Shown: in pieces, positions 1 to 49,822 of the stretch
How the letters are laid out: every line of letters begins with the position of its first letter
Position numbering within the stretch: position 1 is the first letter of the stretch
DNA from: Rhodothermales bacterium
GTDB taxonomy: Bacteria > Bacteroidota > Rhodothermia > Rhodothermales > DASSAV01
Reading direction: 5' to 3'
Assembly (NCBI GenBank): GCA_035699265.1
Contig: DASSAV010000055.1
Coordinates: 1-49,822, forward strand
DNA length: 49,822 nucleotides
Program-made: the position numbers and the translations under genes
Notes under the pieces: model-generated
What the model was told of the DNA's origin: nothing
Databases searched by the model: none
Seen by the model: only the letters and a program-made list of their open reading frames with translations

Positions 1-1305
1 CGGATATCCGGCTTTCTGTAGGATGAGCGAGGGGGAATCAATGGACGCCTCCTGGGTGTCGTAGCTCGCCCGCTCCTGGCCCAAACGCCCAACATACTGT
101 TCCGCTTCTCGCGCAAAATCGTCCCAGCGCTCCTCAGCGGCAAGCTCTGCGAAATACTCCCTGCCATGCGAGACGGTGGTATCCCCATCGATGCCTGTCA
201 ACAGCACGCGGGCGCCGGTTTGTTTCGCCGTTTTGAACAACTGCCACCTCCGATACGTCCCGCCCACTCCCATGCGCCCGTCGTCCAGGTAGTCGTACAT
301 GTCCCGGGCGGTACTCAGCGGCCCATATTGATCCGACCGGATGAAATGCGGCTCTAGACCCCCGAGGGCCAGCATTTGACGTATGTAGTATCGCTCGTCA
401 CTACCTGCTACGTCGTCGTACACGTTCGAGTACGTCTTGAGATCAGGGCCGCCCTCTCGTTCTACAATACTTCGAGCCACTCCCGTGACGAACGAGGAGT
501 CAAGCCCGCCGCTTAATTCAATTCCAACCGGGTAGGCGCTTCGAATGCGGCAACGGACCGCTTCGGTAAATAATTCCAGGAACCGCTCTGTGCACGCTTC
601 CCGGTTTAGCTGTGTTGCCTCCTCGGACGGTTCGATGGTCCAGTATCGCCACAGCTTGATACCCGCCGGTTCGATGCTCATGGCATGGGCAGGAGGCAGC
701 TTCGAGACACCTTTGAAGACCGTCGAGTCAGGGGGGCGGCGCATCCATGCGAGTGATTCACCGAGACGAACCTCATCGATTTCTAGCACCACCTCATCGG
801 TAGCGGCGAGAGCCTTGATCTCGGAGCCGCAGGCGAAAAACCGATTCGGCCGATGGGTATAATAGAGCTGGCCCGCACCAAGCTGATCCACGGCGCAAAA
901 CAAGCGCCGGGCGCGCGCATCCCACACGACGAAAGCGAAGTCGCCGACCAGGTGACTCACGACAGCCTCCCCCCACCGCTCGTACCCGGCGAGTAGCAAT
1001 TGGCTGTCGGCGCAGTCCTGCCCGAGCACACTCCTCCCCAGAGCGGCCAGTAGTTCTTCCCTATTATCTATGCGAGCATCGGCTGTTATGACGATGTTGC
1101 CGGCACAGTTCGCAGCGGGAAGATGCTCAGAGAGCGATTCCGGCGTCGTGTAGAGCATACAGTGCGCGAGCCCGATCTGCCCATCGGACCATACGGCCTG
1201 CGCGTCGGGACCCCGGTGGCCAGCCATGCTGTCCACCATATGCTCCATGAGGCCCGGGCCTACCTGCCGCCCGTCGAAGTAATATAAGCCCGCGATTCCA
1301 GACAC
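1..1305 (-). CDS. Asparagine-synthetase-superfamily enzyme with its C-terminus cut by the window edge. The N-terminus lacks Cys2 and resembles lasso-peptide isopeptide cyclases (McjC type).
   Basis: This is my own minus-strand translation from the GTG at 1305. The ORF is absent from the track because it runs off the edge. It reads VSGIAGLYYFDGRQV..HRGPDAQAVWSDGQIGLAHCMLYTTPESLSEHLP..ITADARIDNREEL..GDFAFVVWDARARRLFCAVDQLG..KGVSKLPPAH..ELSGGLDSS (PP-loop SGGxDS). An in-frame stop at 1318-1320 excludes a longer N-terminus. Ser occupies the place of the Cys2 nucleophile. Confidence 0.8.
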   Translation of the reverse strand, partial: MSGIAGLYYFDGRQVGPGLMEHMVDSMAGHRGPDAQAVWSDGQIGLAHCMLYTTPESLSEHLPAANCAGNIVITADARIDNREELLAALGRSVLGQDCADSQLLLAGYERWGEAVVSHLVGDFAFVVWDARARRLFCAVDQLGAGQLYYTHRPNRFFACGSEIKALAATDEVVLEIDEVRLGESLAWMRRPPDSTVFKGVSKLPPAHAMSIEPAGIKLWRYWTIEPSEEATQLNREACTERFLELFTEAVRCRIRSAYPVGIELSGGLDSSFVTGVARSIVEREGGPDLKTYSNVYDDVAGSDERYYIRQMLALGGLEPHFIRSDQYGPLSTARDMYDYLDDGRMGVGGTYRRWQLFKTAKQTGARVLLTGIDGDTTVSHGREYFAELAAEERWDDFAREAEQYVGRLGQERASYDTQEASIDSPSLILQKAGYP

Positions 1306-1399
1306 CTCATCCTCGGTCTACTGGGTAGATCCAACAACCCTTCTCCAACGCTGTCTGTACAAAATTTTGAGAGCCTCCTGTCGGTACTGATCGGGCTTG

Positions 1400-2326
1400 T
1401 CAGGTCGCGTATTCTGCGGTGCGATCACGCCACTTTTGAACGAAGCCTGCAATCGTATTTTCGTCGTAGAAGTGACGCACGTACTTCGTGGAATAGATAC
1501 GTTCGCAGACTTCAGATGGAATGCGAATGTTATCTTTCACAAACGTATAGGCCTGGCGGTGTTTCTTGTGGGTCCCGACATTCGATTCTTTCACCTCAAT
1601 CGGCTGATCTATAGCCAGAAACTCGCGCAGCGCTCCGGAAAGAGTTCTTCGGAGATCCTCCTGCCGAAGAATCAGTACGTGCAGCCTGCCATGTTCCAGA
1701 ATGGTGTACCCCTTCCTGCAGTTGAAGGGTACCTGATATATGTCTACATCAAAAAACTTCTTAAACTCGATATCAAACCAGTTGCTGGCCAGGTCACGCT
1801 TCTCGTCGAACCTCGCGAACATGCTCTGAAGATACCGTAGGGTGTCCTGTTCTCGTGCTCTCCCATCCTCGTCCAGGAGATCCGGACAAAAGTAGTGGAT
1901 ATTCTGAAAGAAGGATGACAGGGTCCAACTGACGGGTTCTCGTACACCCGTGATGATATAAAGTGGCGCATCCGCTTGCCGCAGGAGCTTACTGCGGAGC
2001 AAATGTCCCGTCTGAATATGTTGCAGGGTCTTGGGCTCCAGGATCTTCTTCTGCCTGGCTAACACAAATCGCTGCTCGTCCCACTCTAAGTTGCCGGGTG
2101 ATAAGTAATGGATATGATAGACGGGGTTCAGCAGTTTGGCCGTTTGGAGCGACCGGTAAATTGTTGTCGAGCCGACTTTGCCCATCTGGTACACGAGGAT
2201 CGGCGGATGCTTCGAAAAGTCCTGTAGACCTATCCTGATCTTCTCGATCAAACGGTTGGACGTCACTTTCCTCAAACGCCTCCTGGCACCTCGAATGGTT
2301 CTGGTGACGACAGGTATCCTATCCAT
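1400..2326 (-). CDS. Sulfotransferase-like protein (paralogue A of a tandem pair)
   Basis: P-loop-like YQMGKVGSTT and downstream GVREPVSWTLSSF (an R-x-P...S 3'-PB-like motif). It aligns end to end with the next ORF starting from MDRIPVVTRT, which supports the ATG at 2326. The track ORF extends to a GTG at 2386. Confidence 0.6.
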   Translation of the reverse strand: MDRIPVVTRTIRGARRRLRKVTSNRLIEKIRIGLQDFSKHPPILVYQMGKVGSTTIYRSLQTAKLLNPVYHIHYLSPGNLEWDEQRFVLARQKKILEPKTLQHIQTGHLLRSKLLRQADAPLYIITGVREPVSWTLSSFFQNIHYFCPDLLDEDGRAREQDTLRYLQSMFARFDEKRDLASNWFDIEFKKFFDVDIYQVPFNCRKGYTILEHGRLHVLILRQEDLRRTLSGALREFLAIDQPIEVKESNVGTHKKHRQAYTFVKDNIRIPSEVCERIYSTKYVRHFYDENTIAGFVQKWRDRTAEYAT

Positions 2327-2401
2327 TGTGCATCGTCGTTTCGTTTCCAACCATGCAGCCTGCACACAGACGCCTCCTACGAACACGATTGGTCTGTTTT
2401 G

Positions 2402-3355
2402 CTAGACCGCTACCTCTACGGCACGATCCCGCCATTTTCCAACGAAGCCTGCGATTTCCTCGTCGTCGTAGAAATGACGCACGTACTTCGTGGAATAGAG
2501 TCGCTCACAAATCTCGGGAGAAATGCTGAGGTGGTTCTTTACAAACGAATAGGCATGTCCGTGCATCCTTTTGCTCCCAACGTTCGCTTCTTTGATCTCT
2601 ATTGGCTGGTCCGTGGGCAAGAACCCTCGGAGCACGCCAGGAAGGGTCTTTCGGAGATCCTCCTGCCGCAAAATCAGCACGTGTTGCCTGCCAGATTCAA
2701 GAATAGAGTAGCCTTTCTCTCGGTCAAAAGGCTTCTGGTATACGTCAATGCCCAGGGTATCCTTAAACTCGACGTCAAACCACTTGCTTGCCAGTTCAAC
2801 GTCGAACCAATCGGTGGCCGGATTGCGCTTATCGCCGAGCCTCGCAAACATCCCTTGCAAATACTCGAGAGTTTCCTGTTCCCGCGCCGTACCATCCTCA
2901 TCGAGTAGCTCGGGGCAGAAATAATGGACGTGTTGAAAGAATCTCGACAGCGCCCAACTAACAGGTTCTCGCACACCTGTTACGATGTAGAGCGGTACGT
3001 CGGGCTTACGCCGAAGCTTCTCATGGAGCAGCCGCCCGGTATGGAGGTGATGTAAAGCCTTAGGATCCACGGCGGTCTCCTTCCTGACCACGGCAAAACG
3101 CTGAATTTCCTGCTCCAGGTGAATCGGAGACAAAAAGTGGACGTGGTAGACAGGATTCCTCAAACGGGCCCTTTGAAGCGCCTCGTATATCGACATTGAG
3201 CCAACCTTGCCCATCTGATATACAAGGATCGGCGGGCGCTTCACAAAATCCTGTAGGTACATCTGGATTTGCTCGACCAGTTGATCGGGCACTATTTCCT
3301 TTAGCCGTTTTCCGGCGCGCCGAACGGTCCGCGAGATGACAGGTACGTTGTTCAT
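2402..3355 (-). CDS. Sulfotransferase-like protein (paralogue B of a tandem pair)
   Basis: YQMGKVGSMS and GVREPVSWALSRF. Homology to the paralogue begins at MNNVPVISRT (ATG at 3355). The track ORF extends to a TTG at 3520 with a hydrophobic stretch, so the start is uncertain. Confidence 0.6.
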   Translation of the reverse strand: MNNVPVISRTVRRAGKRLKEIVPDQLVEQIQMYLQDFVKRPPILVYQMGKVGSMSIYEALQRARLRNPVYHVHFLSPIHLEQEIQRFAVVRKETAVDPKALHHLHTGRLLHEKLRRKPDVPLYIVTGVREPVSWALSRFFQHVHYFCPELLDEDGTAREQETLEYLQGMFARLGDKRNPATDWFDVELASKWFDVEFKDTLGIDVYQKPFDREKGYSILESGRQHVLILRQEDLRKTLPGVLRGFLPTDQPIEIKEANVGSKRMHGHAYSFVKNHLSISPEICERLYSTKYVRHFYDDEEIAGFVGKWRDRAVEVAV

Positions 3356-3630
3356 GGGCGCCGTCTTTTCGTTTACCTCTGCGCAGGAACGCATAGAACC
3401 CTGCTTCAAACAGGCACATTCCATTGTGTCCACCCACCCGCAAAATAACCCAAAGCAGAACGCGAGAATGTTAGCATGTTGTATCGTCAGCCGTGCAGAA
3501 AGGCGCACGCTCGTCCCCAATTGTAACGCTAACCGTCGTCACAGCTTGATTCGAATGGAGGACGGCACGCGCTTTGGATGCACTCCTCTTCGCGTTTCAG
3601 GTCGCAACCGCTATGTGTCTTCGTCCGCCC

Positions 3631-4674
3631 TCAAGCGTTCTGGGGCACCAGCTTGCCCATGCGCTGCCGCAGCTTGTTCCGATGCGGCCTCGATCTGGTT
3701 TTCGCAGTTAACCAGAGTCGTCCCAGTCTCCACTTCATCAGCCAAACTGCGCTCGCGAAAGATCCGCGCCACCCGCTCACTCGCAGATAGTACACCCAGC
3801 GCAGCTCGGCTGCACCAACCCGATCTCTACCGTCAGTGACCCTGAGGTGCCACGGCTTCGAGGCTCCGCAGAAATGAAAAATATGTGGCTGGGTCAGGAT
3901 CTCTTCTCGCATCGACCCCAACTCCTCTCGGAATGCGGCATCTCTTCCGGTTCTCTTGGAAGTATCGAGGCGCCAGAGTCTGGGCGAGACGTTCCACCTC
4001 TCTTCGAGCATCCCCCATCGCTCTGCCAGTACCACGTTGAGCCCATCCTGGTCGGCAAACTGGAGATCCTCGCGGAACGCGTTCACGTACTGGACCACCT
4101 TCTCACGCACGCACTCCTCGCGCCAGCGCTTCAGGTTCATCACCAGCACTCCAGAATTCAGGTACGGCTGGTCGGCTGAGAGCCCGAGGTCAGCATACTG
4201 GCGAATGCCATACCTGGAAGAAACGTACGGCACACCAAAGTCCCGCACAGCCAGTACGGCCTGGTCCCCCATTTCTTCTTCCCACAATTGAGCGAGGTCT
4301 GCCTCTACGATCAGATCACAATCCAGGTAAATCGCTTTGTTCAACCCTTCCGGCACGACGTCCGGAATCAAAAGACGGAGATAAGCGGCTGGGCTGATCC
4401 ACTTGCAACCCTCGAGGCCGGAGAGAACCGAGGCATCCGGCCTGACCCATTCGATTTGCAAAGCGACGCGCTCGGATCGGCACACATGGTACAACCGTGC
4501 CCGGTTTCGCTCACTGATTCCGCCGTCCAGAACGTAAAGGCGGATCTCGCTACCGCTGCGAACATGAGCCAGTGCAGAGTACAGTGTCACCGCTAGCGGC
4601 ATCGCGTACGTATCGTCCGCTGCGCACACAAGGACAATCGGACCATGTTGTCTTGCTCCGTTCTCCCCGCTCAT
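3631..4674 (-). CDS. GT8-family glycosyltransferase (LPS/EPS galactosyl- or glucosyltransferase-like)
   Basis: IVLVCAADDTYAMPLAVTLYS, AIYLDCDLIVEADLAQLW (DxD), YLNSGVLVMNLKRWRE. It ends in a basic amphipathic C-terminal tail. Confidence 0.75.
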   Translation of the reverse strand: MSGENGARQHGPIVLVCAADDTYAMPLAVTLYSALAHVRSGSEIRLYVLDGGISERNRARLYHVCRSERVALQIEWVRPDASVLSGLEGCKWISPAAYLRLLIPDVVPEGLNKAIYLDCDLIVEADLAQLWEEEMGDQAVLAVRDFGVPYVSSRYGIRQYADLGLSADQPYLNSGVLVMNLKRWREECVREKVVQYVNAFREDLQFADQDGLNVVLAERWGMLEERWNVSPRLWRLDTSKRTGRDAAFREELGSMREEILTQPHIFHFCGASKPWHLRVTDGRDRVGAAELRWVYYLRVSGWRGSFASAVWLMKWRLGRLWLTAKTRSRPHRNKLRQRMGKLVPQNA

Positions 4675-4909
4675 ACAGTCCTCGTCAAATGTACAAATGC
4701 ACTTCGCTCATCCAGTTTACGCCGTCCTGGCCGACTGCTATGATGCTGGTCTAATTAAAGTGAATTTACCGGAGACTTTATGTTCGATGCTTGTTACATC
4801 TTTTATCCCGTCATCAGTTCGTTACAAAACGATACTGATTTGTATGCTAAAATAGCCGGGGAATAAAAACACGCAGCAATGTGATTCCGACCGAAAGCGC
4901 CCGCATTGT
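4675..4909. promoter_or_regulatory. AT-rich divergent intergenic region, probably holding promoters for the 4674<- and 4910-> units
   Basis: Visibly A/T-rich 235 bp between divergent start codons. TAAAAT lies at 4848-4853 on the plus strand. I could not define a confident -35/-10 pair. Confidence 0.3.
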
Positions 4910-6001
4910 ATGAACCAACTCCACGTGACTTTCTTCTATCCGGATCACGAGGATCTCGTGCGGTTTCGCACCTTCGATTTGAATAGCAGCGAGCCCTGGC
5001 TTGGTGCCAAGAGCCGCCGCCGCGCATGGGTAGTGCAGACGTATCTACGTCTCCGGCGAGCAGGATACGATGTTTCCATCTCCGCTGACATTCCGAACCA
5101 CGGGATTCTGGTCGTCCTGGCCGAAGGCGACTTCAAGCAAGCATTTGTCAGACAATTCAGACGGCCGAACCGGCAGCTTTTCGTGCTGAGCATACGTGCC
5201 GACGTAGAAGGTTTCCGGACCCCCTTTGCAGATGCGGAAATCGTTCAGAACGGCAGGTTTGCCGATGACCAGCGCGTCTTCTTCATTCCTCACTGGCCCC
5301 AGCCCTGCCTTATTCCGCGCGATGCCGCACGCGGTGACACTATCCGCACCATTTCATTCAAAGGGCGTCCGGGCAGCCTGCGCCAGGAGTTCCACTCTGA
5401 ACGTTTCGTGCGTTTTCTAAACGAGAACGACCTGGTGCTCGATGAGGCAGTACCCAGAGACGGAGTGCAACCGGCTTGGCATAATTACTCCACAACGGAC
5501 CTGGTACTGGCCGTACGCCCCGACTGGAGCAGCAGCAAGCTCCGGTGTGAGAAGCCTGCCTCAAAGTTGGTCAACGCCTGGCATGCAGGCGCCCCTGCCC
5601 TGGTCGGACCCGAATACGCCTTCCGTGAGCTGCGTCGGTCCAGCCTGGACTTTATTGAAGTGGACTCGGTAGACGAAACAATGGCTGCGATTTCGAAGCT
5701 GACAAGCCAGCCCCGGCTCTACACAGCCATGGTCGAGAATGGACGTATTCGGGCTCGCGAGTTTACACCTGCACGGATCACAGCACAATGGGCCGAGGTC
5801 CTTTTCGAGAGACTTCCGGAGATTGCATCCCAGAGAGGCTTTAAGTTATCGAGGACCATCCCGCTGTATGCGCGGAGCGTGTTAAACGTTCTGATGATGC
5901 CTCCTACAACTCTGGAACTGCGAAAGCAGGCAGGCCAACTGCTACGTCAAACGACAAAACGAATACGATCCCGCAGGATACCGAGAAATATGCCCGCCTG
6001 A
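4910..6001 (+). CDS. Hypothetical protein, possibly a GT-B-like glycosyltransferase C-terminal domain
   Basis: 363-aa ORF with coding-like composition. KPASKLVNAWHAGAPALVGPEYAFREL resembles the acceptor/UDP-binding helix region of GT1-type enzymes, but I saw no canonical ExxxxxxxE motif. Confidence 0.4.
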   Translation: MNQLHVTFFYPDHEDLVRFRTFDLNSSEPWLGAKSRRRAWVVQTYLRLRRAGYDVSISADIPNHGILVVLAEGDFKQAFVRQFRRPNRQLFVLSIRADVEGFRTPFADAEIVQNGRFADDQRVFFIPHWPQPCLIPRDAARGDTIRTISFKGRPGSLRQEFHSERFVRFLNENDLVLDEAVPRDGVQPAWHNYSTTDLVLAVRPDWSSSKLRCEKPASKLVNAWHAGAPALVGPEYAFRELRRSSLDFIEVDSVDETMAAISKLTSQPRLYTAMVENGRIRAREFTPARITAQWAEVLFERLPEIASQRGFKLSRTIPLYARSVLNVLMMPPTTLELRKQAGQLLRQTTKRIRSRRIPRNMPA

Positions 6002-6060
6002 TCGTGCATCCGTTCCCAACGGCGTGATCAAGAGAGTGGAACCCCGGAGAGGATTTGCGC

Positions 6061-7098
6061 ATGCCGACGCCCATCTCGCTCATTCTATGTACCCATAACC
6101 GCGCCGAGGACTTACGGCAGACACTGGCTTCGATAGCTGGGCTCGAAATCCCCGAGGATCTGTCCGTTGAACTCATCCTGGTTAACAACGGATCGGATGA
6201 TCATACCCTCGAGGTGATGCAAGCGTTCAGCATGCCCTGCATGTCTGTCCGAATCGTACAGGAACCCCGCCCCGGTAAAGCGAGGGCATGCAACGCAGGT
6301 ATCCGCGCCTCAAGCGGAAGAATCCTCCTCTTCACTGACGATGACGTGCGGGTTCCCCGCCAATGGATTTCATCCATGTGCGAACCGATCCTGAAAGGCA
6401 CTGCAGATGCCGTCGCGGGCGAGGTCATCCTGGCGCATCACCTGGTGAAACCCTGGATGCGGATGCCGAGAGCGACTGCCCCACCAGGCATAACGAAAGC
6501 GCTGTCGAAAGATCACCCCCAACGTCTGGTCGGAGCTAGCATGTCATTCGCCAGGCACGTGCTGGAGACGGTTCCATCCTTTGATACCGAACTCGGACCC
6601 GGCGCCCTGGGCTTTGAAGAGGAGACGCTTTTTTCTCTTCAACTGCTACAGGCCGGCTTTACGATCACGTCGGCGTTTGATTCACCCGTTGAGCATCATC
6701 TCGACGCTACGCGCCTGTCCCGTGCGACCTTTCTCAGCATAGCAGAAAACCTGGGGCGGTCGACAGGCTACATCGACTACCACTGGCGCCATTTACATAA
6801 GGGCACGTGGAGGGAAAGCAGCCTGCGTCTCTGCCTCTCGCTGGCCAAAGGGTACTTTTTGCTGCTGTTCGCCCATGTGGCAAGCCGGATCGAGTGGAGA
6901 TACTTGTTCCCGCAGGGGGTTGACTGCCGGGAAACGCTGGCTTTGCGTCGATTGTATGCAATCAAGCAAGTTATGCGTGAGCGGAAACGGCCACACAACT
7001 ACGACCAGTATGGACTGGTCCATAGGTTCCACCCCGGTGCATTGGAGACCCCTTCATATACGTTGGAGAAACGCCTGCACACGCTTGCCAGCCGTTAG
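6061..7098 (+). CDS. GT2-family glycosyltransferase
   Basis: ISLILCTHNRAEDLRQTLASI, ELILVNNGSDDHT, LLFTDDDVRVPRQW (DxD). The ATG is at 6061 and the track starts at a TTG at 6055. Confidence 0.8.
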   Translation: MPTPISLILCTHNRAEDLRQTLASIAGLEIPEDLSVELILVNNGSDDHTLEVMQAFSMPCMSVRIVQEPRPGKARACNAGIRASSGRILLFTDDDVRVPRQWISSMCEPILKGTADAVAGEVILAHHLVKPWMRMPRATAPPGITKALSKDHPQRLVGASMSFARHVLETVPSFDTELGPGALGFEEETLFSLQLLQAGFTITSAFDSPVEHHLDATRLSRATFLSIAENLGRSTGYIDYHWRHLHKGTWRESSLRLCLSLAKGYFLLLFAHVASRIEWRYLFPQGVDCRETLALRRLYAIKQVMRERKRPHNYDQYGLVHRFHPGALETPSYTLEKRLHTLASR

Positions 7099-7142
7099 GC
7101 ATACTATGAAATACTAACAGCGGCGGGTCTCTATCTTCGCTG

Positions 7143-10100
7143 TCAGCCATTGACGTCCACGCGAACTGCCCCACCAGCATTGCCCTGAGCGACACGCCGT
7201 TTAGCTGCAATGGCAGAGGTATATGACTCATTCGCCGGATAGATCAGAGTACAGGGTCGCTCGACGAATATTTTGTATCCCTGGCCCGGATACATCATCC
7301 CGATGCCGTTGATGTTAGAGGCGGGATAGTACACGTCCCCTTCAGAATTGGTAGCCAGGACAAGTGCCGAAGAAATGCTACTCAAGGCTTCTTCAATGTC
7401 CATGTCCCAGCTACGAAGGTAAGGAACCCAATTCCAACCCTTTTGAAGCGACACCGACATCTGCTGAGAGGCAAGAGCTTTACCAGGAATCGACAACGTG
7501 AGTTCACGCTTTGCATACACCATGTATGCTTTTCCTGGGCTCCAGAATTCTAACTGTGCAATCCCCTGCTCAGGGCTGAAGACGCGCCCATCGGCATCTT
7601 TGACGATGACGATGTCGGCGAGCACGGGGCTGAGTATGGCCCGGATGCTGGTGTCTGCCGGCACAGTAGATAGCGAAACGACGTTCCATCCTGGAGTGAG
7701 TGTCAGATGGCTGACGGAAACCCCTTTCGGGAGCACGTCGAAGCTCCGCAATTCGCTCGAAATCGTGTTTCCCTGACGGTCGGTGAACTTGATCGAACAT
7801 CGATAGCTCAATGCCACCTGTGGCGTCCAGGTGCAGCTAAATGGCACCGTTTCATCCTCACACAGCTTGTTGCCGTCGGCCCATCCTTCCATTCTGACGA
7901 TGGATCCGTCATCCGTAGTCGTGCCGGAGAACGTTATCGCCTCACCTAGACTGTATGCGGCGTGGTTTATGGGACTGGCGAACGCTTTGACCCGTATTGT
8001 ACCTCCGGCACCCGAGTCATCCGAATGGTCGACGAGGGAGTTCCAGTCTCCCTTAGGCCACATCATCGCCCCCCAGGCCGCCATGGAGTCCAGCGTGGAC
8101 TTCGTCACCCCCAGTCCGTCCAGGGCGGGTATCACCCGGTAGAGGTAGTCGGCATAGTAAGCCCCGGGCCACCATTTGCCGCCCGTGTAGGGCGTAGGCT
8201 GATATGAAGCACTCGTAACCCCACTCATCGAGCCATCCTCGCGGTAGGTCCAATCACTCGGAGGATGCCGCATGGTCTTTTTGATCCACGTCTGCATTAC
8301 GGGCGTGAGCACACGGCCTTCCAGGGGATAACCCAGTGATTGAAGCGGCCGGTGCTTGGACGGTGCGTCGCCGAAGAACCACGTCGGCGTTATGTGCCGC
8401 CAGTACCATCCTTTCAAGTCACCGTCATCCACTCCGTTCTCGTTGTTGTCCTGTTGTAATAGCTTCACGTAGCTAGCCAGGTAGCGATATGGCTCCTCCT
8501 TCGACCATGGCCCGTGCAGGAACTTGAACTGGTACTTCCAATCAACCGGGCGAAGGGAGATGCCTGCCCGGTTACCTGCATTTAGAATCAACTGAAGCTG
8601 ATACCAACTCGTCGTGAAGTATGTCCACTGAAGGGCGCTTCCGTGTGGCCAGGTACGGCTCAGCATCCCGGTCGCCAGGATATGAGGCGCCACGTCGAAT
8701 ACGGATCGGTACTCCCCAACCCAACTCCGCTTCTCGCCGTATTTGTACATTAAGGGAGCCATATCCTCCAGGCCATAGGAAGTCATGATCTCCCATTGCT
8801 TTACCACAAACCACTGGCCGAGCCCCAGTGTATGATCCGCGATGGCTTTATCTTCGGCAATAGATCTGCCGTAACCCCCAAAGTAGTCGTCCTGCCCCGT
8901 CGTTTGACGGAATTTGAGAAAGCTGCTCCCCCACTCTTCAATGGCTTTCAGCGCGCTCCCGTCATGCTTGGCCTGCTCTGCGCGGCCGTCGATGGTGCGG
9001 AGTAGATTTTTGTAGGAGGAAATAACGTCGCTTGATGTAAAGTCAGTTCTCCATACGTCCTTGGGATGCTCACGGGGGAGCCATTCGTTCCAGTCCGGCA
9101 GTTCAATTGAGATAGGGAGTTGACGCAAGTTGAGTGTACTGTCTACATCGACGGCGCTCTGCGTGATGCCGTTCGGGAACAAGTAGGGGAACATCTCTTC
9201 GTCATTCTCGAGCACCCAGCCCAGACCTGCACCGGCCGCCCAGCAATGCTGCGGCAAGTCATCAAGTGGTCTCCCCTGAATGCAATCCCCCATGGTAGGA
9301 ATTTTGCGGGTTGGACCAGGTTGGTAGGGGGGGTCCCAGGGAGTACCCACGGCAGGAAAGTCCAACGAGCGAATGTATGCCGCTACCTGGTTCGCCTGCG
9401 TAGCAGACAGGCCGTGAAATTCGCTCCGTGCGACGATAGCCTCATTGGAGAAGTTGTAGAACTTGAGATCACGTCCATTGCTGGCATGACAATCTGAACA
9501 CGACGCTCGAATGGCCGGTCCGCCAGGAAACTCTACCAGCGGTGCCGTCTCGTATACCCTTTTTCCCTCACTGATCTGTCCTGCGGAGCCGTAGCCGGCC
9601 GGAGCCGTCCACCGCGAGAAGTCTTCGTAGACCAGGTTATCCGTCACACGCCCTGCCCCGGCGGCGTCGATAGCAGCTTCCGTCAGATCGCCCGCGTAGC
9701 CTCCAGGCAAGAAATTGAAGTTGAGAACACGAAAACCACTGCTAAAACCTTCTGTCCCGTTGAAATAGAAGTCGATCTTGTTCGCACCGTTCCTCACACC
9801 GGCGGCGCGTATGGTAAAACGTACCGTTTCAAATCCCCCGCCGATGCCCTCCAGTTGGACTTCGTTCCTGGCGCAGATAGCTGTCTTGTTATCCACTTTT
9901 ACCCACTCCCCACCATTCACACGCACCCACATCTTGGGACTGCCTGCGGGCGATGACTTGTCCCCATATCTCAAGCCTTCACTCGCCCGGCTCCCGTCTC
10001 CATACTTGTAAGAAGGTTCGTGAACCTGCAGCCAGAGACGGTCGACCTTGCCGTCGCTATTGTCAACGTTCACCGTAATGGACTGGGTCGCAGTTCCTGT

Positions 10101-10310
10101 ACCCGAGAAGACGCGGATCGGAAGTGAAATGTCAGCCACTCCTTGCGCATTTTCTACTCGCGGAACGGCCTCGTACGAACTGTTCGACAACACGACGAGT
10201 GCGGCACGACGATGCAGAAGTTCTTGCGGGGACGGCATGCGCCATGCGTATGCGCCAACGAGCAAGAAAACAGAACTGGCAACGAGGAGGAAGGAACGTG
10301 CGCGTCGCAT
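7143..10310 (-). CDS. Large secreted multidomain protein of unknown function with a c-type heme-binding motif
   Basis: Signal-peptide-like N-terminus MRRARSFLLVASSVFLLVGAYA. CSDCH is encoded at 9486-9500 and is followed by ..FHGLSATQANQVAAYIRSL, which looks like a class-I cytochrome c helix. Two C-terminal repeats of about 80 aa start at L/VxLxxGWN (approximately 7455-7706 and 7236-7454). Confidence 0.7.
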   Translation of the reverse strand: MRRARSFLLVASSVFLLVGAYAWRMPSPQELLHRRAALVVLSNSSYEAVPRVENAQGVADISLPIRVFSGTGTATQSITVNVDNSDGKVDRLWLQVHEPSYKYGDGSRASEGLRYGDKSSPAGSPKMWVRVNGGEWVKVDNKTAICARNEVQLEGIGGGFETVRFTIRAAGVRNGANKIDFYFNGTEGFSSGFRVLNFNFLPGGYAGDLTEAAIDAAGAGRVTDNLVYEDFSRWTAPAGYGSAGQISEGKRVYETAPLVEFPGGPAIRASCSDCHASNGRDLKFYNFSNEAIVARSEFHGLSATQANQVAAYIRSLDFPAVGTPWDPPYQPGPTRKIPTMGDCIQGRPLDDLPQHCWAAGAGLGWVLENDEEMFPYLFPNGITQSAVDVDSTLNLRQLPISIELPDWNEWLPREHPKDVWRTDFTSSDVISSYKNLLRTIDGRAEQAKHDGSALKAIEEWGSSFLKFRQTTGQDDYFGGYGRSIAEDKAIADHTLGLGQWFVVKQWEIMTSYGLEDMAPLMYKYGEKRSWVGEYRSVFDVAPHILATGMLSRTWPHGSALQWTYFTTSWYQLQLILNAGNRAGISLRPVDWKYQFKFLHGPWSKEEPYRYLASYVKLLQQDNNENGVDDGDLKGWYWRHITPTWFFGDAPSKHRPLQSLGYPLEGRVLTPVMQTWIKKTMRHPPSDWTYREDGSMSGVTSASYQPTPYTGGKWWPGAYYADYLYRVIPALDGLGVTKSTLDSMAAWGAMMWPKGDWNSLVDHSDDSGAGGTIRVKAFASPINHAAYSLGEAITFSGTTTDDGSIVRMEGWADGNKLCEDETVPFSCTWTPQVALSYRCSIKFTDRQGNTISSELRSFDVLPKGVSVSHLTLTPGWNVVSLSTVPADTSIRAILSPVLADIVIVKDADGRVFSPEQGIAQLEFWSPGKAYMVYAKRELTLSIPGKALASQQMSVSLQKGWNWVPYLRSWDMDIEEALSSISSALVLATNSEGDVYYPASNINGIGMMYPGQGYKIFVERPCTLIYPANESYTSAIAAKRRVAQGNAGGAVRVDVNG

Positions 10311-10628
10311 GTAAAAACGTTAAGCCTATATCCAATAAAATTACACTTTGGGTACAATTGCAGAATGTGTGCCAGAAGACAGACTGCCCGTGTATCACGT
10401 GCAGTGCAAAGGGCCAGTTCGGGAGTTGGCAGCCATGCTTTCCGCTATAAACAATCGATTCTCGACGGGATCTCAAGGCATCGCGACGACGCGTTCTCGT
10501 ACCCACTTCCAGAACTGCGCATGGTCTACTTGCACACACGCGGGAACGTAGTGCGCATAGCGCCGGGATGGCACGTTCGCACACCTCTCTTCGCAAGCGC
10601 TCAGGGCTCTCCACTCATACGGCGCATG

Positions 10629-11543
10629 TTACCAGTTCTCATCCGCCTCATATCCAAGTTTCACGAGGAGGCCGCCATACTCGTCCTTAAAATACCGGAC
10701 GTGTTCCGGCGTGAAGTGGTTCTTCCAATCTCCGGGAATGCCCCGGCGATAATGGCTCGTGACGTCTTCCTGGCCACGCCGACGGCCGCCTGCCATCTTT
10801 GAGAAGTTCTTCTTCTGGATGATGCCCTCCAGGGCAGAAGCACTGATGCGTGACAGCCTGCGCCGCGGCACGGGAAACATGGGCACCTGGCCGGGCATAA
10901 AGCGGCGGCCCCTCTGGTTCAACCGGTTCATTTTCAGGCTCGCCATCCCGATCCATCTGCGAACCCCTTCAGGTTCGTCTTGATCGAGTAAATCGAGGAA
11001 CTGTGCCACCCGCGTAAAACCGCGCACAGGATCCATTGTGAGTTCCTCCATTTTCAACTCCAGGATATGCTCCTGGCCATAATCCCAAGTGAACATCTCC
11101 TTAAGGTTCGGCCGGCTAAACTCCATCTCCAGAAGCAGCCCTTCCTCCTTCGGAACGTTCTGCAGCGCCGTTCTATGAGCCTCGAGTTCGGGCCAATTCC
11201 TGGTCGGATGGCTATAGAGATGGGAAAAGAAAGCGGAAACGATCACGTCCCTCGGATCGCGCACGACGTGAAAACCCCGATATACGCGCAAGCCATTTAC
11301 ATAGCTGCGGTTGGCATTCGTGTAGGCTAGAAAGTCTGTTCGATGATGATCGACAAACCCCTCCAGTGACCCCATGCCCTCAAAATGGATGGGTTGATGC
11401 ACGATATTGAACTTAATCCCCATATGGAAACAGATTTCCATGAGGACACCGTCGACCCATCCGGTTGCGCATTTGTGATGCCCGAAAAAAGCGCGCAGTG
11501 GAAAATCGCTTCCGATATTCCGGCGCCCCATCTCCTCCTCCAT
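10629..11543 (-). CDS. Sulfotransferase (Sulfotransfer_1-like)
   Basis: FFGHHKCATG (5'-PSB-like), FHVVRDPRDVIVSAFFSH (3'-PB) and the classic RRGIPGDWKNHFT motif. Alternative ATG starts lie at 11531 and 11603, and a GTG at 11651. Confidence 0.8.
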   Translation of the reverse strand: MEEEMGRRNIGSDFPLRAFFGHHKCATGWVDGVLMEICFHMGIKFNIVHQPIHFEGMGSLEGFVDHHRTDFLAYTNANRSYVNGLRVYRGFHVVRDPRDVIVSAFFSHLYSHPTRNWPELEAHRTALQNVPKEEGLLLEMEFSRPNLKEMFTWDYGQEHILELKMEELTMDPVRGFTRVAQFLDLLDQDEPEGVRRWIGMASLKMNRLNQRGRRFMPGQVPMFPVPRRRLSRISASALEGIIQKKNFSKMAGGRRRGQEDVTSHYRRGIPGDWKNHFTPEHVRYFKDEYGGLLVKLGYEADENW

Positions 11544-11889
11544 CTCACGTCCCGCATCGGTTGTTTTTCCGGGTAAAGCCGTCACGACCTGAAGCGTACG
11601 CATCAACTTATCCCGACAGGTTCTGCACGGGTGTCGCCCGGCACAGACCACTGCAACGATTCTCTTGCACGAGCCACGGGCTGCTCAGACGTGGTGAGAC
11701 CTCCGGGGAAATGGCGAGGCCCGACCGGTATGCTGGCCCGATCCCTTGCACTGCAAGTTGCAGCACGAGTACAGCCGGGCGCAAAACTTACTTACGCTGT
11801 CTGTGGCTCCGAGTGCCATCAGCAGAAAGTCGTACCACCGAGGCCAATTACATGACTCGCCTAATGCACCACCACGTCACGATATCCTA

Positions 11890-12594
11890 CTATTCGCCCT
11901 TGTGCAGTTCGTAATGTACACCGATGCCTCCCTTATTGTCGTCATAATACCCCGGCACCAGGATGCCCCTGTCATGATCGGCAAATCCAAGAAACAGACG
12001 TGTAGCACCCGCTGGCACGAAAAAATGCTGCACCTTGCCACTGGCGCTACGACCGTCGCCAATGAAGAATACCTGCCCGACATTTACGTTCTTCACCTCA
12101 TCCATGCCACCCATCTCCGTAAGGTCGAGACTGTCCGGCGCAGGCGGGGATGGAGCGGCATCACCCAGAAAGACCCCGGCGAGAAACATGAAGCGTTCGC
12201 GGTGCAAGACTCCGGTGATCCCACCATACGAACTCATTCTGGTCTCGCCGGTGTCGTTACCCTCCGGCCCCGTAAAATCGTACATCGTGATGTTAGGAGT
12301 GACACTGTCGGTAACTTCTGTAAAGGTCAAGTAGGTTGCATCTTCAAGCCGAATCAGCTCGGGTACAAGACCGCCGCCTCCCGTAAGATCAGGAACTTCC
12401 GCGGCCCCGGCCGCAAAGATGTTCGCTCTGGCAGAGACCACAAGCAGCCCTTTGATCGGCTTGGGACCGTTGTCTCCGGCTGAATCGCAGGCAGCGAGGA
12501 ATATTACGCAGCTAGCTATCAGGAGTGCAACGGGCACGCCAGGCACGCTCAGGTGTGTCGAAAAAGCTGGCTTCCTCATAGGCCTGTCAGTCAT
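11890..12594 (-). CDS. Lipoprotein of unknown function
   Basis: Signal peptide plus lipobox (VIFLAAC-DS). The C-terminal part, FFIGDGRSASGKVQHFFVPAGATRLFLGFADHD..GYYDDNKGG, suggests a beta-sandwich or lectin-like module at pattern level only. Confidence 0.55.
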   Translation of the reverse strand: MTDRPMRKPAFSTHLSVPGVPVALLIASCVIFLAACDSAGDNGPKPIKGLLVVSARANIFAAGAAEVPDLTGGGGLVPELIRLEDATYLTFTEVTDSVTPNITMYDFTGPEGNDTGETRMSSYGGITGVLHRERFMFLAGVFLGDAAPSPPAPDSLDLTEMGGMDEVKNVNVGQVFFIGDGRSASGKVQHFFVPAGATRLFLGFADHDRGILVPGYYDDNKGGIGVHYELHKGE

Positions 12595-13189
12595 ACGGAT
12601 AGTGGGATTTTACGGAAGGTGTACGGCAGAGGCTATTAGGCGGCTGTCTCCGACCAGACCATCTTTAGCAAACTGGACCACAATTACGGATACTACTGGC
12701 CCAAGGGAGCCTGGTCCGGATCACGAAAGGTATATACACCGGCTCGTCGCCTGCGGAATAACCTGCCCCTGCGAGAACACCTCGTAGCACGTTCTTTCAT
12801 TGCGGGAGATCCGTATAAAGAGTGAGGATCTTGCAACTGCATCTACTTTCCTCCGATTCCAAAGGGATCCACTTTGAACTGGTCACTGTAATGCGTGGTG
12901 GATCCGTGACGTATACACAGATCTGGATATTGCCGCTGTCGGGACGTGATTACATTTGCGAGTGCTCGTAGTCCTATTCCCTGCTGCTCATTATCCAGGA
13001 TGACCATTCGCTATGAGAAGGGGCCACATATGGCTCGCCATCTTTCAAGGTGAAGCGAAAGCCATATCTGATCGTCAGTCTCTTTTACGACCCCGGCAGC
13101 CTCTGTACATTCGAATTGTAAAACGCTTTGACCGTTCGGCGAGGCTTCGGTGGAACAAGCGGCCATTTGCCGAGCTTACATTTTCCTAA
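12595..13189. promoter_or_regulatory. Long, lower-GC divergent intergenic region with presumed promoters for 12594<- and 13190->
   Basis: About 595 bp without a convincing ORF, lying between divergent start codons. Confidence 0.3.
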
Positions 13190-14392
13190 ATGCCGACCTA
13201 CCCTGTGAAAAACGAGACGGCGGCCTCAAAGAAAAAGCCACGCGTGCTTTTCGTAGCCGGTATCCTGGGAAAGAACGGGATCTCCTCTCACATTAGGACG
13301 CTGGCGGAAGGGTTGCTCGCACGTGAGTGGGACGTAGGCATTGCTGCATCCGAGCTGAAGGATGGTGCACCTTTGAGCCGTGAGTTCATGGCTTCGCGCG
13401 GCATAGCGTATTTCCAGGTGCCTTTCCCGGATTTCATCAGATCGTCTGGCAACCTCGGTAATGCGCTAAAGTCCACGTTCAGGATGAACGCTGCGGCCCG
13501 ATCTTTTAAGCCAGACGTAATCCACGTACATGGTCTCGGCACCGTTCCTTTCGCCTACGTCACGGGGCGTTTCCGCAAAATTCCGCTCGTTTCGACGTGC
13601 CATAACACACCTCCTCCCCGCACGGAGGCCCTAGCCCGCAAGCTATCGGGGGCAAACAAGTACCTGAACGCGATTCTCGGCAACCGGGTCATCGCCATCA
13701 GCCGTGATATGCAAACCGTGATGGAGGACCTGTGGAAGGTTCAGCCACGCCGGGTGAAGCTGATCCTACATGGAGTGGAGGGGTCGCACTTCCGCCCTCC
13801 CTCGGTTTCCGAAAGAATCACTGCGCGCCGATCCTTCAACCTTCGACCGGAGGACAAGGTCGTGTGCCTCGTTGGGCGTCTCGACCACACAAAGGGGCAT
13901 GACGTCCTCCTCCGGGCCATCGCGAGACTTCGATCTGATGGCTGTTCTGCGGTGGCCTTGTTCGGCGGAGTTGGACCCTTGAAATCGGCCATCGAGAGAA
14001 TGGCAAAGGACCTCGGCGTAGCTGATCAGGTGCACCTGCTCGGGTTCACGGATGCACGTACGGTACTCTGGGCGTCGGACGCTTTCGTACTCCCCAGCCG
14101 TAGAGAAGGCTTCCCGCTCGTCATTTTGGAGGCCATGTTGTGCGGTGTCGTTCCCATTCGCACCCCGGCCGCCGGTGCATTCGAGCAGATTGAAGATGCG
14201 GTCAATGGCTTCATCGTACCTTTCGATGATGACGAGAACCTGGCGCAGCGTCTGAGCCAGGTTCTCGGGAACAGCGAGCTTCGATCCCGCATGTCGCAAT
14301 CTTCTGTCGAGCGTGCACGCCGGAAGTTCACGTCCGAAATAATGCTGGACGAGACCGTCGCCACATATAGAGAAGTGGGAGCGGTTCTTTAG
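13190..14392 (+). CDS. GT4 (GT-B) glycosyltransferase
   Basis: RVLFVAGILGKNGISSHIRTLAEGL; EGFPLVILEAMLCGVVPIRTPAAGAFEQIEDAVNGFIVP (E-x7-E). Confidence 0.85.
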   Translation: MPTYPVKNETAASKKKPRVLFVAGILGKNGISSHIRTLAEGLLAREWDVGIAASELKDGAPLSREFMASRGIAYFQVPFPDFIRSSGNLGNALKSTFRMNAAARSFKPDVIHVHGLGTVPFAYVTGRFRKIPLVSTCHNTPPPRTEALARKLSGANKYLNAILGNRVIAISRDMQTVMEDLWKVQPRRVKLILHGVEGSHFRPPSVSERITARRSFNLRPEDKVVCLVGRLDHTKGHDVLLRAIARLRSDGCSAVALFGGVGPLKSAIERMAKDLGVADQVHLLGFTDARTVLWASDAFVLPSRREGFPLVILEAMLCGVVPIRTPAAGAFEQIEDAVNGFIVPFDDDENLAQRLSQVLGNSELRSRMSQSSVERARRKFTSEIMLDETVATYREVGAVL

Positions 14393-14460
14393 CGATCGCC
14401 TGATAAGGAATCCTGACCGGTGAGGGGCCGCAGCCGCTCCCCTGTTCCGTACCACAGACA

Positions 14461-15555
14461 TCAGCTCCTGTCCGATGAACCTCGCCGAAGCAGATAGATC
14501 TGGAAGAGATGGATGTAATACGGCAGTCGATCCCTCCTGCGCTCCCGCATCCTCAAATGAAAATGCGCGCGCCGTATACCGGGGAAGTTCCTCTCTTGCG
14601 GGATGATGTCGCACCGCACGATGTTCGCGAGGGATTTCACACCTGCATCGTTGCCGATGCCATCACGGACTGCTTCCGGCAGATCGACACCCAGAAATTC
14701 GCCTGCCAGATGGAGCCCCAGGAATAACATGCGCTTGCAACGAATCCGGTCGGCTTCTGCCAGGACAAAATCCCAATCCAGATCTGGTCGTGCACGGACG
14801 AGTTCAGCAACGTCGCAGACCCAGATGAGGCGCGCCCAGAAGCTCTTGGACCCGTGCGCACATAGGTAAAGCAAAAGATCCTCCGTCGAGAAAGTCCGCA
14901 CCGTCGCTCCGCCCAGATACGTCGTCGTGGATCGTTCCCAGAGGCGTTCTGTCTCAAGTGTAAACGCATGCACTTTGTTGAGTAGAGCCCAGTGGATTTC
15001 GACGGCTGCCCGGTTCTGCTTGACGAACTCATAGCCCATCTGCGTCTCGATAAACCTGAGTTCCTGCTCCGGGCTCATCTTCCGATACGGCTGGTACCCA
15101 TCTTCTGCAAGTACCGCCTTCGCACACGGCACATCTTTACGCTGCACGAGAACGTCGAGGTCCGAGAACTGCCTGAGCGAGAGGTTTCGGTAAATGTCGG
15201 CGGCAAGGACGGGGCCCTTAAAGGGAAGGACGAGTACCCCATGACTCTCCAGCAGTTTTATCACGCGCAGAAGCTCTTGTGTTCTGGTGAGATTCCGAAA
15301 TGCAATCCGCCTGCACCGGGCGAGCAGGTCTTGCAAAACAGGCGCCGGAACACGATCACCAAAAGACCCTCGCAGCGTCTGGTGAAGAAGCGAGGTTACG
15401 CCATGTGTATTGGACAATGCGAGCAGGCGCTTCCAATCCACACCATCGTCGAGGCAGGCACGGATCCGTTCCCTCACATCGTCCTCGAGATGCGTCCGAG
15501 CACAGAGAAGCATGAGTGATACTTCACGCGTCATATTCATGCGTGCGCCGCGCAC
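14461..15555 (-). CDS. Uncharacterised nucleotidyltransferase family protein (PF14907/NTP_transf_5-like)
   Basis: DWKRLLALSNTHGVTSLLHQTL and VLPFKGPVLAADIYRNLSLRQFSDLDVLVQRKDVPCAKAVLAEDGY match my memory of this family. It is the last gene of the long minus-strand train. Confidence 0.6.
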   Translation of the reverse strand: MRGARMNMTREVSLMLLCARTHLEDDVRERIRACLDDGVDWKRLLALSNTHGVTSLLHQTLRGSFGDRVPAPVLQDLLARCRRIAFRNLTRTQELLRVIKLLESHGVLVLPFKGPVLAADIYRNLSLRQFSDLDVLVQRKDVPCAKAVLAEDGYQPYRKMSPEQELRFIETQMGYEFVKQNRAAVEIHWALLNKVHAFTLETERLWERSTTTYLGGATVRTFSTEDLLLYLCAHGSKSFWARLIWVCDVAELVRARPDLDWDFVLAEADRIRCKRMLFLGLHLAGEFLGVDLPEAVRDGIGNDAGVKSLANIVRCDIIPQERNFPGIRRAHFHLRMRERRRDRLPYYIHLFQIYLLRRGSSDRS

Positions 15556-15626
15556 GGCATAGGGACTGCCGTACCCTTCGTATCTGTTTGCGCTTGGTTT
15601 CTTGCGTGAGATGCCAGGATTTCACT

Positions 15627-16349
15627 TTACGTCGTAGACCGTGCGACGCCGAAGGGTTCCAACCGCTGGTAGACGTGTTCGGCCCGGACGAGCAGGCGCT
15701 GGCATCGGGGGCGTTCAAATTCCCGTGCCTTCTCTGCTTTTATCTCCCTGCGCCTGGCCCCGTCGGCAGCATGCTGCTCCGGCTTTCGGAGAGCCCGCAC
15801 GTCGATCTCAGTATGCTCGAACGGAACGAAGTCGGTGTTATAGCGGCGGTTGACCTCAAGTATTACGTCGTCGAGGTGGCTCGTTGTCTGATCGAATGTG
15901 CTGAGCACGAAGGAGCCGGCGTATGGCTCCAGCTTTTCATAGTACCGTACGTAGCTTCGCAACGCTTGCCGTACCGTGACATAAGGCCAGCGGCTGGTCA
16001 GCGACAGGACCGCCTGCCTGGGTTCTCGAATCGTGATGAGCGTGGGGAGGCCCTGTTGTAGCGCTCTTATGACCTGTGCCGGCGCATGGAGATGATGTGC
16101 CAGCATGACAGGCTCCTTCTGACTTTTTTTGAATGCCACGGTGGCAAAGCTATTTCCTGATCCCTGAAATCCATCCAGCACGAACTCAGTATGCGGTCCT
16201 ACCCGGCATTCCGCCACGTCGATGTGCCTGCCTACTTTCTGCTGCGTCCACCAGACGACCATCAAGTGGGGCAGCGCCAGCGCAGGCTCGCGCGCGAGCA
16301 AGGCACGCACCTCGAACTTCAACTGAAGCAACTGCGTCTTCATCAGCAT
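15627..16349 (-). CDS. Sulfotransferase-fold-like protein (weak)
   Basis: DGFQGSGNSFATVAF (P-loop-like) and ITIREPRQAVLSL (R-x-P...S). Its ATG overlaps the upstream stop codon (TAATG at 16347-16351). Confidence 0.4.
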   Translation of the reverse strand: MLMKTQLLQLKFEVRALLAREPALALPHLMVVWWTQQKVGRHIDVAECRVGPHTEFVLDGFQGSGNSFATVAFKKSQKEPVMLAHHLHAPAQVIRALQQGLPTLITIREPRQAVLSLTSRWPYVTVRQALRSYVRYYEKLEPYAGSFVLSTFDQTTSHLDDVILEVNRRYNTDFVPFEHTEIDVRALRKPEQHAADGARRREIKAEKAREFERPRCQRLLVRAEHVYQRLEPFGVARSTT

Positions 16350-17524
16350 TACCGATGAACTCCTTTCCGGGACGTTACCTGATGGATTTGCCCATCCAGC
16401 GCCTGCAACATGCGCTCCACTGAGAAGTCCCCGAGAGCAGCCTCCTGCGCAGCACTGGCAAGGCTCTCCGCATAACCCCCATCCCTAAGGAGTCGATCTA
16501 GTACGGCGCTCAGCGACGACGGATCTTCGGGAGGTACGAGGCACCCCGTTTTTCCTGGTTCGATGATTTCAAGCGCACCGCCCCCCCGCATGGCCACGAC
16601 AGGCTTGCGCGCCAGCATGCCCTCGACGATCACCCGCCCGAACGGCTCTGGCAATACGGAAGTGTGCACCACCACGTCGACTACCTGCATAAGTTGAGGA
16701 ATGTCGCGCCGAAAACCGAGGAAGTGCACCCTTCCCACGAGATCCGGCTGTCTGGCCTTTTGCCTCAAAGCCTCCTCATAGGCGTGATCCTCCTGAAATA
16801 ACGGACTACCTACGATGAGCGCATGCACCCCTGGCAGTCCCCGCAGGGCATCAAGAAGAATATGCTGGCCTTTCCACGACGCCAGTCGGCTGAACACCCC
16901 CACTACCGGCACACCCGCCAGACCGAGTGCAACACGCATTTCCGCTGCCTCGCGCGGGGTGACACGCAAGAACGGCGCCGGATCGACACCGTTGTATACG
17001 GTGGCGACCCGGTCTGAACGCACCCCGATTTCAAGCAGGGCTGCACGTGTCGCCTCTGAGTTGGCAATCACCCGTGTGGTGAGCAGATTGGCGAAGGCTG
17101 CCACAAGCCTGCAATGCGTGGGGCTGAAGTGGTCTCTCGTCATCAAATCCCGCAAATGCCAGACGACGGGCTTACGGGCGATCACGCCGGCAAGTGCAGC
17201 TACAATCATCGACTTTTGTGAATTGGCGTAGAGCAGGTCGAAATCACGTGCCAGTTGAGCCAGGCGCCACGACAGCCCTAACACCCAGGGGATGGATTTG
17301 AGATCCTGCATCAATCCTCCCTCTCGCACTACTTTACGTATGGCGTCGCCACCTCCGAGAACCTGGACGTCGACCCCCGCCTGAGTGAGCCCCTCTCTAA
17401 AAGGCCCGTCCTCGAACACGACGACACGGCTCGTCCCGCGAAAATGCCGGACGATATCCAGAAGCGATAGCTCGCCGCCTCCAAGCACACCGCTGTGATT
17501 GACGAAGAGGAGACGAGGACTCAC
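16349..17524 (-). CDS. GT4 glycosyltransferase
   Basis: RLLFVNHSGVLGGGELSLLDIV; EPFGRVIVEGMLARKPVVAMRGGGALEIIEPGKTGCLVP. Confidence 0.85.
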   Translation of the reverse strand: MSPRLLFVNHSGVLGGGELSLLDIVRHFRGTSRVVVFEDGPFREGLTQAGVDVQVLGGGDAIRKVVREGGLMQDLKSIPWVLGLSWRLAQLARDFDLLYANSQKSMIVAALAGVIARKPVVWHLRDLMTRDHFSPTHCRLVAAFANLLTTRVIANSEATRAALLEIGVRSDRVATVYNGVDPAPFLRVTPREAAEMRVALGLAGVPVVGVFSRLASWKGQHILLDALRGLPGVHALIVGSPLFQEDHAYEEALRQKARQPDLVGRVHFLGFRRDIPQLMQVVDVVVHTSVLPEPFGRVIVEGMLARKPVVAMRGGGALEIIEPGKTGCLVPPEDPSSLSAVLDRLLRDGGYAESLASAAQEAALGDFSVERMLQALDGQIHQVTSRKGVHR

Positions 17525-18687
17525 GGTAGAAGCTCTTCGTAAACGGTCCGAGTCCGCGCAGCAATAACAGGCCAGTCAAAGTGCGCGCGCGCGTAAGCCT
17601 GGCAGGCGGTCGCAGATGGCAGCTTGAGATCGCCCATGATCGCCGCGGACAGGTGCTCGCCGATATTCTCGGCTCTCGTACCGCAAAGGACGAGATCCCG
17701 GCTAAGCCCCCTCACCGCCTCGGGTAAACCTCCGACGGGCGTAACGAGCACCGGCGTACCGGTAGCCAGCGATTCAACCGTAACCAGGCCAAATCCTTCT
17801 AGTGCGATCGATGGCACCACCGTTACGTCTGCTGCTCGATAAGCCAGCGGGAGGTCTGATTCCGGAACGTAACCGAGCAGCTTGATCTGTTGGCCGAGGC
17901 CGGCCGCTTCTACCCGGGCGGCGAGTTCGGCGGTCAGGAGGCCTTTACCGGCAATGTAGAGGACGGCTTCCGGAACGCGCCGGCGCACGACATGCATCGC
18001 CTCGATCAAGTTCTCCAGTCCCATGCGGCGCGCCAACCTCCTTACTGACAACATGATCGGTCGGTCTGCCGGCCACCCGAGTCGCGCGCGCGCCTCCGCG
18101 CGCGTGCACGAGATCGTAAACTGATTTACCTCCACGCCCCCGGGAATGATGCGGATGCGTTCCTCCGGAACGGCATAATGCTGTTGCAGCAGTCTCCCGA
18201 AAGCCTCAGAGAGCACGATGAAACGAGCGCCCCGCCGGTAGACGGCCTGCTCGACGGCCGCTTTCAACCTGACTGCCAGGGCATGCGCTCCTTCCACGCG
18301 GCCTTCATGTGCCCACGGTCCGTGGAAATGAATCACGAGCGGCTTGCCATGTAATTGATCGAGAATCGGAAACGTGTAGAGTGCAAAATGTGAAGCGATC
18401 AGGTCGTACTCGGTTGCGTCCACTTCACGCTGTACCCTCTTGCGAATAGCCAGCAGTCGGCGGATCAGTGGCGCCGCATCCGATGCAAATGCTCTTACTG
18501 GTTCGTCTGACCCGATCCCGGTGCCCGGGGACCCTGCCACGAGGCCCGTAAAGTGTACGTCTACGCCTGGTAAGTGGCGAGCAAGCGCATGATAGACGCG
18601 GTCTAATCCGTTTCCGGCCTGCTCCGGAAACCAGCTCATCCCCAGTTGCAGGGTATGGATGCTGCCGTTCGTCCTGGAAGGGGCCAT
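17521..18687 (-). CDS. GT4 glycosyltransferase
   Basis: EGFGLVTVESLATGTPVLVTPVGGLPEAV. I chose the start at 18687 because its ATG overlaps the asnB stop codon (TGATG at 18685-18689). The track ORF extends to 18750. Confidence 0.8.
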   Translation of the reverse strand: MAPSRTNGSIHTLQLGMSWFPEQAGNGLDRVYHALARHLPGVDVHFTGLVAGSPGTGIGSDEPVRAFASDAAPLIRRLLAIRKRVQREVDATEYDLIASHFALYTFPILDQLHGKPLVIHFHGPWAHEGRVEGAHALAVRLKAAVEQAVYRRGARFIVLSEAFGRLLQQHYAVPEERIRIIPGGVEVNQFTISCTRAEARARLGWPADRPIMLSVRRLARRMGLENLIEAMHVVRRRVPEAVLYIAGKGLLTAELAARVEAAGLGQQIKLLGYVPESDLPLAYRAADVTVVPSIALEGFGLVTVESLATGTPVLVTPVGGLPEAVRGLSRDLVLCGTRAENIGEHLSAAIMGDLKLPSATACQAYARAHFDWPVIAARTRTVYEELLP

Positions 18688-20588
18688 CAGCGTAACGCCT
18701 CCAGGCTGTCGTTCCGCGACATCGTACCATCGAGCGTCATTCTCGCCCATATTTCCAGCACGAAAAGGGTCCAGAGCTGCTCACCCCAGTTGCGCACGCC
18801 CGCCGTATGCTCTTCCACCATGCGCCGGGCATACACGGGGCAGATCCATTCTCGCTGCTCGAATGCCGGGCTCAGCAGAGCAGCACGCAGATACGGCGCC
18901 AGTTCGCTGCGCAACCAGTCGGCAGCCGGCATGACAAAACCACGCTTGCGGCGGTACAGTACCTCATCCGGCACGTAGCGTTCAGCCAGGCGCTTGAGCA
19001 AGTACTTCGTCGCATACCCCTTGAGACGCAGTTTGGTAGGAATGCGGGCCGCATACTCGATCAGCTTCGTATCCAGTAGCGGCGAACGTGCCTCCACCGA
19101 ATGTGCCATCGTCGAAACGTCCATCTTCGCCAGAAGCTGATCCGGCAAGTACGTCGCAAAATCCCCGTACAGAGCCCGGTCCACATCATCGACGCTCGTG
19201 ACCCTTCCAAAGGCGTCCCGGTAGAACGTATCGGGGTGGCGGTCGGCCACGGTTCGCATGAAAGCCGGGGCGTAAGCTGCCGACCGGTACCGGCGAAACG
19301 CGCGGTCGTAGACAAACGCCTCCATCGCGGTCCCCTGCCCCGCAACTGCGAGCATGCCCAGTGGTTTGAGGGGCCCCCGATCCAACCCGCTCAGTTGACG
19401 ACCGAGGAATCGTCGCATCCCCGCGGGCACCATGCGGCGGTAATGCTGGGCCGCCCGCGTTACGACCGGCCGCGCATAGCCGCCGAAGAGTTCGTCCCCC
19501 CCGTCACCGTTGAGAACGACGGTCACGTGCTGCCGGGCCGCTTGCGCCACATAGTACGTCGGCACGATGGAAACGTCAGCCAGTGGCTGCCCGTAATGCC
19601 AGATGATTTCGGGAAGATCGACGACGGCGTTTGCCTGCAAAACGTGTTCGTGGAGATGCACGCCCCACCGTTGCGCTACCTGGCGCGCATGGATTCGCTC
19701 ATCGTAAACAGGATCTTCGAAGCCCATCACGACGGCCTCGACCGGCCTGGAGGAGAGCGACGCCATCATGGACACGACGAGGCTGGAATCGACGCCGCCC
19801 GAGAGAAATGCACCGAGCGGCACGTCGCTCATCAGACGTTTGCGGACAGCCTCGCGCACCAGCACGTCCAGGTCGTCCAGTATGTCCGCCTCCGTTTGCT
19901 GCAGCTTGGGACCATAGCTCACCTCCCAGTAACGCGCGACCTGGAGCGTGTCAGAACCGGGTCGGTAGGAAAGTTGATGAGCCGGCGGCAATTGCTGAAC
20001 GCCCCTCAAAATAGACAGGGGAGCAGGGACGGCCTGGTACGTCAAATAGGCGTCCAGAGCGACGGGATCGACCTCCCGCCCCCCCGGCAGCAGTGCGCCG
20101 AGGGCATTCAAAGTGGAGGCGAATGCCAGGCCCTTGCCCGAATGGGCGTAGAAAAACGGTTTCTTGCCCACACGGTCCCGGGCGGCGTAGAACGTCTGTG
20201 TCCTCGCGTCCCAGACGGCAAAGGCGAACATGCCGTCGATTCGCTCGAGCAGGCCGGACCAGCCCCAGGCCAGATATCCGTTGAGGAGAACTTCGGTATC
20301 AGACGTCGAACGGAAGGATCGGACCTGCTCCAGCTCCCGGCGAAGCTCCAGGTGGTTGTATATCTCGCCATTGAAGACCAGTACGACCGCGTCGTCTTCC
20401 GCGGTCATGGGCTGATGGCCGGCCGGTGACAGGTCCAGGATGGCAAGGCGTCGGAACCCCAGTGTAGCGGGCCCCGACTGCGCCCAACCGACGTCGTCAG
20501 GGCCGCGATGCGCCATCAAGTCGCGCGCCTGCTCAAGCCGGTCGGCGTATCGGCATGCCTCCCCTACCAGACCGATGATACCGCACAT
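18687..20588 (-). CDS. asnB: Asparagine synthase (glutamine-hydrolysing), a polysaccharide-locus amidotransferase type
   Basis: MCGIIGLVG (Cys2 nucleophile), HRGPDD, RLAILDLSPAGHQPM, LVFNGEIYNH, GMFAFAVWD, FLSGGVDSS. Confidence 0.9.
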   Translation of the reverse strand: MCGIIGLVGEACRYADRLEQARDLMAHRGPDDVGWAQSGPATLGFRRLAILDLSPAGHQPMTAEDDAVVLVFNGEIYNHLELRRELEQVRSFRSTSDTEVLLNGYLAWGWSGLLERIDGMFAFAVWDARTQTFYAARDRVGKKPFFYAHSGKGLAFASTLNALGALLPGGREVDPVALDAYLTYQAVPAPLSILRGVQQLPPAHQLSYRPGSDTLQVARYWEVSYGPKLQQTEADILDDLDVLVREAVRKRLMSDVPLGAFLSGGVDSSLVVSMMASLSSRPVEAVVMGFEDPVYDERIHARQVAQRWGVHLHEHVLQANAVVDLPEIIWHYGQPLADVSIVPTYYVAQAARQHVTVVLNGDGGDELFGGYARPVVTRAAQHYRRMVPAGMRRFLGRQLSGLDRGPLKPLGMLAVAGQGTAMEAFVYDRAFRRYRSAAYAPAFMRTVADRHPDTFYRDAFGRVTSVDDVDRALYGDFATYLPDQLLAKMDVSTMAHSVEARSPLLDTKLIEYAARIPTKLRLKGYATKYLLKRLAERYVPDEVLYRRKRGFVMPAADWLRSELAPYLRAALLSPAFEQREWICPVYARRMVEEHTAGVRNWGEQLWTLFVLEIWARMTLDGTMSRNDSLEALR

Positions 20589-20658
20589 GAAAATAGCCGT
20601 CTGTTAAACTTGCCGCCCTGCCCCATTCCATGGACCCACTTACGATGTGATTCTACCG

Positions 20659-21618
20659 CTACGAGTACCCGAAGTGCGCTCTATTTATGCTCGTCACCAG
20701 CTCAGCGACTCGCCTGCTGGATGGTGGAAGCCGGGTTTTCCACTTCTCATCGAGAAAGATGCCGCGCGTGTCATACCGCATCGGATTGCCGGCTATGGTA
20801 AACCGGCTACCCTCTCGAAACCGTGCTACGGCTTCTTCCTCGTATGGGCATCCAATTACCTCGCAGACACGCATGAACGTCCCTTTCGGGTCAGATGCAA
20901 GCTGCTCATACTGGATCAGAAGGTAGTCGGCCGGATCCATGTGGTTTTGGGCGATCTTTGAAAACAGTTGGTTCTGTATGACCCAGGCAAGCGCCTGACG
21001 GGCTGTATAGTAGAGCCGCTTCACATCTCGCATCGGATCACTGCTCTCCAGCCATTCCTTGGTGACCGAGTAAGCAAAACCGTTCGGGTTCTTCACGAGG
21101 TGAAACACTTTGACGTTGAACAGCCCCGAACGAATAAACCAGAGCAAGCGATACGGATCTTTCGAAGCGTCCACGATCCATTCGGGCCGCTCTCCAACTG
21201 TCTCCTCAACGAGATTCAGGAAGGCGGCGAACAGAACGTAGTTGTTATGGCTGTATTGCCGGATCAGCTGCTGAACCTGCTCACCGACCGGCCCGCTTTC
21301 AAATTCCCGTAAGCGTTCTCTCCGCAAGGTTCTCCCGGCGTTATGTTTCTCACGAAAGAAGTGGATTTGAGGATGCCGCTGGGCCATTGGATTCACGCGC
21401 TGCAGCATTTCCATCCAGAAGGGATCTTCCTGGACAAATTTCCCGGACCCGCAGGGCCGGACACCGCCCAGTTGTAGCTCGTGGGGCCAGAGGTGAACCT
21501 CGCCGGTCGTAGCCATCCTGGAATGCGCCCCCAGCATCGATTCCAGCAGGGTCGAGCCGCTCCGGCCAATGCTGGCCACGTAAATCAGGTTGATCTTGCC
21601 GGGACTTTCCATATACAT
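20659..21618 (-). CDS. Sulfotransferase
   Basis: IYVASIGRSGSTLLESMLGAH (5'-PSB) and FHLVKNPNGFAYSV (3'-PB-like). Confidence 0.7.
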   Translation of the reverse strand: MYMESPGKINLIYVASIGRSGSTLLESMLGAHSRMATTGEVHLWPHELQLGGVRPCGSGKFVQEDPFWMEMLQRVNPMAQRHPQIHFFREKHNAGRTLRRERLREFESGPVGEQVQQLIRQYSHNNYVLFAAFLNLVEETVGERPEWIVDASKDPYRLLWFIRSGLFNVKVFHLVKNPNGFAYSVTKEWLESSDPMRDVKRLYYTARQALAWVIQNQLFSKIAQNHMDPADYLLIQYEQLASDPKGTFMRVCEVIGCPYEEEAVARFREGSRFTIAGNPMRYDTRGIFLDEKWKTRLPPSSRRVAELVTSINRAHFGYS

Positions 21619-21624
21619 ACCCTT

Positions 21625-22800
21625 CTACAACTCCCTTCGTGCGGACACCCCGCCTCGAATCGTACCGCCGCCGCTCACACCTTCTGACAGTTGCTCGAAC
21701 AGGCAGAGATACTGGCCGGCCATTTCTCCCCAACTGTGACATTCCGCCTTTGCTCGGGCAGCCCGCCCCATCTCACTCCTGAGCGTGCGGCTTACCACCA
21801 GCCTGCCCAAGGCCGCCGCCATCGCCGCGTCGTCTTCCGGGTCGTCGAGAATAATGCCGCAATCCGAGTCGACCAGTTGAGCAGCGCCTACAGCTCTTGC
21901 CGTAACGACAGGAAGCCCGGTAGCGAGCGCTTCGAGAAGCACGAGCGAAAACGGCTCATGCCGTGATGGGCATATGCACACGTCACAGGCACGCATGATG
22001 TCCGCAACGTCGAGCCGGTAGCCGAGAAAGTGAACGCGATCGTGAACGTTCAGTCGACGCGCCATTTGCGGATAGGGACTGCCTTCCACCTCCCCTACTA
22101 CCGCGAGGTGTAAGGCAGGTACAAACTGAAGCGCTTTCAGGACGCTATCGAGGTTCTTTCGAGGAGTCCGAATGTCTCCGATGAAGACGCCCAGGACGAC
22201 ACCGCCTGGCAATCCGAGGCTCGTCCGGTCCGTGCCCCCGGGTGAAAACTCGTCGTGATCGACGCCGTTGGGGATTACCTGAATTTGATCCGGAGCCACG
22301 CCCATACGGACCAGGTCGTCTCTGACCTGGTCCGAAACGGCGACGATAAGCCCGGCCTGCTTGAAGGCGTGCCGCTCCCACGCAGCATTGACAGTCGTAT
22401 AAACCCATTGGTACCATCCATATGGCCCGCGATGAAGGCGGGCTGTATGAACCGGGGAGCGCATCCAGGCGCTATGCACGAAGTGTACGGCGTTCACGTC
22501 CGCAGGGTACCACGTGATGCACCCGTTGGCCAGGATGAGATCCAGTTTGACGTGATGCGCGCGAAGCCACCCGGAGCTTCGCCACGCGAAGATCTGATTG
22601 CGCACCAGTTCGGTCGGCCATCTCGAAACGGGCAAGTGAACCCAGGTGACGGCGGGATGAGCAGCCAACTCCGGAGCCACCTCGCTGGCCAGAAGCACTG
22701 CCTGGTGCCCTCGGTCCAGGGCCGCTCTCGCTATTTCGTAATTGACGCGCCCCTGGCCATCGCCTTTGATCAGCTTGTGGGTTAAGATTCCGAGTCGCAT
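21625..22800 (-). CDS. GT4 glycosyltransferase
   Basis: MRLGILTHKLIKGDGQGRVNYEIA; EPFSLVLLEALATGLPVVTARAVGAAQLV. An ATG at 22800 avoids overlap with the upstream gene. The track ORF runs to 22911. Confidence 0.8.
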   Translation of the reverse strand: MRLGILTHKLIKGDGQGRVNYEIARAALDRGHQAVLLASEVAPELAAHPAVTWVHLPVSRWPTELVRNQIFAWRSSGWLRAHHVKLDLILANGCITWYPADVNAVHFVHSAWMRSPVHTARLHRGPYGWYQWVYTTVNAAWERHAFKQAGLIVAVSDQVRDDLVRMGVAPDQIQVIPNGVDHDEFSPGGTDRTSLGLPGGVVLGVFIGDIRTPRKNLDSVLKALQFVPALHLAVVGEVEGSPYPQMARRLNVHDRVHFLGYRLDVADIMRACDVCICPSRHEPFSLVLLEALATGLPVVTARAVGAAQLVDSDCGIILDDPEDDAAMAAALGRLVVSRTLRSEMGRAARAKAECHSWGEMAGQYLCLFEQLSEGVSGGGTIRGGVSARREL

Positions 22801-22856
22801 CAGGGTCGCGGGGTTGGTACACAGCCGTAGTTGATCGATAACGTGAGCGGTGATGT

Positions 22857-24257
22857 TTACTGCTGTGCATAATAGGCTTCTGCCGCCAGTGCCAGGCCCA
22901 GGAAGATCCACGTGACCATTCCAGACGTGCCAATGAGTTGGTTCTGGAAAATGAGGAGCACGAGTAGCGCCAGGACGACCCCCGTGACGATGACGGCAAA
23001 ACGATCCGTGTCCTCCTCACGTATGCGCCATACTCTGCTCACCATGATCGCCAGCCCCCCGATGTACAGAAAGGTGCCGAGCCAGCCCAGCGTGATAGGA
23101 ATCTGCAAAACACCGCTGTCGAAGTTTACAGCAGACCCGGTGCTCAGCTTGGCCGCCGTGCCGTAGCTGCCGATCCCCTCGCCGATGAGGCTCGTGGCAA
23201 TTCGAGGCGACGCCCTCGCATAGAGGTCCAGGCGCGCCTGAAAACTCCCGTCTTCTCCGATATTACCCACGGTGCCCATGCGGTTGGTGACACGTTCCGA
23301 CATGGGCGCGTTGATCAGCACCAGCGGTACGGAAAGCCCGACGCCTACCAACAAAAACACGAACAGGCGGGAACGCGCGCTGCCACGCACGCGCAGCGCT
23401 AGAAACGCCAGGGCTATCAGCCAGCCACCCCAGGCCGCACGGACGAGCGTCAGCAGCAAGCTGATGTAGCCGGGGATAGCCGCGACAGGCGCCATGAATC
23501 CCCGACCGTCGAAAAGCAGCACCAGCCCGACCATGGTCATGATTGCAAACGGACCTGTCGAATTCAAAGTGCTGAAAATGCGAATGCTGTACGGTTCCGG
23601 CTGGCCCATCGAACTCGTCATCCCTGAGTAGGTCAGCCAGTGAGCGTCCCACGGCGGCGGATTTATGAACTGGTATATTCCGTACAGGCCCATCAGCAGG
23701 ATCCCCCAGGTAAACGTTTCTCGTATCACCCGCCGATGCTCGGGATAATCCTGCCAGAGTAACAGTACGTGCAGGCCCATCATCACAGGCATCAGCCACT
23801 GGAGCACACCGAACATTGCGCTGAACACGCCGGCCTCGACAACGCCGACCAGAAAACCGTAGACAATCCCCAGAATTGAAAGGAGGAAGGGGAAATACCT
23901 CGCATGCAAGAGTTGCTTTCCGAGCCTCACGAAGGTGATGAGCGACAGGGCCGTCACAAGGTACGGGGTCAGCATGATGGCGCTGGTAGCGTCGTACACA
24001 CCCGTTTGGTAACCTACGACCCGACGTACGAATGGAGTGATAAACCAAATCCACCAGCAGAAGCCGAGAAAGATCGCCGGTCGGGTGATGTAGAGCGTCC
24101 CGGCCACGACCACCATGGCGATAGGATACACGAGCTCCACCATGGCGGCATTTCGACTCCAGAACAGAAAGACGAAGGTGCTCAGGCAGATCAGAAACAA
24201 GCTCCCGGCCAGGAAGAGCGAGCGCGAGCTATCGTTTGCGAGAGAGACCGAGTTCAT
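22857..24257 (-). CDS. O-antigen ligase / Wzy-like polysaccharide polymerase (polytopic membrane protein)
   Basis: About 10-12 hydrophobic segments. The central region, STLNSTGPFAIMTMVGLVLL...ISLLLTLVRAAWGGWLIALAFLAL, is typical of the Wzy_C/O-antigen ligase family. Confidence 0.65.
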   Translation of the reverse strand: MNSVSLANDSSRSLFLAGSLFLICLSTFVFLFWSRNAAMVELVYPIAMVVVAGTLYITRPAIFLGFCWWIWFITPFVRRVVGYQTGVYDATSAIMLTPYLVTALSLITFVRLGKQLLHARYFPFLLSILGIVYGFLVGVVEAGVFSAMFGVLQWLMPVMMGLHVLLLWQDYPEHRRVIRETFTWGILLMGLYGIYQFINPPPWDAHWLTYSGMTSSMGQPEPYSIRIFSTLNSTGPFAIMTMVGLVLLFDGRGFMAPVAAIPGYISLLLTLVRAAWGGWLIALAFLALRVRGSARSRLFVFLLVGVGLSVPLVLINAPMSERVTNRMGTVGNIGEDGSFQARLDLYARASPRIATSLIGEGIGSYGTAAKLSTGSAVNFDSGVLQIPITLGWLGTFLYIGGLAIMVSRVWRIREEDTDRFAVIVTGVVLALLVLLIFQNQLIGTSGMVTWIFLGLALAAEAYYAQQ

Positions 24258-25447
24258 GCTTCGACCTTTTCTGCTGTGGCCGCCGCGTTGGCTAGCGCCG
24301 TTCCATCGACCGAGAAGCCCGCTTCAAAGCGCCCGAGTACCGTCAAAAGCGTATCGCTGATGCGTTCCCATGAAAAGGCTGTCTCGAAAAACCGTCGTCC
24401 GACCCTCCCCATCTGTACACGAGACTGTTTGTCTCTCGCAAACTGCAATACACATGCGCCGAAAGCCGAAGGGTCGTCATCTCGCACGAGGCAGAATGCC
24501 CGGCCGTCCTGAAGACGCAGCATGTCGTCGGTCTGCACGCCATACGTGCTGATGGTCGGCACGCCGTGCTGAAGCCCAACCATAAAGGACCCCCGGCGCG
24601 ACGACACCCCTTTACGGAAAGGGGCCAGATACAGGTCCATAGCCGTGAAACACGAGGACACCTCCTCCGGCGGAAGGGGCCCGGCATCAATAATCGGGAC
24701 GGCCCCGAGCGCCTCCCGCAACGTGGCGCCGCATGCTCCAACGTAGAGCACCTGAAAAGTCCGCCCCCCCTCCCTTAATGCTTGCGTGGCTGCTTTGATG
24801 AAGGAGAGCAGGCGTGACGGGTGTGCACTGCCGAAGACACCCACGATCAGCGCGTCCTCGGAAAGGCCTAGACGCGCTCGGGCGGCTCCCCTTCGGAGCG
24901 GAACACGCGGCATGTTGGACCCCACAGGCAGATGGAATACGGGCGTCCCGCCGAACCAACGCTCAAACGCGCGTACCCACGGCTCGATGGAAAAGAAAAT
25001 GGCATCAGCGCCACGCCCCAACGTCCAGAGCTGCCACCGCTGCCAGCTCGTCATTGCGGTAGATCTCCAATCGACCGCAGGGACGAAAGGCTCGTGAACC
25101 ATGACGGCGATGCGGGTAAGCGGGCAATCCCTCCGCACGCGCCGCAGTACGAGCGGCAGATACGGGCTGAAACCCCGCTTGCCGTAACTGAAGGGATTGT
25201 ACTGTAAGACCAGCCAGTCCGGAGCATCTCGCCGAACGGCATCAGATAGGCTGCACACGTAGGAGGGCTTCTGGATGGAGAAAGCCTGCTCCACCTCAAC
25301 CCCACGAATAGGATCGAAGGCCCCTTCACCAGTCAGCACCTTGACCTGGCAACGCTTCGACAAGGTCTCCGCCAGTTGCGCCGTATAGTCACCGATCCCA
25401 TCCAGAGAAGGCGGCAATACAGGAAACACGAGGTGGATGGAGGTCAT
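24254..25447 (-). CDS. GT-B (GT4-like) glycosyltransferase
   Basis: MTSIHLVFPVLPPSLDGIGDYTAQLAETL is a GT1-type N-terminus. The ATGA at 24254-24257 overlaps stop and start with the Wzy-like gene. The C-terminal motif is degenerate. Confidence 0.6.
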   Translation of the reverse strand: MTSIHLVFPVLPPSLDGIGDYTAQLAETLSKRCQVKVLTGEGAFDPIRGVEVEQAFSIQKPSYVCSLSDAVRRDAPDWLVLQYNPFSYGKRGFSPYLPLVLRRVRRDCPLTRIAVMVHEPFVPAVDWRSTAMTSWQRWQLWTLGRGADAIFFSIEPWVRAFERWFGGTPVFHLPVGSNMPRVPLRRGAARARLGLSEDALIVGVFGSAHPSRLLSFIKAATQALREGGRTFQVLYVGACGATLREALGAVPIIDAGPLPPEEVSSCFTAMDLYLAPFRKGVSSRRGSFMVGLQHGVPTISTYGVQTDDMLRLQDGRAFCLVRDDDPSAFGACVLQFARDKQSRVQMGRVGRRFFETAFSWERISDTLLTVLGRFEAGFSVDGTALANAAATAEKVEA

Positions 25448-25529
25448 GTCTCTTTCTCTCCGTACCGGGTACCGCTCACGTTGTGGACAACCTTCCGCGA
25501 TCCTGCGATTTTGCAGGAGCAAACCTCAC

Positions 25530-26471
25530 TCACTTGTATCCATAAAGCGCCAGTTCGTCGCCCGCGACACGCTCAGCCACGCGTATCTCGTCCGGATCAC
25601 GCCGTTTGTATTTCCCGATAGACTGCGTGTGTGCATGCCGGACACGTCTCATGAAAGCAGCACTCGGCTCCAAACCCAGATGTTCGAGAACCGCCGCCCC
25701 ATAGGCTGCCGGTTCGCGCATGAGATCTTCGTACCGGAGCAGCATCACCTGTTGGTTTTCTGCTCGTCCGGATTTCGAGAAGCAGTCGTGGCACCGACGC
25801 ACCATGTACTTCCACATCCAGATAGCACGGGTATAAGGAGTGCTGGATATAAATTCGTTCTCTCGCCCCTCTTCCACCCACCACGGGACGTAACGATGGT
25901 CATACTTTCGGCCCAGCCGCATCTCCGAGCCGCGGAGATGTGTAAGCTGGTCGTCGGAAAGCACGTCGTAGGAACGCACCAGCGAGTCTGCGCAATCACG
26001 TCCGTCGCGATAGATGTGAATGATCTTGGCCTCGGGCAGCGCCCGCTTTACAAAATCCGGGGCCATAGCCAGGAAGGGCTCCTTGTAGATGATTCGGCGT
26101 GGTGCCTCACGTCTGCCCTGAACCAGGCGGAGGAAGCCGCCGGCGCCGCCGCGCGTGGACACCCACTTCTGTAGAGCCGCGGCACGCGAGTAATAACGGC
26201 CTGAATGCAGGTAGGCGTCCAACGACCGCTCGAACCCGACCGCCAGTGCATCGTAAATCTCGGGCGGCAGGGGCTGGTTCACCACGTGAGGAATGGCAAC
26301 CGGCAGCAACGTACCGGTCATGCACTCTGCCTCCGGTAGGCAGTTGAGCGCATCCATAAGGAAGGTGGTGCCCGACCTCGGGCACCCCAGCACTACGGCG
26401 TGTTCGAGTCCCATATAGCCAGTTGCTTCCATATCTATGCGCGGCCTGTCGGCATGTCTTCCTGAAACCAC
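25530..26471 (-). CDS. Sulfotransferase
   Basis: VVLGCPRSGTTFLMDAL and IHIYRDGRDCADSLVRSY. Alternative starts lie at 26432 and 26414. Confidence 0.8.
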   Translation of the reverse strand: MVSGRHADRPRIDMEATGYMGLEHAVVLGCPRSGTTFLMDALNCLPEAECMTGTLLPVAIPHVVNQPLPPEIYDALAVGFERSLDAYLHSGRYYSRAAALQKWVSTRGGAGGFLRLVQGRREAPRRIIYKEPFLAMAPDFVKRALPEAKIIHIYRDGRDCADSLVRSYDVLSDDQLTHLRGSEMRLGRKYDHRYVPWWVEEGRENEFISSTPYTRAIWMWKYMVRRCHDCFSKSGRAENQQVMLLRYEDLMREPAAYGAAVLEHLGLEPSAAFMRRVRHAHTQSIGKYKRRDPDEIRVAERVAGDELALYGYK

Positions 26472-27604
26472 GCACCGGCTATGGACTCCTGGTAGAGCAT
26501 ATTCTGCCGCTCCACAAAACGGCCCATTGAGAACCTGGTACGTGCCGCCTCCATTCCTGCCTCACCCATTCGATCTGCCATATCCGCTTCCTCAGCAAAG
26601 AGTGTAATGCCTCTGGCCAGGCCCTCTACGTCCCCCGGCGACACGAGTAGCGCGAATTCTTCCAGAGCGTATTCTGGTATTCCTCCGGCTCTGCTTGCAA
26701 TAACGGGCCTCCCGAAGGCGGCTGCTTCAAGCGTCACCAGGCCCGCAGGTTCATGCCAGAGCGAAGGCACGACGACTGCCCGCGCCTCCCTGATGAGGGC
26801 CGCAACTTCTTCCACCGGCAGCCAGCCATGAAAGGTCAGCCGATCAGCAATCTTCAGTCGACGCGCCAGTGCCTGCATGTCTCCCACGAGATAACCCTCC
26901 CCGGCGATGTCCAGGTGCACCTCGGCATCCACCCGCGCCAGTGCGTGAAGAAGCCACTGAATCCCCTTCTGCGGCACGACCCGCCCTGCGTACACGAAGC
27001 GAGGGGGCCCCTCGCGGCTGGCGGGAGTGTAAGCTCCTCCCACCTCCGGAGCGGGCGATGGGAGCACGTGTATATTCCCGGCCTGGCAACCCGCACGCAC
27101 CATCTGCCGCTTGAGAAAGGCGCTGACGGTGAAGGTGGGCAGTACGCCCGACATGTGGATCTCCTTCTCGATCCGCTCAAAGCCGAAACGGACACTGTGG
27201 GGGCGACGGCTTCCACACCTGTCCACGTAACGCCCCCATAAACAACCCGCTGTATTATAAACCCGGTCGCACGGTTTCCCCTGCCGGGCAAGGTAGCGGG
27301 TGCCGCTCGGGCAAGATCCCTGATTGCCGTGCATGGTGCGCACTGTTGGAATGCGGACCTCCGGCAGTTCAGAAACCGGCTTGTGCAAATGCAAGATGTC
27401 CAGTCCTAGCATGCCGGCCTGCCTGAACAGATCCGGATCGTCATGAACCCTTATGCACACATCGGCTTCGCTGCCGGGCTCAAACGTGCGGCTGAGGTAA
27501 AGCACGGAGTGGCCGGCCGATACTTGAGCTTCCCCGAGCCTGCGGATGTAGCTCGCAACGCCGCCGTTGGCCCAGATGTCAGGTGCGTAGTGGCCGATCC
27601 TCAT
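26435..27604 (-). CDS. GT4 glycosyltransferase
   Basis: MRIGHYAPDIWANGGVASYIRRLG; HEPAGLVTLEAAAFGRPVIASRAGGIPEY. The start at 27604 overlaps the upstream stop codon (ATGA at 27601-27604). Confidence 0.8.
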   Translation of the reverse strand: MRIGHYAPDIWANGGVASYIRRLGEAQVSAGHSVLYLSRTFEPGSEADVCIRVHDDPDLFRQAGMLGLDILHLHKPVSELPEVRIPTVRTMHGNQGSCPSGTRYLARQGKPCDRVYNTAGCLWGRYVDRCGSRRPHSVRFGFERIEKEIHMSGVLPTFTVSAFLKRQMVRAGCQAGNIHVLPSPAPEVGGAYTPASREGPPRFVYAGRVVPQKGIQWLLHALARVDAEVHLDIAGEGYLVGDMQALARRLKIADRLTFHGWLPVEEVAALIREARAVVVPSLWHEPAGLVTLEAAAFGRPVIASRAGGIPEYALEEFALLVSPGDVEGLARGITLFAEEADMADRMGEAGMEAARTRFSMGRFVERQNMLYQESIAGAWFQEDMPTGRA

Positions 27605-28698
27605 GGGAAGCTTGGCTCCAGACTGCCAGAGCGTACGCTGACGAGCGGGTAGCGCGCCACGTGCTCCATGCGTTCCAGAAGCGCCTGCCAGTCGCCTGTA
27701 GGTACGACATACCCGTTCACGCCCTCCTGCACGAGTTCTTTCATGCCCGTATCTGCTGTGACGACGACGGGGACCCCACACGCCAGGGCCTCCACAGGCG
27801 CATAGCCGAATCCATCCTCGTACGTGGGATGAACGAGGACGTCCGCTCGGTGTAAAGCTGGAAGTGGATCTCCAGGGGCTAATCGAATCCGTTCGTCACG
27901 ACGCATCCACTCCTCCACGATCCGACGCATGCTCCGAGTAGACCACCCTCCAACGAGCGTCAGTTCGGCGGTGCCGACGCGAAGCCTCGAGAATGCTTCC
28001 ATCAGCAACGGAATCCCTTTCGTCGCATCGAGACGTCCGATGTACACGACCCGGAAAACACCGTCGTCCGGGCGCACGGCGGGCGGGACGAAGCGAGAGG
28101 CTGGACGGAGATAGGTCCGCTTAAGCTTCGCAGCCTCTATTCCCGCTTCAATAAAGGACTGACGGGTATATTCCGAATGAACGTAAATGGTGTCTGCCAG
28201 TTCATACTCGCGGAGCGTCTTGGTCCGTTGTGCTTCATTCAGCCAACTGCTTTCCATCTTCAACTGCCGCCGCGCTTGCTCGTGCAGGCGCTTGAGGTTA
28301 TTCACGTGGCTGTTTACGGCGACCAATTCCAATTCCTTGTAGCCTACCTGCCGCGCACGGCGAAAGCTCCGCAGCGTCTTTCCCACGAAGCCCATGAACG
28401 TCTCTTCAGGCCGGGTGAGGCACGAGGCGATTACGCGGTCGAAAACGTCTCCCTTTTTCTGGCTGCTCCAGCTCTGGCTCATGCTGGCAGGTAAACACCA
28501 GCGCAGTGCATTCATCCGCCGGAAAGGCTTCAATGATACACTTCGGCCTTTCTCCTCATCTCCTTGCTTGATTGCCGGCGCATAATAACGAGCTAAAGCG
28601 CCCGCCTCGCGCGACTCTTCGACGAGTTGCGCAAAGTGCTGCCCTACTCCGCCTTTTCCGTATGGCGATCCGCACGCGATTACTCGCATTACTCGCAC
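27601..28698 (-). CDS. GT4 glycosyltransferase
   Basis: EDGFGYAPVEALACGVPVVVTADTGMKELVQEGVNGYVVP. The start is either the GTG at 28698 or the ATG at 28689, and both lie within a 9-nt tandem duplication. Confidence 0.8.
   Translation of the reverse strand: MRVMRVIACGSPYGKGGVGQHFAQLVEESREAGALARYYAPAIKQGDEEKGRSVSLKPFRRMNALRWCLPASMSQSWSSQKKGDVFDRVIASCLTRPEETFMGFVGKTLRSFRRARQVGYKELELVAVNSHVNNLKRLHEQARRQLKMESSWLNEAQRTKTLREYELADTIYVHSEYTRQSFIEAGIEAAKLKRTYLRPASRFVPPAVRPDDGVFRVVYIGRLDATKGIPLLMEAFSRLRVGTAELTLVGGWSTRSMRRIVEEWMRRDERIRLAPGDPLPALHRADVLVHPTYEDGFGYAPVEALACGVPVVVTADTGMKELVQEGVNGYVVPTGDWQALLERMEHVARYPLVSVRSGSLEPSFP
28680..28697. repeat. Perfect 9-nt tandem duplication (TTACTCGCA x2) spanning the start-codon region of the GT4 gene
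   Basis: The plus strand reads ttactcgca ttactcgca. On the coding strand this gives gTGCGAGTAATGCGAGTAAtc, hence the peptide MRVMRV. Confidence 0.9.
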
Positions 28699-28878
28699 TC
28701 AATTAATTAGCAGCGAACTTAATACCTGTGCCTGTTCGGGGATATATAAAACAACCTGACTTGTATACTCCTCAGGTAGATGCTCTGCTCCTCTATCTGA
28801 TGCCGGTGCTTACGACCCGTCCTTATCCAACTGGCGTAAGTGCCAGAGGCGTACGACATACCCGGTGCAGCACCCCTG

Positions 28879-29922
28879 TCAGGTCGGGCGCGGATACTTT
28901 GCGAACCGGACAAAACGGCTGCGAAAACGGGCAAACATCTCGTCCTTGACCGTATAATGCCGCGCGTGGTGCTTGCGGCGAATCTGGAAATTCCAGTAAG
29001 CTGTCTTAACCACCAGGTTCGCCCGCGCCCCGAGTGATAGCCGGTGCTTTGCGGATTCATATCTGAATTCGCTCATTTCAGAAGCACAGATCCTTTCAAT
29101 GGTCGCAACCACAGGCGGATCGAGTTTACGCATCCACTGGTCCCGCATGTCCGTCGAGATGGGCCTTGTCGCTGCCATGTTGAAGTCCGTTGCCGCATCC
29201 GGCATCATAAATCGGTCAGCATCCTCATAAAAACGAAGCATCTGCGGCTCGTAACGCTCCCCCAGAAAGTCACAAACGAATTGGGTCGCCTCCGCAGGGG
29301 CCTCCACCAGATCCTCGTAACGAAGGGTGATCCGCTGTGAAGCAGGAACGGACTGCTCGAGTATCGCTCGCCCCTCAGTCATGTACTTGTGCCTGCTGAG
29401 TGCATTGAACACGACGTCGTTCGGGAAAAACGAGGCTCCCATCATGGAACACACGCCTGCCCTGGGGTCGCGTACCATGCAGATAAACTTTGCATCTGGA
29501 AACATCTCCAGAATTACGTCTGCATAGAATAGATTGCCCGGCGTTTTCTCTCCCCACCGTTGCTTACCATGATGGCGCGCCCAAGCCTCTAACAGGATCT
29601 GATAGGGCCGCTTCAGATCTCTTGTATTGCTCCCGAGAATCTCCTGTTGGATTTGCCCCAGGTCGAGACCGCGCAATGGCTTGCAATTGTCGCGGAGAAA
29701 GCGTTGAACGAAGGCAGCATATCGCTCAAACGACACGGGGGGGTTCCGCCACTTTTCAATCCGAACGCCGGCGAGAAACGTGTTGAAATAAGTGAGTTCC
29801 TCCGGAATGGCGATCCTGGAGTGGGAATTCAGTATCAAGCGCAGCAATGTAGTACCGGAGCGATTTGCCCCGACAACGAAGATCGGTGCGTCCATTATGC
29901 GATTCTGCGTGCTGAAACTCAT
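28879..29922 (-). CDS. Sulfotransferase (paralogue of 30752..31750)
   Basis: PIFVVGANRSGTTLLRLILNSHSRIAIPEE and ICMVRDPRAGVCSM. Confidence 0.85.
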   Translation of the reverse strand: MSFSTQNRIMDAPIFVVGANRSGTTLLRLILNSHSRIAIPEELTYFNTFLAGVRIEKWRNPPVSFERYAAFVQRFLRDNCKPLRGLDLGQIQQEILGSNTRDLKRPYQILLEAWARHHGKQRWGEKTPGNLFYADVILEMFPDAKFICMVRDPRAGVCSMMGASFFPNDVVFNALSRHKYMTEGRAILEQSVPASQRITLRYEDLVEAPAEATQFVCDFLGERYEPQMLRFYEDADRFMMPDAATDFNMAATRPISTDMRDQWMRKLDPPVVATIERICASEMSEFRYESAKHRLSLGARANLVVKTAYWNFQIRRKHHARHYTVKDEMFARFRSRFVRFAKYPRPT

Positions 29923-29929
29923 ATCGCAC

Positions 29930-30748
29930 TCACACTCCGGCGCCGCTCAACAGGCTCGTTTCACTGCTCTGCACGAACGTGCGCGTATTCCCGGTGCAGG
30001 CTTGGATGAGGGTCTCGTACTTTTCAAACACCCCGGCGCAATCCCTCCCCAACACGCCGCGAATATCCACGGTCGTTTGCTTCCGGGCTCTCGCCGAATC
30101 AATGCCGCTATTCTTGTAAATCGGGGTATAAGCGTACCCTTCCAGCATCTTGGGCTGATACGTGATGCCCAGGTGCTCGGCAATACCGCGCATGGCAGGT
30201 TGCGGATCGGATACGAGCTGCTCGAATGTGAGCAAGAACAGTTGACCGGAGTAGCACTCGTTGAGTTCGTGGATCACCTCGATGCTCCGCCGCCAGCGGT
30301 AAACAGCCAGGCGGAACGATTTTTTTCCGCGCCCCATGATGGAAGTGACCACCGAGTCCGCATCCCTGACGATGGCCACGAGTTTGAGGGGCCGGCGCGC
30401 CATGTAGTCTTCGATAGATTGACTGGATGCGGGGCGGTACTGAAAGTATCCCCGCCGCTGGAGCTTTCGCTGCCAGGGCCCACCCCGCTCCCTCAGTTCG
30501 ATCTGGTTAGGCACACACAACTTGTTTCCCACCACCCGTTTGCCGATGACCTTGCGCATGGTCCCATTGAGATCCTCATTTAGCATGGCAACCTCATCAT
30601 GGCGGCCGATCATGGCGGTGAGCAGCGTCGTACCCGACCGGGGGGCGCCGAGAACCAGCAAGAATGTCCTGTTATTCATGGCTTCTGAGTGTCCGTAATG
30701 CTGGCGTGTGACGACTCCTGGTGGGTACGCATCCTTCGATCGATGCAC
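29930..30748 (-). CDS. Sulfotransferase
   Basis: FLLVLGAPRSGTTLLTAMIGRH and VAIVRDADSVVTSI. An alternative start (MNNRTF) lies at 30679. Confidence 0.8.
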   Translation of the reverse strand: MHRSKDAYPPGVVTRQHYGHSEAMNNRTFLLVLGAPRSGTTLLTAMIGRHDEVAMLNEDLNGTMRKVIGKRVVGNKLCVPNQIELRERGGPWQRKLQRRGYFQYRPASSQSIEDYMARRPLKLVAIVRDADSVVTSIMGRGKKSFRLAVYRWRRSIEVIHELNECYSGQLFLLTFEQLVSDPQPAMRGIAEHLGITYQPKMLEGYAYTPIYKNSGIDSARARKQTTVDIRGVLGRDCAGVFEKYETLIQACTGNTRTFVQSSETSLLSGAGV

Positions 30749-30751
30749 GTC

Positions 30752-31750
30752 TCAGGTCTGGGCGAGCCATCGCTGCATACGTGCAAACATGGGATACTGG
30801 ACCGTTTGTCCACGTTGTGCGCGGCGGCCCCTTGTCTTCCATTTCCAGTATGCAGATTTGATCGCCTTATTCATCATCGCACTGGCGGGCAGAGACGCCC
30901 CCGTCGGCTCATAATTGAACCGCGTCATCTCGCTCCTGCAGATAGACTCAACGAGGACAATGTCCGGCCTGGACAATGTCTCTTTCCATTTGTCCGCGTG
31001 GACACTGCTTACCGGCTGCGTGACGGTTTCCGTACGGATGACGGTGCCCATGTACCTGCTCGAATCGCGGTGGAAATCGAGCATCGCAGGCTCGAACCGC
31101 TCCCCGATAAACCCGCACGTCGCCTGGAGGCATCCTGCGGGGTCGGCCACGATGTCCTCGTACCGGAGTGTCAAAAGTTGTGATTCCGGCACGGTGTTGC
31201 GCACCAACTCGTAGCCGACGGTTACCGCCTGAAGCCAGTTCAGTGCATTGAAAGCAGTATCGCCGGGGAAATAGACGCTGTTGTTCATGGAGGCAACGAC
31301 AGCCCTCGGATCGCGGACAATCTGGATGAACCGGGCATTCGGAAACATATCATGCAAAATGTCCACGTAGTACAGGTTGTGAGGGGTCTTTTCGCCCCAC
31401 CGCTGTTTCCCGAAATGGCTCGCCCATGCCTCCACGGCTACACGATAGGGTTCCCGCAGGTCTCGTGAATGACTGTCCAGGATCTGCCGGTCGAGATCCC
31501 GAATGCCCACACTATCAAAAATGTGTTGACGTCGCTCCAAAAAATGTCGCACGAACCGCCGGTACTGTTCTTCTCGTAATTGTGGCCGGCGCCAGTTCGG
31601 CCAGTCGAGGTGCGGAAAGGAATTGAAATACTTCAATTCCTGCGGCAGCGCCAGGTGCGAATGCGCATTCAGCATCAATCGCAGCAAGGTGGTGCCCGAC
31701 CGGCTCGCGCCAACGATGAAAACCGGCGATTCCATAAGAATGTCGCTCAT
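30752..31750 (-). CDS. Sulfotransferase (paralogue of 28879..29922)
   Basis: PVFIVGASRSGTTLLRLMLNAHSHLALPQE and IQIVRDPRAVVASM. Confidence 0.85.
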   Translation of the reverse strand: MSDILMESPVFIVGASRSGTTLLRLMLNAHSHLALPQELKYFNSFPHLDWPNWRRPQLREEQYRRFVRHFLERRQHIFDSVGIRDLDRQILDSHSRDLREPYRVAVEAWASHFGKQRWGEKTPHNLYYVDILHDMFPNARFIQIVRDPRAVVASMNNSVYFPGDTAFNALNWLQAVTVGYELVRNTVPESQLLTLRYEDIVADPAGCLQATCGFIGERFEPAMLDFHRDSSRYMGTVIRTETVTQPVSSVHADKWKETLSRPDIVLVESICRSEMTRFNYEPTGASLPASAMMNKAIKSAYWKWKTRGRRAQRGQTVQYPMFARMQRWLAQT

Positions 31751-31751
31751 G

Positions 31752-32750
31752 CTATCGGACCCGTGGAGTCGATCGGATCTGTGTCGCTATAAAACGTCGC
31801 AACTGCCTGGGTCTGAGTAGTTGTGCATACGCGGTGTATCGCAGGATGCCCTCCGACGCGATCCGCTTGTCTTTAATGTCGAGGCACCATTCGACCACCC
31901 GGTGAAAGGACGCCTCTTCCGAAAACCAGTCTTCCCACGCCGCTCGCGCGAGGTGGCCCATCTCCTTCGCCCGTGCTTCGTTTCGTTCCAGAACAGCGGG
32001 AATGGTATGAACCTGGTCCTCTCCGATGCGCAGGCTGAAGCGCTCCCATTCGGGCCCTTCGGGTGGAACCCACTGGTCGGCGATGATCACCGGCGCCCGC
32101 CCCATCTTCAGCGTTTCAAAAAGCCTCAGGGTTGATACCCCTATGCCCCTGGGACACAGAACGAAGGCGCTCTTTTTGACGGCATCGACGTAGCGCAAGT
32201 GATACCGTCCACCTTCTGATGCGTCCTCACCTTCCCTCGGCTTCTCTCTTGTCGTGTCGACTACCATGCCCCTCCGATGCTCCAGGCGCGCAATCCGGCT
32301 CCGCACCGCAGCCGTTCCGATAGCCCCTATGAAGGAGTACAGATACGCATGGTCGCCTGTCGCCGGCTCGCAAACCAGGTGATCCTTTTCCGCAACTTCG
32401 AGGTAGTGTCCGGATCGCACGCGCTGCTTGAACTGCCCCGGCCTCTCTATGGATGCGTACACGCCCGGCAGAAATGGAATGCCCTTGTACCGGGCATTGC
32501 AGACAAAACACTTCTCCCGATACTGCATCGTGTACGGATGGACGCTCACATACTCCAGATTCGCCCCGGCGCCATGCGCCCGTTCCACGAAGATGATTAC
32601 GTCGGCCGCGCCCGGGTCCTCCGTGAGAACGTGCCAGCGGAATTTGTCCTTGCTCGCGCTCCTGAGCAGACGCTCAAGATCGTGGCGTGCATAGTAGGGG
32701 AACCTCCCGTCACCCTCGGGTGCAGCAGAAAGCAGAAGAACTTTCGCCAT
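31752..32750 (-). CDS. Exostosin-family (GT47-like) glycosyltransferase
   Basis: The C-terminal FVLCPRGIGVSTLRLFETLKMGRAPVIIADQWVPPEG matches the exostosin signature (xxCPxGxxxxSxRxxExxxxGxxPVII). Confidence 0.6.
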   Translation of the reverse strand: MAKVLLLSAAPEGDGRFPYYARHDLERLLRSASKDKFRWHVLTEDPGAADVIIFVERAHGAGANLEYVSVHPYTMQYREKCFVCNARYKGIPFLPGVYASIERPGQFKQRVRSGHYLEVAEKDHLVCEPATGDHAYLYSFIGAIGTAAVRSRIARLEHRRGMVVDTTREKPREGEDASEGGRYHLRYVDAVKKSAFVLCPRGIGVSTLRLFETLKMGRAPVIIADQWVPPEGPEWERFSLRIGEDQVHTIPAVLERNEARAKEMGHLARAAWEDWFSEEASFHRVVEWCLDIKDKRIASEGILRYTAYAQLLRPRQLRRFIATQIRSTPRVR

Positions 32751-32805
32751 CGCTCATTTTCAGATCGTCTCCCAATCCAGACCTACGTACGTTTCCGACA
32801 AGATC

Positions 32806-33990
32806 CTATCCCAACCCGGCCCGGCAAAGCAGTTTCAGGACGGCGGGCACATCCACGTGAAAGGTCGCGGCATCCCGCAAATTTCGGTCTCCACACCAGT
32901 AACTGTATCGATGGCCCACCGACTTGCTCAGGTAAAAGTAATGCGGCACGACGTACCTGGCTGGAAACAGCTCGACGACGTGTATGTCCTGCGAGAAAAG
33001 GACATTTACCAGGCCGGAGCCATGCGCTCCCACCACGGCCTCGGCGTCGAAGAACAGCGCTATTTGCTGCTCAATCGGCAACTCCTCAAGCACGACCTCA
33101 CGGAATCCATGCTCCGCCAGTTTCGCCACGAGTTCGTCGTGATTCTCGATGCGCCGCATCCTGGCGCGCTCCCGCGAGATGAGGATGCGCTTGCCCCTCC
33201 TGCTCGCCCGCTTCGGTACAAAATTGCTCCGGATATAATCGACGTATGCCGGAGGAAGGTAGCCGGCAAACCGGCGGGTCTTGAAAGGCGTGAAGATCAG
33301 ATGTTCGACGTCGTAAAGGCTTCCTTCCTCCACCTGCACCACCTTCACGTTTGGAGGGCACAGCCTCGGCAGGAAATACGCTTCTGCGTCCGTGAGACCC
33401 CTCGGACATAACAGCTTGATTTCGGCCAGGTCGGCGAACGGCGATTGATGCAACGCTAGGAGGCGCGGGAAATTATCGACCACGCTGTGATAGTAATTGT
33501 TGTAGCGCGACCGGAGAACCGCTGCGTATCCGGGCACGCGCCGAACGCGCCTGGTGTAGAGCGCACGCATATCTAAGTTGTTCAGCGTACCGGTATTCAG
33601 CGACTCGGACAGGATTTCTTTGGATGACGTCAATACGACGTTGTTGGTCGGGCAGTATTGAGCACGCGGCAAGACGGCCGCATAATCCTCCGGAACGCGG
33701 TAGGTATCTCCTCTGAGATATGCCGCCTGTTCAATGAGGGCCATTTCAGCTACTTCCGGCAGGGAAATCTGGCGCTCCCCCACTCGATTAAAGATCTCCA
33801 GGTGGCCGAAGAGCCGGCTGAAATGCTGAAGTTGGGCGGGCGGATAACGACGCACCCGGTAAAAGGCGCGTCGGAGAAGCTGGAACACCCAACCCGGAGC
33901 CAGCCTCTCGACCCTATCCCGCAGGAGGGATGTCGATTCGGAGAAACCCGAAGGCCCGGAAATGGCCAGGAGGGAGTAATCTCTTCGCAT
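32806..33990 (-). CDS. GT61 / DUF563-family glycosyltransferase
   Basis: NNYYHSVVDNFPRLLAL and ISRERARMRRIENHDELVAKLAEHGFREVVLEELPIEQQIALFFDAEAVVGAHGSGLVNVLF. Confidence 0.7.
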   Translation of the reverse strand: MRRDYSLLAISGPSGFSESTSLLRDRVERLAPGWVFQLLRRAFYRVRRYPPAQLQHFSRLFGHLEIFNRVGERQISLPEVAEMALIEQAAYLRGDTYRVPEDYAAVLPRAQYCPTNNVVLTSSKEILSESLNTGTLNNLDMRALYTRRVRRVPGYAAVLRSRYNNYYHSVVDNFPRLLALHQSPFADLAEIKLLCPRGLTDAEAYFLPRLCPPNVKVVQVEEGSLYDVEHLIFTPFKTRRFAGYLPPAYVDYIRSNFVPKRASRRGKRILISRERARMRRIENHDELVAKLAEHGFREVVLEELPIEQQIALFFDAEAVVGAHGSGLVNVLFSQDIHVVELFPARYVVPHYFYLSKSVGHRYSYWCGDRNLRDAATFHVDVPAVLKLLCRAGLG

Positions 33991-34032
33991 AAACAGTTAG
34001 CGGGTTCTTCCGAAAGGGTGCACAGGTAAACG

Positions 34033-35829
34033 TTATGCGGGTTGGAATTGGAGGGAATGGTACTTCCACAGTTGTCCGCGCCGGGCCAGCAGCTCCTCGT
34101 ACGTCCCCTGCTCCACCACGCGACCGCGTTCCAGGACCACCACCCAATCCGCGTGCTCTACAGTAGAAAGGCGGTGTGCTATTGCGATCACTGTGCGCCC
34201 CTCCATCAACCGCTCGAGTGACTGCTGCACGAGCCTTTCAGAGATACTGTCGAGCGCGCTCGTCGCCTCGTCCAGGATCAGGATCTCCGGATCGCGCAAC
34301 AGAGCCCGTGCGATGGCTATTCGCTGACGCTGACCACCGGAGAGCCGAACGCCCTGATCCCCCAGCACTGTCTCGAAACCGTCCGGCATCTCTTCGATGA
34401 AGTCCAGCGCATTGGCCCGTTCGGCCGCCGCCCGAACATGCGCATCGCTTACCGCGGGCACGCCATACGCGATATTCGCCCGCACCGTGTCGTTAAAGAC
34501 GAAGGCGGCTTGACTCACGACCGCTATCTTTTGTCGAAGCGACGCCACCTTGAATTCGCGGAGATCAATTCCGTCCATCAGAATGCGGCCTGCGGACGGA
34601 TCGAAAAAGCGAGGAATCAGATCGACGAGCGTAGACTTGCCTGCGCCGGATGCGCCGATCAGGGCCGTCGTCTTGCCCCGTTCGATCTTCAGGCTGATGT
34701 CCTCCAGCACGGGCTCCCCGGGCTCGTATGCAAACCAGATATGCTCAAAGACCAGGCTGTTGCGAAACGCAGGCGTATGTATCGATCCATCTGCCAGGTA
34801 CGGCTTATCCTCACGCCGCAGCAGATTTGCGATGCTTGAAAGGGCCGCTCCCATTGAAGCCCATTCTCCTCGCAAGCCGTTCAACTGCTGCACGACCGGC
34901 ATCATGCGGAACAGCGCAAAGAGAAATGCGAGGAGAAGTGCCATGTCCAGCGCACCCGCCAGCACATAGAATTGTACCGCCAGAACGATTACGGCGATGA
35001 GGACCGTACCGACCACCGCTTGTGTGAGCGGCGAAACCAGAAGCGCACGGTTTGTCGTCTCTATGACAGCACTTGCGATGTGGGACGTCGCCTGATTCAG
35101 GCGCTCGCGCTCGAAGGTTTGCATGTTGAAAGCCGTCACCGTGCGAATCCCACTAATGAATTCGGACGCGTGCGAAACGAAGGTGGCGTGCGCGCGCGTA
35201 ACCTTTTCTGAACTGATTCGGATGAGCGTAATCAGCCGCGTCAGGGCGAGCGACATCAGTCCGAAGCTGACGACCACGATCAGCGAAAGCTGCCAGGACA
35301 CGACAATTACGAACACCCCATATACCACCAAAAAGAAGCCGCGGGTAATCAGCGTTACCGTGACGTTGAGTGAATGGCTGATACGTGCCAGTTCAGTCGT
35401 CAGGCTATTAATGAGCTCTCCCGAACGTGTCTTGGAAAAGAAGCGGAGCGACACTGCCTGCAGTTGATCGATCACCCGCATTCGGAGATCCTCCACAACG
35501 AGCGCACGGCTCTTCATGCCGTACACGGAAGACAAATAGCCCAGGATGGCGCGGAGCCACGTACACACGAGGATAAAACCGCAGATACGGTACATGCGTC
35601 GTACCTGCGACAGTCCCGACCCGAGCATCCAATGATCTACGAAATGCCACCCCGTCGCGATCTGTTGGGCTGACGGATCGGCTATGTTCTTTAGAAAAGG
35701 AATGAGCAGACCGATGCTGAAGCCTTCGAAAACGGCCGCGAGCAGGGACAGAAAGACGGTAATCACGATCAGGTGTGCGTACTTCCTGAAGCTCTCCAGC
35801 AGAATTCGATTTTCGTTACGTATCAGCAT
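34033..35829 (-). CDS. ABC exporter with fused permease and ATPase (MsbA/PglK-like type I exporter)
   Basis: Six N-terminal hydrophobic helices. Walker A GASGAGKST, signature LSGGQRQRIAIARALL, Walker B ILILDEATSALD. Confidence 0.9.
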   Translation of the reverse strand: MLIRNENRILLESFRKYAHLIVITVFLSLLAAVFEGFSIGLLIPFLKNIADPSAQQIATGWHFVDHWMLGSGLSQVRRMYRICGFILVCTWLRAILGYLSSVYGMKSRALVVEDLRMRVIDQLQAVSLRFFSKTRSGELINSLTTELARISHSLNVTVTLITRGFFLVVYGVFVIVVSWQLSLIVVVSFGLMSLALTRLITLIRISSEKVTRAHATFVSHASEFISGIRTVTAFNMQTFERERLNQATSHIASAVIETTNRALLVSPLTQAVVGTVLIAVIVLAVQFYVLAGALDMALLLAFLFALFRMMPVVQQLNGLRGEWASMGAALSSIANLLRREDKPYLADGSIHTPAFRNSLVFEHIWFAYEPGEPVLEDISLKIERGKTTALIGASGAGKSTLVDLIPRFFDPSAGRILMDGIDLREFKVASLRQKIAVVSQAAFVFNDTVRANIAYGVPAVSDAHVRAAAERANALDFIEEMPDGFETVLGDQGVRLSGGQRQRIAIARALLRDPEILILDEATSALDSISERLVQQSLERLMEGRTVIAIAHRLSTVEHADWVVVLERGRVVEQGTYEELLARRGQLWKYHSLQFQPA

Positions 35830-35934
35830 TCGAACCTTTCTGTATGACGCTGCCAGGACGCACCGGGCAGGTGCTAACCGCCGGCTTCTATCCTACCCTC
35901 TCCTTTTACACCGGCAGATTCATGCCTCGTACAT

Positions 35935-36405
35935 TTATCTGTCGGCTAGCGTTGCGATACGCAGAACCAGCAAAGCCAGAGATGCAGCTGATCCCGCCCA
36001 CGTGGCTACACTCATCAATCCTATTCTGGTCTTGGTCTCGACCGAGAGCACATCACCGTCCATCAGATCTGGATAGTCTTTCCTTCCCACCAGGATATTC
36101 TCGAACTTGCCGCTGTAAATCTCTCTCCGGCTGCCTTCCGCGCCCCGGTAGATGTGAACGATGGCATTCTGCCTCACGCCGCGAGAAGAAGTACTGACCC
36201 CGCTCAGGTGGACGACCGTGAGGAGTTCGAGCAGATCTGTATCCTGTTCCACCTTCCACACCCCGGGAGACCCGACTGCCCCCAGTACGAAGATTGTTTT
36301 TGTGGGGTACCCGGGCCTGGCATGCGTGAATGCGGATTCTTGCGCGGCGGAAGTAGAGACGAAAGAGAGCAATCCAAGAATTACGAGTGTCGGTCGTAAG
36401 CACAT
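35935..36405 (-). CDS. Small polysaccharide-export-like protein: signal peptide, a single SLBB-like domain and a C-terminal hydrophobic helix
   Basis: MCLRPTLVILGLLSFVSTSAAQE; IFVLGAVGSPGVWKVEQDTDLLELL...IVHIYRG...DYPDLMDGDVLSV (SLBB pattern); C-terminal GLMSVATWAGSAASLALLVLRIA. Confidence 0.5.
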   Translation of the reverse strand: MCLRPTLVILGLLSFVSTSAAQESAFTHARPGYPTKTIFVLGAVGSPGVWKVEQDTDLLELLTVVHLSGVSTSSRGVRQNAIVHIYRGAEGSRREIYSGKFENILVGRKDYPDLMDGDVLSVETKTRIGLMSVATWAGSAASLALLVLRIATLADR

Positions 36406-36473
36406 GTTTCCAGTTACCGATGGTGGTGACGCATAGATAGGGAGTTGCTACACGGGACGATGAAGAGAGCGGT

Positions 36474-38852
36474 TCATGACACGGCCTGCTGGTAGCCATA
36501 GGTATACTTGCTGTATCCGTACCCGAAACCATATCGGTAACCACCTGCTTTTTGCGCATCGAAACGGTTGAATATGGTACCGGCTATAGGCACACCGACC
36601 GCCGCCAGCATCTTCTTCGTGACGTCTAGCGCGTGTACATCCGTCCTGTGAGCCGAAACGACCATGACGGTTGCGTCGCACAATGGCGCCAGCAATACCG
36701 CATCGGTCACGGCCAGCACCGGAGGCGAATCGACTATGACGAGATCGTAGGCGGCGCGCATCTGCTCCAGAAGCTCGAACATTTTGTTCGACCCGATCAC
36801 CTCGGCCGGCGGAGAAGTCGCACTGCCCGCCGGGATCAGCCACAGGTTCCTTACGATGGTAGGCTGCGGCTCCACACCCTCGCGGCGCCCGGAAAGCATC
36901 TCTGCCAGGCCGCAACCCGGCGAGACGTTAAGAAGCCGATGCGCAGTCGGGCGGCGCATGTCGGCATCTATCAACAGAGTGCGATGCCCGAATTGCGCCG
37001 CAGCTATCGCCAGATTAAGAGCCGTAACCGTTTTGCCGTCCGACATTTCGGGACTCGTCACGAGCAACACTTGTGTAGGCAGCCCCGTCTGCCCGGCACC
37101 GATGTTTGTCCGAACCAGGCGGTAACTCTCAGAAATCGGTGACCACGGATCGTGTAAGGTGATGAGCCGTGTGCTGAGTGTCTTGCCATCCTTCTCGACC
37201 TCATCCTTACCCATGAAATGGGCTGCGATGGCCTTATCCATGGACGGAATGACCCCGATGAGGTTGTAGCCATTTTGCTCCAGTTCGTCCGGCTGTTGGA
37301 GCCGGTGGCTCATCGCCTTCTTGGCAAAGGCCAAGGCAACCCCGATGCCCAGGCCGAGCAGAAGGCCCAGCATAAGGTTCTGCTTCAAATCCGGACGCAC
37401 CGGGAGCGTCGGAACGATGGCGCTGCGGACGATCTTTGCACTGCCCAATTCCGCCTCCTCGGCAATCATTGTCTTCTGCAGTTCTTGGAGGAACGTCATG
37501 TACCACTGTTCGGCGATGGTGCGCTGCTGCTCTAACTGCTTCGTCTCGATGATCTGCCTGGGAATGCTCTGAAGGCTCCCCCTGTAACCTCCAAGCCTGC
37601 CGTCCAGGGCCGCCACCTGGTTCTGTAGCTCTCTAACGGTAAGGTTCTTTTCGAGAACCTTGTTCTTCAACTGGACCACGTACGTCATCTGGCTGGCACT
37701 TGCCTCCCCTAGTTCCGACGTGGAAGTTTGCGAAACGAGCTGCTGGGTTAACGCCTCGCGTTGTCCCTTGAAGAATTGGATCTTCTTGTTAATGTCTGAA
37801 AGGGCCTGAATGCTCGACTCTTTACCTTTGATGTTCGGGTTCACCGCGTAATATTCTCCTGCCTGCACCTCCAGCGTTGAAATTTGCTCATTCAAGGCAT
37901 TGATCCGGCTCTCAAGGGAAGCCGTTTCCCGTGTGGTTGTGAGTTGGGCGACCAGTCCGGGCTCGACGCGCTCCAGCTCACGCTTCAGGATCTCTAGAGA
38001 GTGCTTTTCCTGGCCCAACTGGAACGCTGCATTATCTCGCTGCGCTTTCAATTCCACAAAATCCGAAACCAGCCGCTCCCCATCGGTTCCAAGCGTGACG
38101 ATATGCTTTTCCTGGGCGTAGTCTTCCCATTGGCCTTCGATGTCATCCAGTTCACGACGTCGTTCGGCCACCTGCTGCTGTAGAAAAGCCTTCTTGGCGG
38201 CGATGCTGGCGCGGCTGGATTCCCGGTTGAACTTGACGTACTCCTCCGCATATTCGTTGGCGATCAGCGCAGCCTCCTCAGGGGTCGTGCTCTCCGCCAG
38301 GATCTCGATCATGTCCTGCGTGGCGGATGGCCTGAATTGAACCTGCTCAAGAAGACGCGCGGTTATGGGCTGCACGTGAAGGGAGTCCCCGGCAGTGCCG
38401 TTCAGGATCGGAAAACGCTCGGCTGTGCCCACAGCCGCGGCAGTGCTCTGGATGCGCTGTGCAACGCGGTTCGCCAGCTCTGCGGACTGCTGGAGTATGC
38501 CCAGTTCATTCGCAAGGGTGTGCGGCTCCGAACTTCCCACAACGCCGGGCGCCAGGCTGGGACCCGTATTTATGAAAACGACACTGCGCGCCTGGTACGT
38601 GGGCGCAATAGTTTTCGTGTACACCACCATCGCCGCCGTAATCAGCAGGCAGCTCAGGAGAATGATCCACTTCCCCTGATGCAGGGCGTCCAGTACGTCC
38701 GTAAGGTTGATCTTGGCGTCGTCGGGCGGTCCCGCCATGCCGGGGCGCCGCATGCTGCCGTTTACACGCCGAGCCGATGCGATACTACCGTTAGCATAAC
38801 GGGTTATGTGTCTGGGCTGATTCATATTCGTCATTGCTGCTCTGGTTCTCAC
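36474..38852 (-). CDS. Polysaccharide co-polymerase / tyrosine autokinase (PCP-2a, GumC/ExoP/Wzc-like)
   Basis: Wzz-like N-terminus with a TM helix (WIILLSCLLITAAMVVY) and a long coiled-coil periplasmic region. Walker A SPEMSDGKT, A' LLIDADMRRP, B LVIVDSPPV. Tyr-rich tail GGYRYGFGYGYSKYTYGYQQ (36477..36545). Confidence 0.9.
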   Translation of the reverse strand: MRTRAAMTNMNQPRHITRYANGSIASARRVNGSMRRPGMAGPPDDAKINLTDVLDALHQGKWIILLSCLLITAAMVVYTKTIAPTYQARSVVFINTGPSLAPGVVGSSEPHTLANELGILQQSAELANRVAQRIQSTAAAVGTAERFPILNGTAGDSLHVQPITARLLEQVQFRPSATQDMIEILAESTTPEEAALIANEYAEEYVKFNRESSRASIAAKKAFLQQQVAERRRELDDIEGQWEDYAQEKHIVTLGTDGERLVSDFVELKAQRDNAAFQLGQEKHSLEILKRELERVEPGLVAQLTTTRETASLESRINALNEQISTLEVQAGEYYAVNPNIKGKESSIQALSDINKKIQFFKGQREALTQQLVSQTSTSELGEASASQMTYVVQLKNKVLEKNLTVRELQNQVAALDGRLGGYRGSLQSIPRQIIETKQLEQQRTIAEQWYMTFLQELQKTMIAEEAELGSAKIVRSAIVPTLPVRPDLKQNLMLGLLLGLGIGVALAFAKKAMSHRLQQPDELEQNGYNLIGVIPSMDKAIAAHFMGKDEVEKDGKTLSTRLITLHDPWSPISESYRLVRTNIGAGQTGLPTQVLLVTSPEMSDGKTVTALNLAIAAAQFGHRTLLIDADMRRPTAHRLLNVSPGCGLAEMLSGRREGVEPQPTIVRNLWLIPAGSATSPPAEVIGSNKMFELLEQMRAAYDLVIVDSPPVLAVTDAVLLAPLCDATVMVVSAHRTDVHALDVTKKMLAAVGVPIAGTIFNRFDAQKAGGYRYGFGYGYSKYTYGYQQAVS

Positions 38853-38903
38853 CTTAAGAGCGAAGTGTCAGACCGTTAGAGAAGCCGCGGCAGGCCTCTA
38901 CCC

Positions 38904-40409
38904 TTAGTAGGCCCCCTCTCCCTTTACGATGACGGGTATGGAACGCGCCATGATGTAGGCGTCCAACCAGAAATTCCAGTTCTGCACATAATGCACGTCT
39001 AACGTGACCCGGTCTTCGAAGCTCAGATGGTTGCGCCCGGATACCTGCCAGAGCCCAGTTATTCCTGGAGGATTTTGTAGAATAACGGACTCCATATCCC
39101 CCATGCAGGCCAACTCCTCGAACAGATAGGCCCGCGGCCCGACGAGGCTCATCTCGCCCCGCAGCACATTCCACAACTGGGGCAGTTCGTCTAGACTGTA
39201 CCTCCGCAGCATTCTCCCGACAGGCGTTACACGGGGATCGTCCCGGAGCTTGCGGAAGGTTTGGAACTCCTCTCTCAGTTCTGCATCCCGGCCGAGTATG
39301 TCCTGTAACCTGACCGTGGCGTCCGAATACATGCTTCGAAATTTCAACACGCTGAAAACACGCCCACCCTTGCCGATCCGGAGTTGTCGAAATAGAACGG
39401 GACCCGAAGAATCGAGCTTGATGAGAATCGAGATGGCCAGCAGCAGGGGCGACAGGAAAACGACCGCGAGCAAGGCACAGACGTAATCGCTCATTGCCTT
39501 GGCCGACCGCATGGCGTGCTTTCTGCCATTGTGCTGAACGTCGTACCCCCGTATGCCGATAGCAGACCCCGCCGTCGTCCAGAGGGGCTGTGATTCCGCC
39601 GCTGCGGGAACGACCAGCACACGCTCAAAGAACTTTGCATAACGGCCAACGAGCTTCTGCAACTGGCGGGGCGGCATTTCCGGCATGGCCACGATGAGGT
39701 AGGGGATCTTGTAGCGCCGTGCGAGCACGGGCGCATACTCCATATTCCTGTGAACGGGTACCCCGCCAATCTCCCTTTCCATTTCCGTGCTGTCGAGCAG
39801 TACGACAGGCTTCAGGCCTAGCTCAGGCCAACGGTTCAGCGTCTTGAGAATAGCTCTTCCAGCCCGCTCTCGTCCGAGCACGACGCAGGGATAGCCCCAC
39901 CAGTCAGCTTGACCACACACCATGCGCAGGCCAATCCTCGCGAGCGTAACGAACACGACGGTCGCCCCCCAGGCCGTCGCGAGCAGAATGAGCGGCTGTG
40001 CTGCCCCGAGCGTGAGGAGTGGAATGCCAAAAGATGCGTACACCAGCGTCGTTACACGGGCGGTCCTTCGCATGTCCGCCGCAGGATGAAGGATGACGTC
40101 CCCCACCATGTGAACCGCCGCATAGCATATCTCCAGGAGAATGATGACAGGCAAGAAGGAAGACGCCCGCACGAGGCGTTCCCCCGGCACGATCAAGTCG
40201 ACTCCCGAGAGGCACATCCACGTCGCGGCGAGTGCCGCAGCGTCGGAAACCAGAAAACTTGCGACCGTCCACGCGCGTGAGGGGACGCCCGGCAACACCA
40301 ATCCGCCACTTCTGGGGACCGTCGGCACTAATACCGGGCCCTGAAATTGAGAAGCGGTGGCGGCGTGCATTCCTGGTGACTGATTAAAGTGAACTTCCGT
40401 CTCCCTCAT
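38904..40409 (-). CDS. Polyprenyl-phosphate glycosyl-1-phosphate transferase (WbaP/EpsB-type initiating sugar transferase)
   Basis: N-terminal TM segments. SPLLLAISILIKLDSSGPVLFRQLRIGKGGRVFSVLKFRSMY ... DELPQLWNVLRGEMSLVGPRA. An alternative start lies at 40370. Confidence 0.9.
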   Translation of the reverse strand: MRETEVHFNQSPGMHAATASQFQGPVLVPTVPRSGGLVLPGVPSRAWTVASFLVSDAAALAATWMCLSGVDLIVPGERLVRASSFLPVIILLEICYAAVHMVGDVILHPAADMRRTARVTTLVYASFGIPLLTLGAAQPLILLATAWGATVVFVTLARIGLRMVCGQADWWGYPCVVLGRERAGRAILKTLNRWPELGLKPVVLLDSTEMEREIGGVPVHRNMEYAPVLARRYKIPYLIVAMPEMPPRQLQKLVGRYAKFFERVLVVPAAAESQPLWTTAGSAIGIRGYDVQHNGRKHAMRSAKAMSDYVCALLAVVFLSPLLLAISILIKLDSSGPVLFRQLRIGKGGRVFSVLKFRSMYSDATVRLQDILGRDAELREEFQTFRKLRDDPRVTPVGRMLRRYSLDELPQLWNVLRGEMSLVGPRAYLFEELACMGDMESVILQNPPGITGLWQVSGRNHLSFEDRVTLDVHYVQNWNFWLDAYIMARSIPVIVKGEGAY

Positions 40410-41646
40410 AACTCCCCCCCACTATGCCTTCCGTCAATTTCCGAGATGTAAACTCTTCGTACTTCCTCTGAAGCAGACCGGTAAAAGCCTGCCGAAAGCA
40501 TTCCTTGGAGAATCGCTCGGCATTATATCGAATCGTATCCGGCTCGAAATAGCTGCCCATGCTTTCGAACCTGTAAATAGCATCCTTGAGGCTATCTATT
40601 GTCTGTTCGTAGAAAAAGACACCCGTCGTGTCGCGAATCACGGTTTCGAGTACCCCTCCCTTTCCATACGCGATCACGGGTGTGCCACAGGCCTGTGCCT
40701 CAAGAGGAACGATTCCAAAGTCTTCCTCTGCGGCAAAAACAAAAGCCTTCGCTCTACGCAGATAATGTTTTGCGGCTTCAAAAGGCTGATACCCGAGTAT
40801 CGTAACGTTGGGCGTGGCTTTTGCCGCAATGGACTTGAAATCAGGCCCGTCGCCAATTACGATGAGCTCCTTGTCAGGCATTCCGGCGAACGCCTCTACG
40901 ATCAGGTCCACCCGCTTGTAAGGCACGAGCCGCGACATCGTCACGTAGTAGTTCTCCTTCTCGAGGCAGAGCGTGAAGGCATCGGTGTCCACCGGCGGGT
41001 AGATGACCTCGGCCCGGCGCCGGTAGGTCTTCCAGATTCGCCGGGCTACGTGGCGGGAATTGGCGACGAATACGTCTACTCGATTCGCGCTAACTGCATC
41101 GAAGAGGCGCAAATAGTGCAGGACGGCCCGCGCCAGGTGCCCCTTCGCGCCATGCTCGAGCTTTCCGTCGCGCACGTACTGGAAATGCAGGTCCCACGCA
41201 TACCGGACCGGGCTGTGGACGTAGCTGATGTGCAACTGCTCGGCAGTGGTGAGCACACCTTTCGCTACGACGTAGCTGGACGAAATGACAACGTCGTAGT
41301 CGCTCAGGTCGAACTGTTCAATGGCGTAGGGCGCGAAAGGCAGGTAATAGCGATAATTCTTATGCGCGAACGGCAAGCGCTGTATAAAAGAGGTTTGTAC
41401 AGGCTTGTCCCGCAGAAATGCCCGTTGGTCGGGTGACAGAAAATCGATGAGACTATAGAGGTCGGCATCCGGGCACGCGGCTAGTATTTCGCCCAATACA
41501 TGCTCAGCCCCCCCGTAAACCGGAAGCCAGTCGTGCACGACGCCAATGCGTGTAGCCGACAGCGGCTGCAGGCCTTTATCCGCCGGCTTGCCGTTTACCA
41601 GTTCCCTAAACTCTGCTGTTCGCCCAGCATAGTTTTCCGAAGTCAT
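40384..41646 (-). CDS. GT4 glycosyltransferase (first gene of the long minus-strand train)
   Basis: RIGVVHDWLPVYGGAEHVLGEI and EDFGIVPLEAQACGTPVIAYGKGGVLETV. Confidence 0.85.
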   Translation of the reverse strand: MTSENYAGRTAEFRELVNGKPADKGLQPLSATRIGVVHDWLPVYGGAEHVLGEILAACPDADLYSLIDFLSPDQRAFLRDKPVQTSFIQRLPFAHKNYRYYLPFAPYAIEQFDLSDYDVVISSSYVVAKGVLTTAEQLHISYVHSPVRYAWDLHFQYVRDGKLEHGAKGHLARAVLHYLRLFDAVSANRVDVFVANSRHVARRIWKTYRRRAEVIYPPVDTDAFTLCLEKENYYVTMSRLVPYKRVDLIVEAFAGMPDKELIVIGDGPDFKSIAAKATPNVTILGYQPFEAAKHYLRRAKAFVFAAEEDFGIVPLEAQACGTPVIAYGKGGVLETVIRDTTGVFFYEQTIDSLKDAIYRFESMGSYFEPDTIRYNAERFSKECFRQAFTGLLQRKYEEFTSRKLTEGIVGGSYEGDGSSL

Positions 41647-42209
41647 ACTTTCAGACCCGTTCTTCGGTGAGCAATGTTACCGGACTACGAGGTCTTTGGA
41701 CCTGGAACGTAACCCCACTACATAGACACAAGGGGATGAGCACGTCACTGGAGCAAGCGTAGGTTGCCGTTAATTCCCGGGCGCCATTCCCAAATAGATG
41801 ATGATTGTGTACCTGCTATATAAGACTGCGGACATATACGTTCGTCACTCAGAGTGAGGGCTTTACAACTAATGGACAATGGCAACGCCAAGGCAACCGA
41901 CAGGCTGATCTACGTGGCAGCTTCCTTTCTTGCACTTTCCCTGCTCCCTGCATCAGGGAGTGGCTACCATCGACGTTGAGGCACCGGCCGCGACGGACGC
42001 TTGCTTTCACCTGAGATGGCGGGCGCTGAGATTCAAAGAACGCGCAGTGTGAAAGGGTACCGGATAGCCGCCAGAAGTGCCTTTACAGTTCAGCGCGCGC
42101 GTGGCAAGACTATTGGATTGGCTTTTTGACGCTCCAAGCGCAGATTCTAGATGCGCCGTGCGCCAAAATGTAATGGGGATTGCGTAGACGGCCGGTCCGG
42201 ACGGCGCCC
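41647..42209. promoter_or_regulatory. 563-bp non-coding region upstream of the long polysaccharide operon, presumed promoter plus long leader
   Basis: No credible ORF and lower GC. A 7-bp stem hairpin (ctccctg cat cagggag) lies at 41944-41960. I could not assign a confident promoter. Confidence 0.3.
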
Positions 42210-42965
42210 CTAGTCGGGTCGGAGATTCCTGCCGGTCTCCACGTGACGAGTTCCCGCATGGCTTTGAGAAGCCCTCCGGCGCCTGGCGTGCGCCTTCGCC
42301 AGTGACTTGGCATCCCTGATCTGGTATTCCGTGCGTCGATAGAAGACCCCGTCAGCATACCCTAGCACAGCGGTCTTGTACCATCGGACGAGAAACCTGA
42401 GCCCATAATACCCGAGGGCTAATCCAATGATGACGATCGCGCCCCACTGAAGCCACAGGAACTCTTGCCAGAAGCGCGCGGTCGTCGCCGAAAAGCCACG
42501 GCTCCTGCTCCAGGCTTCGTATTGCGCACCGATGTCGCCATAGCGCCCGTGCTCGATGTTGTATTCCCACTGGACGGGATCGAGGTCGAACTGACTCATG
42601 ATCTTTGAGACCATCGGCAGCGGCACGACGTACGCATCCACAGCGATAAGGCCGCACGCTACCGTGCCCATGACGAGCATATCGAGAACCAGCAACGCCC
42701 AGGTGAGAGACGCCAGGTGTTTGACTTCTCTGCGGAACCGGCGATGGCTAAACGCGCCGTCCAGCCGGCGTACGTTTCCGGCAGCCGCCCGGAAGACCCG
42801 GCGCGGTAGAACAACGAATACCAACACCAGCACGGGAAGGAGGGCGGCGGCACTTACCAGAATCAATGCGTTGACAGCCATTTGAACGGGCAGCAGTTGC
42901 ACTCCACATAAACATAGGACCGCAAGCAGCTTCCGACAAGTTCCCGTCCACGCACATGGTGTCAC
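42210..42965 (-). CDS. Hypothetical integral membrane protein
   Basis: At least four hydrophobic segments (ALILVSAAALLPVLVLVFVVL, ASLTWALLVLDMLVMGTVACGLIAV, FLWLQWGAIVIIGLALGYYGL) and a basic C-terminal tail. The start may be at 42881 (MAVNAL). Confidence 0.55.
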   Translation of the reverse strand: MTPCAWTGTCRKLLAVLCLCGVQLLPVQMAVNALILVSAAALLPVLVLVFVVLPRRVFRAAAGNVRRLDGAFSHRRFRREVKHLASLTWALLVLDMLVMGTVACGLIAVDAYVVPLPMVSKIMSQFDLDPVQWEYNIEHGRYGDIGAQYEAWSRSRGFSATTARFWQEFLWLQWGAIVIIGLALGYYGLRFLVRWYKTAVLGYADGVFYRRTEYQIRDAKSLAKAHARRRRASQSHAGTRHVETGRNLRPD

Positions 42966-43023
42966 TCCCCAACAATGCGGCCCCTACCCGGTCTTGCCCC
43001 AATCCAGGGTACGGAGCGCTCCT

Positions 43024-43728
43024 TCAGGCCACGCGGCGAAGGATGGAGTGGAGCCGTTCGTGGTCGTCGTTCAGGAGGCGGCTGAGCACGCGGCCCGCTT
43101 CTACCAGCGCCTGTTCTCCTTCGCGGTTGCGGGCATTGGCGTCGTAGATCTGCCGGAGAACGGCGACCAGCAGATCGTCCACAGGAACGGAAGGGTCGGT
43201 GTTGTGGGCGAGGGTGCGGAGGAAATCGTACGGGGCGCCGAGGGTGCAGACCTCCTCCGGCGTACATGCCTCGACGAAGCTGTGCAAGGCCGGGGGCGAT
43301 GGCGGGAGCGTCTGCCTGACCTGCCCGGCGGTGTCCCGATACGCTACGGCTTGGACGCTAAGCGTGACCCGGATCAACTCCAGGACGTGGGGCATCTCCC
43401 GCCGCAGTTCCTCCGGGGTACGCCCCATCGCGACGGCCCGCCGGTGCGGATCGACGGAGCCGACCTCCACCCGGCTCACGAGGCCGAAAACCTCAGTGCC
43501 GTTCTCATGCTTCACACGCACCCACGAGCCGAACACCGGGGCTTCCGCGCCTCGGTACACCTCGGCCATGAAGGCGCCGGTGCTGGAGGCAATGACCTCG
43601 GCGATGCGGCCTGAGTGGGTCCCCGTTGCCCCGTTTTGCAGGGCCGCCGATGCGGATTGCCCTTCCGAAGCAAACATATTTTCCATGCTTCTATGCCGTA
43701 ATACCAGATCTCTTGAAAACTTGTGCAA
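43024..43728 (-). CDS. Hypothetical protein whose N-terminal part resembles the HAS-barrel of HerA-type proteins. No ATPase motifs are present.
   Basis: GRIAEVIASSTGAFMAEVYRGAEAPVFGSWVRVKHENGTEVFGLVSRVEVGS has the beta-barrel pattern of HerA/F1-ATPase N-termini. No Walker A/B motif occurs anywhere in the 234 aa. It lies directly downstream of the NurA-like gene. Confidence 0.4.
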   Translation of the reverse strand: MHKFSRDLVLRHRSMENMFASEGQSASAALQNGATGTHSGRIAEVIASSTGAFMAEVYRGAEAPVFGSWVRVKHENGTEVFGLVSRVEVGSVDPHRRAVAMGRTPEELRREMPHVLELIRVTLSVQAVAYRDTAGQVRQTLPPSPPALHSFVEACTPEEVCTLGAPYDFLRTLAHNTDPSVPVDDLLVAVLRQIYDANARNREGEQALVEAGRVLSRLLNDDHERLHSILRRVA

Positions 43729-43821
43729 ACCTGCCCATCATCACACCCCCACTCGTACCCTCCTACTCTCGTATATTCCCCGACTCCTTTCCAGCGGTCG
43801 TCCGCGGTCGTCCCAAGCTCC

Positions 43822-44967
43822 TCACACGGCGGGACGCCGCTTGGAGAACTGCTTACGCGAGCCCAGGGCAGGGAGACCGGCCAGGTTCATCTCGCGTTCG
43901 ACGAGCTGGTAGAAAACCTCGCGTTCCTGGGCACGAACGACGGCCTGTTCGTGGGCCTCGGACAGAATCATCGGATACCCGCTCCCCTTTTCGCACTCGT
44001 TTAATACGATGGTATGTATCAGGCCGAGCACCTCCTCCCGTTCGGCAATCCACTGCGGGATCTCCACGCGCCCGACCTCGTCGCCTACGTGCAGGTAGAA
44101 GTAGCAGATCCGGTTCGGCCCGTAATCGGACAGCACGTGCGATTCGGCCTCGAAGCAGGCAGAGCGCTCACCAGGACTCAGGGTCGCCTCGAAAAGCTGC
44201 CTGTCCGTAAGGCCCGCCAGCGAATCCCGGGCGTCCACGAGTCCCCCGTCGCACTCGCCCAGGCTAAAGCGCAGCAGGTTGACGACCTCGGTGTTCCGGG
44301 GCATGCTGATGTAGGAGCACAGCGGGATCGCCTCGGCCTCGAACTGCGCCAGCACCTGAACGTATTCGGCGATGAGTTGCTTTTCCAGCCGCTTGTCGCC
44401 CAACCCGCTTACCATCCACCGGATCAGCGTTCCGTCGGATATGGCGACGAGGGGCCGGTCGCCGGCTCGGGCACGAATGGCCGTTTTCAGCAGCTCCGCG
44501 AGCTCAAGTTGATCCCGCACGGCGGAGATGACCTGCGCCGTCGCCGTCTCGAACGCATCCAGGTAGCTTTCCAGGTCGTTCTTCCGGTACTTGAAGAACG
44601 GCACCGATTCCATCAGCGGGCGTTCAACGGTGCCGTAGTGAAAAGCGACCCGGCTGACGTTCAACAGGTAGCAGGTCGGTTCGAAGTGTCGATCGGGGTA
44701 AATCTGGGAGCCGTCGGATGCGACGACGGTGACGGGGGTCGGCCTCGGACCGCAGGCATGCCGCCCCGCGGGCGCCGCGCGCAACCCGGCGACGAGCCAC
44801 GGCAGCTTGCGCCCCGCGATCCGGTCGCGCAGGTTCTCCCAATCGGGGTCGCTATCGGAAAGGGCCTGTAAGGCGTGCTGTAGCCTGTAGCGCGTAGCCT
44901 CCCACTGCTCCTTCTGATAGGAGTCGAATCCGTCGAATTGCTCTCGGAGACTGTTGAGATCGAGCAT
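43822..44967 (-). CDS. NurA-domain nuclease-like protein
   Basis: VTVVASDGSQIYPDRHFEPTCYLLNVSRVAFHYG and PLVAISDGTLIRW (the two DGS/DGT motifs of NurA), plus YISMPRNTEVVNLLR. I set the start at ATG 44967 (MLDLNSLREQF). The upstream part of the track ORF crosses repeats and the hemW antisense strand. Confidence 0.65.
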   Translation of the reverse strand: MLDLNSLREQFDGFDSYQKEQWEATRYRLQHALQALSDSDPDWENLRDRIAGRKLPWLVAGLRAAPAGRHACGPRPTPVTVVASDGSQIYPDRHFEPTCYLLNVSRVAFHYGTVERPLMESVPFFKYRKNDLESYLDAFETATAQVISAVRDQLELAELLKTAIRARAGDRPLVAISDGTLIRWMVSGLGDKRLEKQLIAEYVQVLAQFEAEAIPLCSYISMPRNTEVVNLLRFSLGECDGGLVDARDSLAGLTDRQLFEATLSPGERSACFEAESHVLSDYGPNRICYFYLHVGDEVGRVEIPQWIAEREEVLGLIHTIVLNECEKGSGYPMILSEAHEQAVVRAQEREVFYQLVEREMNLAGLPALGSRKQFSKRRPAV

Positions 44968-45088
44968 GGAAGGCTGCAGGGCGGGCGATGGGGACGGCTG
45001 CCATGTTAATGACGCCGTCGCCGTTCTGCAAGCGAAGCGAGCGGTAAAGGTAAATGTTAGAAAGGTTTGCGTGACTGTTTTACGTGAG

Positions 45089-45118
45089 GAGAAAGCTCCC
45101 CTCCTTTCTAAGGAGGGG
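45089..45118 (-). repeat. Hairpin repeat copy A (CCCCTCCT-loop-AGGAGGGG followed by GAGCTTTCTC), oriented toward the NurA-like gene
   Basis: The plus strand reads gagaaagctcccctcctttctaaggagggg. A perfect 8-bp stem pairs 45098-45105 with 45111-45118. Confidence 0.85.
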
Positions 45119-45197
45119 CCGGGGGTGGTTCCTTGAGAGGTTCGGGCTAACTGAGTCGTTGAGCTTGCCTGCATCGTGTATCCAACCACCCCTATAT

Positions 45198-45262
45198 CCC
45201 CTCCTTGCGAAGGAGGGGAGCTTCTCTTCTCGAACCGATCATCAAGCAAATGGCCATTAGAG
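45198..45262 (+). repeat. Hairpin repeat copy B with a conserved ~45-nt tail, ending 15 nt before the hemW start
   Basis: cccctcct tgcga aggagggg agcttctcttctcgaaccgatcatcaagcaaatggccattagag. It aligns along its full length with copy C. Confidence 0.85.
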
Positions 45263-45276
45263 CATACGAAGACTGA

Positions 45277-46428
45277 ATGGCGGGATTGTACGTCCACATA
45301 CCTTTCTGCTCGCAGCGGTGCGTGTACTGCGACTTCTACTTCGTGACGACGCAGAAGTCGCATACGAGCTTCGTGCAGGCGCTCTGCCTGGAAATCGAGC
45401 ACTACGGGCTCAGCCACGGCAAGAAGGAACCGGTCGAGACGATCTACTTCGGCGGCGGGACCCCCTCCCTGCTCCACGAGGATGAAATCCAGCGGATTCT
45501 CCAAACGATCCACGCCCACTTCGATACGTCAGGGCTCGTCGAGACGACGCTCGAATTGAACCCGGAGGACGTCGACCCGGACTATCTGGCGGGGCTCCGC
45601 GCGCTCGGCATCGACCGGCTCAGCATCGGCATCCAGTCGTTTTTCGCGTCCGACCTCGCGTTCATGAACCGCAGCCACACGGCGGAGCAGGCCGAGGCCA
45701 TCGTCCCGCTCGCACGCGAGGCGGGGTTCGAGAACATCACGGCGGACCTCATTTTCGGACTACCCGAACAGCCGGAGGAATACTGGGCGGCCAATCTGGA
45801 GAAGATGGTAGGGCTGGGCGTACCGCATCTCTCGACGTACAGCCTCACGGTCGAAGAACGCACGCCGCTGTACAAGCAGGTGGAAAGCGGCCTGGTCGTC
45901 CCGCCGGAGGACGACGTCCTGGCCGACCAGTACCGCTTTACGATGGACTACCTCGAAGGCCGCGGCTACGAACACTACGAGGTCTCCAGCTTTGCGAAGC
46001 CCGGCTTCCGGTCGCGGCACAACCAGACGTACTGGCAGCATAAGAACTACCTGGGATTCGGTCCGTCGGCGCACTCGTTCTGGTGGCGGACCGGATCGGC
46101 GGCCGAGCGGTGGTCGAACGTCCGCAACCTGCGGCAGTACGAGGCCCTCTTGAATACCCGGCAGCTTCCGCTGGATGCGCGGGAGACGATCGGCCTGGAC
46201 ACGCTCGCCGACGAGTACGTCATGCTCCGGCTGCGCACGACGGACGGACTCGACCTCGACGTCATGGAGCATCGGTACGGGGTGGATCTCCTGGTGGAGA
46301 GGACGGACGAGTTGGCCTGGATGGAAGGCGAGGGCTACATCCACCCCATCCGCAATGGGGCCGTCCGGCTCACCGACGCGGGCATGCTGCTCTGCGACGC
46401 ACTCACGGGAGAGCTGCTGGCGGATTGA
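45277..46428 (+). CDS. hemW: Radical SAM heme chaperone HemW (HemN-like, oxygen-independent coproporphyrinogen oxidase family)
   Basis: LYVHIPFCSQRCVYCDFYF (CxxxCxxC), IYFGGGTPS, and HemN_C-like C-terminal YVMLRLRTTDGLDL. The 383-aa length fits HemW. Confidence 0.85.
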   Translation: MAGLYVHIPFCSQRCVYCDFYFVTTQKSHTSFVQALCLEIEHYGLSHGKKEPVETIYFGGGTPSLLHEDEIQRILQTIHAHFDTSGLVETTLELNPEDVDPDYLAGLRALGIDRLSIGIQSFFASDLAFMNRSHTAEQAEAIVPLAREAGFENITADLIFGLPEQPEEYWAANLEKMVGLGVPHLSTYSLTVEERTPLYKQVESGLVVPPEDDVLADQYRFTMDYLEGRGYEHYEVSSFAKPGFRSRHNQTYWQHKNYLGFGPSAHSFWWRTGSAAERWSNVRNLRQYEALLNTRQLPLDARETIGLDTLADEYVMLRLRTTDGLDLDVMEHRYGVDLLVERTDELAWMEGEGYIHPIRNGAVRLTDAGMLLCDALTGELLAD

Positions 46429-46505
46429 GTTAGGGAACCGCGCTGCTCCGGGCCGATATAGCCTTTTTCGTATTTTGCCGTTTCGCATCCCGATTCCTTT
46501 CGTCT

Positions 46506-47024
46506 GTGTCCATGAATCGCTTTTCGTTCTTGCTCTCAGCCAGCATCCTGTTCACTGCCATTCTCATTGCGGGCTGTGAGTCCAACCGGACCCGTGCCGA
46601 CGCGCCGGGCTCCCCCACCGACACCGAGGCCGTGCACATCCCCTTCCGAAACGACGGCACGCTCACGTTCCTGCGCGGGGAGCAGGAGATCGTCACCATC
46701 GACGTCGAGATCGCGCAGACGGACTCGGCACGGGAGCGCGGCCTGATGCAGCGGAAGAGCCTGCCTGCGAAGAGCGGGATGCTGTTCATCTTCGACCGTC
46801 CCGAGGTGCAAACCTTCTGGATGGCGAACACCCCCCTCCCGCTGGACATGTTCTTCGTGAACACCGACTCGGTGATTGTGAACGTGGCCCGGTACACGCG
46901 GCCCTATTCTTCGGACGAAGTCTCGTCCATCGACCCGGCGCTGTACGTCGTGGAGGTCCCGGCCGGGTTCGCCGACAACTACGGCATCACAGAGAGCAAC
47001 CAGGTGCGATGGGAGATGCGGTAG
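46506..47024 (+). CDS. DUF192-family lipoprotein
   Basis: Lipobox LIAGC-ES. ERGLMQRKSLPAKSGMLFIF....FWMANTPLPLDMFFV....VVEVPAGF is typical of DUF192 (COG1430). The ATG is at 46512 and a GTG lies at 46506. Confidence 0.75.
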   Translation: MSMNRFSFLLSASILFTAILIAGCESNRTRADAPGSPTDTEAVHIPFRNDGTLTFLRGEQEIVTIDVEIAQTDSARERGLMQRKSLPAKSGMLFIFDRPEVQTFWMANTPLPLDMFFVNTDSVIVNVARYTRPYSSDEVSSIDPALYVVEVPAGFADNYGITESNQVRWEMR

Positions 47025-47031
47025 GATTCGG

Positions 47032-47055
47032 GTGTTCAGGTGTTCAAGTGTTAAG
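47032..47055 (+). repeat. Three tandem octamers: GTGTTCAG GTGTTCAA GTGTTAAG
   Basis: Read directly, 8 nt after the DUF192 stop codon. The related GTGTT(T)CGGGG motifs recur at 47547-47568, and as reverse complements at 47369-47399. Confidence 0.8.
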
Positions 47056-47080
47056 CACGTTCACAAAGGGACTGAAGGAT

Positions 47081-47130
47081 GTCATTCTGAGCCCCCAGTA
47101 AAACAAGCTTCCCGTCCGTGCGATCATGAC
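47081..47130. repeat. Left arm of a long-range inverted repeat. The unit itself starts with GTCAT and ends with ATGAC.
   Basis: gtcattctgagcccccagtaaaacaagcttcccgtccgtgcgatcatgac. Its partner is the reverse complement of 47851-47902. Confidence 0.8.
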
Positions 47131-47322
47131 ACCACACCGCAGCCCACAAAACCGCATTCCCCATCGAATCGTGGCCCGCGCGCCGGATGGAATCCCCGCG
47201 CGGTTGAGCGAGTGGCGCACCGCCGAAGGAGTCCCGGATCACCACCATCTCCTACGCGCCGCTCGGTCGATGTGTGCGGCGGGAAGGGGATTCGAGCGTT
47301 TTGATTCGATCTCCCTTCTTTG

Positions 47323-47350
47323 GTCCTTTCTTGGGCGAGCAAGAAAGGAC
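47323..47350. other. Perfect 11-bp stem hairpin (gtcctttcttg ggcgag caagaaaggac)
   Basis: Read directly. No U-tract follows, so I do not call it a terminator. Confidence 0.7.
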
Positions 47351-47365
47351 ATCCCCCAGGAAAGC

Positions 47366-47569
47366 ACACCCCGAACACAACCACACCCCCAAACGAAACG
47401 GCTCATTCGGTTTGGTATCACTCGTTTCAGCATCTCATGTCATTAGCAACGCAGTGAAAACACGAGCGAAGCGACTGATGAAATAATCTCTCCTGCTTCG
47501 GCCCTACACGAAGAGAGATCCTTCGCTTCGCTACTAATGACATGAGGTGTTTCGGGGAGTGTTCGGGGT
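47366..47569. repeat. Central imperfect palindrome of about 200 bp with several perfect sub-stems
   Basis: Pairs: 47434-47446 ctcatgtcattag / 47534-47546 ctaatgacatgag (13 bp); 47465-47474 agcgaagcga / 47523-47532 tcgcttcgct (10 bp); 47486-47492 atctctc / 47513-47519 gagagat; 47369-47378 ccccgaacac / 47559-47568 gtgttcgggg (10 bp). Confidence 0.8.
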
Positions 47570-47850
47570 CGAAGATGGAGCACACCCGTTCCCACCCGTC
47601 ATCCCGAACCCGGATTGATCGTGCCCAATGGCGCAGCTTCCACGTGTGCGCCTGCGGCCTCAGAGAATTGCTGGGGTGAGGGATCTGTCTAGAACGCGAG
47701 GCTCAGCATCCACCTGACGGATCCACCTTGACCAGATCCCTCATCCCGCCTCAGCCGTGCCTAACCTGGAGCGTAGTCTTCGAGCAGGGCGGCGTCGGTG
47801 AGTCCCAGCGGGGATCAGGGATGACACATAGGGGCGCATTGCGGATCAGA

Positions 47851-47902
47851 GTCATTGATCGCACGGACGGAAAACCTGTTTCCCCTGGGGGCTCGACACG
47901 AC
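47851..47902. repeat. Right arm of the long-range inverted repeat
   Basis: gtcattgatcgcacggacggaaaacctgtttcccctgggggctcgacacgac. Its reverse complement aligns with 47081-47130 at roughly four-fifths of positions by hand alignment. Confidence 0.8.
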
Positions 47903-48107
47903 ACGGGCGGAGGACGGTTTGGCAGAGCGCGTGAGAGGCCGTGCAAGTCCATGTGTTTCATAACTTACGCAATCCTTCAAGGGGTTTTAACGGAACGCTT
48001 GCAGAACGGGAAGGTACGGGGGTTGAGCATCCTTTATCTTACAGGGCCGGCCTTCTCTTGTTTGACCGGCCACTCAGTCCGGTTTAAGGCAGTACATCCC
48101 GCGCGGC

Positions 48108-49103
48108 ATGAAATCGTATCCTGTGACGAACGAGGTCCGCTGGCGCCATCGTTTTTCCATCCTGGCGGTCGTGACCGCCGCCGTCCTGGTCTCCTGGGGG
48201 GCCTTCGTAACCAGCATTAACGCAGGCCTGGCCGTGCCCGACTGGCCTTCCTCCTTCAACTCCTACGACCCGCTGAACCCCTGGCCCGAGTGGTGGACGA
48301 TCGTGCCTGTCCTGGCCGAGCACGGGCACCGGCTGATGGGCATGCTCATCGGCCTTTTTACGATGACGCTGGCAGGGTGGACCGTGCTCAAGGATGAGCG
48401 AAAGTGGATGAAATGGCTGGCGGTCGGCGCGCTGGTGCTGGTGATCCTGCAGGGTGTGCTGGGGGGCCTGCGCGTGGTGCTGGTGTCGGTCGACCTGGCG
48501 ATGGTCCATGCCTGTGTCGCCCAGGTCTTCTTTTCACTCTTAGTGGCGCTGGCGCTGTTCACCTCGCCGGGGTGGCTCCAGGCGCGCGACATCGCCCCGG
48601 ACACCGATAAGGCGGGCACCTTGCGGGGGCTGACGGTGATTTCGACCCTGGCGGTGTACGTCCAGATCATGCTCGGCGTGCTGCTGCGCCATCCGGGAGC
48701 CGGGATCAGTCCGGTGCTCGCAGGGGTCCACATCACGGGGGCGGTTACGGTGACGACGCTGCTGCTGGCGACGGGCTATTTCATACACCGTAACTTTAGG
48801 GGGCAGCGGCTGCTGCTTCGCGCCAACCGGGTCCAGCTCTCGATCCTGACGCTTCAATTCGCCCTCGGCTGGACGGCCTACCTGCTGCTGCTGGACGAAC
48901 GCGGCATGATCGTCCCGAGCAATTTACAGGTGATCGTCAATTCGAGCCATGTGCTGATCGGGGCGGCGCTGCTGGCATCGACGGTAGCGCTCACGCTGCT
49001 GGCGCTGCGGCGTCCGACACCGGTGGGCGGCGACGCGCTTCCGTCGGAACCCGTGCTGGCGGCCGAATCGCTGCTGGCGGCGGGGGGAACGAGTAATGGG
49101 TAA
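48108..49103 (+). CDS. ctaA: Heme A synthase (COX15/CtaA family)
   Basis: WGAFVTSINAGLAVPDWPSSF, EHGHRLMGMLIG, MVHACVAQVFF and SSHVLIGAALL show conserved His residues within eight hydrophobic helices. Confidence 0.85.
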   Translation: MKSYPVTNEVRWRHRFSILAVVTAAVLVSWGAFVTSINAGLAVPDWPSSFNSYDPLNPWPEWWTIVPVLAEHGHRLMGMLIGLFTMTLAGWTVLKDERKWMKWLAVGALVLVILQGVLGGLRVVLVSVDLAMVHACVAQVFFSLLVALALFTSPGWLQARDIAPDTDKAGTLRGLTVISTLAVYVQIMLGVLLRHPGAGISPVLAGVHITGAVTVTTLLLATGYFIHRNFRGQRLLLRANRVQLSILTLQFALGWTAYLLLLDERGMIVPSNLQVIVNSSHVLIGAALLASTVALTLLALRRPTPVGGDALPSEPVLAAESLLAAGGTSNG

Positions 49104-49157
49104 TGCCGAATCCGGTAAATCAGTGCTGAAATGAGCTTTTGGGCCCATCACCTCCGG

Positions 49158-49222
49158 CCCCTCCTGTCCAGGAGGGGAGCTTCTCTTTCGGAGCCGATTC
49201 AATAAATCAATGCCCATAAGAG
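49158..49222 (+). repeat. Hairpin repeat copy C with conserved tail, between ctaA and ctaB. A partial extra copy, AGGAGGGGAGCTT, lies at 49221-49233.
   Basis: cccctcct gtcc aggagggg agcttctctttcggagccgattcaataaatcaatgcccataagag, with an 8-bp perfect stem pairing 49158-49165 with 49170-49177. Confidence 0.85.
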
Positions 49223-49269
49223 GAGGGGAGCTTGTTTTGCTTCCACTATTCCTGTAGTCGCTGAACGTT

Positions 49270-49822
49270 TTGTCAATTGATCTACATCCGAGTTCTTCCC
49301 GTACTTCCGGCGCGGTCGTGTCCGGAACTGAACCCGTTGCGTGGCGGCAGACGTTCCGGGACTACCTGGAGCTGACGAAGCCGGAGATTTCGTTCCTGGT
49401 CGCCATCTCGGCCCTGGCGGGTTTCCTCCTCGGGGCGGAGACGATAGACTGGACGCTCCTGGCGATTACGCTGACGGGCACGGTGCTGACGGCGGGCGGG
49501 GTGGGGGCGCTCAACCACTACATTGAACGCGACCTGGACGGCCTGATGCGGAGGACGGCGGGCCGCCCTCTTCCGGCGGGGCGCGTTTCGCCAAAGCACG
49601 CGCGCACGTTCGGGTACGTGTTGGCGACGGCGGGCGTGGCGCTGCTCTGCCCGCTGACGAACCCGATGACGGGCACGCTGGCGGCATTGACGGTGGTGCT
49701 GTACCTGTGGGTATACACGCCGCTGAAGCGCACGACGAAGTACAACACGATCATCGGTACGATTCCGGGGGCGCTTCCGGCGCTCGGCGGGTGGACGGCG
49801 GCGACGAACGACCTGCACGCGG
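49270..49822 (+). CDS. ctaB: Protoheme IX farnesyltransferase (heme O synthase), 5' part only, running off the window
   Basis: My own translation in frame 1: ..WRQTFRDYLELTKPEISFLVAISALAGFLLG..GALNHYIERDLDGLMRRTAGRPLPAGR..YTPLKRTTKYNTIIGTIPGALPALGGW. The frame is open from the stop at 49255-49257. Candidate starts are a TTG at 49270 and a GTG at 49318. It is not in the track because it has no stop in the window, and the 49282..49818 minus-strand ORF is its shadow. Confidence 0.85.
   Translation, partial: MSIDLHPSSSRTSGAVVSGTEPVAWRQTFRDYLELTKPEISFLVAISALAGFLLGAETIDWTLLAITLTGTVLTAGGVGALNHYIERDLDGLMRRTAGRPLPAGRVSPKHARTFGYVLATAGVALLCPLTNPMTGTLAALTVVLYLWVYTPLKRTTKYNTIIGTIPGALPALGGWTAATNDLHA

Follow-up and report, generated by a model that had tools for sequence, protein, structure and literature searches.

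Among the closest described systems are the clusters for paeninodin of Paenibacillus dendritiformis and pseudomycoidin of Bacillus pseudomycoides, lasso peptides that are phosphorylated by HprK and glycosylated by PsmN (PMC8498205, PMC6993621). In these clusters B1 and B2 are separate, the cyclase resembles AsnB, and an HprK homologue and an ABC exporter accompany it; a nucleotidyltransferase is an optional addition (PMC8498205, PMC6993621). The only target that has been shown experimentally for lasso-associated HprK kinases is the terminal Ser of the precursor (PMC8498205). The cyclase family that NCBI already models as NF033535 is common in cyanobacteria and was found in 80 of 285 Rhodothermales genomes; about 70 related loci share the gene order B1-B2-C-A-K-D-N. 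In the literature searched we found no paper on a product of this clade or on any Rhodothermales lasso peptide. The cyclase examined here is a further member of the NF033535 family.

The cyclase and its continuation on a second contig

The cyclase gene starts near the left edge of the window (the whole stretch of 49,822 nucleotides that was analysed, contig C55) and runs off it (Table 1). A preliminary description, made from the sequence of the window, had read this ORF as an Asn-synthetase homologue that fits lasso cyclases better than AsnB, and its observations were borne out. The minus-strand ORF begins with a GTG at 1305, preceded by GAGGA, reads (M)SGIAG with Ser rather than the amidotransferase Cys at residue 2, and contains the strings LYTTPESLSEHLP, ITADARIDNREEL and GDFAFVVWD. 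The in-frame TAG that had been said to exclude an upstream Cys was also found, only four codons (T-E-D-E) ahead of the GTG. Ser2 is common to 76 of 77 relatives, which begin MS[G/A]I. The PP-loop motif SGGxDS serves ATP-dependent carboxylate adenylation; here it reads S265-G266-G267-L-D269-S270 and is kept in at least 93% of 74 relatives. Of the residues conserved in the family 70 of 77 are retained, other members keeping 58-76.

The left end of the window overlaps exactly with the right end of contig C161, and the cyclase continues across it to give a protein of 685 aa within a joined sequence of 58 kb, the join being based on the 141-bp graph overlap only. The possibility that two paralogous cyclases had been joined into a chimera was rejected, as both halves have their nearest relatives at loci L029 and L030 and not among the genome's own paralogues, and the profile alignment runs over the junction as a single continuous stretch.

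When the joined protein was compared with family models it scored 623.3 bits on NF033535 (lasso cyclase; cut-off 525) versus 234.9 on the AsnB equivalog TIGR01536, below the cut-off of 267.1. The part in the window scored 479.7 on NF033535 (model positions 1-408) and 189.8 on AsnB. As an internal control served the gene which had been pointed out as the locus's true AsnB, an identification that we confirm, with 453.6 bits on TIGR01536 and 207.8 on NF033535. In a tree the cyclase was placed within a Rhodothermota clade, sister to cyanobacterial cyclases and distant from the window's AsnB, and its branch is long, at 0.9 substitutions per site. The closest solved structures in a sequence search were AsnB-family enzymes (7ylz, 1ct9), and this search returned no solved lasso-cyclase structure. 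The comparisons support the Cys-less Asn-synthetase look-alike as a lasso-peptide cyclase, with macrolactam synthesis predicted by homology.

Table 1. Positions of the features discussed, in the window (contig C55) and on the adjoining contig C161 (locus L008)
Feature	Position	Strand	Remark
Exact overlap with right end of contig G000:C161 (L008)	window 1..141		141 bp, unique
Lasso-peptide cyclase (C protein), N-terminal 435 codons	window 1..1305	-	runs off left window edge
In-frame TAG upstream of cyclase start	window 1318..1320	-	bars a longer N-terminus with Cys
NKWYS-family (PF10364) sulfotransferase-like gene 1	window 1400..2386	-	77.3 bits
NKWYS-family sulfotransferase-like gene 2	window 2402..3520	-	PF10364 86 bits; called start 3355
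GT8 glycosyltransferase	window 3631..4674	-	PF01501, 142 bits; first clear polysaccharide gene upstream
PF14907 nucleotidyltransferase	window 14461..15555	-	232 bits
Glutamine-hydrolysing asparagine synthetase / EPS-type amidotransferase (internal control)	window 18687..20588	-	MCGIIG start, NGEIYNH, GMFAF
LuxR-type response regulator, convergent	L008 3210-4172	+	follows PqqD/RRE gene
PqqD/RRE protein	L008 4203-4601	-	PF05402
ABC exporter	L008 4525-6372	-	
HprK-like kinase	L008 6385-7290	-	
Precursor, 57 aa	L008 7358-7531	-	
Cyclase C-terminus	L008 7624-8517	-	

The cluster downstream and its predicted product

It had been stated that no RRE, B2 or precursor gene is visible in the window, which is correct, and that these genes would be expected to its left. 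When the sequence was extended leftward, genes came to light within 5.5 kb downstream of the cyclase for a precursor, a kinase resembling HprK, an exporter of the ABC type and a PqqD/RRE protein (PF05402); the expected B2, a transglutaminase-like leader peptidase (PF13471), was absent. Read along the minus strand of C55 + C161, the cluster has the order C-A-K-D-B1, and the reading frames of all five genes and of the precursor are unbroken. The PqqD/RRE protein scored 62.3 bits on PF05402 (cut-off 23.4) and 59.7 on lasso_PqqD_Bac, below the cut-off of 80. The HprK-like protein matched HprK_rel_A with 45.6 bits (cut-off 200) and PF07475 with 22.7 (cut-off 33.3), over the P-loop region only (GQSGWGKST); in about 70 related clusters the gene at the corresponding place encodes a protein with 28-41% identity to it. 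PF14907 nucleotidyltransferases had been listed, in the plural, among the accessory genes of the window; a single gene passes the cut-off. It is homologous to the N gene, which in related lasso clusters comes after the exporter, with 29-40% identity to such genes (35% to that of G116, a genome of the same genus), and lies 13 kb upstream of the cyclase among GT4 genes.

The precursor reads MKKYSAPVLIEHEDVVAIT-A followed by ATDDSARIDENEKSNTLGVGSYDVCYHGVCTPGRGPR, the predicted cleavage site lying between the two. It scored 26.1 bits (E 6e-6) on the lasso-peptide precursor family NF033528, below the cut-off of 33, and ranked top among 81,425 genomic ORFs (E 2.5e-6) when searched with an HMM derived from 70 precursors of relatives, its own sequence excluded. 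It has the leader motif Y4xxP7xL9, T19 and D29, which is D9 of the core, in the same register as the family, where P and T are spaced by 12 in 68 of 70 precursors and D stands at T+10 in 62 of 68. The predicted core (ATDDSARID...) has 37 residues and a predicted A1-D9 ring, with Thr at -2 before it; in the family, cores are unusually long, at 35-54 aa in all but three of 71, with a two-Cys tail. An internal S-x-D motif is conserved in 59 of 71 family precursors, and the present one is the only one of the 71 with Tyr at x (GSYD, Tyr22).

By homology, the PqqD-like RRE would bind the leader through the YxxPxL motif and the leader would be cleaved after the Thr(-2)-Ala(-1) junction, whereupon the cyclase would adenylate Asp9 and couple this residue to the Ala1 amine freed by the cut; the result would be a ring of 9 residues with a 28-residue tail threaded through it. 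Cys25 and Cys30 of the tail may form a disulfide, and the ABC protein of the cluster would export the product. For the predicted lasso form a monoisotopic mass of 3920.78 Da was calculated, or 3918.76 Da if the disulfide is formed. Ser21 of S-x-D might be the residue on which the HprK-like kinase acts. Since the precursor ends in Arg (a terminal Ser was found in 3 of 70 family precursors) and so lacks the sole experimentally shown HprK target, a kinase step on this peptide is only a guess.

Leader peptidase, sulfotransferase-like genes and alternative readings

No PF13471 match at E<=1 was found on C55 or C161, and a six-frame search of the joined 58 kb with a family-specific HMM gave no match at E<=10, so that a B2 domain hidden in a fusion with the HprK-like or PqqD ORF was rejected. 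Elsewhere in the genome there are two NF033537-positive B2 genes, on contigs C215 and C364, the latter in a PqqD-HprK-B2 locus, and we assume that B2 is most likely supplied in trans from one of these. B2 lies within 10 kb in 72 of 80 related loci and directly upstream of C in 60. Related Rhodothermales clusters are often without an adjacent B2, as judged in G003, G396, G403, G344 and others from 1.5-kb flanks and ±10-kb loci; in G396, a same-family genome of 330 contigs with a marker completeness of 100%, which has three cyclases, no PF13471 gene could be detected.

Upstream of the cyclase lie the two NKWYS-family genes, tandem paralogues with 61% identity, of which gene 1 likely starts at the ATG at 2326 (gene caller, 2251). 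Both genes score above the PF10364 cut-off. PAPS-dependent sulfotransferases are marked by 5'-PSB Lys/Ser and 3'-PB Arg...Ser motifs. Some sources name homologues of the pair 'sulfotransferase family 2', and a set of 38 homologues shows no variation at K25, S28, H48, R104 and S112, with an order K-H-R-S that matches cytosolic sulfotransferases. The assignment rests on these motifs and names, since a PDB sequence search with gene 1 gave no match and Foldseek with a confident AF2 model (pLDDT 91.9) gave no significant one, the best sulfotransferase match being weak (HS 6-O-sulfotransferase 5t03, E 0.2, TM 0.38). In the EPS loci of three Rhodothermales genomes a GT4 gene directly adjoins the homologue, and metagenomic homologues lie amid Wzy, Wzx and GT4 genes or with GT2 and sulfotransferase genes. 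The pair is co-oriented with the cyclase, 94 bp upstream, and co-transcription is possible; no terminator was detected between them, in scans for promoters and terminators that stayed at chance level on both contigs and whose promoter models held no Bacteroidota type. In this genome the lasso genes are physically interleaved with polysaccharide genes.

Three other readings were weighed. The preliminary description had offered as its alternative a glutaminase-dead adenylating enzyme with a sugar carboxylate as the substrate that it amidates or ligates; this would be an AsnB-type protein of the polysaccharide locus. Such a role would suit an ORF that ends a long co-oriented train of polysaccharide genes and has the Pfam domains Asn_synthase and GATase_7, but the protein reaches 178 bits on the EPS-type amidotransferase model TIGR03108, far from the cut-off of 817, where the window's other AsnB gene reaches 544, and a family-typical precursor, RRE, kinase and exporter directly follow it; we reject this reading as extremely improbable. 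It is unlikely, if less so, that what is left here is the decaying or silent remnant of a cluster, one which lost B2 (and an adjacent N gene) by rearrangement and makes no lasso peptide. B2 is missing here while the Salinibacteraceae relative L090 has the order K-C-A-A-D-B1-B2, 30 bp separate B1 from the end of the convergent LuxR gene, at the expected place of B2, and the cyclase branch is long. Against decay speak the five intact genes with their precursor, the count of conserved cyclase residues, which is inside the family range, and the making of pseudomycoidin in heterologous hosts without B1 or B2 (PMC6993621). Moreover, layouts without B2 recur in Rhodothermales (G116 of the same genus, G344, L094 and three loci of G396), which argues for a tolerated architecture.

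The NKWYS pair could also encode tailoring enzymes that O-sulfate the peptide, for example at Tyr22 in GSYD or at Tyr26, in line with the earlier suggestion of sulfotransferases as lasso accessory genes. The pair's position on the cyclase's strand and shortly before it, the lack of a terminator-like site in the gap, and the Tyr that this precursor alone has inside S-x-D, are in keeping with it, as is the GC content of the pair (51% in the gene 1 region), which differs from that of both neighbours and suggests a recent insertion. Reviews also note that some Firmicutes lasso clusters begin with uncharacterised sulfotransferase genes (PMC8498205, PMC4289311). We nevertheless hold peptide sulfation to be quite unlikely: no homologue was found within 10 kb of any of the 80 related cyclases, relatives' homologues adjoin a GT4 gene inside polysaccharide loci, the window has many glycosyltransferases besides Sulfotransfer_1 and Sulfotransfer_3 genes, and the annotation of PF10364 is that of a capsular-polysaccharide family. 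Because its relatives sit among polysaccharide genes and none near the 80 lasso clusters, the pair most likely serves the adjacent sulfated-polysaccharide locus and not the lasso cluster.

As far as sequence can tell, the ORF is thus very probably the C protein of a kinase-associated lasso cluster, with B2 likely acting in trans and the NKWYS pair belonging to a sulfated-polysaccharide train. More speculatively, there is a small chance that Rhodothermales clusters like the present one need no B2 of their own, several of them using a distant shared one, such as that on C364, or an unrelated protease. Sulfation of Tyr22 or Tyr26 is a further possibility; no sulfated lasso peptide is described in the literature searched.

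Comparison with known systems

A gene that could be read as a polysaccharide amidotransferase is, in this interpretation, the core enzyme of a RiPP cluster divided by a contig break, and it leads to a concrete prediction for the product, whose core of 37 residues would carry an A1-D9 ring and which belongs to a large cyanobacterial and Rhodothermales lasso family. The recurrent lack of an adjacent B2 in Rhodothermales bears on whether B1 and B2 are indispensable, a question raised by the pseudomycoidin work. With AsnB and the XrtA/PEP-CTERM-type EPS amidotransferases (TIGR01536, TIGR03108) the cyclase shares the Ntn-amidotransferase-like and PP-loop ATP-pyrophosphatase domains, but it lacks the Cys2 nucleophile and falls below both family cut-offs.

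Paeninodin has an Ala1-Asp9 ring. The paeninodin-like precursor of Paenibacillus cookii (L108) has the same leader-core register as the one described here, with Thr(-2) and Asp at T+10; its core is about 23 aa long versus 37 aa here, and the cyclase of this relative is about 29% identical to the present one. Characterised kinases of the paeninodin type phosphorylate a C-terminal Ser, which is missing from the present precursor and from 67 of 70 family members.

The NF033535 clusters of cyanobacteria and Rhodothermales (B1-B2-C-A-HprK-ABC-PF14907) differ from the present one in that here the order is C-A-K-D-B1 with no B2, the PF14907 gene lies 13 kb off, and the place of B1-B2 upstream of C is taken by the sulfotransferase-like genes. 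They are alike in the cyclase, which is 37-52% identical (37-45% over the whole protein, up to 52%, to L030, in the N-terminal part) and has the MSGI start and the PP-loop, in the HprK-like, ABC and PqqD genes, and in the precursor, with its leader MKKxYxxPxL...T, D at T+10, S-x-D and two-Cys tail.

The class of the enzyme at the left edge

The assembly (3.86 Mb, 580 contigs, 93% complete) includes the window as its contig C55. The first 141 bases of C55 recur exactly at the right end of a neighbouring contig, C161 (8,517 bp), and no third contig of the assembly shares this end sequence. When C55 and C161 were joined, the frame at the left edge became a 685-aa protein that matched the model "lasso peptide isopeptide bond-forming cyclase" (NF033535) in a single continuous alignment with 623.3 bits, above the cut-off of 525. 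The same protein fell under the cut-off of the AsnB equivalog model TIGR01536 (234.9 against 267.1 bits) and far under that of the EPS-type amidotransferase model TIGR03108 (178 against 817), while the AsnB-like control gene of the window gave the opposite pattern, with 453.6, 543.8 and 207.8 bits for the AsnB, EPS-type and lasso models, respectively. A chimeric join is unlikely, since the nearest relatives of both halves are the same two Rhodothermales MAGs (L029, L030) and not the genome's own paralogues.

The preliminary description had favoured a lasso cyclase over AsnB and had proposed two checks, a leftward extension and a comparison of HMM scores. Both were run, and both agreed with it: the lasso model was passed and the AsnB and EPS-type models were failed, and a precursor ORF and a PqqD/RRE gene were found on C161, together with an HprK-like kinase and an exporter. 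Taken together, the sequence comparisons support the window-edge ORF as a putative lasso-peptide cyclase, with its predicted precursor, RRE, kinase and exporter just outside the window.

Features of the window (C55), of C161 (locus L008) and of other contigs of the same genome
Feature	Position	Strand	Remarks
Cyclase, N-terminal part	C55 1-1305	-	GTG start at 1305; runs off left edge; 435 codons in window
NKWYS sulfotransferase-like gene 1	C55 1400-2386	-	PF10364
NKWYS sulfotransferase-like gene 2	C55 2402-3520	-	PF10364
1,055-aa protein	C55 7143-10310	-	Big_7 Ig domain
Sulfotransfer_1 gene	C55 10629-11651	-	among GT4, GT2, GT8 genes
PF14907 gene	C55 14461-15555		13 kb from cyclase, among GT4 genes
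AsnB-like control gene	C55 18687-20588	-	MCGIIG start, NGEIYNH, GMFAF
Sulfotransfer_3 gene	C55 20659-21618	-	among GT4, GT2, GT8 genes
Precursor, 57 aa	L008 7358-7531	same as cyclase	GGAGG 6 nt ahead of ATG
HprK-like P-loop protein	L008 6385-7290	same as cyclase	family scores below cut-offs
ABC exporter	L008 4525-6372	same as cyclase	family match
PqqD/RRE protein	L008 4203-4601	same as cyclase	PF05402, 62 bits
LuxR-type response regulator	L008, beyond PqqD/RRE	convergent	
B2 no. 1	C215		NF033537; adjoins another PqqD gene
B2 no. 2	within C364 6916-10928 (locus L143)	-	NF033537, 63.5 bits; PqqD / HprK-related-kinase-A-like / unknown ORFs / B2
552-aa frame	C30 465-2120 (locus L010)	-	Glycos_transf_4 and PqqD

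The reading of the ORF itself also held. Its N-terminus, (M)SGIAG, has Ser where class-II amidotransferases carry their nucleophile, Cys2; a TAG in the same frame (1320-1318) lies four codons (T-E-D-E) upstream of the GTG, and GAGGA stands ahead of the start codon. All three motifs quoted earlier, among them GDFAFVVWD, were found in the ORF, and those listed for the true AsnB were found in the control gene. Every relative whose N-terminus could be read (76) begins MS[G/A]I. Of the 77 positions that at least 93% of 74 relatives share, the protein keeps 70, including S265-G-G-x-D-S270. In a maximum-likelihood tree the cyclase, on a long branch, was placed in a well-supported Rhodothermota clade that is sister to cyanobacterial cyclases, a long way from the AsnB of the window. 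The enzyme adds a new member to a family for which NCBI already has a model, with a match at E<=1e-100 in 80 of 285 Rhodothermales genomes (61 above the cut-off). No solved structure was closer to it than AsnB-type enzymes, and in the literature searched no paper was found that deals with a lasso peptide from Rhodothermales or with any of this clade's products.

The precursor and its predicted product

Across 80 related loci, retrieved with the cyclase as query, the small ORFs between the cyclase and HprK genes form a clear family, with as many as six precursor genes in tandem (Moorena; related loci L029-L108). The 57-aa ORF matches the lasso-peptide precursor family NF033528 (E 6e-6), and with an HMM built from the small ORFs of 70 relatives, the 57-aa ORF itself left out, it ranked first of the genome's 81,425 six-frame ORFs (E 2.5e-6); second came an ORF directly downstream of another cyclase paralogue. 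It carries the motif Y4-x-x-P7-x-L9, its Pro-to-Thr19 spacing of 12 residues is that of 68 of the 70 precursors, and Asp is found at the place of Asp29, 10 residues past Thr19, in 62 of 68. Paeninodin has an Ala1-Asp9 ring, and the paeninodin-like precursor of Paenibacillus cookii (L108) shares the family register. Based on this family register and on the Thr(-2) rule for the leader/core junction (PMC10368454), the core is predicted to be ATDDSARIDENEKSNTLGVGSYDVCYHGVCTPGRGPR with an Ala1-Asp9 macrolactam. Its mass is calculated as 3920.78 Da, and as 3918.76 Da if Cys25 and Cys30 form a disulfide.

Cores in this family are long (35-54 aa in all but three of 71), exactly two Cys occur in 44 of the 71 precursors, and 59 carry an S-x-D motif past the ring; shuffles gave 20 on average and 30 at most. 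Lasso-associated HprK kinases have one proven target, a C-terminal Ser (PMC8498205). The 57-aa precursor does not end in Ser and, since only 3 of 70 family precursors do, the HprK target in this family must differ from that of paeninodin; Ser21, in the conserved S-x-D, is a candidate site only.

Sulfotransferase-like genes and the polysaccharide locus

The two NKWYS genes upstream of the cyclase are paralogues with 61% identity. K25, S28, H48, R104 and S112 are invariant among 38 NKWYS homologues, a pattern which we take to fit the residues by which sulfotransferases bind PAPS and carry out catalysis. The AF2 model was confident (pLDDT 91.9), and Foldseek gave only weak matches, the best sulfotransferase being a heparan-sulfate 6-O-sulfotransferase (E 0.2). 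At 51-53% GC the pair lies below both of its neighbours (58-59%) and the genome as a whole (61.9%), which suggests that a gene was recently inserted and then duplicated in tandem.

The preliminary description had counted sulfotransferases among the known accessory genes of some lasso clusters. Since some Firmicutes lasso clusters begin with uncharacterised sulfotransferase genes (PMC8498205, PMC4289311), we allow a slim chance that the pair tailors the lasso peptide, but none of the 80 related cyclases has an NKWYS homologue within 10 kb, and in a phylum-wide sample of 401 genomes just 6, counting the present one, have such a homologue. Furthermore, in three genomes (G036, G344 and G116) the homologue adjoins a GT4 gene in a polysaccharide locus that is separated from the lasso cluster by 16-36 kb, and homologues from metagenomes have as neighbours either Wzy, Wzx, GT4 and sugar-modifying genes or GT2 and sulfotransferase genes. 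The association of the pair with the lasso cluster looks incidental.

The window also carries GT2, GT8 and several GT4 genes, and the product of its locus is probably a polysaccharide with heavy sulfation. Within this gene train the 1,055-aa protein has an N-terminal signal-like segment, and no family match beyond its Ig domain was found. The PF14907 protein matches those of lasso-linked PF14907 (N) genes at 29-40%, on par with other cluster proteins and their counterparts. That lasso and polysaccharide genes are closely mixed, physically, in this genome is itself of interest.

The leader peptidase and gene order

The leader peptidase (B2) had been expected left of the window with the RRE and the precursor; the latter two lie there, but B2 was absent from the joined 58 kb both in a PF13471 search and with an HMM from the B2 proteins of 55 relatives. 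Two B2 genes passing NF033537 are found elsewhere in the genome. That on C364, in a locus without a cyclase, has a 52% identical orthologue in a same-genus genome (G116:C8, at about 129 kb), and is a candidate for supplying B2 in trans. With C for cyclase, A precursor, K HprK-like kinase, D ABC exporter, B1 PqqD/RRE and N PF14907 nucleotidyltransferase, B2-less clusters recur within Rhodothermales: in G116 the order is B1-C-A-K-D-N, with the sole B2 57 kb away; in G344 B1 abuts C, and B2 is 1.7 Mb away; locus L094 has no B2 within 10 kb of the cyclase; and genome G396, with three cyclases, gave no PF13471 match. As a related cyclase, that of pseudomycoidin, functions in vivo without B1 or B2 (PMC6993621), we infer only as a working view, and not as a result, that B2 would be supplied in trans.

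Other lasso loci were observed in the genome. A second lasso cyclase is directly preceded by the 552-aa frame on C30, which combines Glycos_transf_4 (WecA/MraY-type, aa 86-240) and PqqD (aa 478-544); this frame reflects either the fusion of a membrane sugar-phosphate transferase with an RRE or the loss of a stop codon. Since the right end of C227 (2,375 bp; L009) has a 141-bp overlap with its own start and overlaps C30 too, this contig is a 2.2-kb tandemly repeated unit with a full lasso cyclase (693 bits); no precursor was visible in its spacer of roughly 120 bp. C385, C311 and C459 (L011, L020, L145) are pieces of a third, C-A-K-D locus with the precursor MKAYLSPTLTCFGSVRDLTHQSSTGCVDPS..., in which the 1.5 kb ahead of the cyclase gene holds neither B1 nor B2.

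In G116, a lasso cluster, an EPS locus, a LuxR regulator, a B2 locus and PEGA/TPR/repeat-protein genes lie on one contig (C8, 60-140 kb; loci L138-L142). Their order differs from that of C161 and C55, and protein identities are only 35-58%; the whole region is reshuffled between the two genomes.

The interest of the cluster lies in its long conserved core and in a B2-less, rearranged architecture that is seen in other Rhodothermales too. B2 lies within 10 kb of the cyclase in 72 of 80 related loci, immediately upstream of C in 60, and the canonical order of the relatives is B1-B2-C-A(n)-HprK-ABC-PF14907, whereas the order here is C-A-K-D-B1. The C161/C55 locus looks like the arrangement of a Salinibacteraceae relative (L090), K-C-A-A-D-B1-B2, minus B2.

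Follow-up and report, generated by a model that had tools for sequence, protein, structure and literature searches.

A polysaccharide-assembly locus with nine sulfotransferase-like genes in an uncultured Rhodothermales bacterium

The stretch of DNA considered here, a contig of 49,822 nucleotides that we call the window, comes from the MAG of an uncultured Rhodothermales bacterium and carries a polysaccharide-assembly gene cluster of ∼42 kb. Because this cluster holds eight credible and one atypical sulfotransferase genes, its product is very probably a sulfated surface polysaccharide, and we put at roughly 70% the probability that the window contains the greater part of a locus that makes, by a Wzy-dependent route, a sulfated heteropolysaccharide, i.e., a capsule or an exopolysaccharide, of this bacterium. 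The initial annotation of the contig brought up Rhodothermus without tying the window to that genus, and as far as the order goes the suggestion is correct; the “densely and heterogeneously sulfated” polymer that it predicted is read from gene counts.

The nine sulfotransferase-like ORFs, here named ST1 to ST9, all lie on the minus strand at the coordinates first assigned to them, as do the other features described below unless the plus strand is indicated. From position 41646 down to 14461, 22 genes follow each other on this strand with gaps of 180 nt or less and many overlaps, in a co-directional run of ∼27 kb that opens with the glycosyltransferase gene GT4h (40384-41646; Glycos_transf_1, E 3.6e-27) and closes with a gene of the uncharacterised nucleotidyltransferase family NTP_transf_5 (14461-15555; PF14907, E 1.1e-68). 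The locus had been thought to start at position 1400, but a same-strand gene for a second AsnB-like amidotransferase (1-1317; GATase_7 1.3e-22, Asn_synthase 1e-20) precedes it, with Ser in place of the expected catalytic Cys in its N-terminus, V-S-G-I-A-G. Since the left end of the contig cuts off the 3′ part of this gene, the locus is truncated and continues past the window.

Six of the nine ORFs, ST3 and ST5-ST9, pass the Pfam gathering cut-offs of Sulfotransfer_1 and/or Sulfotransfer_3, with E values from 7e-12 to 5e-37. ST3 (10629-11543; Sulfotransfer_1, E 6.6e-12) has the P-loop HKCATGW, kept in a 57% ortholog in the relative locus L016, and in the PDB it matches Teg14 as well as cytosolic SULTs, the similarity extending to the RRGxxGDWKNHF motif at the C-terminus. 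ST5 (20659-21618; Sulfotransfer_3/_1, E 7.8e-15 and 2.8e-9; GRSGST and KNP...S) and ST6 (25530-26471; Sulfotransfer_3/_1, E 1.6e-21; GCPRSGTT and RDG...S) have orthologs in relatives at 58-60% and 55-60% identity, respectively. The other three are contiguous: ST7 (28879-29922; Sulfotransfer_3, E 2.2e-36; GANRSGTT and RDP...S) and ST9 (30752-31750; Sulfotransfer_3/_1, E 4.9e-37; GASRSGTT), paralogs with 45% identity, flank ST8 (29930-30748; Sulfotransfer_3/_1, E 7.3e-16; GAPRSGTT and RDA...S). ST9 matches TPST1/2 and the CurM ST in the PDB at ∼1e-10. Its entry at NCBI (HET6566635.1) is already labelled “sulfotransferase”, as two other products of the locus are labelled “HepA” (the ABC exporter) and “glycosyltransferase family 8 protein” (3631-4674).

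The remaining three ORFs are less canonical. ST1 (1400-2326; E 1.4e-21) and ST2 (2402-3355; E 3.6e-24), a tandem duplicate pair sharing 60-64% identity, pass the PF10364 NKWYS profile instead of a Sulfotransfer one. We place them near sulfotransferase family 2 on account of the K-x-G-S-T-T loop, the R-E-P...S motif, and the weak Sulfotransfer_2 matches of their relatives (10 of 28 family members, best E 3e-5). The residues invariant in the NKWYS family (K25, S28, H48, R104, and S112, with a K-V-x-S P-loop) would occupy the positions where the Lys of the PSB, a catalytic His, and the Arg/Ser of the 3′-PB are expected. ST4 (15627-16349; P-loop GFQGSGNS) belongs to an uncurated family of 3327 representatives and has no match in Pfam, NCBIfam, or PDB sequences. 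Its predicted model (pLDDT 94.7) has a sulfotransferase-like fold, the 28 best Foldseek matches all being sulfotransferases (E from 3e-3, TM 0.31-0.44). In the wider family the loop is retained as PRS[AG]N[TS], whereas the clade of ST4 itself has lost the arginine; within this clade, 25 columns are invariant in 36 sequences, and the positions of H88, R108, and S116 fit the catalytic His and the 3′-PB Arg/Ser.

As for the motifs quoted for these ORFs in the initial annotation, the 5′-PSB-like ones are exact (GKVGSTT in ST1, GKVGSMS in ST2, and those given above for ST5-ST9), and the two that it did not spell out, in ST3 and ST4, are atypical. The R-[DEN]-P...S motif claimed for each ORF is strictly present in six (ST1, ST2, ST3, ST4, ST7, and ST9) and replaced by K-N-P in ST5, R-D-G in ST6, and R-D-A in ST8. 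Neither a P-loop motif nor the strict 3′-PB motif occurs in any of the 22 other locus proteins. The profile search against the Pfam Sulfotransfer families suggested at the outset thus gives six ORFs above cut-off, and together with the PDB matches of ST9 and ST3 and the fold matches of ST4 it upholds the sulfotransferase assignment beyond a chance occurrence of motifs. Because ST4 is devoid of the conserved P-loop Arg/Lys, the sequences predict at most nine sulfotransferases and, on a safer count, eight, a number to which the ST1/ST2 and ST7/ST9 duplications have contributed extra members.

The glycosyltransferases had been estimated at about thirteen, and thirteen are indeed found by family profiles, two of them weak. 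Those of the left part are a GT8 (3631-4674; Glyco_transf_8, E 2.5e-41) and, on the plus strand, a 363-aa protein that is possibly GT1-like (4910-6001; Glyco_trans_1_2, E 0.008, below cut-off), a GT2 (6055-7098; Glycos_transf_2, E 2.1e-24), and GT4a (13190-14392; Glycos_transf_1, E 1.5e-36). Besides GT4h, the co-directional run includes GT4b (16349-17524; Glycos_transf_1, E 1.5e-28; orthologs at 49-65% in six relatives), GT4c (17521-18750; Glycos_transf_1, E 1.8e-32; orthologs at 50-66%), GT4d (21625-22911; Glyco_transf_4, E 4e-27), the GT1-like GT1e (24254-25522; Glyco_trans_1_4, 27.7 bits against a cut-off of 27; orthologs at 46-57%), GT4f (26435-27781; Glycos_transf_1, E 2.7e-31), GT4g (27601-28698; Glycos_transf_1, E 1.5e-25), an exostosin-type GT47 (31752-32750; Exostosin_GT47, E 2.8e-13), and a GT61 (32806-33990; Glyco_transf_61, E 1.8e-23). 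The longest ORF of GT4f overlaps GT4g by 181 nt, and its true start is probably downstream. Fourteen glycosyl transfers exceed what a typical Wzy repeat unit requires, so the genes of the locus may serve more than one glycan.

The assembly functions named in the initial annotation are largely borne out, with the initiating transferase, the Wzy-like polymerase, the PCP/BY-kinase, and the ABC exporter each present once by family profiles. The first is a polyprenyl-phosphate hexose-1-phosphate transferase of the WbaP type (38904-40409; Bac_transf, E 1.3e-61), which scores 408.3 bits with TIGR03022 WbaP (cut-off 403) and is also above the cut-off of TIGR03025. The Wzy-type protein of the O-antigen ligase/polymerase family (22857-24257; Wzy_C, 34.6 bits against a cut-off of 31.7) has ten hydrophobic segments and orthologs at 37-50%. 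The Wzc-like protein (36474-38852) joins a PCP-2a co-polymerase to a C-terminal BY-kinase (domains Wzz, GNVR, and P-loop), scores 148 bits with TIGR01007, whose cut-off is 108, and ends in a tyrosine-rich tail (...YRYGFGYGYSKYTYGY...). The exporter, a candidate flippase/exporter of the HepA family (34033-35829; ABC_membrane and ABC_tran; NF045513 HepA_fam_ABC, 818.7 bits against a cut-off of 725), is a fused TMD-NBD protein of the HepA/MsbA type, unlike the Wzm/Wzt pair of capsule-type systems. Regarding the SLBB export protein, the gene is there (35935-36405), but its SLBB score is weak (E 0.012, under the cut-off); the 156-aa secreted product, with a signal-like N-terminus and a C-terminal hydrophobic helix (segment 130-148), is known from Logan assemblies only, with no NCBI entry, and is a candidate minimal outer-membrane export (OPX-like) component. 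Family profiles detect neither a Wzx flippase nor a convincing Wza-type OPX protein in the window, and likewise, as first reported, no PAPS-supply or nucleotide-sugar genes in any ORF scanned; the absence of Wzx, of a convincing OPX protein, and of PAPS-synthesis genes counts against the sulfated-polysaccharide reading.

Three further genes complete this inventory. An AsnB-type glutamine amidotransferase (18687-20588; Asn_synthase, E 3e-93; orthologs at 72-78%) passes TIGR01536, has its best match, below cut-off, with the XrtA/PEP-CTERM amidotransferase model, and probably modifies sugars. A 1055-aa protein with a Big_7 Ig domain (7143-10310; Big_7, E 7e-12) starts with a hydrophobic anchor or signal sequence at residues 4-22 and has orthologs at 58% in the relative locus L015 and at 36% in L097, where the protein also carries a Por_Secre_tail domain; its conserved neighbour, the 363-aa protein, has a 65% ortholog in L015. 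Finally, a 234-aa predicted lipoprotein (11890-12594), with a lipobox-like LAAC after a hydrophobic N-terminus, has no family match in profile searches.

On homology, from which every step is drawn, the pathway would begin on the inner side of the membrane, where the WbaP-type transferase would move a hexose-1-phosphate onto undecaprenyl phosphate. Up to 13 cytoplasmic glycosyltransferases (GT4, GT2, GT8, GT47, and GT61) may then extend it to a repeat unit that is large or branched, to be modified by one or two AsnB-like amidotransferases and by eight to nine soluble cytoplasmic sulfotransferases of four sequence groups, which would transfer sulfate from PAPS to different positions of the lipid-linked unit. 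Sulfation would take place in the cytoplasm, before flipping, because PAPS is cytoplasmic and the nine candidates have neither a signal peptide nor a hydrophobic membrane segment. The unit might be flipped by the HepA/MsbA-type exporter, or by a Wzx encoded past the contig end, then polymerised by Wzy under the control of the Wzc-like co-polymerase/tyrosine kinase, and the polymer may leave the cell via the small SLBB-like protein. PAPS and sugar nucleotides would be supplied by genes elsewhere in the genome. Comparison with relatives agrees with this reading. Six other Rhodothermales-type contigs keep the gene order of ST3/GT4f/ST6/GT1e/Wzy/ST5/GT4c/GT4b/ST4 (orthologs at 37-78% identity), which suggests that the central part of the locus is a core inherited in common with them. 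Of 14 loci of close ST4 relatives that span 9 kb or more, 13 have one to three Sulfotransfer_3-type genes within 10 kb.

Other readings of these genes have to be considered. One, which we regard as possible if doubtful, is that ST4, and perhaps the NKWYS pair, do not depend on PAPS, ST4 having lost catalysis or changed its donor, e.g., to serve the adjacent GT4 pair as a scaffold or as a partner in specificity, so that the true count would be six to eight. The glycine in the P-loop of the ST4 clade, at a position taken by R/K in the wider family and in every known sulfotransferase, points this way, together with the lack of a Pfam match, the modest Foldseek values (E ∼3e-3 and TM ∼0.4 at best), and a tight coupling to GT4b/GT4c and Wzy. 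The stop of GT4b overlaps the start of ST4 by one base, and relatives show synteny of ST4 with Wzy and the two GT4 genes. Moreover, the loci of distant relatives revealed no canonical sulfotransferase in a limited local profile search. Yet the clade is strongly conserved, with P110 invariant besides the residues mentioned above, and Sulfotransfer_1 is the sole recurrent Pfam match of the wider family (8 of 60 members, weakly, best E 8.3e-5). The NKWYS pair invites the same question, as the ST1 model (pLDDT 91.8) reaches the HS 6-O-sulfotransferase only at E 0.33 in Foldseek and the profile-profile comparison (hhalign) with the canonical paralogs is not significant; against this stand the invariant residues, the Sulfotransfer_2 matches, and the NCBI name “sulfotransferase family 2 domain-containing” of some homologs.

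It is unlikely, in our estimate, that the window is a composite of at least two adjacent glycan pathways, e.g., an exopolysaccharide and an O-antigen-like or cell-surface glycan, with the nine sulfotransferase-like genes and 13 glycosyltransferases split among them and no single densely sulfated polymer. The left part (1-14.4 kb) does have mixed orientation, with four switches and gaps of 235-595 nt, as opposed to the single run at 14.4-41.6 kb; the G+C content is 54-58% over 1-16 kb and again over 28-42 kb, but 59-62% over 16-28 kb, and the locus extends past the contig end. Besides the central core, the relatives share with the window only the Big_7/363-aa pair, and none of the fetched loci has an NKWYS homolog, although these were viewed for 10 kb on each side only and outer genes may lie beyond. 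On the other hand, the Big_7 gene comes directly after the core in relatives, which ties the left arm to the core, and 49.8 kb hold a single initiating transferase, Wzy, co-polymerase, and exporter. Far less probable still is that the sulfotransferases act on something else, such as a protein, a glycolipid, or a small metabolite, and just happen to be co-located with glycan genes. Sequence does not reveal acceptor specificity, and among solved structures ST9 is closest to tyrosylprotein and polyketide (CurM) sulfotransferases and ST3 to glycopeptide (Teg14) and small-molecule ones; however, the sulfotransferase genes are individually interleaved with those of glycosyltransferases and Wzy within one compact run, this interleaving is conserved in the six relatives, and family profiles find no polyketide, peptide, or lipid biosynthesis genes in the window.

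The sulfated heteropolysaccharide that we favour has precedents within and beyond this order. The exopolysaccharide of Rhodothermus marinus displays the IR band of a sulfate ester (PMC9590192), and the accessory genomes of R. marinus strains vary in glycosyl- and sulfotransferases (bioRxiv 10.1101/2021.05.17.444423). PAPS-synthesis genes along with sulfotransferases have been proposed as a hallmark of sulfated-polysaccharide clusters (PMC11641403), and the locus described here, with no PAPS-synthesis genes, differs in this respect. A likeness exists to the xss cluster for synechan, where two sulfotransferases, eight glycosyltransferases, and Wzx/Wzy/PCP make a polymer with eight sugars and two sulfates per unit (PMC8205485); the arrangement of sulfotransferase, glycosyltransferase, and Wzy genes is the same, and it yields a sulfated polysaccharide there, as it probably does here. 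The predicted pathway is of a kind already known, and what sets this locus apart is its unusual richness in sulfotransferases.

The evidence supports, as a prediction, a Wzy-type polysaccharide locus with sulfotransferases embedded in it, a locus of a known kind that is unusually sulfotransferase-rich. The initial annotation listed nine sulfotransferase-like ORFs, referred to here as ST1 to ST9, and all nine are present, on the minus strand, with translations that contain the P-loop-like motifs quoted for them. Comparison with the Pfam sulfotransferase profiles, which had been proposed as a check, bears out six of them above the gathering cut-off: ST3 (10629-11543; Sulfotransfer_1, 6.6e-12), ST5 (20659-21618; Sulfotransfer_3, 7.8e-15), and, each matching a Pfam sulfotransferase family, ST6 (25530-26471; 1.6e-21), ST7 (28879-29922; 2.2e-36), ST8 (29930-30748; 7.3e-16), and ST9 (30752-31750; 4.9e-37). 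The other three do not reach these profiles: ST1 (1400-2326) and ST2 (2402-3355) have as their sole Pfam match PF10364, “NKWYS, putative capsular polysaccharide synthesis protein”, and ST4 (15627-16349) has no match in Pfam, NCBIfam, or PDB sequences.

The P-loop Lys or Arg and the G/S/T-rich turn, which characterize the 5′-phosphosulfate-binding (5′-PSB) motif, occur in eight of the nine candidates, with Arg in ST5 to ST9 and Lys in ST1 to ST3, but not in ST4. Regarding the 3′-phosphate-binding (3′-PB) motif, R-[DEN]-P...S, said to lie downstream in each ORF, the strict form is found in six, and ST5, ST6, and ST8 carry the variants K-N-P, R-D-G, and R-D-A, respectively; the pair itself is R...S in eight candidates and K...S in ST5. 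In the predicted models of ST1 and ST4, this motif sits after a strand, at the start of a helix. A motif scan found neither the P-loop motif nor the strict 3′-PB motif in any of the 22 remaining locus proteins, and because the motif is thus confined to the candidates, and six of them pass curated cut-offs, chance P-loops are ruled out.

Searches against PDB sequences relate ST9 to tyrosylprotein sulfotransferases and to the CurM sulfotransferase (~1e-10), and ST3 to Teg14 and, via a C-terminal RRGIPGDWKNHF stretch, to cytosolic SULTs, while ST1 and ST4 give nothing significant either as single sequences or as profiles. ST7 and ST9 share 45% identity. The P-loop of cytosolic SULTs has the consensus P-K-S-G-T-T-W; that of ST3 (10629-11543, minus strand) reads F-F-G-H-H-K-C-A-T-G-W, and since it is identical in a 57% ortholog from the locus of a relative (L016, 2-874), this odd loop is a conserved feature and not an error. 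None of the nine candidates has a signal peptide or a hydrophobic segment, which is consistent with cytoplasmic sulfation, PAPS being available in that compartment.

ST1 and ST2 are tandem paralogs, 60–64% identical, and are probably family-2-like sulfotransferases, as judged from their alignment and from a predicted model. In 28 aligned NKWYS members, the stretch Y-Q-M-G-K-V-x-S is invariant (with G27 and T30 each conserved in 90% or more), as are a His past the second strand and an Arg followed eight residues on by a Ser. In the ST1 model (pLDDT 91.8), the first of these invariants follows strand 1, the His follows strand 2, and the Arg and Ser lie where strand 3 ends or the next helix starts, which is the order expected of a 5′-PSB loop, a catalytic base, and a 3′-PB motif. 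Weak Pfam matches among the same 28 members are to Sulfotransfer_2 in ten (best 3e-5) and to Sulfotransfer_1 in four, and some homologs of the pair are labeled “sulfotransferase family 2 domain-containing protein” by NCBI. Moreover, when the NKWYS profile is compared with the PDB, its R-D-P...S stretch aligns to the 3′-PB region of heparan sulfate 3-O-sulfotransferase (E 0.3); a Foldseek search of the PDB with the ST1 model gives nothing significant, with heparan sulfate 6-O-sulfotransferase at rank 4 (E 0.33). The placement of NKWYS beside sulfotransferase family 2 is a secondary point of interest.

ST4 (locus tag VFG50_01575) belongs to a large family that is missing from Pfam and NCBIfam, with 3327 relatives at E ≤1e-3 and 1055 at ≤1e-30 when 1.84 billion representatives are searched with its profile. 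Its predicted model (pLDDT 94.7) retrieves sulfotransferases as all of its best 28 Foldseek matches, including SULT7A1, LGS1, SOT18, and TPST, with probabilities mostly >0.9 but modest E values (from 3e-3) and TM scores of 0.31–0.44. In 60 diverse members of the family the P-loop is mostly E-G-[FY]-P-R-S-[AG]-N-[TS]-F, a main loop that resembles the bacterial G-x-P-R-S-G-T-T loop, and the only recurrent Pfam match, seen in 8 of the 60, is Sulfotransfer_1 (best 8.3e-5). The Rhodothermales-type clade to which ST4 itself belongs has the loop D-G-F-Q-G-S-G-N-S-F, with Gly in the Arg position, and is strongly conserved elsewhere, including H88, R108, P110, and S116. Profile–profile comparisons of ST4 and NKWYS with five canonical paralogs and with each other stay below 6% probability against a five-sequence reference that is too shallow, and the 3′-PB stretch alone is aligned. 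On model and sequence, ST4 is probably a sulfotransferase-fold protein and at most a putative sulfotransferase; because the Arg is replaced by Gly in its clade, eight is the safer count of sulfotransferases in the locus and nine the upper bound. The ST4 family, sulfotransferase-like and overlooked by current profile libraries, merits curation.

The genes around the candidates, whose identities are shown by homology, include most parts expected of such a pathway. About thirteen glycosyltransferase-like genes had been claimed, and Pfam and NCBIfam yield 13: a GT8 (3631-4674), a GT2 (6055-7098), seven GT4 genes (starting at 13190, 16349, 17521, 21625, 26435, 27601, and 40384), a GT1-like gene barely above the cut-off (24254-25522), a GT47 (31752-32750), a GT61 (32806-33990), and a gene for a weakly GT1-like 363-aa protein that falls below it (4910-6001, plus strand). 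The initiating transferase, the Wzy polymerase, and the co-polymerase/BY-kinase (PCP) of the initial annotation are likewise found, all above profile cut-offs. The first is of the WbaP type (38904-40409; Bac_transf E 1.3e-61; TIGR03022 408.3 versus 403 bits), and its protein has ~40% matches in Saccharibacteria among the matches listed from genome contigs; the second is a Wzy_C protein with ten hydrophobic segments (22857-24257; 34.6 versus 31.7 bits in Pfam); the third is a Wzc-like PCP-2a/BY-kinase (36474-38852) with Wzz, GNVR, and P-loop domains, a Tyr-rich C-terminus, and a TIGR01007 score of 148 versus 108 bits. An AsnB-type amidotransferase (18687-20588; Pfam and NCBIfam) and an NTP_transf_5 protein (14461-15555; Pfam) complete the set, and the scanned ORFs of the window contain no gene for PAPS supply or sugar-nucleotide synthesis, as had been noted.

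Of the two export parts proposed, the ABC exporter holds, as a fused protein (34033-35829), while the SLBB protein does not reach the threshold. The exporter matches HepA (NF045513) with 818.7 versus 725 bits over residues 4–595 of 598. HepA is an ABC exporter required for the Anabaena heterocyst envelope polysaccharide, and hepA adjoins hepC; similarly, the exporter gene here lies next to a Bac_transf gene, although the organism is no cyanobacterium and forms no heterocysts. The exporter, of the HepA/MsbA type, may act as the flippase. No Wzx (Polysacc_synt/MOP) flippase is matched among the window ORFs of at least 150 aa, and a Wzx gene could sit beyond the left contig end, as the locus is cut there. 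A capsule pathway dependent on an ABC transporter (Wzm/Wzt, KpsMT) is rejected because the exporter fuses ABC_membrane and ABC_tran domains and a Wzy is present. Scanned window ORFs contain no Poly_export/Wza domain. The SLBB-like candidate is a 156-aa secreted protein (35935-36405, minus strand; SLBB E 0.012), and its exact sequence occurs in Logan assemblies only, with no NCBI entry; Wza is far larger, so if this protein were the outer-membrane export component, it would be one of far smaller size. The left arm also encodes a 234-aa predicted lipoprotein without a family match (11890-12594, minus strand). NCBI already names the ST9 product “sulfotransferase” and the exporter “HepA”, and several other products of this contig are entered under HET65666xx.

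In the larger part of the locus (41646 down to 14461), 22 genes share one strand; no gap between them exceeds 180 nt, and many overlap. In the arm from 1 to 14.4 kb, the genes have mixed orientation. The left border has to be moved from 1400 to the contig end, giving a length of at least ~41.6 kb against 40.2 kb, and the locus is truncated by the assembly, because the gene for a second AsnB-like amidotransferase (1-1317), on the minus strand like ST1, runs off the contig. Class-II glutamine amidotransferases have a catalytic Cys; the N-terminus of this second protein, V-S-G-I-A-G, has Ser at that position, and glutamine use may be absent. Beyond ~42 kb, the genes for a 251-aa membrane protein, HAS-barrel, NurA, HemN, DUF192, and CtaA proteins, and a UbiA-type prenyltransferase have, from their sequences, no evident tie to polysaccharide synthesis. 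The membrane protein, just outside the right border (42210-42965, minus strand), has no family match. The HAS-barrel protein (E 1.3e-4, below cut-off) adjoins the NurA-domain protein as a HerA/NurA-like pair (43024-45519, minus strand); the longest NurA ORF has ~260 residues before the domain and reaches across the start of HemN, a divergent gene, so that its true start probably lies farther downstream.

The G+C content is 54–58% in 1–16 kb and 28–42 kb, and 59–62% in 16–28 kb, the latter being near the 61–62% of the housekeeping flank at 42–48 kb. As the higher-G+C part spans most of the core whose gene order is shared with relatives (15.6–29 kb), the outer arms may be later additions. A tRNA scan of the window found no tRNA gene and so no hint of an integration site. 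Promoter and terminator counts are no better than in shuffled sequence, the promoter search using a sigma-70 consensus that is expected to fit the phylum of the host poorly.

The recurrence of the locus was assessed in 85 loci, which were gathered by looking up identical proteins and by scanning metagenomes with the ST4 family. Six contigs share the gene order (ST3)-GT4f-ST6-GT1e-Wzy-(GT4d)-ST5-(AsnB)-GT4c-GT4b-ST4, where GT4b, GT4c, GT4d, and GT4f are the GT4 genes starting at 16349, 17521, 21625, and 26435 and GT1e is the GT1-like gene, and their orthologs have 37–78% amino-acid identity. These contigs include GCA_041690215.1, GCA_026003555.1, GCA_041391505.1, and one contig of 2.44 Mb, and two of the three NCBI assemblies are named Rhodothermales or Rhodothermaceae by source. 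An iterated local profile detects one to three more Sulfotransfer_3-type genes within 10 kb in 13 of the 14 loci of close ST4 relatives that are at least 9 kb long. Given this synteny and these neighbors, sulfotransferase-rich Wzy loci recur in this set of related contigs and are not peculiar to the window, which itself adds to the core the two NKWYS genes and a block of ST7, ST8, and ST9. Distant ST4 relatives, mainly from soil metagenomes, adjoin genes of the PCP and Bac_transf families, and in their loci the limited local profile search detects no canonical sulfotransferase.

After the core, several relatives carry a Big_7 protein, and one carries PCP and Bac_transf genes. The Big_7 protein of the window (~1055 aa; 7143-10310, minus strand) and the 363-aa protein are conserved core neighbors, with orthologs in one relative (L015, 15962-20347) that are 58% and 65% identical, respectively; the Big_7 counterpart in another (L097, 11493-15134) is 36% identical and has a weak Por_Secre_tail, the type-IX secretion sorting domain. 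The two may be secreted polysaccharide-processing or surface proteins, and PDB sequence searches with both were uninformative. A 4956-nt contig from an independent sequencing run (Logan SRR25158421) encodes an ST9 product identical to that of the window, and its order GT61-GT47-ST9-ST8 matches 29.9–34 kb; a second public data set therefore contains this organism or one very closely related to it.

The pathway that these genes suggest would build a repeat unit on undecaprenyl phosphate, amidate and multiply sulfate it in the cytoplasm, flip it by the HepA-type exporter or by a Wzx outside the view, and polymerize it by Wzy under the control of Wzc before export. How large such a unit might be can be approached through synechan, the sulfated exopolysaccharide (EPS) whose xss cluster in Synechocystis sp. 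PCC 6803 is genetically defined: two sulfotransferases and eight glycosyltransferases stand beside a unit of eight sugars and two sulfates (PMC8205485), and because these counts match, reading unit composition from gene counts is reasonable. Applied here, the same reading would put 14 sugars and 8–9 sulfates in a single repeat unit, which would be extreme. That the locus combines several glycan pathways, or that its genes are partly redundant, is a real alternative, although we consider it unlikely. A bolder form of the Wzy-type prediction is that the locus and its Rhodothermales relatives make a heparin-like, very highly sulfated polysaccharide, with at least five sulfate positions per unit set by four sulfotransferase families, among them the ST4 family, which lacks the canonical P-loop Arg in the clade of ST4; we regard this as improbable. 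If it were true, the order would provide regiospecific polysaccharide sulfotransferases, possibly heat-stable ones, from outside the cyanobacteria. For the Wzy-type prediction itself, the sulfotransferase density and the conserved Rhodothermales core are notable and useful for enzyme discovery, though not very surprising to a specialist: the locus offers candidate regiospecific sulfotransferases for microbial heparin-like or carrageenan-like polymers, and its core is conserved across an order that includes the cultivable and genetically tractable Rhodothermus.

Genetically defined pathways for sulfated bacterial polysaccharides are few, and the clusters defined or proposed so far, those of synechan, Vibrio sp. 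KMM 8419, and Pontiella, have one to three sulfotransferases. The locus resembles xss in that sulfotransferases from different subfamilies are set among glycosyltransferases, together with a priming transferase, a Wzy, and a co-polymerase, and PAPS supply lies outside the cluster; the OPX gene of xss is also located elsewhere in the Synechocystis genome (PMC8205485). It differs in having 8–9 sulfotransferase-like genes where xss has 2, and 13 glycosyltransferases where xss has 8, in a HepA-type ABC exporter in place of a Wzx, which was not found in the window, in the phylum of its host, a member of the Rhodothermales, and in being predicted from sequence, whereas xss is genetically defined. 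Moreover, the xss-type unit is defined by the STAND regulator XssQ and the two-component pair XssR/XssS adjoining the cluster (PMC8205485, PMC13125312), and no regulators of this type, nor any regulator, STAND, or two-component domain, occur in the scanned window ORFs.

Outside the cyanobacteria, Vibrio sp. KMM 8419 has a cluster for a sulfated capsule that depends on a Kps ABC transporter and includes its own cysNDC for PAPS and 3 sulfotransferases in 80 genes (PMC11641403); Pontiella sulfatireligans has a putative cluster with one sulfotransferase (PMC7356697). The locus shares with them a non-cyanobacterial host and sulfotransferase genes within a polysaccharide cluster, and unlike them it is of the Wzy type, without PAPS genes, and far denser in sulfotransferases; it counts against sulfated EPS as an essentially cyanobacterial trait. 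Closest in lineage is Rhodothermus marinus, of the same order. The tentative link to Rhodothermus in the initial annotation is right at this level, since the window is a complete 49,822-nt contig of an assembly labeled “MAG TPA: Rhodothermales bacterium”, and is not tied to the genus. A literature search found no genetically defined R. marinus EPS locus and no paper pairing “sulfotransferase” with “Rhodothermales”. The EPS of R. marinus has a sulfate-ester IR band (PMC9590192), and its accessory genomes contain strain-specific glycosyl- and sulfotransferases, for which differing sulfation patterns have been suggested (bioRxiv 10.1101/2021.05.17.444423); the locus offers a testable explanation of the sulfate reported in Rhodothermus exopolysaccharide.

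Follow-up and report, generated by a model that had tools for sequence, protein, structure and literature searches.

A heme-motif protein in a sulfotransferase-rich polysaccharide locus

The window, a stretch of 49,822 nucleotides from a Rhodothermales bacterium, carries on its minus strand, at positions 7143-10310, an open reading frame encoding a protein of 1055 amino acids (P0001), the length given in a preliminary description of this DNA. The same description placed the gene in a polysaccharide locus. The gene content of the surroundings agrees with a sulfotransferase-rich locus of the Wzy type: GT2, GT4, GT8, GT47 and GT61 genes and at least seven sulfotransferase genes are present, together with Wzy_C, Wzz/BY-kinase, a Bac_transf initiator, an ABC exporter and AsnB. 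When P0001 was compared with Pfam and NCBIfam, Big_7 was the sole match. The features of the protein, in order from its N-terminus, are as follows.

10242-10310, minus strand: Sec signal peptide or signal anchor, residues 1-23 (sequence; AF2 helix at residues 2-23)
10140-10241, minus strand: disordered linker, residues 24-57 (pLDDT below 50)
9606-10139, minus strand: conserved CBM-like beta-sandwich, residues 58-235 (AF2 strands, pLDDT above 90)
9345-9605, minus strand: putative diverged class I cytochrome c domain, residues 236-322, with four helices and no Met-ligand loop (hhalign)
9486-9500, minus strand: CSDCH, residues 271-275, predicted heme c attachment motif and proximal His (conserved in 224/224 sequences)
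9414-9428, minus strand: R295-S-E-F298-H299, a near-invariant R-x-x-F-H at the end of helix 3 (family alignment)
9312-9341, minus strand: PWDPPYQPGP, residues 324-333, connector between the heme and helical domains (family alignment)
8007-9311, minus strand: W/Y-rich alpha-helical domain, residues 334-768 (AF2; no structural relative detected)
7731-7994, minus strand: Ig-like domain (Big_7), residues 773-860 (Pfam PF17957, E 7e-12)
7470-7721, minus strand: GWN repeat 1, beta domain, residues 864-947 (internal repeat score; AF2 strands)
7233-7469, minus strand: GWN repeat 2, beta domain, residues 948-1026 (internal repeat score; AF2 strands)
7146-7232, minus strand: basic, low-confidence C-terminal tail, residues 1027-1055 (pLDDT below 50)

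The conserved core spans approximately residues 58-768 and consists of the CBM-like beta-sandwich, the heme domain and the W/Y-rich helical domain of 440 amino acids. No Pfam or NCBIfam model describes it.

The N-terminus, MRRARSFLLVASSVFLLVGAYAW, comprises a basic n-region (MRRAR), an 18-residue hydrophobic helix and an A-Y-A site, and a hydrophobic N-terminal segment is found in 191 of the 215 family members that are N-terminally complete. These features, together with the helix modeled by AF2, uphold the export signal proposed earlier, as either a cleaved signal peptide or a signal anchor. The earlier term "secreted" holds for export across the inner membrane and less well beyond it: the Por_Secre_tail T9SS sorting domain, detected by Pfam in 9 of 36 relatives scanned and also present in G002 orthologues, is absent from P0001. 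Because it lacks this tail, the protein may remain periplasmic or membrane-tethered.

A predicted cytochrome c domain that has lost its Met-ligand loop

CSDCH is the single C..CH motif of P0001, as first described, and is followed from residue 298 by FHGLSATQANQVAAYIRSL. A single CxxCH per protein is likewise the rule in the family (225/226 members). In the family alignment, whose members come from more than ten phyla, C271, C274 and H275 are each conserved in 224/224 sequences, which places the motif beyond chance; conservation among orthologues had been proposed as the check on the CxxCH, and the motif proved invariant.

The resemblance of the downstream segment to the C-terminal helix of class I cytochromes c, noted in the preliminary description by eye, reflects real homology. 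Profile alignment with hhalign of family region 238-322 against 11 Cytochrome_CBB3-type domains of the same genome gave a probability of 95.3% (E 2.1e-8). The alignment also shows a 12-residue deletion where the G.MPSF Met-ligand loop of cytochromes sits. No Met column in the family alignment exceeds 59%, so far as a Met sixth ligand is concerned, and H299 is conserved instead, as part of an R-x-x-F-H motif in which R occurs in 223/224 sequences, F in 199/224 (Y in 12) and H in 223/224. H299 is thus a candidate sixth heme ligand or distal base. H415 was also considered as a heme ligand and is unlikely, being only 92% conserved and replaced by Tyr in the G002 subfamily.

No Pfam cytochrome model reaches threshold, whether in P0001 or among the 36 scanned members. 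Foldseek of a model of residues 236-768 gave the heme region a weak match to the c-domain of cd1 nitrite reductase. The genome contains two PF01578 CcsA/CcmF-type genes for cytochrome c assembly, one of them within an 833-aa ORF. Judged by motif and profile, the CxxCH region is in all probability a genuine, if diverged, cytochrome c domain of class I. It is followed by a connector in which P324, W325, P327, Y329, Q330 and P331 are conserved in 224/224 sequences.

The domains flanking the heme domain

The N-terminal beta-sandwich holds a clade-specific loop at residues 98-126, and in the family alignment its residues N132, W136, N177, F181 and R194 each show conservation of 98% or more. Of 36 members, 4 match the CBM-like model PF14683 (best E 7e-6); P0001 does so weakly (E 0.17). 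These matches suggest that the domain is CBM-like and, in some members, related to PL4 domain III.

The helical domain corresponds to the central region of about 450 residues previously described as rich in W and Y and matching nothing recognizable, and we likewise found no sequence or fold relative for it. Residues 331-770 contain 5.5% W and 5.2% Y, compared with 3.5% W and 4.5% Y in the whole protein. The domain has no Pfam, NCBIfam or PDB sequence match; the family profile, searched against PDB sequences, returned only T9SS-tail matches and borderline matches to a cytochrome c552 motif. Since Foldseek of the full-length model gave only Ig/FN3 domains, residues 236-768 were refolded alone. 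The resulting AF2 model (pLDDT 92.5, pTM 0.92) presents the heme and helical domains as one rigid body, in contrast to tethered carrier domains. Foldseek of this model gave no PDB match (best E 1.2) and no relative in BFVD (best 0.45). With regard to GH/PL folds, the best (alpha/alpha)6 match was Cel9M, at E 6.8 and a probability of 0.01.

Conserved residues of the helical domain are D406, W407, W410, D418, W500, K504, W530, W569, Y570, Q573, N577, D590 and Y593. D406, D418, K504, Q573, N577, D590, Y570 and Y593 are invariant, as are seven Trp residues. Such a set of invariant polar and aromatic residues is the pattern expected of an active or binding site.

The C-terminal modules proved largely as first described. 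The Ig-like segment is matched by Big_7 over residues 777-831, and Foldseek of the full-length model relates this region to the FN3-like domain of CbhA and to CelAly B1 domains. The two GWN-initiated repeats of about 80 residues are real: their mutual alignment score is 89, compared with 24 ± 4 (maximum 40) for shuffled sequences. The GWN module also occurs in G000:C190 (35% identity, E 5e-35) and in G002 (41% identity), and another protein of the genome, a T9SS cargo, bears the repeats.

A widespread family whose gene recurs at the end of Wzy/GT4 operons in Rhodothermota

The preliminary description treated P0001 as an oddity within a polysaccharide locus. The locus is real, and the protein is not a one-off: its family comprises hundreds of clusters. 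At E<1e-30 we count 681 clusters at 50% identity, from at least 522 species and more than ten phyla, with core identities of 30-40% across phyla. Members occur in soil, marine and hypersaline bacteria and in the cultured genera Paraburkholderia, Archangium, Hymenobacter, Maribacter and Salinivenus. Our literature searches turned up no account of it.

Many members consist of the core only (650-750 aa), and the adhesin-like modules are variable and dispensable. Relatives carry CBM6, CBM60, ricin (RicinB), PA14, dockerin and T9SS-tail modules; the fusions to CBMs, lectins, dockerins and T9SS tails are the modular pattern of secreted carbohydrate-active enzymes.

Within the order, the family is patchy (29/151 genomes), which argues that it does not belong to the core machinery of EPS synthesis. 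Of the 5 loci analyzed by exact look-up or direct reading, 4 have the gene downstream of Wzy and GT4 genes that run in its direction, and about 17 Rhodothermales/Salinibacteraceae loci overall show this order. In Rhodothermales and Salinibacteraceae, then, the gene is repeatedly the last of Wzy/GT4 operons. Outside the phylum, members lie mostly away from polysaccharide-synthesis loci. Among 102 flanking proteins from outside Rhodothermota there is no conserved neighbor, MFS/sugar transporters accounting for 6 of the 102. Given such heterogeneous neighbors, the tie to EPS may be confined to particular lineages. Two observations support a link to glycans: the CBM and lectin fusions of relatives and the recurrent position at the end of Wzy/GT4 operons.

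A T9SS protein is frequently encoded downstream of the gene. It was rejected as an obligate partner: its domain is found in none of eight genomes of one family of the order, of which seven carry the gene. The N-domain of this protein is a common module, found in 72/151 genomes of the order, and searching PDB sequences with the protein gave nothing. It was also rejected as an LPMO-like His1 protein, its mature N-terminus being most likely Gln and not His; this we presume from a conserved A|Q motif directly before HFT and from the signal-peptide cleavage sites of Bacteroidota.

Proposed function and alternatives

We propose that P0001 is an extracytoplasmic heme-dependent enzyme that modifies or cleaves polysaccharide, here likely the sulfated EPS of its own locus, and give this reading about an even chance (0.5). 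After Sec export, the CcsA/ResB-type maturation system of the genome would join one heme covalently to C271 and C274, and H275 would be its proximal ligand. As the Met-ligand loop is deleted, the distal face would be either closed by H299, giving bis-His ligation, or open beside the Arg-x-x-Phe-His motif. The PWxPPYQPG connector would weld the heme domain to the helical domain, where a polysaccharide could be held in a site lined by W, Y and D residues and then modified or cleaved. The heme may itself be the catalytic centre or may relay electrons internally. The most likely substrate in this organism would be the sulfated exopolysaccharide of the surrounding Wzy-dependent locus, processed or remodeled after polymerization, and the Ig domain and the two GWN repeats would act as accessory spacing or targeting modules. 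In a bolder form, which we put forward as speculation and think unlikely in its entirety, the family would be a new class and fold of extracytoplasmic heme c enzyme whose distal R-x-x-F-H site, open or His-gated, oxidizes polysaccharides with H2O2 or O2, a heme counterpart of the LPMOs acting in Rhodothermales on the cell's own sulfated EPS.

The invariant D406, D418, D590, Y570, Y593, Q573 and N577 of the helical domain and its many Trp residues would also suit a non-redox hydrolase or lyase, with acid/base chemistry by Asp, Tyr and Gln and the heme in a structural or regulatory role, for instance as a switch that responds to redox state or gas. Processing hydrolases or lyases are common in EPS loci, and the CBM fusions of relatives fit such an enzyme. 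We nevertheless consider it doubtful, since the protein resembles no GH/PL family of Pfam or the PDB in fold or sequence and the conservation of the CxxCH, R295 and H299 across phyla is stricter than a purely structural cofactor would normally call for. Somewhat less probable again is an extracellular or periplasmic electron-transfer protein, similar to the c-type cytochrome modules of Cbp2D or TERTU_3803, that passes electrons to another oxidoreductase, for example an LPMO. Such a carrier would have what this modular, exported, CBM-bearing family has, a single heme c domain, and CBM-linked c-type cytochrome domains able to reduce LPMOs provide the precedent (PMC8981238, PMC10916295). However, AA10 LPMOs (PF03067) have no match in the 151 genomes of the order, the 29 with the family included, which speaks against an LPMO partner of this kind there; the heme domain is modeled as rigidly fused to the 440-aa domain (pTM 0.92) with no linker as a tether; outside the phylum the gene has no conserved partner; and the frequent T9SS neighbor is, as described above, not obligate.

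The preliminary description had also suggested a matrix or adhesion protein. A non-catalytic matrix protein, adhesin or surface organizer that binds EPS would account for the Ig domain, for GWN repeats shared with another T9SS cargo protein of the genome and for the T9SS tails of relatives. We regard it as an improbable alternative to a heme-dependent enzyme, as what is deeply conserved is the core without accessory modules, heme motif and polar residues included, and the adhesin-like modules vary and are missing from the many core-only members. Least credible, to the point of being nearly negligible, is a heme-free CxxCH serving as a disulfide or as another metal site, with a vestigial likeness to cytochromes. 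The absence of any above-threshold Pfam cytochrome model and the loss of the Met ligand would fit such a site, but both Cys and the His are present in 224/224 sequences, profile homology to bona fide cytochromes c stands at 95%, and export signals and a maturation system are in place.

To our knowledge, what is known of bacterial extracellular redox chemistry on polysaccharides comes almost exclusively from copper LPMOs, along with a small number of CBM-linked cytochromes that are themselves poorly understood. The present family joins a widespread, conserved heme c site to a confidently predicted domain without known structural relative and to modules of the carbohydrate-active type. Should it prove catalytic, it would represent both a new class of enzyme and a new fold, and would account for the gene that recurs as the last of Rhodothermota EPS operons. 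Even as a mere carrier or binder it merits a definition of its own, because no Pfam or NCBIfam model exists for it.

Comparison with known systems

The CBM-linked c-type cytochrome modules X183 and X132, found in Cbp2D of Cellvibrio japonicus and in TERTU_2913 and TERTU_3803 of Teredinibacter turnerae, are among the nearest described systems, and X132 was described without a characterized homologue (PMC8981238, PMC10916295). As in the P0001 family, these proteins are exported, modular and CBM-associated, with single-CxxCH domains and an obscure physiological role. X183 modules, however, are small, typical cytochromes on flexible linkers, whereas the P0001 family has one heme predicted to be rigidly fused to a 440-aa domain, and the solved X183 structures (CjX183 and TtX183) are not among the Foldseek PDB matches of the 236-768 model. 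Cbp2D-type proteins carry DUF1587/PSD-type Pfam domains, which P0001 and the 36 scanned members lack. The missing DUF1587 match argues against membership in X132, a separation drawn on Pfam domains. A further difference is that the genomes of the order gave no match to AA10 LPMOs.

The planctomycete PSCyt/PSD proteins (DUF1549, DUF1553, DUF1587) are similar in overall plan: they are large and exported, have an N-terminal heme c motif followed by a large helical region, and, like the family, often carry lectin or CBM modules. Their phyletic range differs, and the corresponding models (PF07635, PF07583, PF07587, PF07626 and related ones) gave no match in P0001 or the 36 members.

With class I c-type cytochromes (c552/c6-like), the heme domain shares the layout of N-terminal helix, CxxCH, helix 3 and C-terminal helix, and the motif A.YI+SL of the C-terminal helix is common to both. 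It departs from them in the deleted Met loop (G.MPSF), with R-x-x-F-H in its stead, and, compared with stand-alone class I cytochromes, in being embedded between two large conserved domains.

Heme peroxidases of classes I-III are all-helical proteins with non-covalent heme b and a distal Arg-x-x-Phe/Trp-His (R38/F41/H42 in HRP; R48/W51/H52 in CcP). In fold they are unrelated to the family, Foldseek giving no structural similarity, and there is no sequence similarity. R295-x-x-F298-H299 nevertheless appears to match their distal site in both spacing and residues, a likeness that we offer as a lead, and in the family this motif adjoins a predicted heme that has no sixth-ligand loop.

Gene, protein and genomic surroundings

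The ORF encoding P0001 is intact, and the preliminary description of it was borne out in full: a single CSDCH (the only C..CH motif in the protein) followed by FHGLSATQANQVAAYIRSL, a W/Y-rich centre, an Ig segment and two C-terminal GWN repeats, all within a polysaccharide locus. Trp and Tyr account for 5.5% and 5.2% of central residues 331-770, against 3.5% and 4.5% of the whole protein, and the two GWN repeats align with a score of 89 (24 +/- 4 in shuffles). Big_7 is the sole Pfam match, and an NCBIfam search returned no match.

Features of P0001 (domain limits from the AF2 model except for the first three lines)
7143-10310, minus strand: intact ORF, 1055 aa
9486-9500, minus strand (residues 271-275): CSDCH
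Residues 777-831: Big_7 Ig domain (Pfam)
Residues 2-23: helix
Residues 24-57: disordered linker
Residues ~61-228: beta-sandwich
Residues 243-315: four-helix heme domain
Residues ~354-750: helical domain
Residues 774-860: Ig domain
Residues 865-1023: two beta domains

The surrounding locus is large, with GT2, GT4, GT8, GT47 and GT61 genes, at least seven sulfotransferases, Wzy_C, Wzz/BY-kinase, a Bac_transf initiator, an ABC exporter, AsnB and NTP_transf_5. Between the upstream sulfotransferase gene and the P0001 start lies a 318-bp gap (window 10311-10628), so P0001 may be transcribed from a promoter of its own; a sigma-70 consensus scan of the minus strand of this gap gave nothing convincing. 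A 565-aa NurA-domain protein is encoded past the locus (window 43822-45519, minus strand).

Family size and distribution

A word-indexed search found 168 relatives, and HMMER, run exhaustively against 1.84 billion 50%-cluster representatives, matched 681 of them at E<1e-30. Relaxing the cutoff to E<1e-10 raised the count to 3564, some of these through Ig and repeat modules alone. Scanning one genome per species placed the family in at least 522 species. The nearest relatives (58-65% identity) are from Rhodothermales; others occur in Salinibacteraceae, Caldilineaceae, Trueperaceae, Verrucomicrobiota, Acidobacteriota, Chthonomonadaceae, Alteromonadaceae, Cytophagales and Flavobacteriales (Hymenobacter, Maribacter, Aquimarina), Myxococcota (Archangium), Paraburkholderia, Caballeronia and Polaromonas. 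Within Rhodothermales the spread is patchy (29/151 genomes, 15/73 genera).

The family core corresponds to approximately residues 58-768 of P0001, and core-only members of 650-750 aa are common. Members are publicly named 'hypothetical protein', 'cytochrome c553' or 'T9SS sorting domain protein', and in none of 36 members scanned was the core covered by a Pfam model. Tandem pairs are frequent, typically a core-only copy beside a long decorated one (L099:6270-12565 in genome G002, and loci L002, L006, L007, L011, L017, L032, L043, L054, L057 and L066). In the G002 pair, divergence is far greater in the helical domain (26% identity overall) than in the sandwich-plus-heme half (45%).

Heme site

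The CxxCH lies 51-68 residues upstream of PWxPxYxP in all 226 members with that motif, 225 of which have exactly one CxxCH. In the family alignment, C271, C274, H275 and D281 are present in 224/224 sequences, as are the connector residues P324, W325, P327, Y329, Q330 and P331, while S288, R295, H299 and R314 are each present in 223/224. Comparison of family region 238-322 with 11 Cytochrome_CBB3-type domains from P0001's own genome by hhalign gave a probability of 95.3% (E 2.1e-8), with both the C-terminal helix and the CxxCH region matched. On this profile evidence, the heme region is a genuine class I cytochrome c domain, though a diverged one.

A 12-residue deletion in the family falls exactly at the Met-ligand site (G.MPSF) of these cytochromes, and no Met column in the family alignment exceeds 59%. 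In place of the loop, helix 3 ends in R295-[SA]-x-F298-H299-G-L (F in 199 sequences, Y in 12); H299 would thus have one of two roles, sixth ligand of a bis-His heme or distal residue above an open site. In its spacing, R-x-x-F-H is reminiscent of the distal triad of heme peroxidases. H415 is an unlikely ligand, being only 92% conserved and replaced by Tyr in a divergent Rhodothermales subfamily. N-terminal hydrophobic segments, present in 191 of 215 complete members, support export of the family, and P0001's genome encodes CcsA/ResB-type assembly proteins.

Predicted structure

AF2 modeled the whole protein from a 90-sequence alignment with pLDDT 86.2 and pTM 0.74, and the Foldseek matches of this model in the PDB were all of Ig/FN3 type. 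Refolded separately, residues 236-768 gave pLDDT 92.5 and pTM 0.92, meaning that the predicted heme and helical domains form one rigid body. Foldseek with this model found no match in the PDB (best E 1.2; Cel9M scored E 6.8, and the c-domain of cd1 nitrite reductase E 2.8 across 116 columns), the best E in BFVD was 0.45, and profile searching of PDB sequences turned up nothing related to the family core. As modeled, the 440-aa helical domain is without a known fold relative within Foldseek against PDB and BFVD.

Links to glycans

Pfam assigned the 36 members Por_Secre_tail (9), Big_7 (8), PA14 (3), dockerin (3), RicinB (2), CBM6 (1), CBM60 (1) and, in some, PKD, Big_2 and I-set; the N-terminal sandwich was matched as CBM-like (PL4 domain III) in 4/36, and precomputed annotations added malectin. 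At the level of domain annotation, this fusion set is the modular pattern typical of secreted carbohydrate-active enzymes. The GWN double repeat (window 7233-7721; L099:6270-9761), for which Pfam holds no model, is a recurring accessory module in Rhodothermales; it shares 41% identity with the G002 orthologue, and in relatives directly precedes the T9SS sorting domain.

Loci of the closest relatives are syntenic (AsnB, GT4, GT4, sulfotransferase, a 240-aa protein), and the gene for P0019, another member, follows Wzy and five GT4 genes. By ORF clustering over 83 loci, approximately 17 Rhodothermales/Salinibacteraceae loci read Wzy - GT4 ... GT4 - (240-aa protein) - family gene - T9SS-tailed protein, and in a complete genome from another family of the order five GT4 genes precede two tandem T9SS-tailed members, which are followed by GT2 and NTP_transf_5. 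Outside the phylum, flanks are heterogeneous, the commonest Pfam family being MFS/sugar transporter (6/102 immediate neighbors), which suggests that the EPS association is lineage-specific and the CBM association family-wide.

The 240-aa protein (window 15627-16349, minus strand; no Pfam match) recurs in 9 loci, and in most of them is encoded directly upstream of the family gene, in Rhodothermota EPS operons; in the window the two genes lie apart. In the G002 EPS operon, an inserted IS605 OrfB/TnpB-type transposase gene (L099:12599-13885, minus strand) parts the heme-protein pair from GT2 and NTP_transf_5.

The frequent downstream neighbor, a T9SS cargo protein, begins with an N-domain that is conserved (…A|Q-HFTxC…NATV…GDEIA…). 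We rejected it as an obligate partner: the N-domain is a common module, found in 72/151 genomes of the order with three copies in P0001's genome, and was found in none of 8 genomes from one family, 7/8 of which have the heme gene. This domain of ~150 aa, with conserved Cys residues (A|Q-HFTxC...C.G..VWD...) and no Pfam or PDB match, heads many Rhodothermales T9SS cargo proteins of 250-2000 aa, with up to 5 copies per genome (L025:13720-14802 and 14 other loci, e.g. L003, L012, L041). The homologue in P0001's genome (G000) is unlinked to P0001, on contig C190:

L085:760-2673 (= G000:C190:4964-6877), plus strand: 637-aa T9SS cargo protein

It comprises the N-domain, an FN3 domain, two GWN repeats and Por_Secre_tail. 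Its double repeat is 35% identical to that of P0001 over 181 aa (E 5e-35), a likeness that hints at shared targeting of the two unlinked proteins.

Proposed mechanism and alternatives

We propose, with a probability of about 0.5, that P0001 is a heme-c polysaccharide-acting protein, working in this organism on the locus's own sulfated EPS. P0001 would be Sec-exported and then receive one heme c; sandwich, heme and helical domains would form a rigid core, with polysaccharide bound by the W/Y/D-lined helical domain and the Met-less heme serving as a catalytic or relay center. The substrate processed here would probably be sulfated EPS from the surrounding locus, and the Ig and GWN modules would be accessory.

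A hydrolase or lyase that works independently of the heme we regard as unlikely, if the least so of the alternatives. Somewhat less probable is an electron carrier; against an LPMO electron donor in particular, a search for PF03067 came up empty in all of the order's 151 genomes. A purely structural binder seems less probable again, and a P0001 that binds no heme highly improbable.

Comparison with known systems

PSCyt/PSD membership is excluded by Pfam across the 36 members scanned, and the X183 fold by Foldseek of the 236-768 model against the PDB. The family has no name yet, and the fold predicted for its helical domain is new. In how it would work, P0001 comes closest to Cellvibrio and Teredinibacter proteins in which extracellular cytochromes are linked to CBMs (PMC8981238, PMC10916295). 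P0001 lies outside their module families, as far as compared, and differs from these proteins in having one heme rigidly fused, as predicted, to a large new domain.

Follow-up and report, generated by a model that had tools for sequence, protein, structure and literature searches.

The tract studied here lies between a DUF192 gene (46506-47024) and ctaA (48108-49103), both of which are supported by Pfam (DUF192, E 2e-31; COX15-CtaA, E 1e-16). It belongs to the window, i.e. the whole 49,822-nt stretch of DNA that was analysed (contig C55), in a 3.86-Mb genome that is represented by 580 contigs and is 93% complete. The original prediction, that no credible ORF lies between the two genes, agrees with the absence of Pfam matches among the ORFs of the tract, and with a codon-usage gene caller, which called zero genes between 47024 and 48108. 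Alignments furthermore show single-base indels between the repeat copies described below, and no reading frame would survive these. No tRNA or tmRNA genes were found, the covariance models of Rfam 15 gave zero matches at gathering score over the whole window, and a scan at E values up to 10 over 46900-48250, a check that had been proposed along with the prediction, matched no RNA family and returned only microRNA and flavivirus noise (E 0.13-2.1). Neither a sigma-70-like promoter nor a U-tailed terminator was found in the tract. The closest ctaA loci that were retrieved, from Salinibacteraceae and uncultured Rhodothermales MAGs, have at most 56% protein identity, and the 14 related ctaA loci retrieved have neither DUF192 nor hemN upstream, i.e. 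synteny is lost.

The repeated part of the tract extends from 47079 to 47903, with unique DNA on either side (47025-47078 and 47904-48107), and BLAST of the tract against the genome returned 149 segments. The tract is made up of two modular interspersed repeats of about 415 nt in opposite orientation, rather than one palindromic element or one large RNA. The features are as follows:

47025-47078, no strand: unique spacer that follows the stop codon of DUF192, present once in the genome
47079-47493, plus strand: element A, 415 nt
47079-47131, plus strand: left T unit, TGTCATTCTGAGCCCCCAG...GCGATCATGACA, the module at the outer end of A
47132-47159, plus strand: C/A-rich linker, specific to the A type and conserved in the 11 A-type copies aligned
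47160-47358, plus strand: core, a module of about 200 nt with a conserved fold (RNAalifold, covariation, copy census)
47163-47171 / 47302-47310, plus strand: P1 of the core (RNAalifold)
around 47172-47186, plus strand: small hairpin of the core (RNAalifold)
47191-47297, plus strand: long arm of the core, tipped by a 10-bp stem, 47209-47218 / 47256-47265 (RNAalifold)
47219-47255, plus strand: hypervariable C-rich terminal loop of the long arm (alignments)
47323-47333 / 47340-47350, plus strand: 3' hairpin of the core, 11 bp (RNAalifold)
47359-47397, plus strand: C/A-rich tail, a degenerate tandem 17-nt unit (CAAGAAAGGACATCCCC / CAGGAAAGCACACCCCG; direct repeat, 23 loci)
47398-47418, plus strand: degenerate right terminus of a core-bearing element, AACGAAACGGCTCATTCGG-TTTGGTAT, consensus CCGGATTTGGTAT (alignments)
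47431-47549, no strand: central palindrome, centre about 47490 (inverted repeat; exact hairpin at 2 loci only)
47482-47903, minus strand: element B, 422 nt
47547-47850, minus strand: B cargo, strongly self-complementary, 9-10 copies
47673-47747, no strand: 75-nt hairpin unit, GGGGTGAGGGATCTG...CAGATCCCTCATCCC, nested in B (inverted repeat, 15 nt at 93%)
47851-47903, minus strand: right T unit, the outer end module of B, 20 loci
47904-48107, no strand: unique region upstream of ctaA, single copy

Full copies of 47079-47493 occur elsewhere in the genome at 81-86% identity (e.g. C540:1001-1400, C366:3340-3707, C530:290-659), and 47482-47903 matches another set of loci (e.g. C425:3815-4233, C70:300-678, C539:1091-1464). 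In alignments of 11 A-type and 9 B-type copies the element edges are sharp and common to the copies. Both A and B begin with a 53-nt GTCAT...ATGAC T unit and end with a CTCATGTCATTAGC arm, and the architecture common to the 11 A and 9 B copies, when aligned with their flanks, is a T unit TGTCATTSYGAGCCCCCAGGAAAACAAGTTTTCCGTCCGTGCGATCATGACA, then the cargo, and then the arm (C)CTCATGTCATTAGCAGC; at other loci a GTCAT...ATGAC hairpin starts with this arm, and the hairpin sequence differs between copies. For the left T unit, whose left edge is sharp in the 11 aligned A-type copies and whose inverted partner is 47851-47903, 30 loci cover at least 70% of the length at a median identity of 86%. The genome-wide census of GTCAT...ATGAC units that had been suggested as a check places the T unit at 20-30 loci. 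Strict detection of GTCAT...ATGAC hairpins recovers just 10 units in the genome, because the arms carry indels, and the motif GTCATNNN[GC]AGC is found at about 85 intergenic sites. The modules differ widely in copy number (T unit, 20-30 loci; core, 63; C/A tail, 23; tail2, 15; B body, 9-10; 75-nt hairpin, 28; the window's central hairpin, 2), and the tract is therefore a mosaic, not a single unit. The 75-nt hairpin unit also occurs free of B, and is partly absent from three B copies.

The inverted repeats that share one centre, as described in the original prediction, were partly confirmed. A repeat search placed the outer pair, formed by the GTCAT...ATGAC units, at 47092-47126 / 47856-47890 (35 nt, 80%, centre 47491; extended, 47089-47130 / 47851-47894), with a local score of 23.5 that exceeds all of 200 dinucleotide shuffles (12.6 +/- 2.1, maximum 22). 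The inner pair, 47431-47458 / 47522-47549 (28 nt, 82%, centre 47490), includes the 13-bp perfect pair that had been noted, and the midpoint it was said to have in common with the outer pair is real. Equally real is the GTCATCCCGAAC unit near 47598-47612 with its reverse complement at 47812-47826, which together form the closing stem of the B cargo in the right-hand element (GTCATCCCGAAYCCC / GGGTTCGGGATGAC). Two further claims did not survive: the imperfect palindrome of about 200 bp (47366-47569) is, taken alone, at chance level (15.5 versus a shuffle maximum of 17.5), and the further sub-stems proposed around the common centre include 47368-47378 / 47559-47569, which is centred elsewhere, at 47468.5. 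When the tract was aligned with its own minus strand, only the end modules were common to both halves and the interiors differed, so the halves are not copies of each other. They have one centre because A and B are oppositely oriented, are of near-equal length (415 and 422 nt) and have the same end modules. The central palindrome has the inner end of A as its left arm (CATCTCATGTCATTAGCA...) and that of B as its right arm (...GCTACTAATGACATGAGGTG), and both arms are homologous to the pre-hairpin module in other A and B copies.

An 825-nt quasi-palindrome with such extensive self-complementarity might be expected to template one large structured RNA, as had also been suggested. This is scarcely credible, as the modules are found independently, in other combinations and at very different copy numbers elsewhere, the two halves fold best on opposite strands (the core on the plus strand, the B cargo, as aligned, on the minus strand), and no Rfam match was obtained at E values up to 10. 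The consensus fold of the B cargo, from five copies, shows little covariation. Only slightly less improbable is an assembly artefact, in which short reads were misjoined across repeats to give the head-to-head arrangement. Such repeats are why this hypersaline Rhodothermales genome is in 580 pieces, many contigs end within them, and the exact central hairpin exists at 2 loci only; however, within its contig of 49.8 kb the tract is bordered on either side by unique sequence, and A and B in the window are only 81-86% identical to any other copy, so that reads from a foreign locus would not assemble here.

Full A and B copies reach outward as far as a left terminus ATACCAAATCCGG and a right terminus CCGGATTTGGTAT, and, judged by their sequence, the elements of the window are members of a genome-wide MITE-like superfamily with the termini ATACCAAATCCGG...CCGGATTTGGTAT. 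With up to two mismatches, the terminus 13-mer occurs 253 times in the genome, versus 21 and 49 times for two scrambled controls (a third scrambled control was itself a repeat). These termini form 62 left-right pairs at most 700 nt apart, 31 of which span 100-199 nt and 28 span 300-599 nt, with paired element sizes of 125-554 nt; examples of members with both termini are C366:3243-3733 and C539:1059-1568. The small members of the superfamily are MITE-like, and enclose either a long palindrome of the GTCAT type or a hairpin, CTCCCCTCCT...AGGAGGGGA. Most pairs begin with ATA (50/62) and end with TAT (49/62), and the 2-nt flanks outside the paired ends are identical in only 3/62 pairs. Given ends of ATA...TAT and nothing duplicated outside them, a TA duplication would be invisible; it is possible that one is concealed within these ends, where it is indistinguishable from inverted ends. 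Members can also be nested: on C252, a B element encloses a core-bearing element complete with both termini, and the junction shows a diverged repeat of the target of about 45 nt and no clean duplication.

The copies in the window are without these termini, while their inner T units and degenerate traces remain. The spacer 47025-47078 carries a degenerate trace, AAGTGTTAA...GAAGGA, of the outer terminal arm of the family (alignment with C366:3243-3733), one internal degenerate right terminus is kept at 47406-47418, and CGGTTTGGCA at about 47914-47925, recognised by eye only, may be a relic of the outer terminus. Since the terminal repeats are gone, the lack of a target-site duplication, already remarked upon in the original prediction, fits, and the mode of arrival is read from the relatives of these copies. 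The window copies themselves are probably immobile relics. The superfamily would spread as DNA, presumably with a transposase acting in trans; a search beside unpaired termini and among the multicopy ORFs of the 580-contig, 93%-complete assembly revealed no cognate enzyme and yielded only spurious ORFs over repeats and a family of HTH paralogues. Like MITEs, the family is small, non-coding, multicopy and intergenic, and the window copies depart from MITEs in lacking terminal inverted repeats at both ends.

The segment 47160-47358, the commonest of all the modules, is a separate unit with a covarying fold, which had been overlooked when the sequence alone was read. In the genome this core is present in 62 full and about 12 partial copies (nhmmer, 82 matches, 62 of full length; covariance model R1, 74 matches). 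Its 5' edge is sharp (RTCGAATC), the repeated DNA stops within about 100-250 nt of it, and it is followed by 1 to about 5 of the 17-nt CAGGAAAGCACAYCCC units, differing between copies. Upstream of the 62 cores we found the T unit in 11 cases, two other contexts, 'type b' and 'type c', in 20 and 10 cases, and other sequence in 21; with at least four upstream contexts, the core may be able to move or recombine without the termini. Paired termini at a distance of 315-554 nt enclose 21/62 cores, and 60/62 are intergenic, with no preference of orientation (same/opposite) relative to the upstream gene (29/24) or the downstream gene (26/23).

With regard to the strand on which the core lies, its plus strand falls on the C-rich strand of the contig in 44/54 copies before correction. 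A genome-wide coding-strand GC3 skew of -0.10 explains part of this bias. With that skew cancelled by averaging genes in either orientation, 22/30 cores still had their plus strand on the C-rich strand (p about 0.02), and the shift is close to -0.09 for genes that run with the core as well as for those that run against it. Gene orientation over whole contigs leans weakly the opposite way (168 co-oriented versus 133), and on contigs with two cores these are co-oriented in 4/4 cases.

Beyond this genome, the R1 model, which matches 74 times here, gave 19 matches in G006, one in G005 (E 2e-15) and one in G004, and zero in G001 (the sister genome of the same genus, 99% complete in 30 contigs), G002 and G003. 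The core is thereby known from three further genera of the family besides the host genus, and the relatives that bear it are salt-loving bacteria. In G005 and G004 it is a free-standing single copy between ordinary genes, with no termini of the family nearby. A degenerate-pattern search located the core in 21 metagenome contigs, most of them G006-like, and detected no core-like sequence in viral contigs. A shortened form, in which the long arm is gone and the 3' hairpin is identical, occurs in another family of the order (L011:1443-1543).

Taken together, patchiness, swings in copy number both within a genus and from one genus to another, intergenic scatter, nesting, terminal repeats and mosaicism identify these repeats, with fair confidence, as non-autonomous mobile DNA. 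The suggestion of a decayed non-autonomous mobile element was in this respect essentially right, A and B being made of such elements.

The consensus fold of the core was obtained with RNAalifold from 44 copies and comprises 50 pairs. On the plus strand the core folds into a closing helix (P1), a small hairpin, a long, interrupted arm with a variable C-rich loop, and a 3' hairpin, the last of which is a palindrome, GTCCTTTCTTG-N6-CAAGAAAGGAC. Within the genome, compensatory swaps are seen at the base of P1 (GC<->AU, 22 versus 17 copies) and at two other pairs (UA<->CG). Among 27 sequences across genera and metagenomes, both sides have changed in 31/50 pairs, and 92.5% of alignment cells are paired, versus 39-48% when the partners are slid by 1-3 columns; the covariation measures were reached by 0/500 shuffles. 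The 27-sequence alignment was fitted to the model, which favours structure, and the covariation result is robust despite this, given the controls with slid partners and the helices of G006, whose sequences are entirely different. For the perfectly palindromic 3' hairpin, a site bound by a dimeric protein could account for the covariation equally well.

At several positions almost every core sequence has a G-U pair (e.g. 25/25, 22/25, 19/25), and near-invariant G-U pairs mean that the fold belongs to the plus strand only. The alifold energy is -56 for the plus strand and -39 for the minus strand, and the folding energy of the core copy in the window is -91.2 and -85.0, respectively. In at least four genera the stems are constant or compensated, so selection acts on the fold as such, which would be kept either for the spread of the element, by many master copies constrained to retain it, or as an RNA used by the cell or by the element. 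The terminal loops are 33-39 nt long with 47% C and 14% G, and fall into several recombining classes. Invariant stems beside hypervariable loops differ from what neutral decay would leave, a pattern in the sequences that points to a function beyond the MITE label.

The best explanation overall, to which we assign a probability of roughly 0.7, is a head-to-head pair of MITE-like mosaics, of which A carries a core with a constrained fold. Two non-autonomous MITE-like mosaic elements, each built from an outer T unit, a cargo and an inner CTCATGTCATTAGC arm, would have come together head to head in the gap that separates DUF192 from ctaA; the opposed T units make the outer inverted repeat, and the opposed inner arms the central palindrome. 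In kind, the tract is a MITE or mosaic repeat with an unusually constrained, RNA-like cargo.

That cargo could be read the other way round, with the core as a genuine ncRNA gene family whose product is a plus-strand RNA of about 200 nt, and the repeats as a mere vehicle. This reading overlaps with the head-to-head mosaic pair, and we regard it as tentative. Its unpaired C-rich loop would be the variable recognition part, e.g. pairing with G-rich, Shine-Dalgarno-like sequences. A strand-specific fold with conserved G-U pairs and 31/50 compensated pairs is consistent with it, as are invariant stems around a variable loop, the C-rich, G-poor composition expected of an unpaired recognition region, and the lone cores between ordinary genes in G005 and G004, which, being without termini, fit an RNA gene. 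However, the tract has no sigma-70-like promoter or U-tailed terminator, and it is surprising, if the RNA is needed, that the sister genome and two more genera of the family have no copy; such gaps in three of the family's genomes speak against an essential RNA. Loop matches elsewhere in the genome showed no excess over shuffled loops, the loops are unrelated to their own flanks, and a palindromic protein-binding site also predicts covariation in a perfect inverted repeat such as the 3' hairpin. The more specific proposal, that the core is an undescribed structured ncRNA family of the Salinibacteraceae, multiplied by transposon-like carriers and with the loop as a fast-evolving recognition surface, is more speculative still.

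A loop that acts as a guide to the insertion site of its own copy, like that of a bridge RNA, was considered separately and rejected: the longest match between loop and own flank is 7.9 nt, versus 7.8 nt for the loops of other copies, and the corresponding values for the reverse complement are 7.2 and 7.3 nt.

Also on the strand-specific side are REP/BIME-type single-stranded DNA hairpins handled by a RAYT (Y1 HUH) enzyme, or PATEs of the IS200/IS605 type, either of which is an unlikely identity for these units. The genome does contain three RAYT/IS200-like genes (C207:13653-14183, Pfam Y1_Tnp, E 1e-5; C446:660-1175; C499:1-459), in line with the search for such a gene that had been recommended, and the fold of the core is strand-specific, its plus strand favours the C-rich strand also after correction, and both cores are co-oriented on all four two-copy contigs. 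The strand bias is, however, modest, with gene orientation weakly opposite, and the units, at 50-200 nt, far exceed REPs in size. Moreover, each of the three genes is flanked by an array of its own, differing REPs (GTAGCCGCAGGC..., GGCCCGGCCCGATGG... and GGGCGACCC...), and neither GTCAT units nor the core flank any of them. An IS200/IS605 PATE was rejected because the 5' edge of the core has merely a pyrimidine-rich run and no fixed 4-5-nt target; no TnpB homologue was detected by phmmer with E. coli InsQ over six-frame ORFs, and there was no HEARO or OrfB-type Rfam match. Of the REP/BIME-like pile-up that had been proposed, the modular palindromic interspersed units piled up in the tract stand, and the link to REP and RAYT does not, as the REP types at those genes are others.

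Integron attC sites, which have RYYYAAC at the 5' end and GTTRRRY at the 3' end and lie in cassette arrays, were rejected as well: the long arm has GTTGAGC on its 5' side and GCTCGGT as the partner, which is the wrong motif order, and the core copies lie dispersed among housekeeping genes instead of in cassette arrays.

Interspersed repeats of bacteria are usually viewed as drifting junk bounded by conserved ends. Within the head-to-head mosaic pair, the core reverses this pattern, in that the ends decay, and the 200-nt interior keeps a strand-specific, covarying fold of which the terminal loop alone varies. If the core is transcribed, mobile DNA would have spread a large RNA family of many paralogues, a rare situation in bacteria, and if the ncRNA reading were true, about 70 versions of a single RNA scaffold, each 'addressed' differently, would be present in one genome. 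If it is not transcribed, the structure would be one that the transposition system needs as DNA or as a single strand, and would help to find that system. The same repeats also account for other odd hairpins of the window.

The literature, searched by topic and by sequence words, yielded no account of the present repeat family, and several known systems resemble it in part. BOX elements of Streptococcus pneumoniae and ERIC/IRU elements of enterobacteria are modular interspersed repeats, in the style of boxA-boxB-boxC with a variable number of internal modules. The present repeats are likewise modular and interspersed and are predicted to form stable single-strand structures; they bear no sequence relation to BOX or ERIC/IRU, and differ in having a module that covaries across genera, a hypervariable loop and elements bounded by terminal repeats. 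With the BIMEs and REPs of Enterobacteria and Pseudomonas they have in common mosaic palindromic units in intergenic DNA, and a genome with RAYT-like genes. Here, in contrast, the units measure 50-200 nt rather than 20-40 nt, there is no GTAG-type 5' tetranucleotide, and the RAYT-like genes adjoin other REP families. Within the Bacteroidota, a MITE of Porphyromonas gingivalis contains an internal minisatellite (Mob DNA 2015, PMC4596501). This MITE has a tract of variable length made of tandem units, comparable to the 17-nt units here, whereas its sequence and host differ and, going by the abstract, no structured core is reported for it.

Like the present elements, which measure 125-550 nt, bacterial MITEs derived from TA-targeting IS630/Tc1-mariner elements are small, non-coding and intergenic, have tens to hundreds of copies, and end in terminal inverted repeats. 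The best-studied bacterial MITE is the Correia element of Neisseria. As in bacterial MITEs, members of the present superfamily nest in one another, and their copy number differs sharply between related genomes. Unlike MITEs, the window copies are without terminal repeats, and a cognate transposase was not found in the assembly; also unlike them, the 200-nt cargo keeps a covarying fold across genera, with an interior that is not free to drift.

Tandem degenerate units of 15-17 nt (CAGGAAAGCACAYCCC) lie past the 3' hairpin of the core, the ~200-nt folding module on the + strand at 47160-47358, both in the window (47340-47397) and in paralogues within the source genome, G000 (e.g. contig C52:1397-1640; C-numbers denote its contigs). 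These units, which number from 1 to ~5 per copy and are similar to the 3' arm of the core's 3' hairpin, are a small minisatellite of variable length within the element. A 'mini' core of 101 nt (L011:1443-1543) occurs in G021, a genome that belongs to a different family of the order. It has the closing helix as well as the small and 3' hairpins, without the long arm, and because its 3' hairpin is identical to that of G000 (UUCUUUGGUCCUUUCUUG...CAAGAAAGGACAU), this motif is more widely conserved than the whole core.

Throughout G000, the folding strand of the core is preferentially the C-rich strand of its own contig (44/54 raw, 22/30 corrected), and cores are co-oriented in all four contigs that carry two copies. 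Gene orientation on core-bearing contigs disagrees with a simple lagging-strand reading.

G000 also harbors about nine solitary paralogous genes forming one family. Each encodes a Pro-rich tail and, at the N-terminus, an HTH that resembles those of phage small terminases and transposases (Pfam Sf6_terminase, E 1e-6; PHROG 4044, E 3e-11).

HTH paralogues in G000
C120:9554-10540
C209:753-1958
C245:14483-15844
C245:4813-5691
C56:7369-8085
C190:8269-8892
C327:3593-4057
C181:3-329
C41:3-395

Of these nine genes, four have a core copy within ~350 nt, and in three of the four cases this copy is upstream and on the same strand; no superfamily termini flank the HTH paralogue genes.

Relics of the small 'type 1' members of the superfamily, i.e. 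the MITE-like mosaic repeats with shared inverted termini, are found in both adjoining intergenic regions of the window (45089-45230 and 49103-49260), examples being the ATGCCGAATCCGGTAAATCAGTGCTG... and CTCCCCTCCT...AGGAGGGGAGC hairpins. Such relics probably account for the hairpin of sequence CCCCTCCT that lies 5' to three genes. When terminus motifs were counted genome-wide, the scrambled control motif ACTGACAACTGAC gave an unexpected 308 matches (e.g. C162:4823-5060, and C228), and short tandem tracts of the GACCACTGACCAC type are themselves plentiful in G000 intergenic DNA.

Three RAYT/IS200-like Y1 transposase genes are present in G000.

RAYT/IS200-like Y1 gene regions in G000
C207:13500-14260
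C446:300-1420
C499:1-460

Each is situated inside its own short-palindrome array (palindromes GTAGCCGCAGGCTTTAGCCTGCG; GGCCCGGCCCGATGGACCGGGC / GTTGCCCTTTCAGGGCAA; GGGCGACCCNNNGGGTCGCCC), so G000 carries at least three more REP/BIME-type systems beyond the core/T-unit superfamily.
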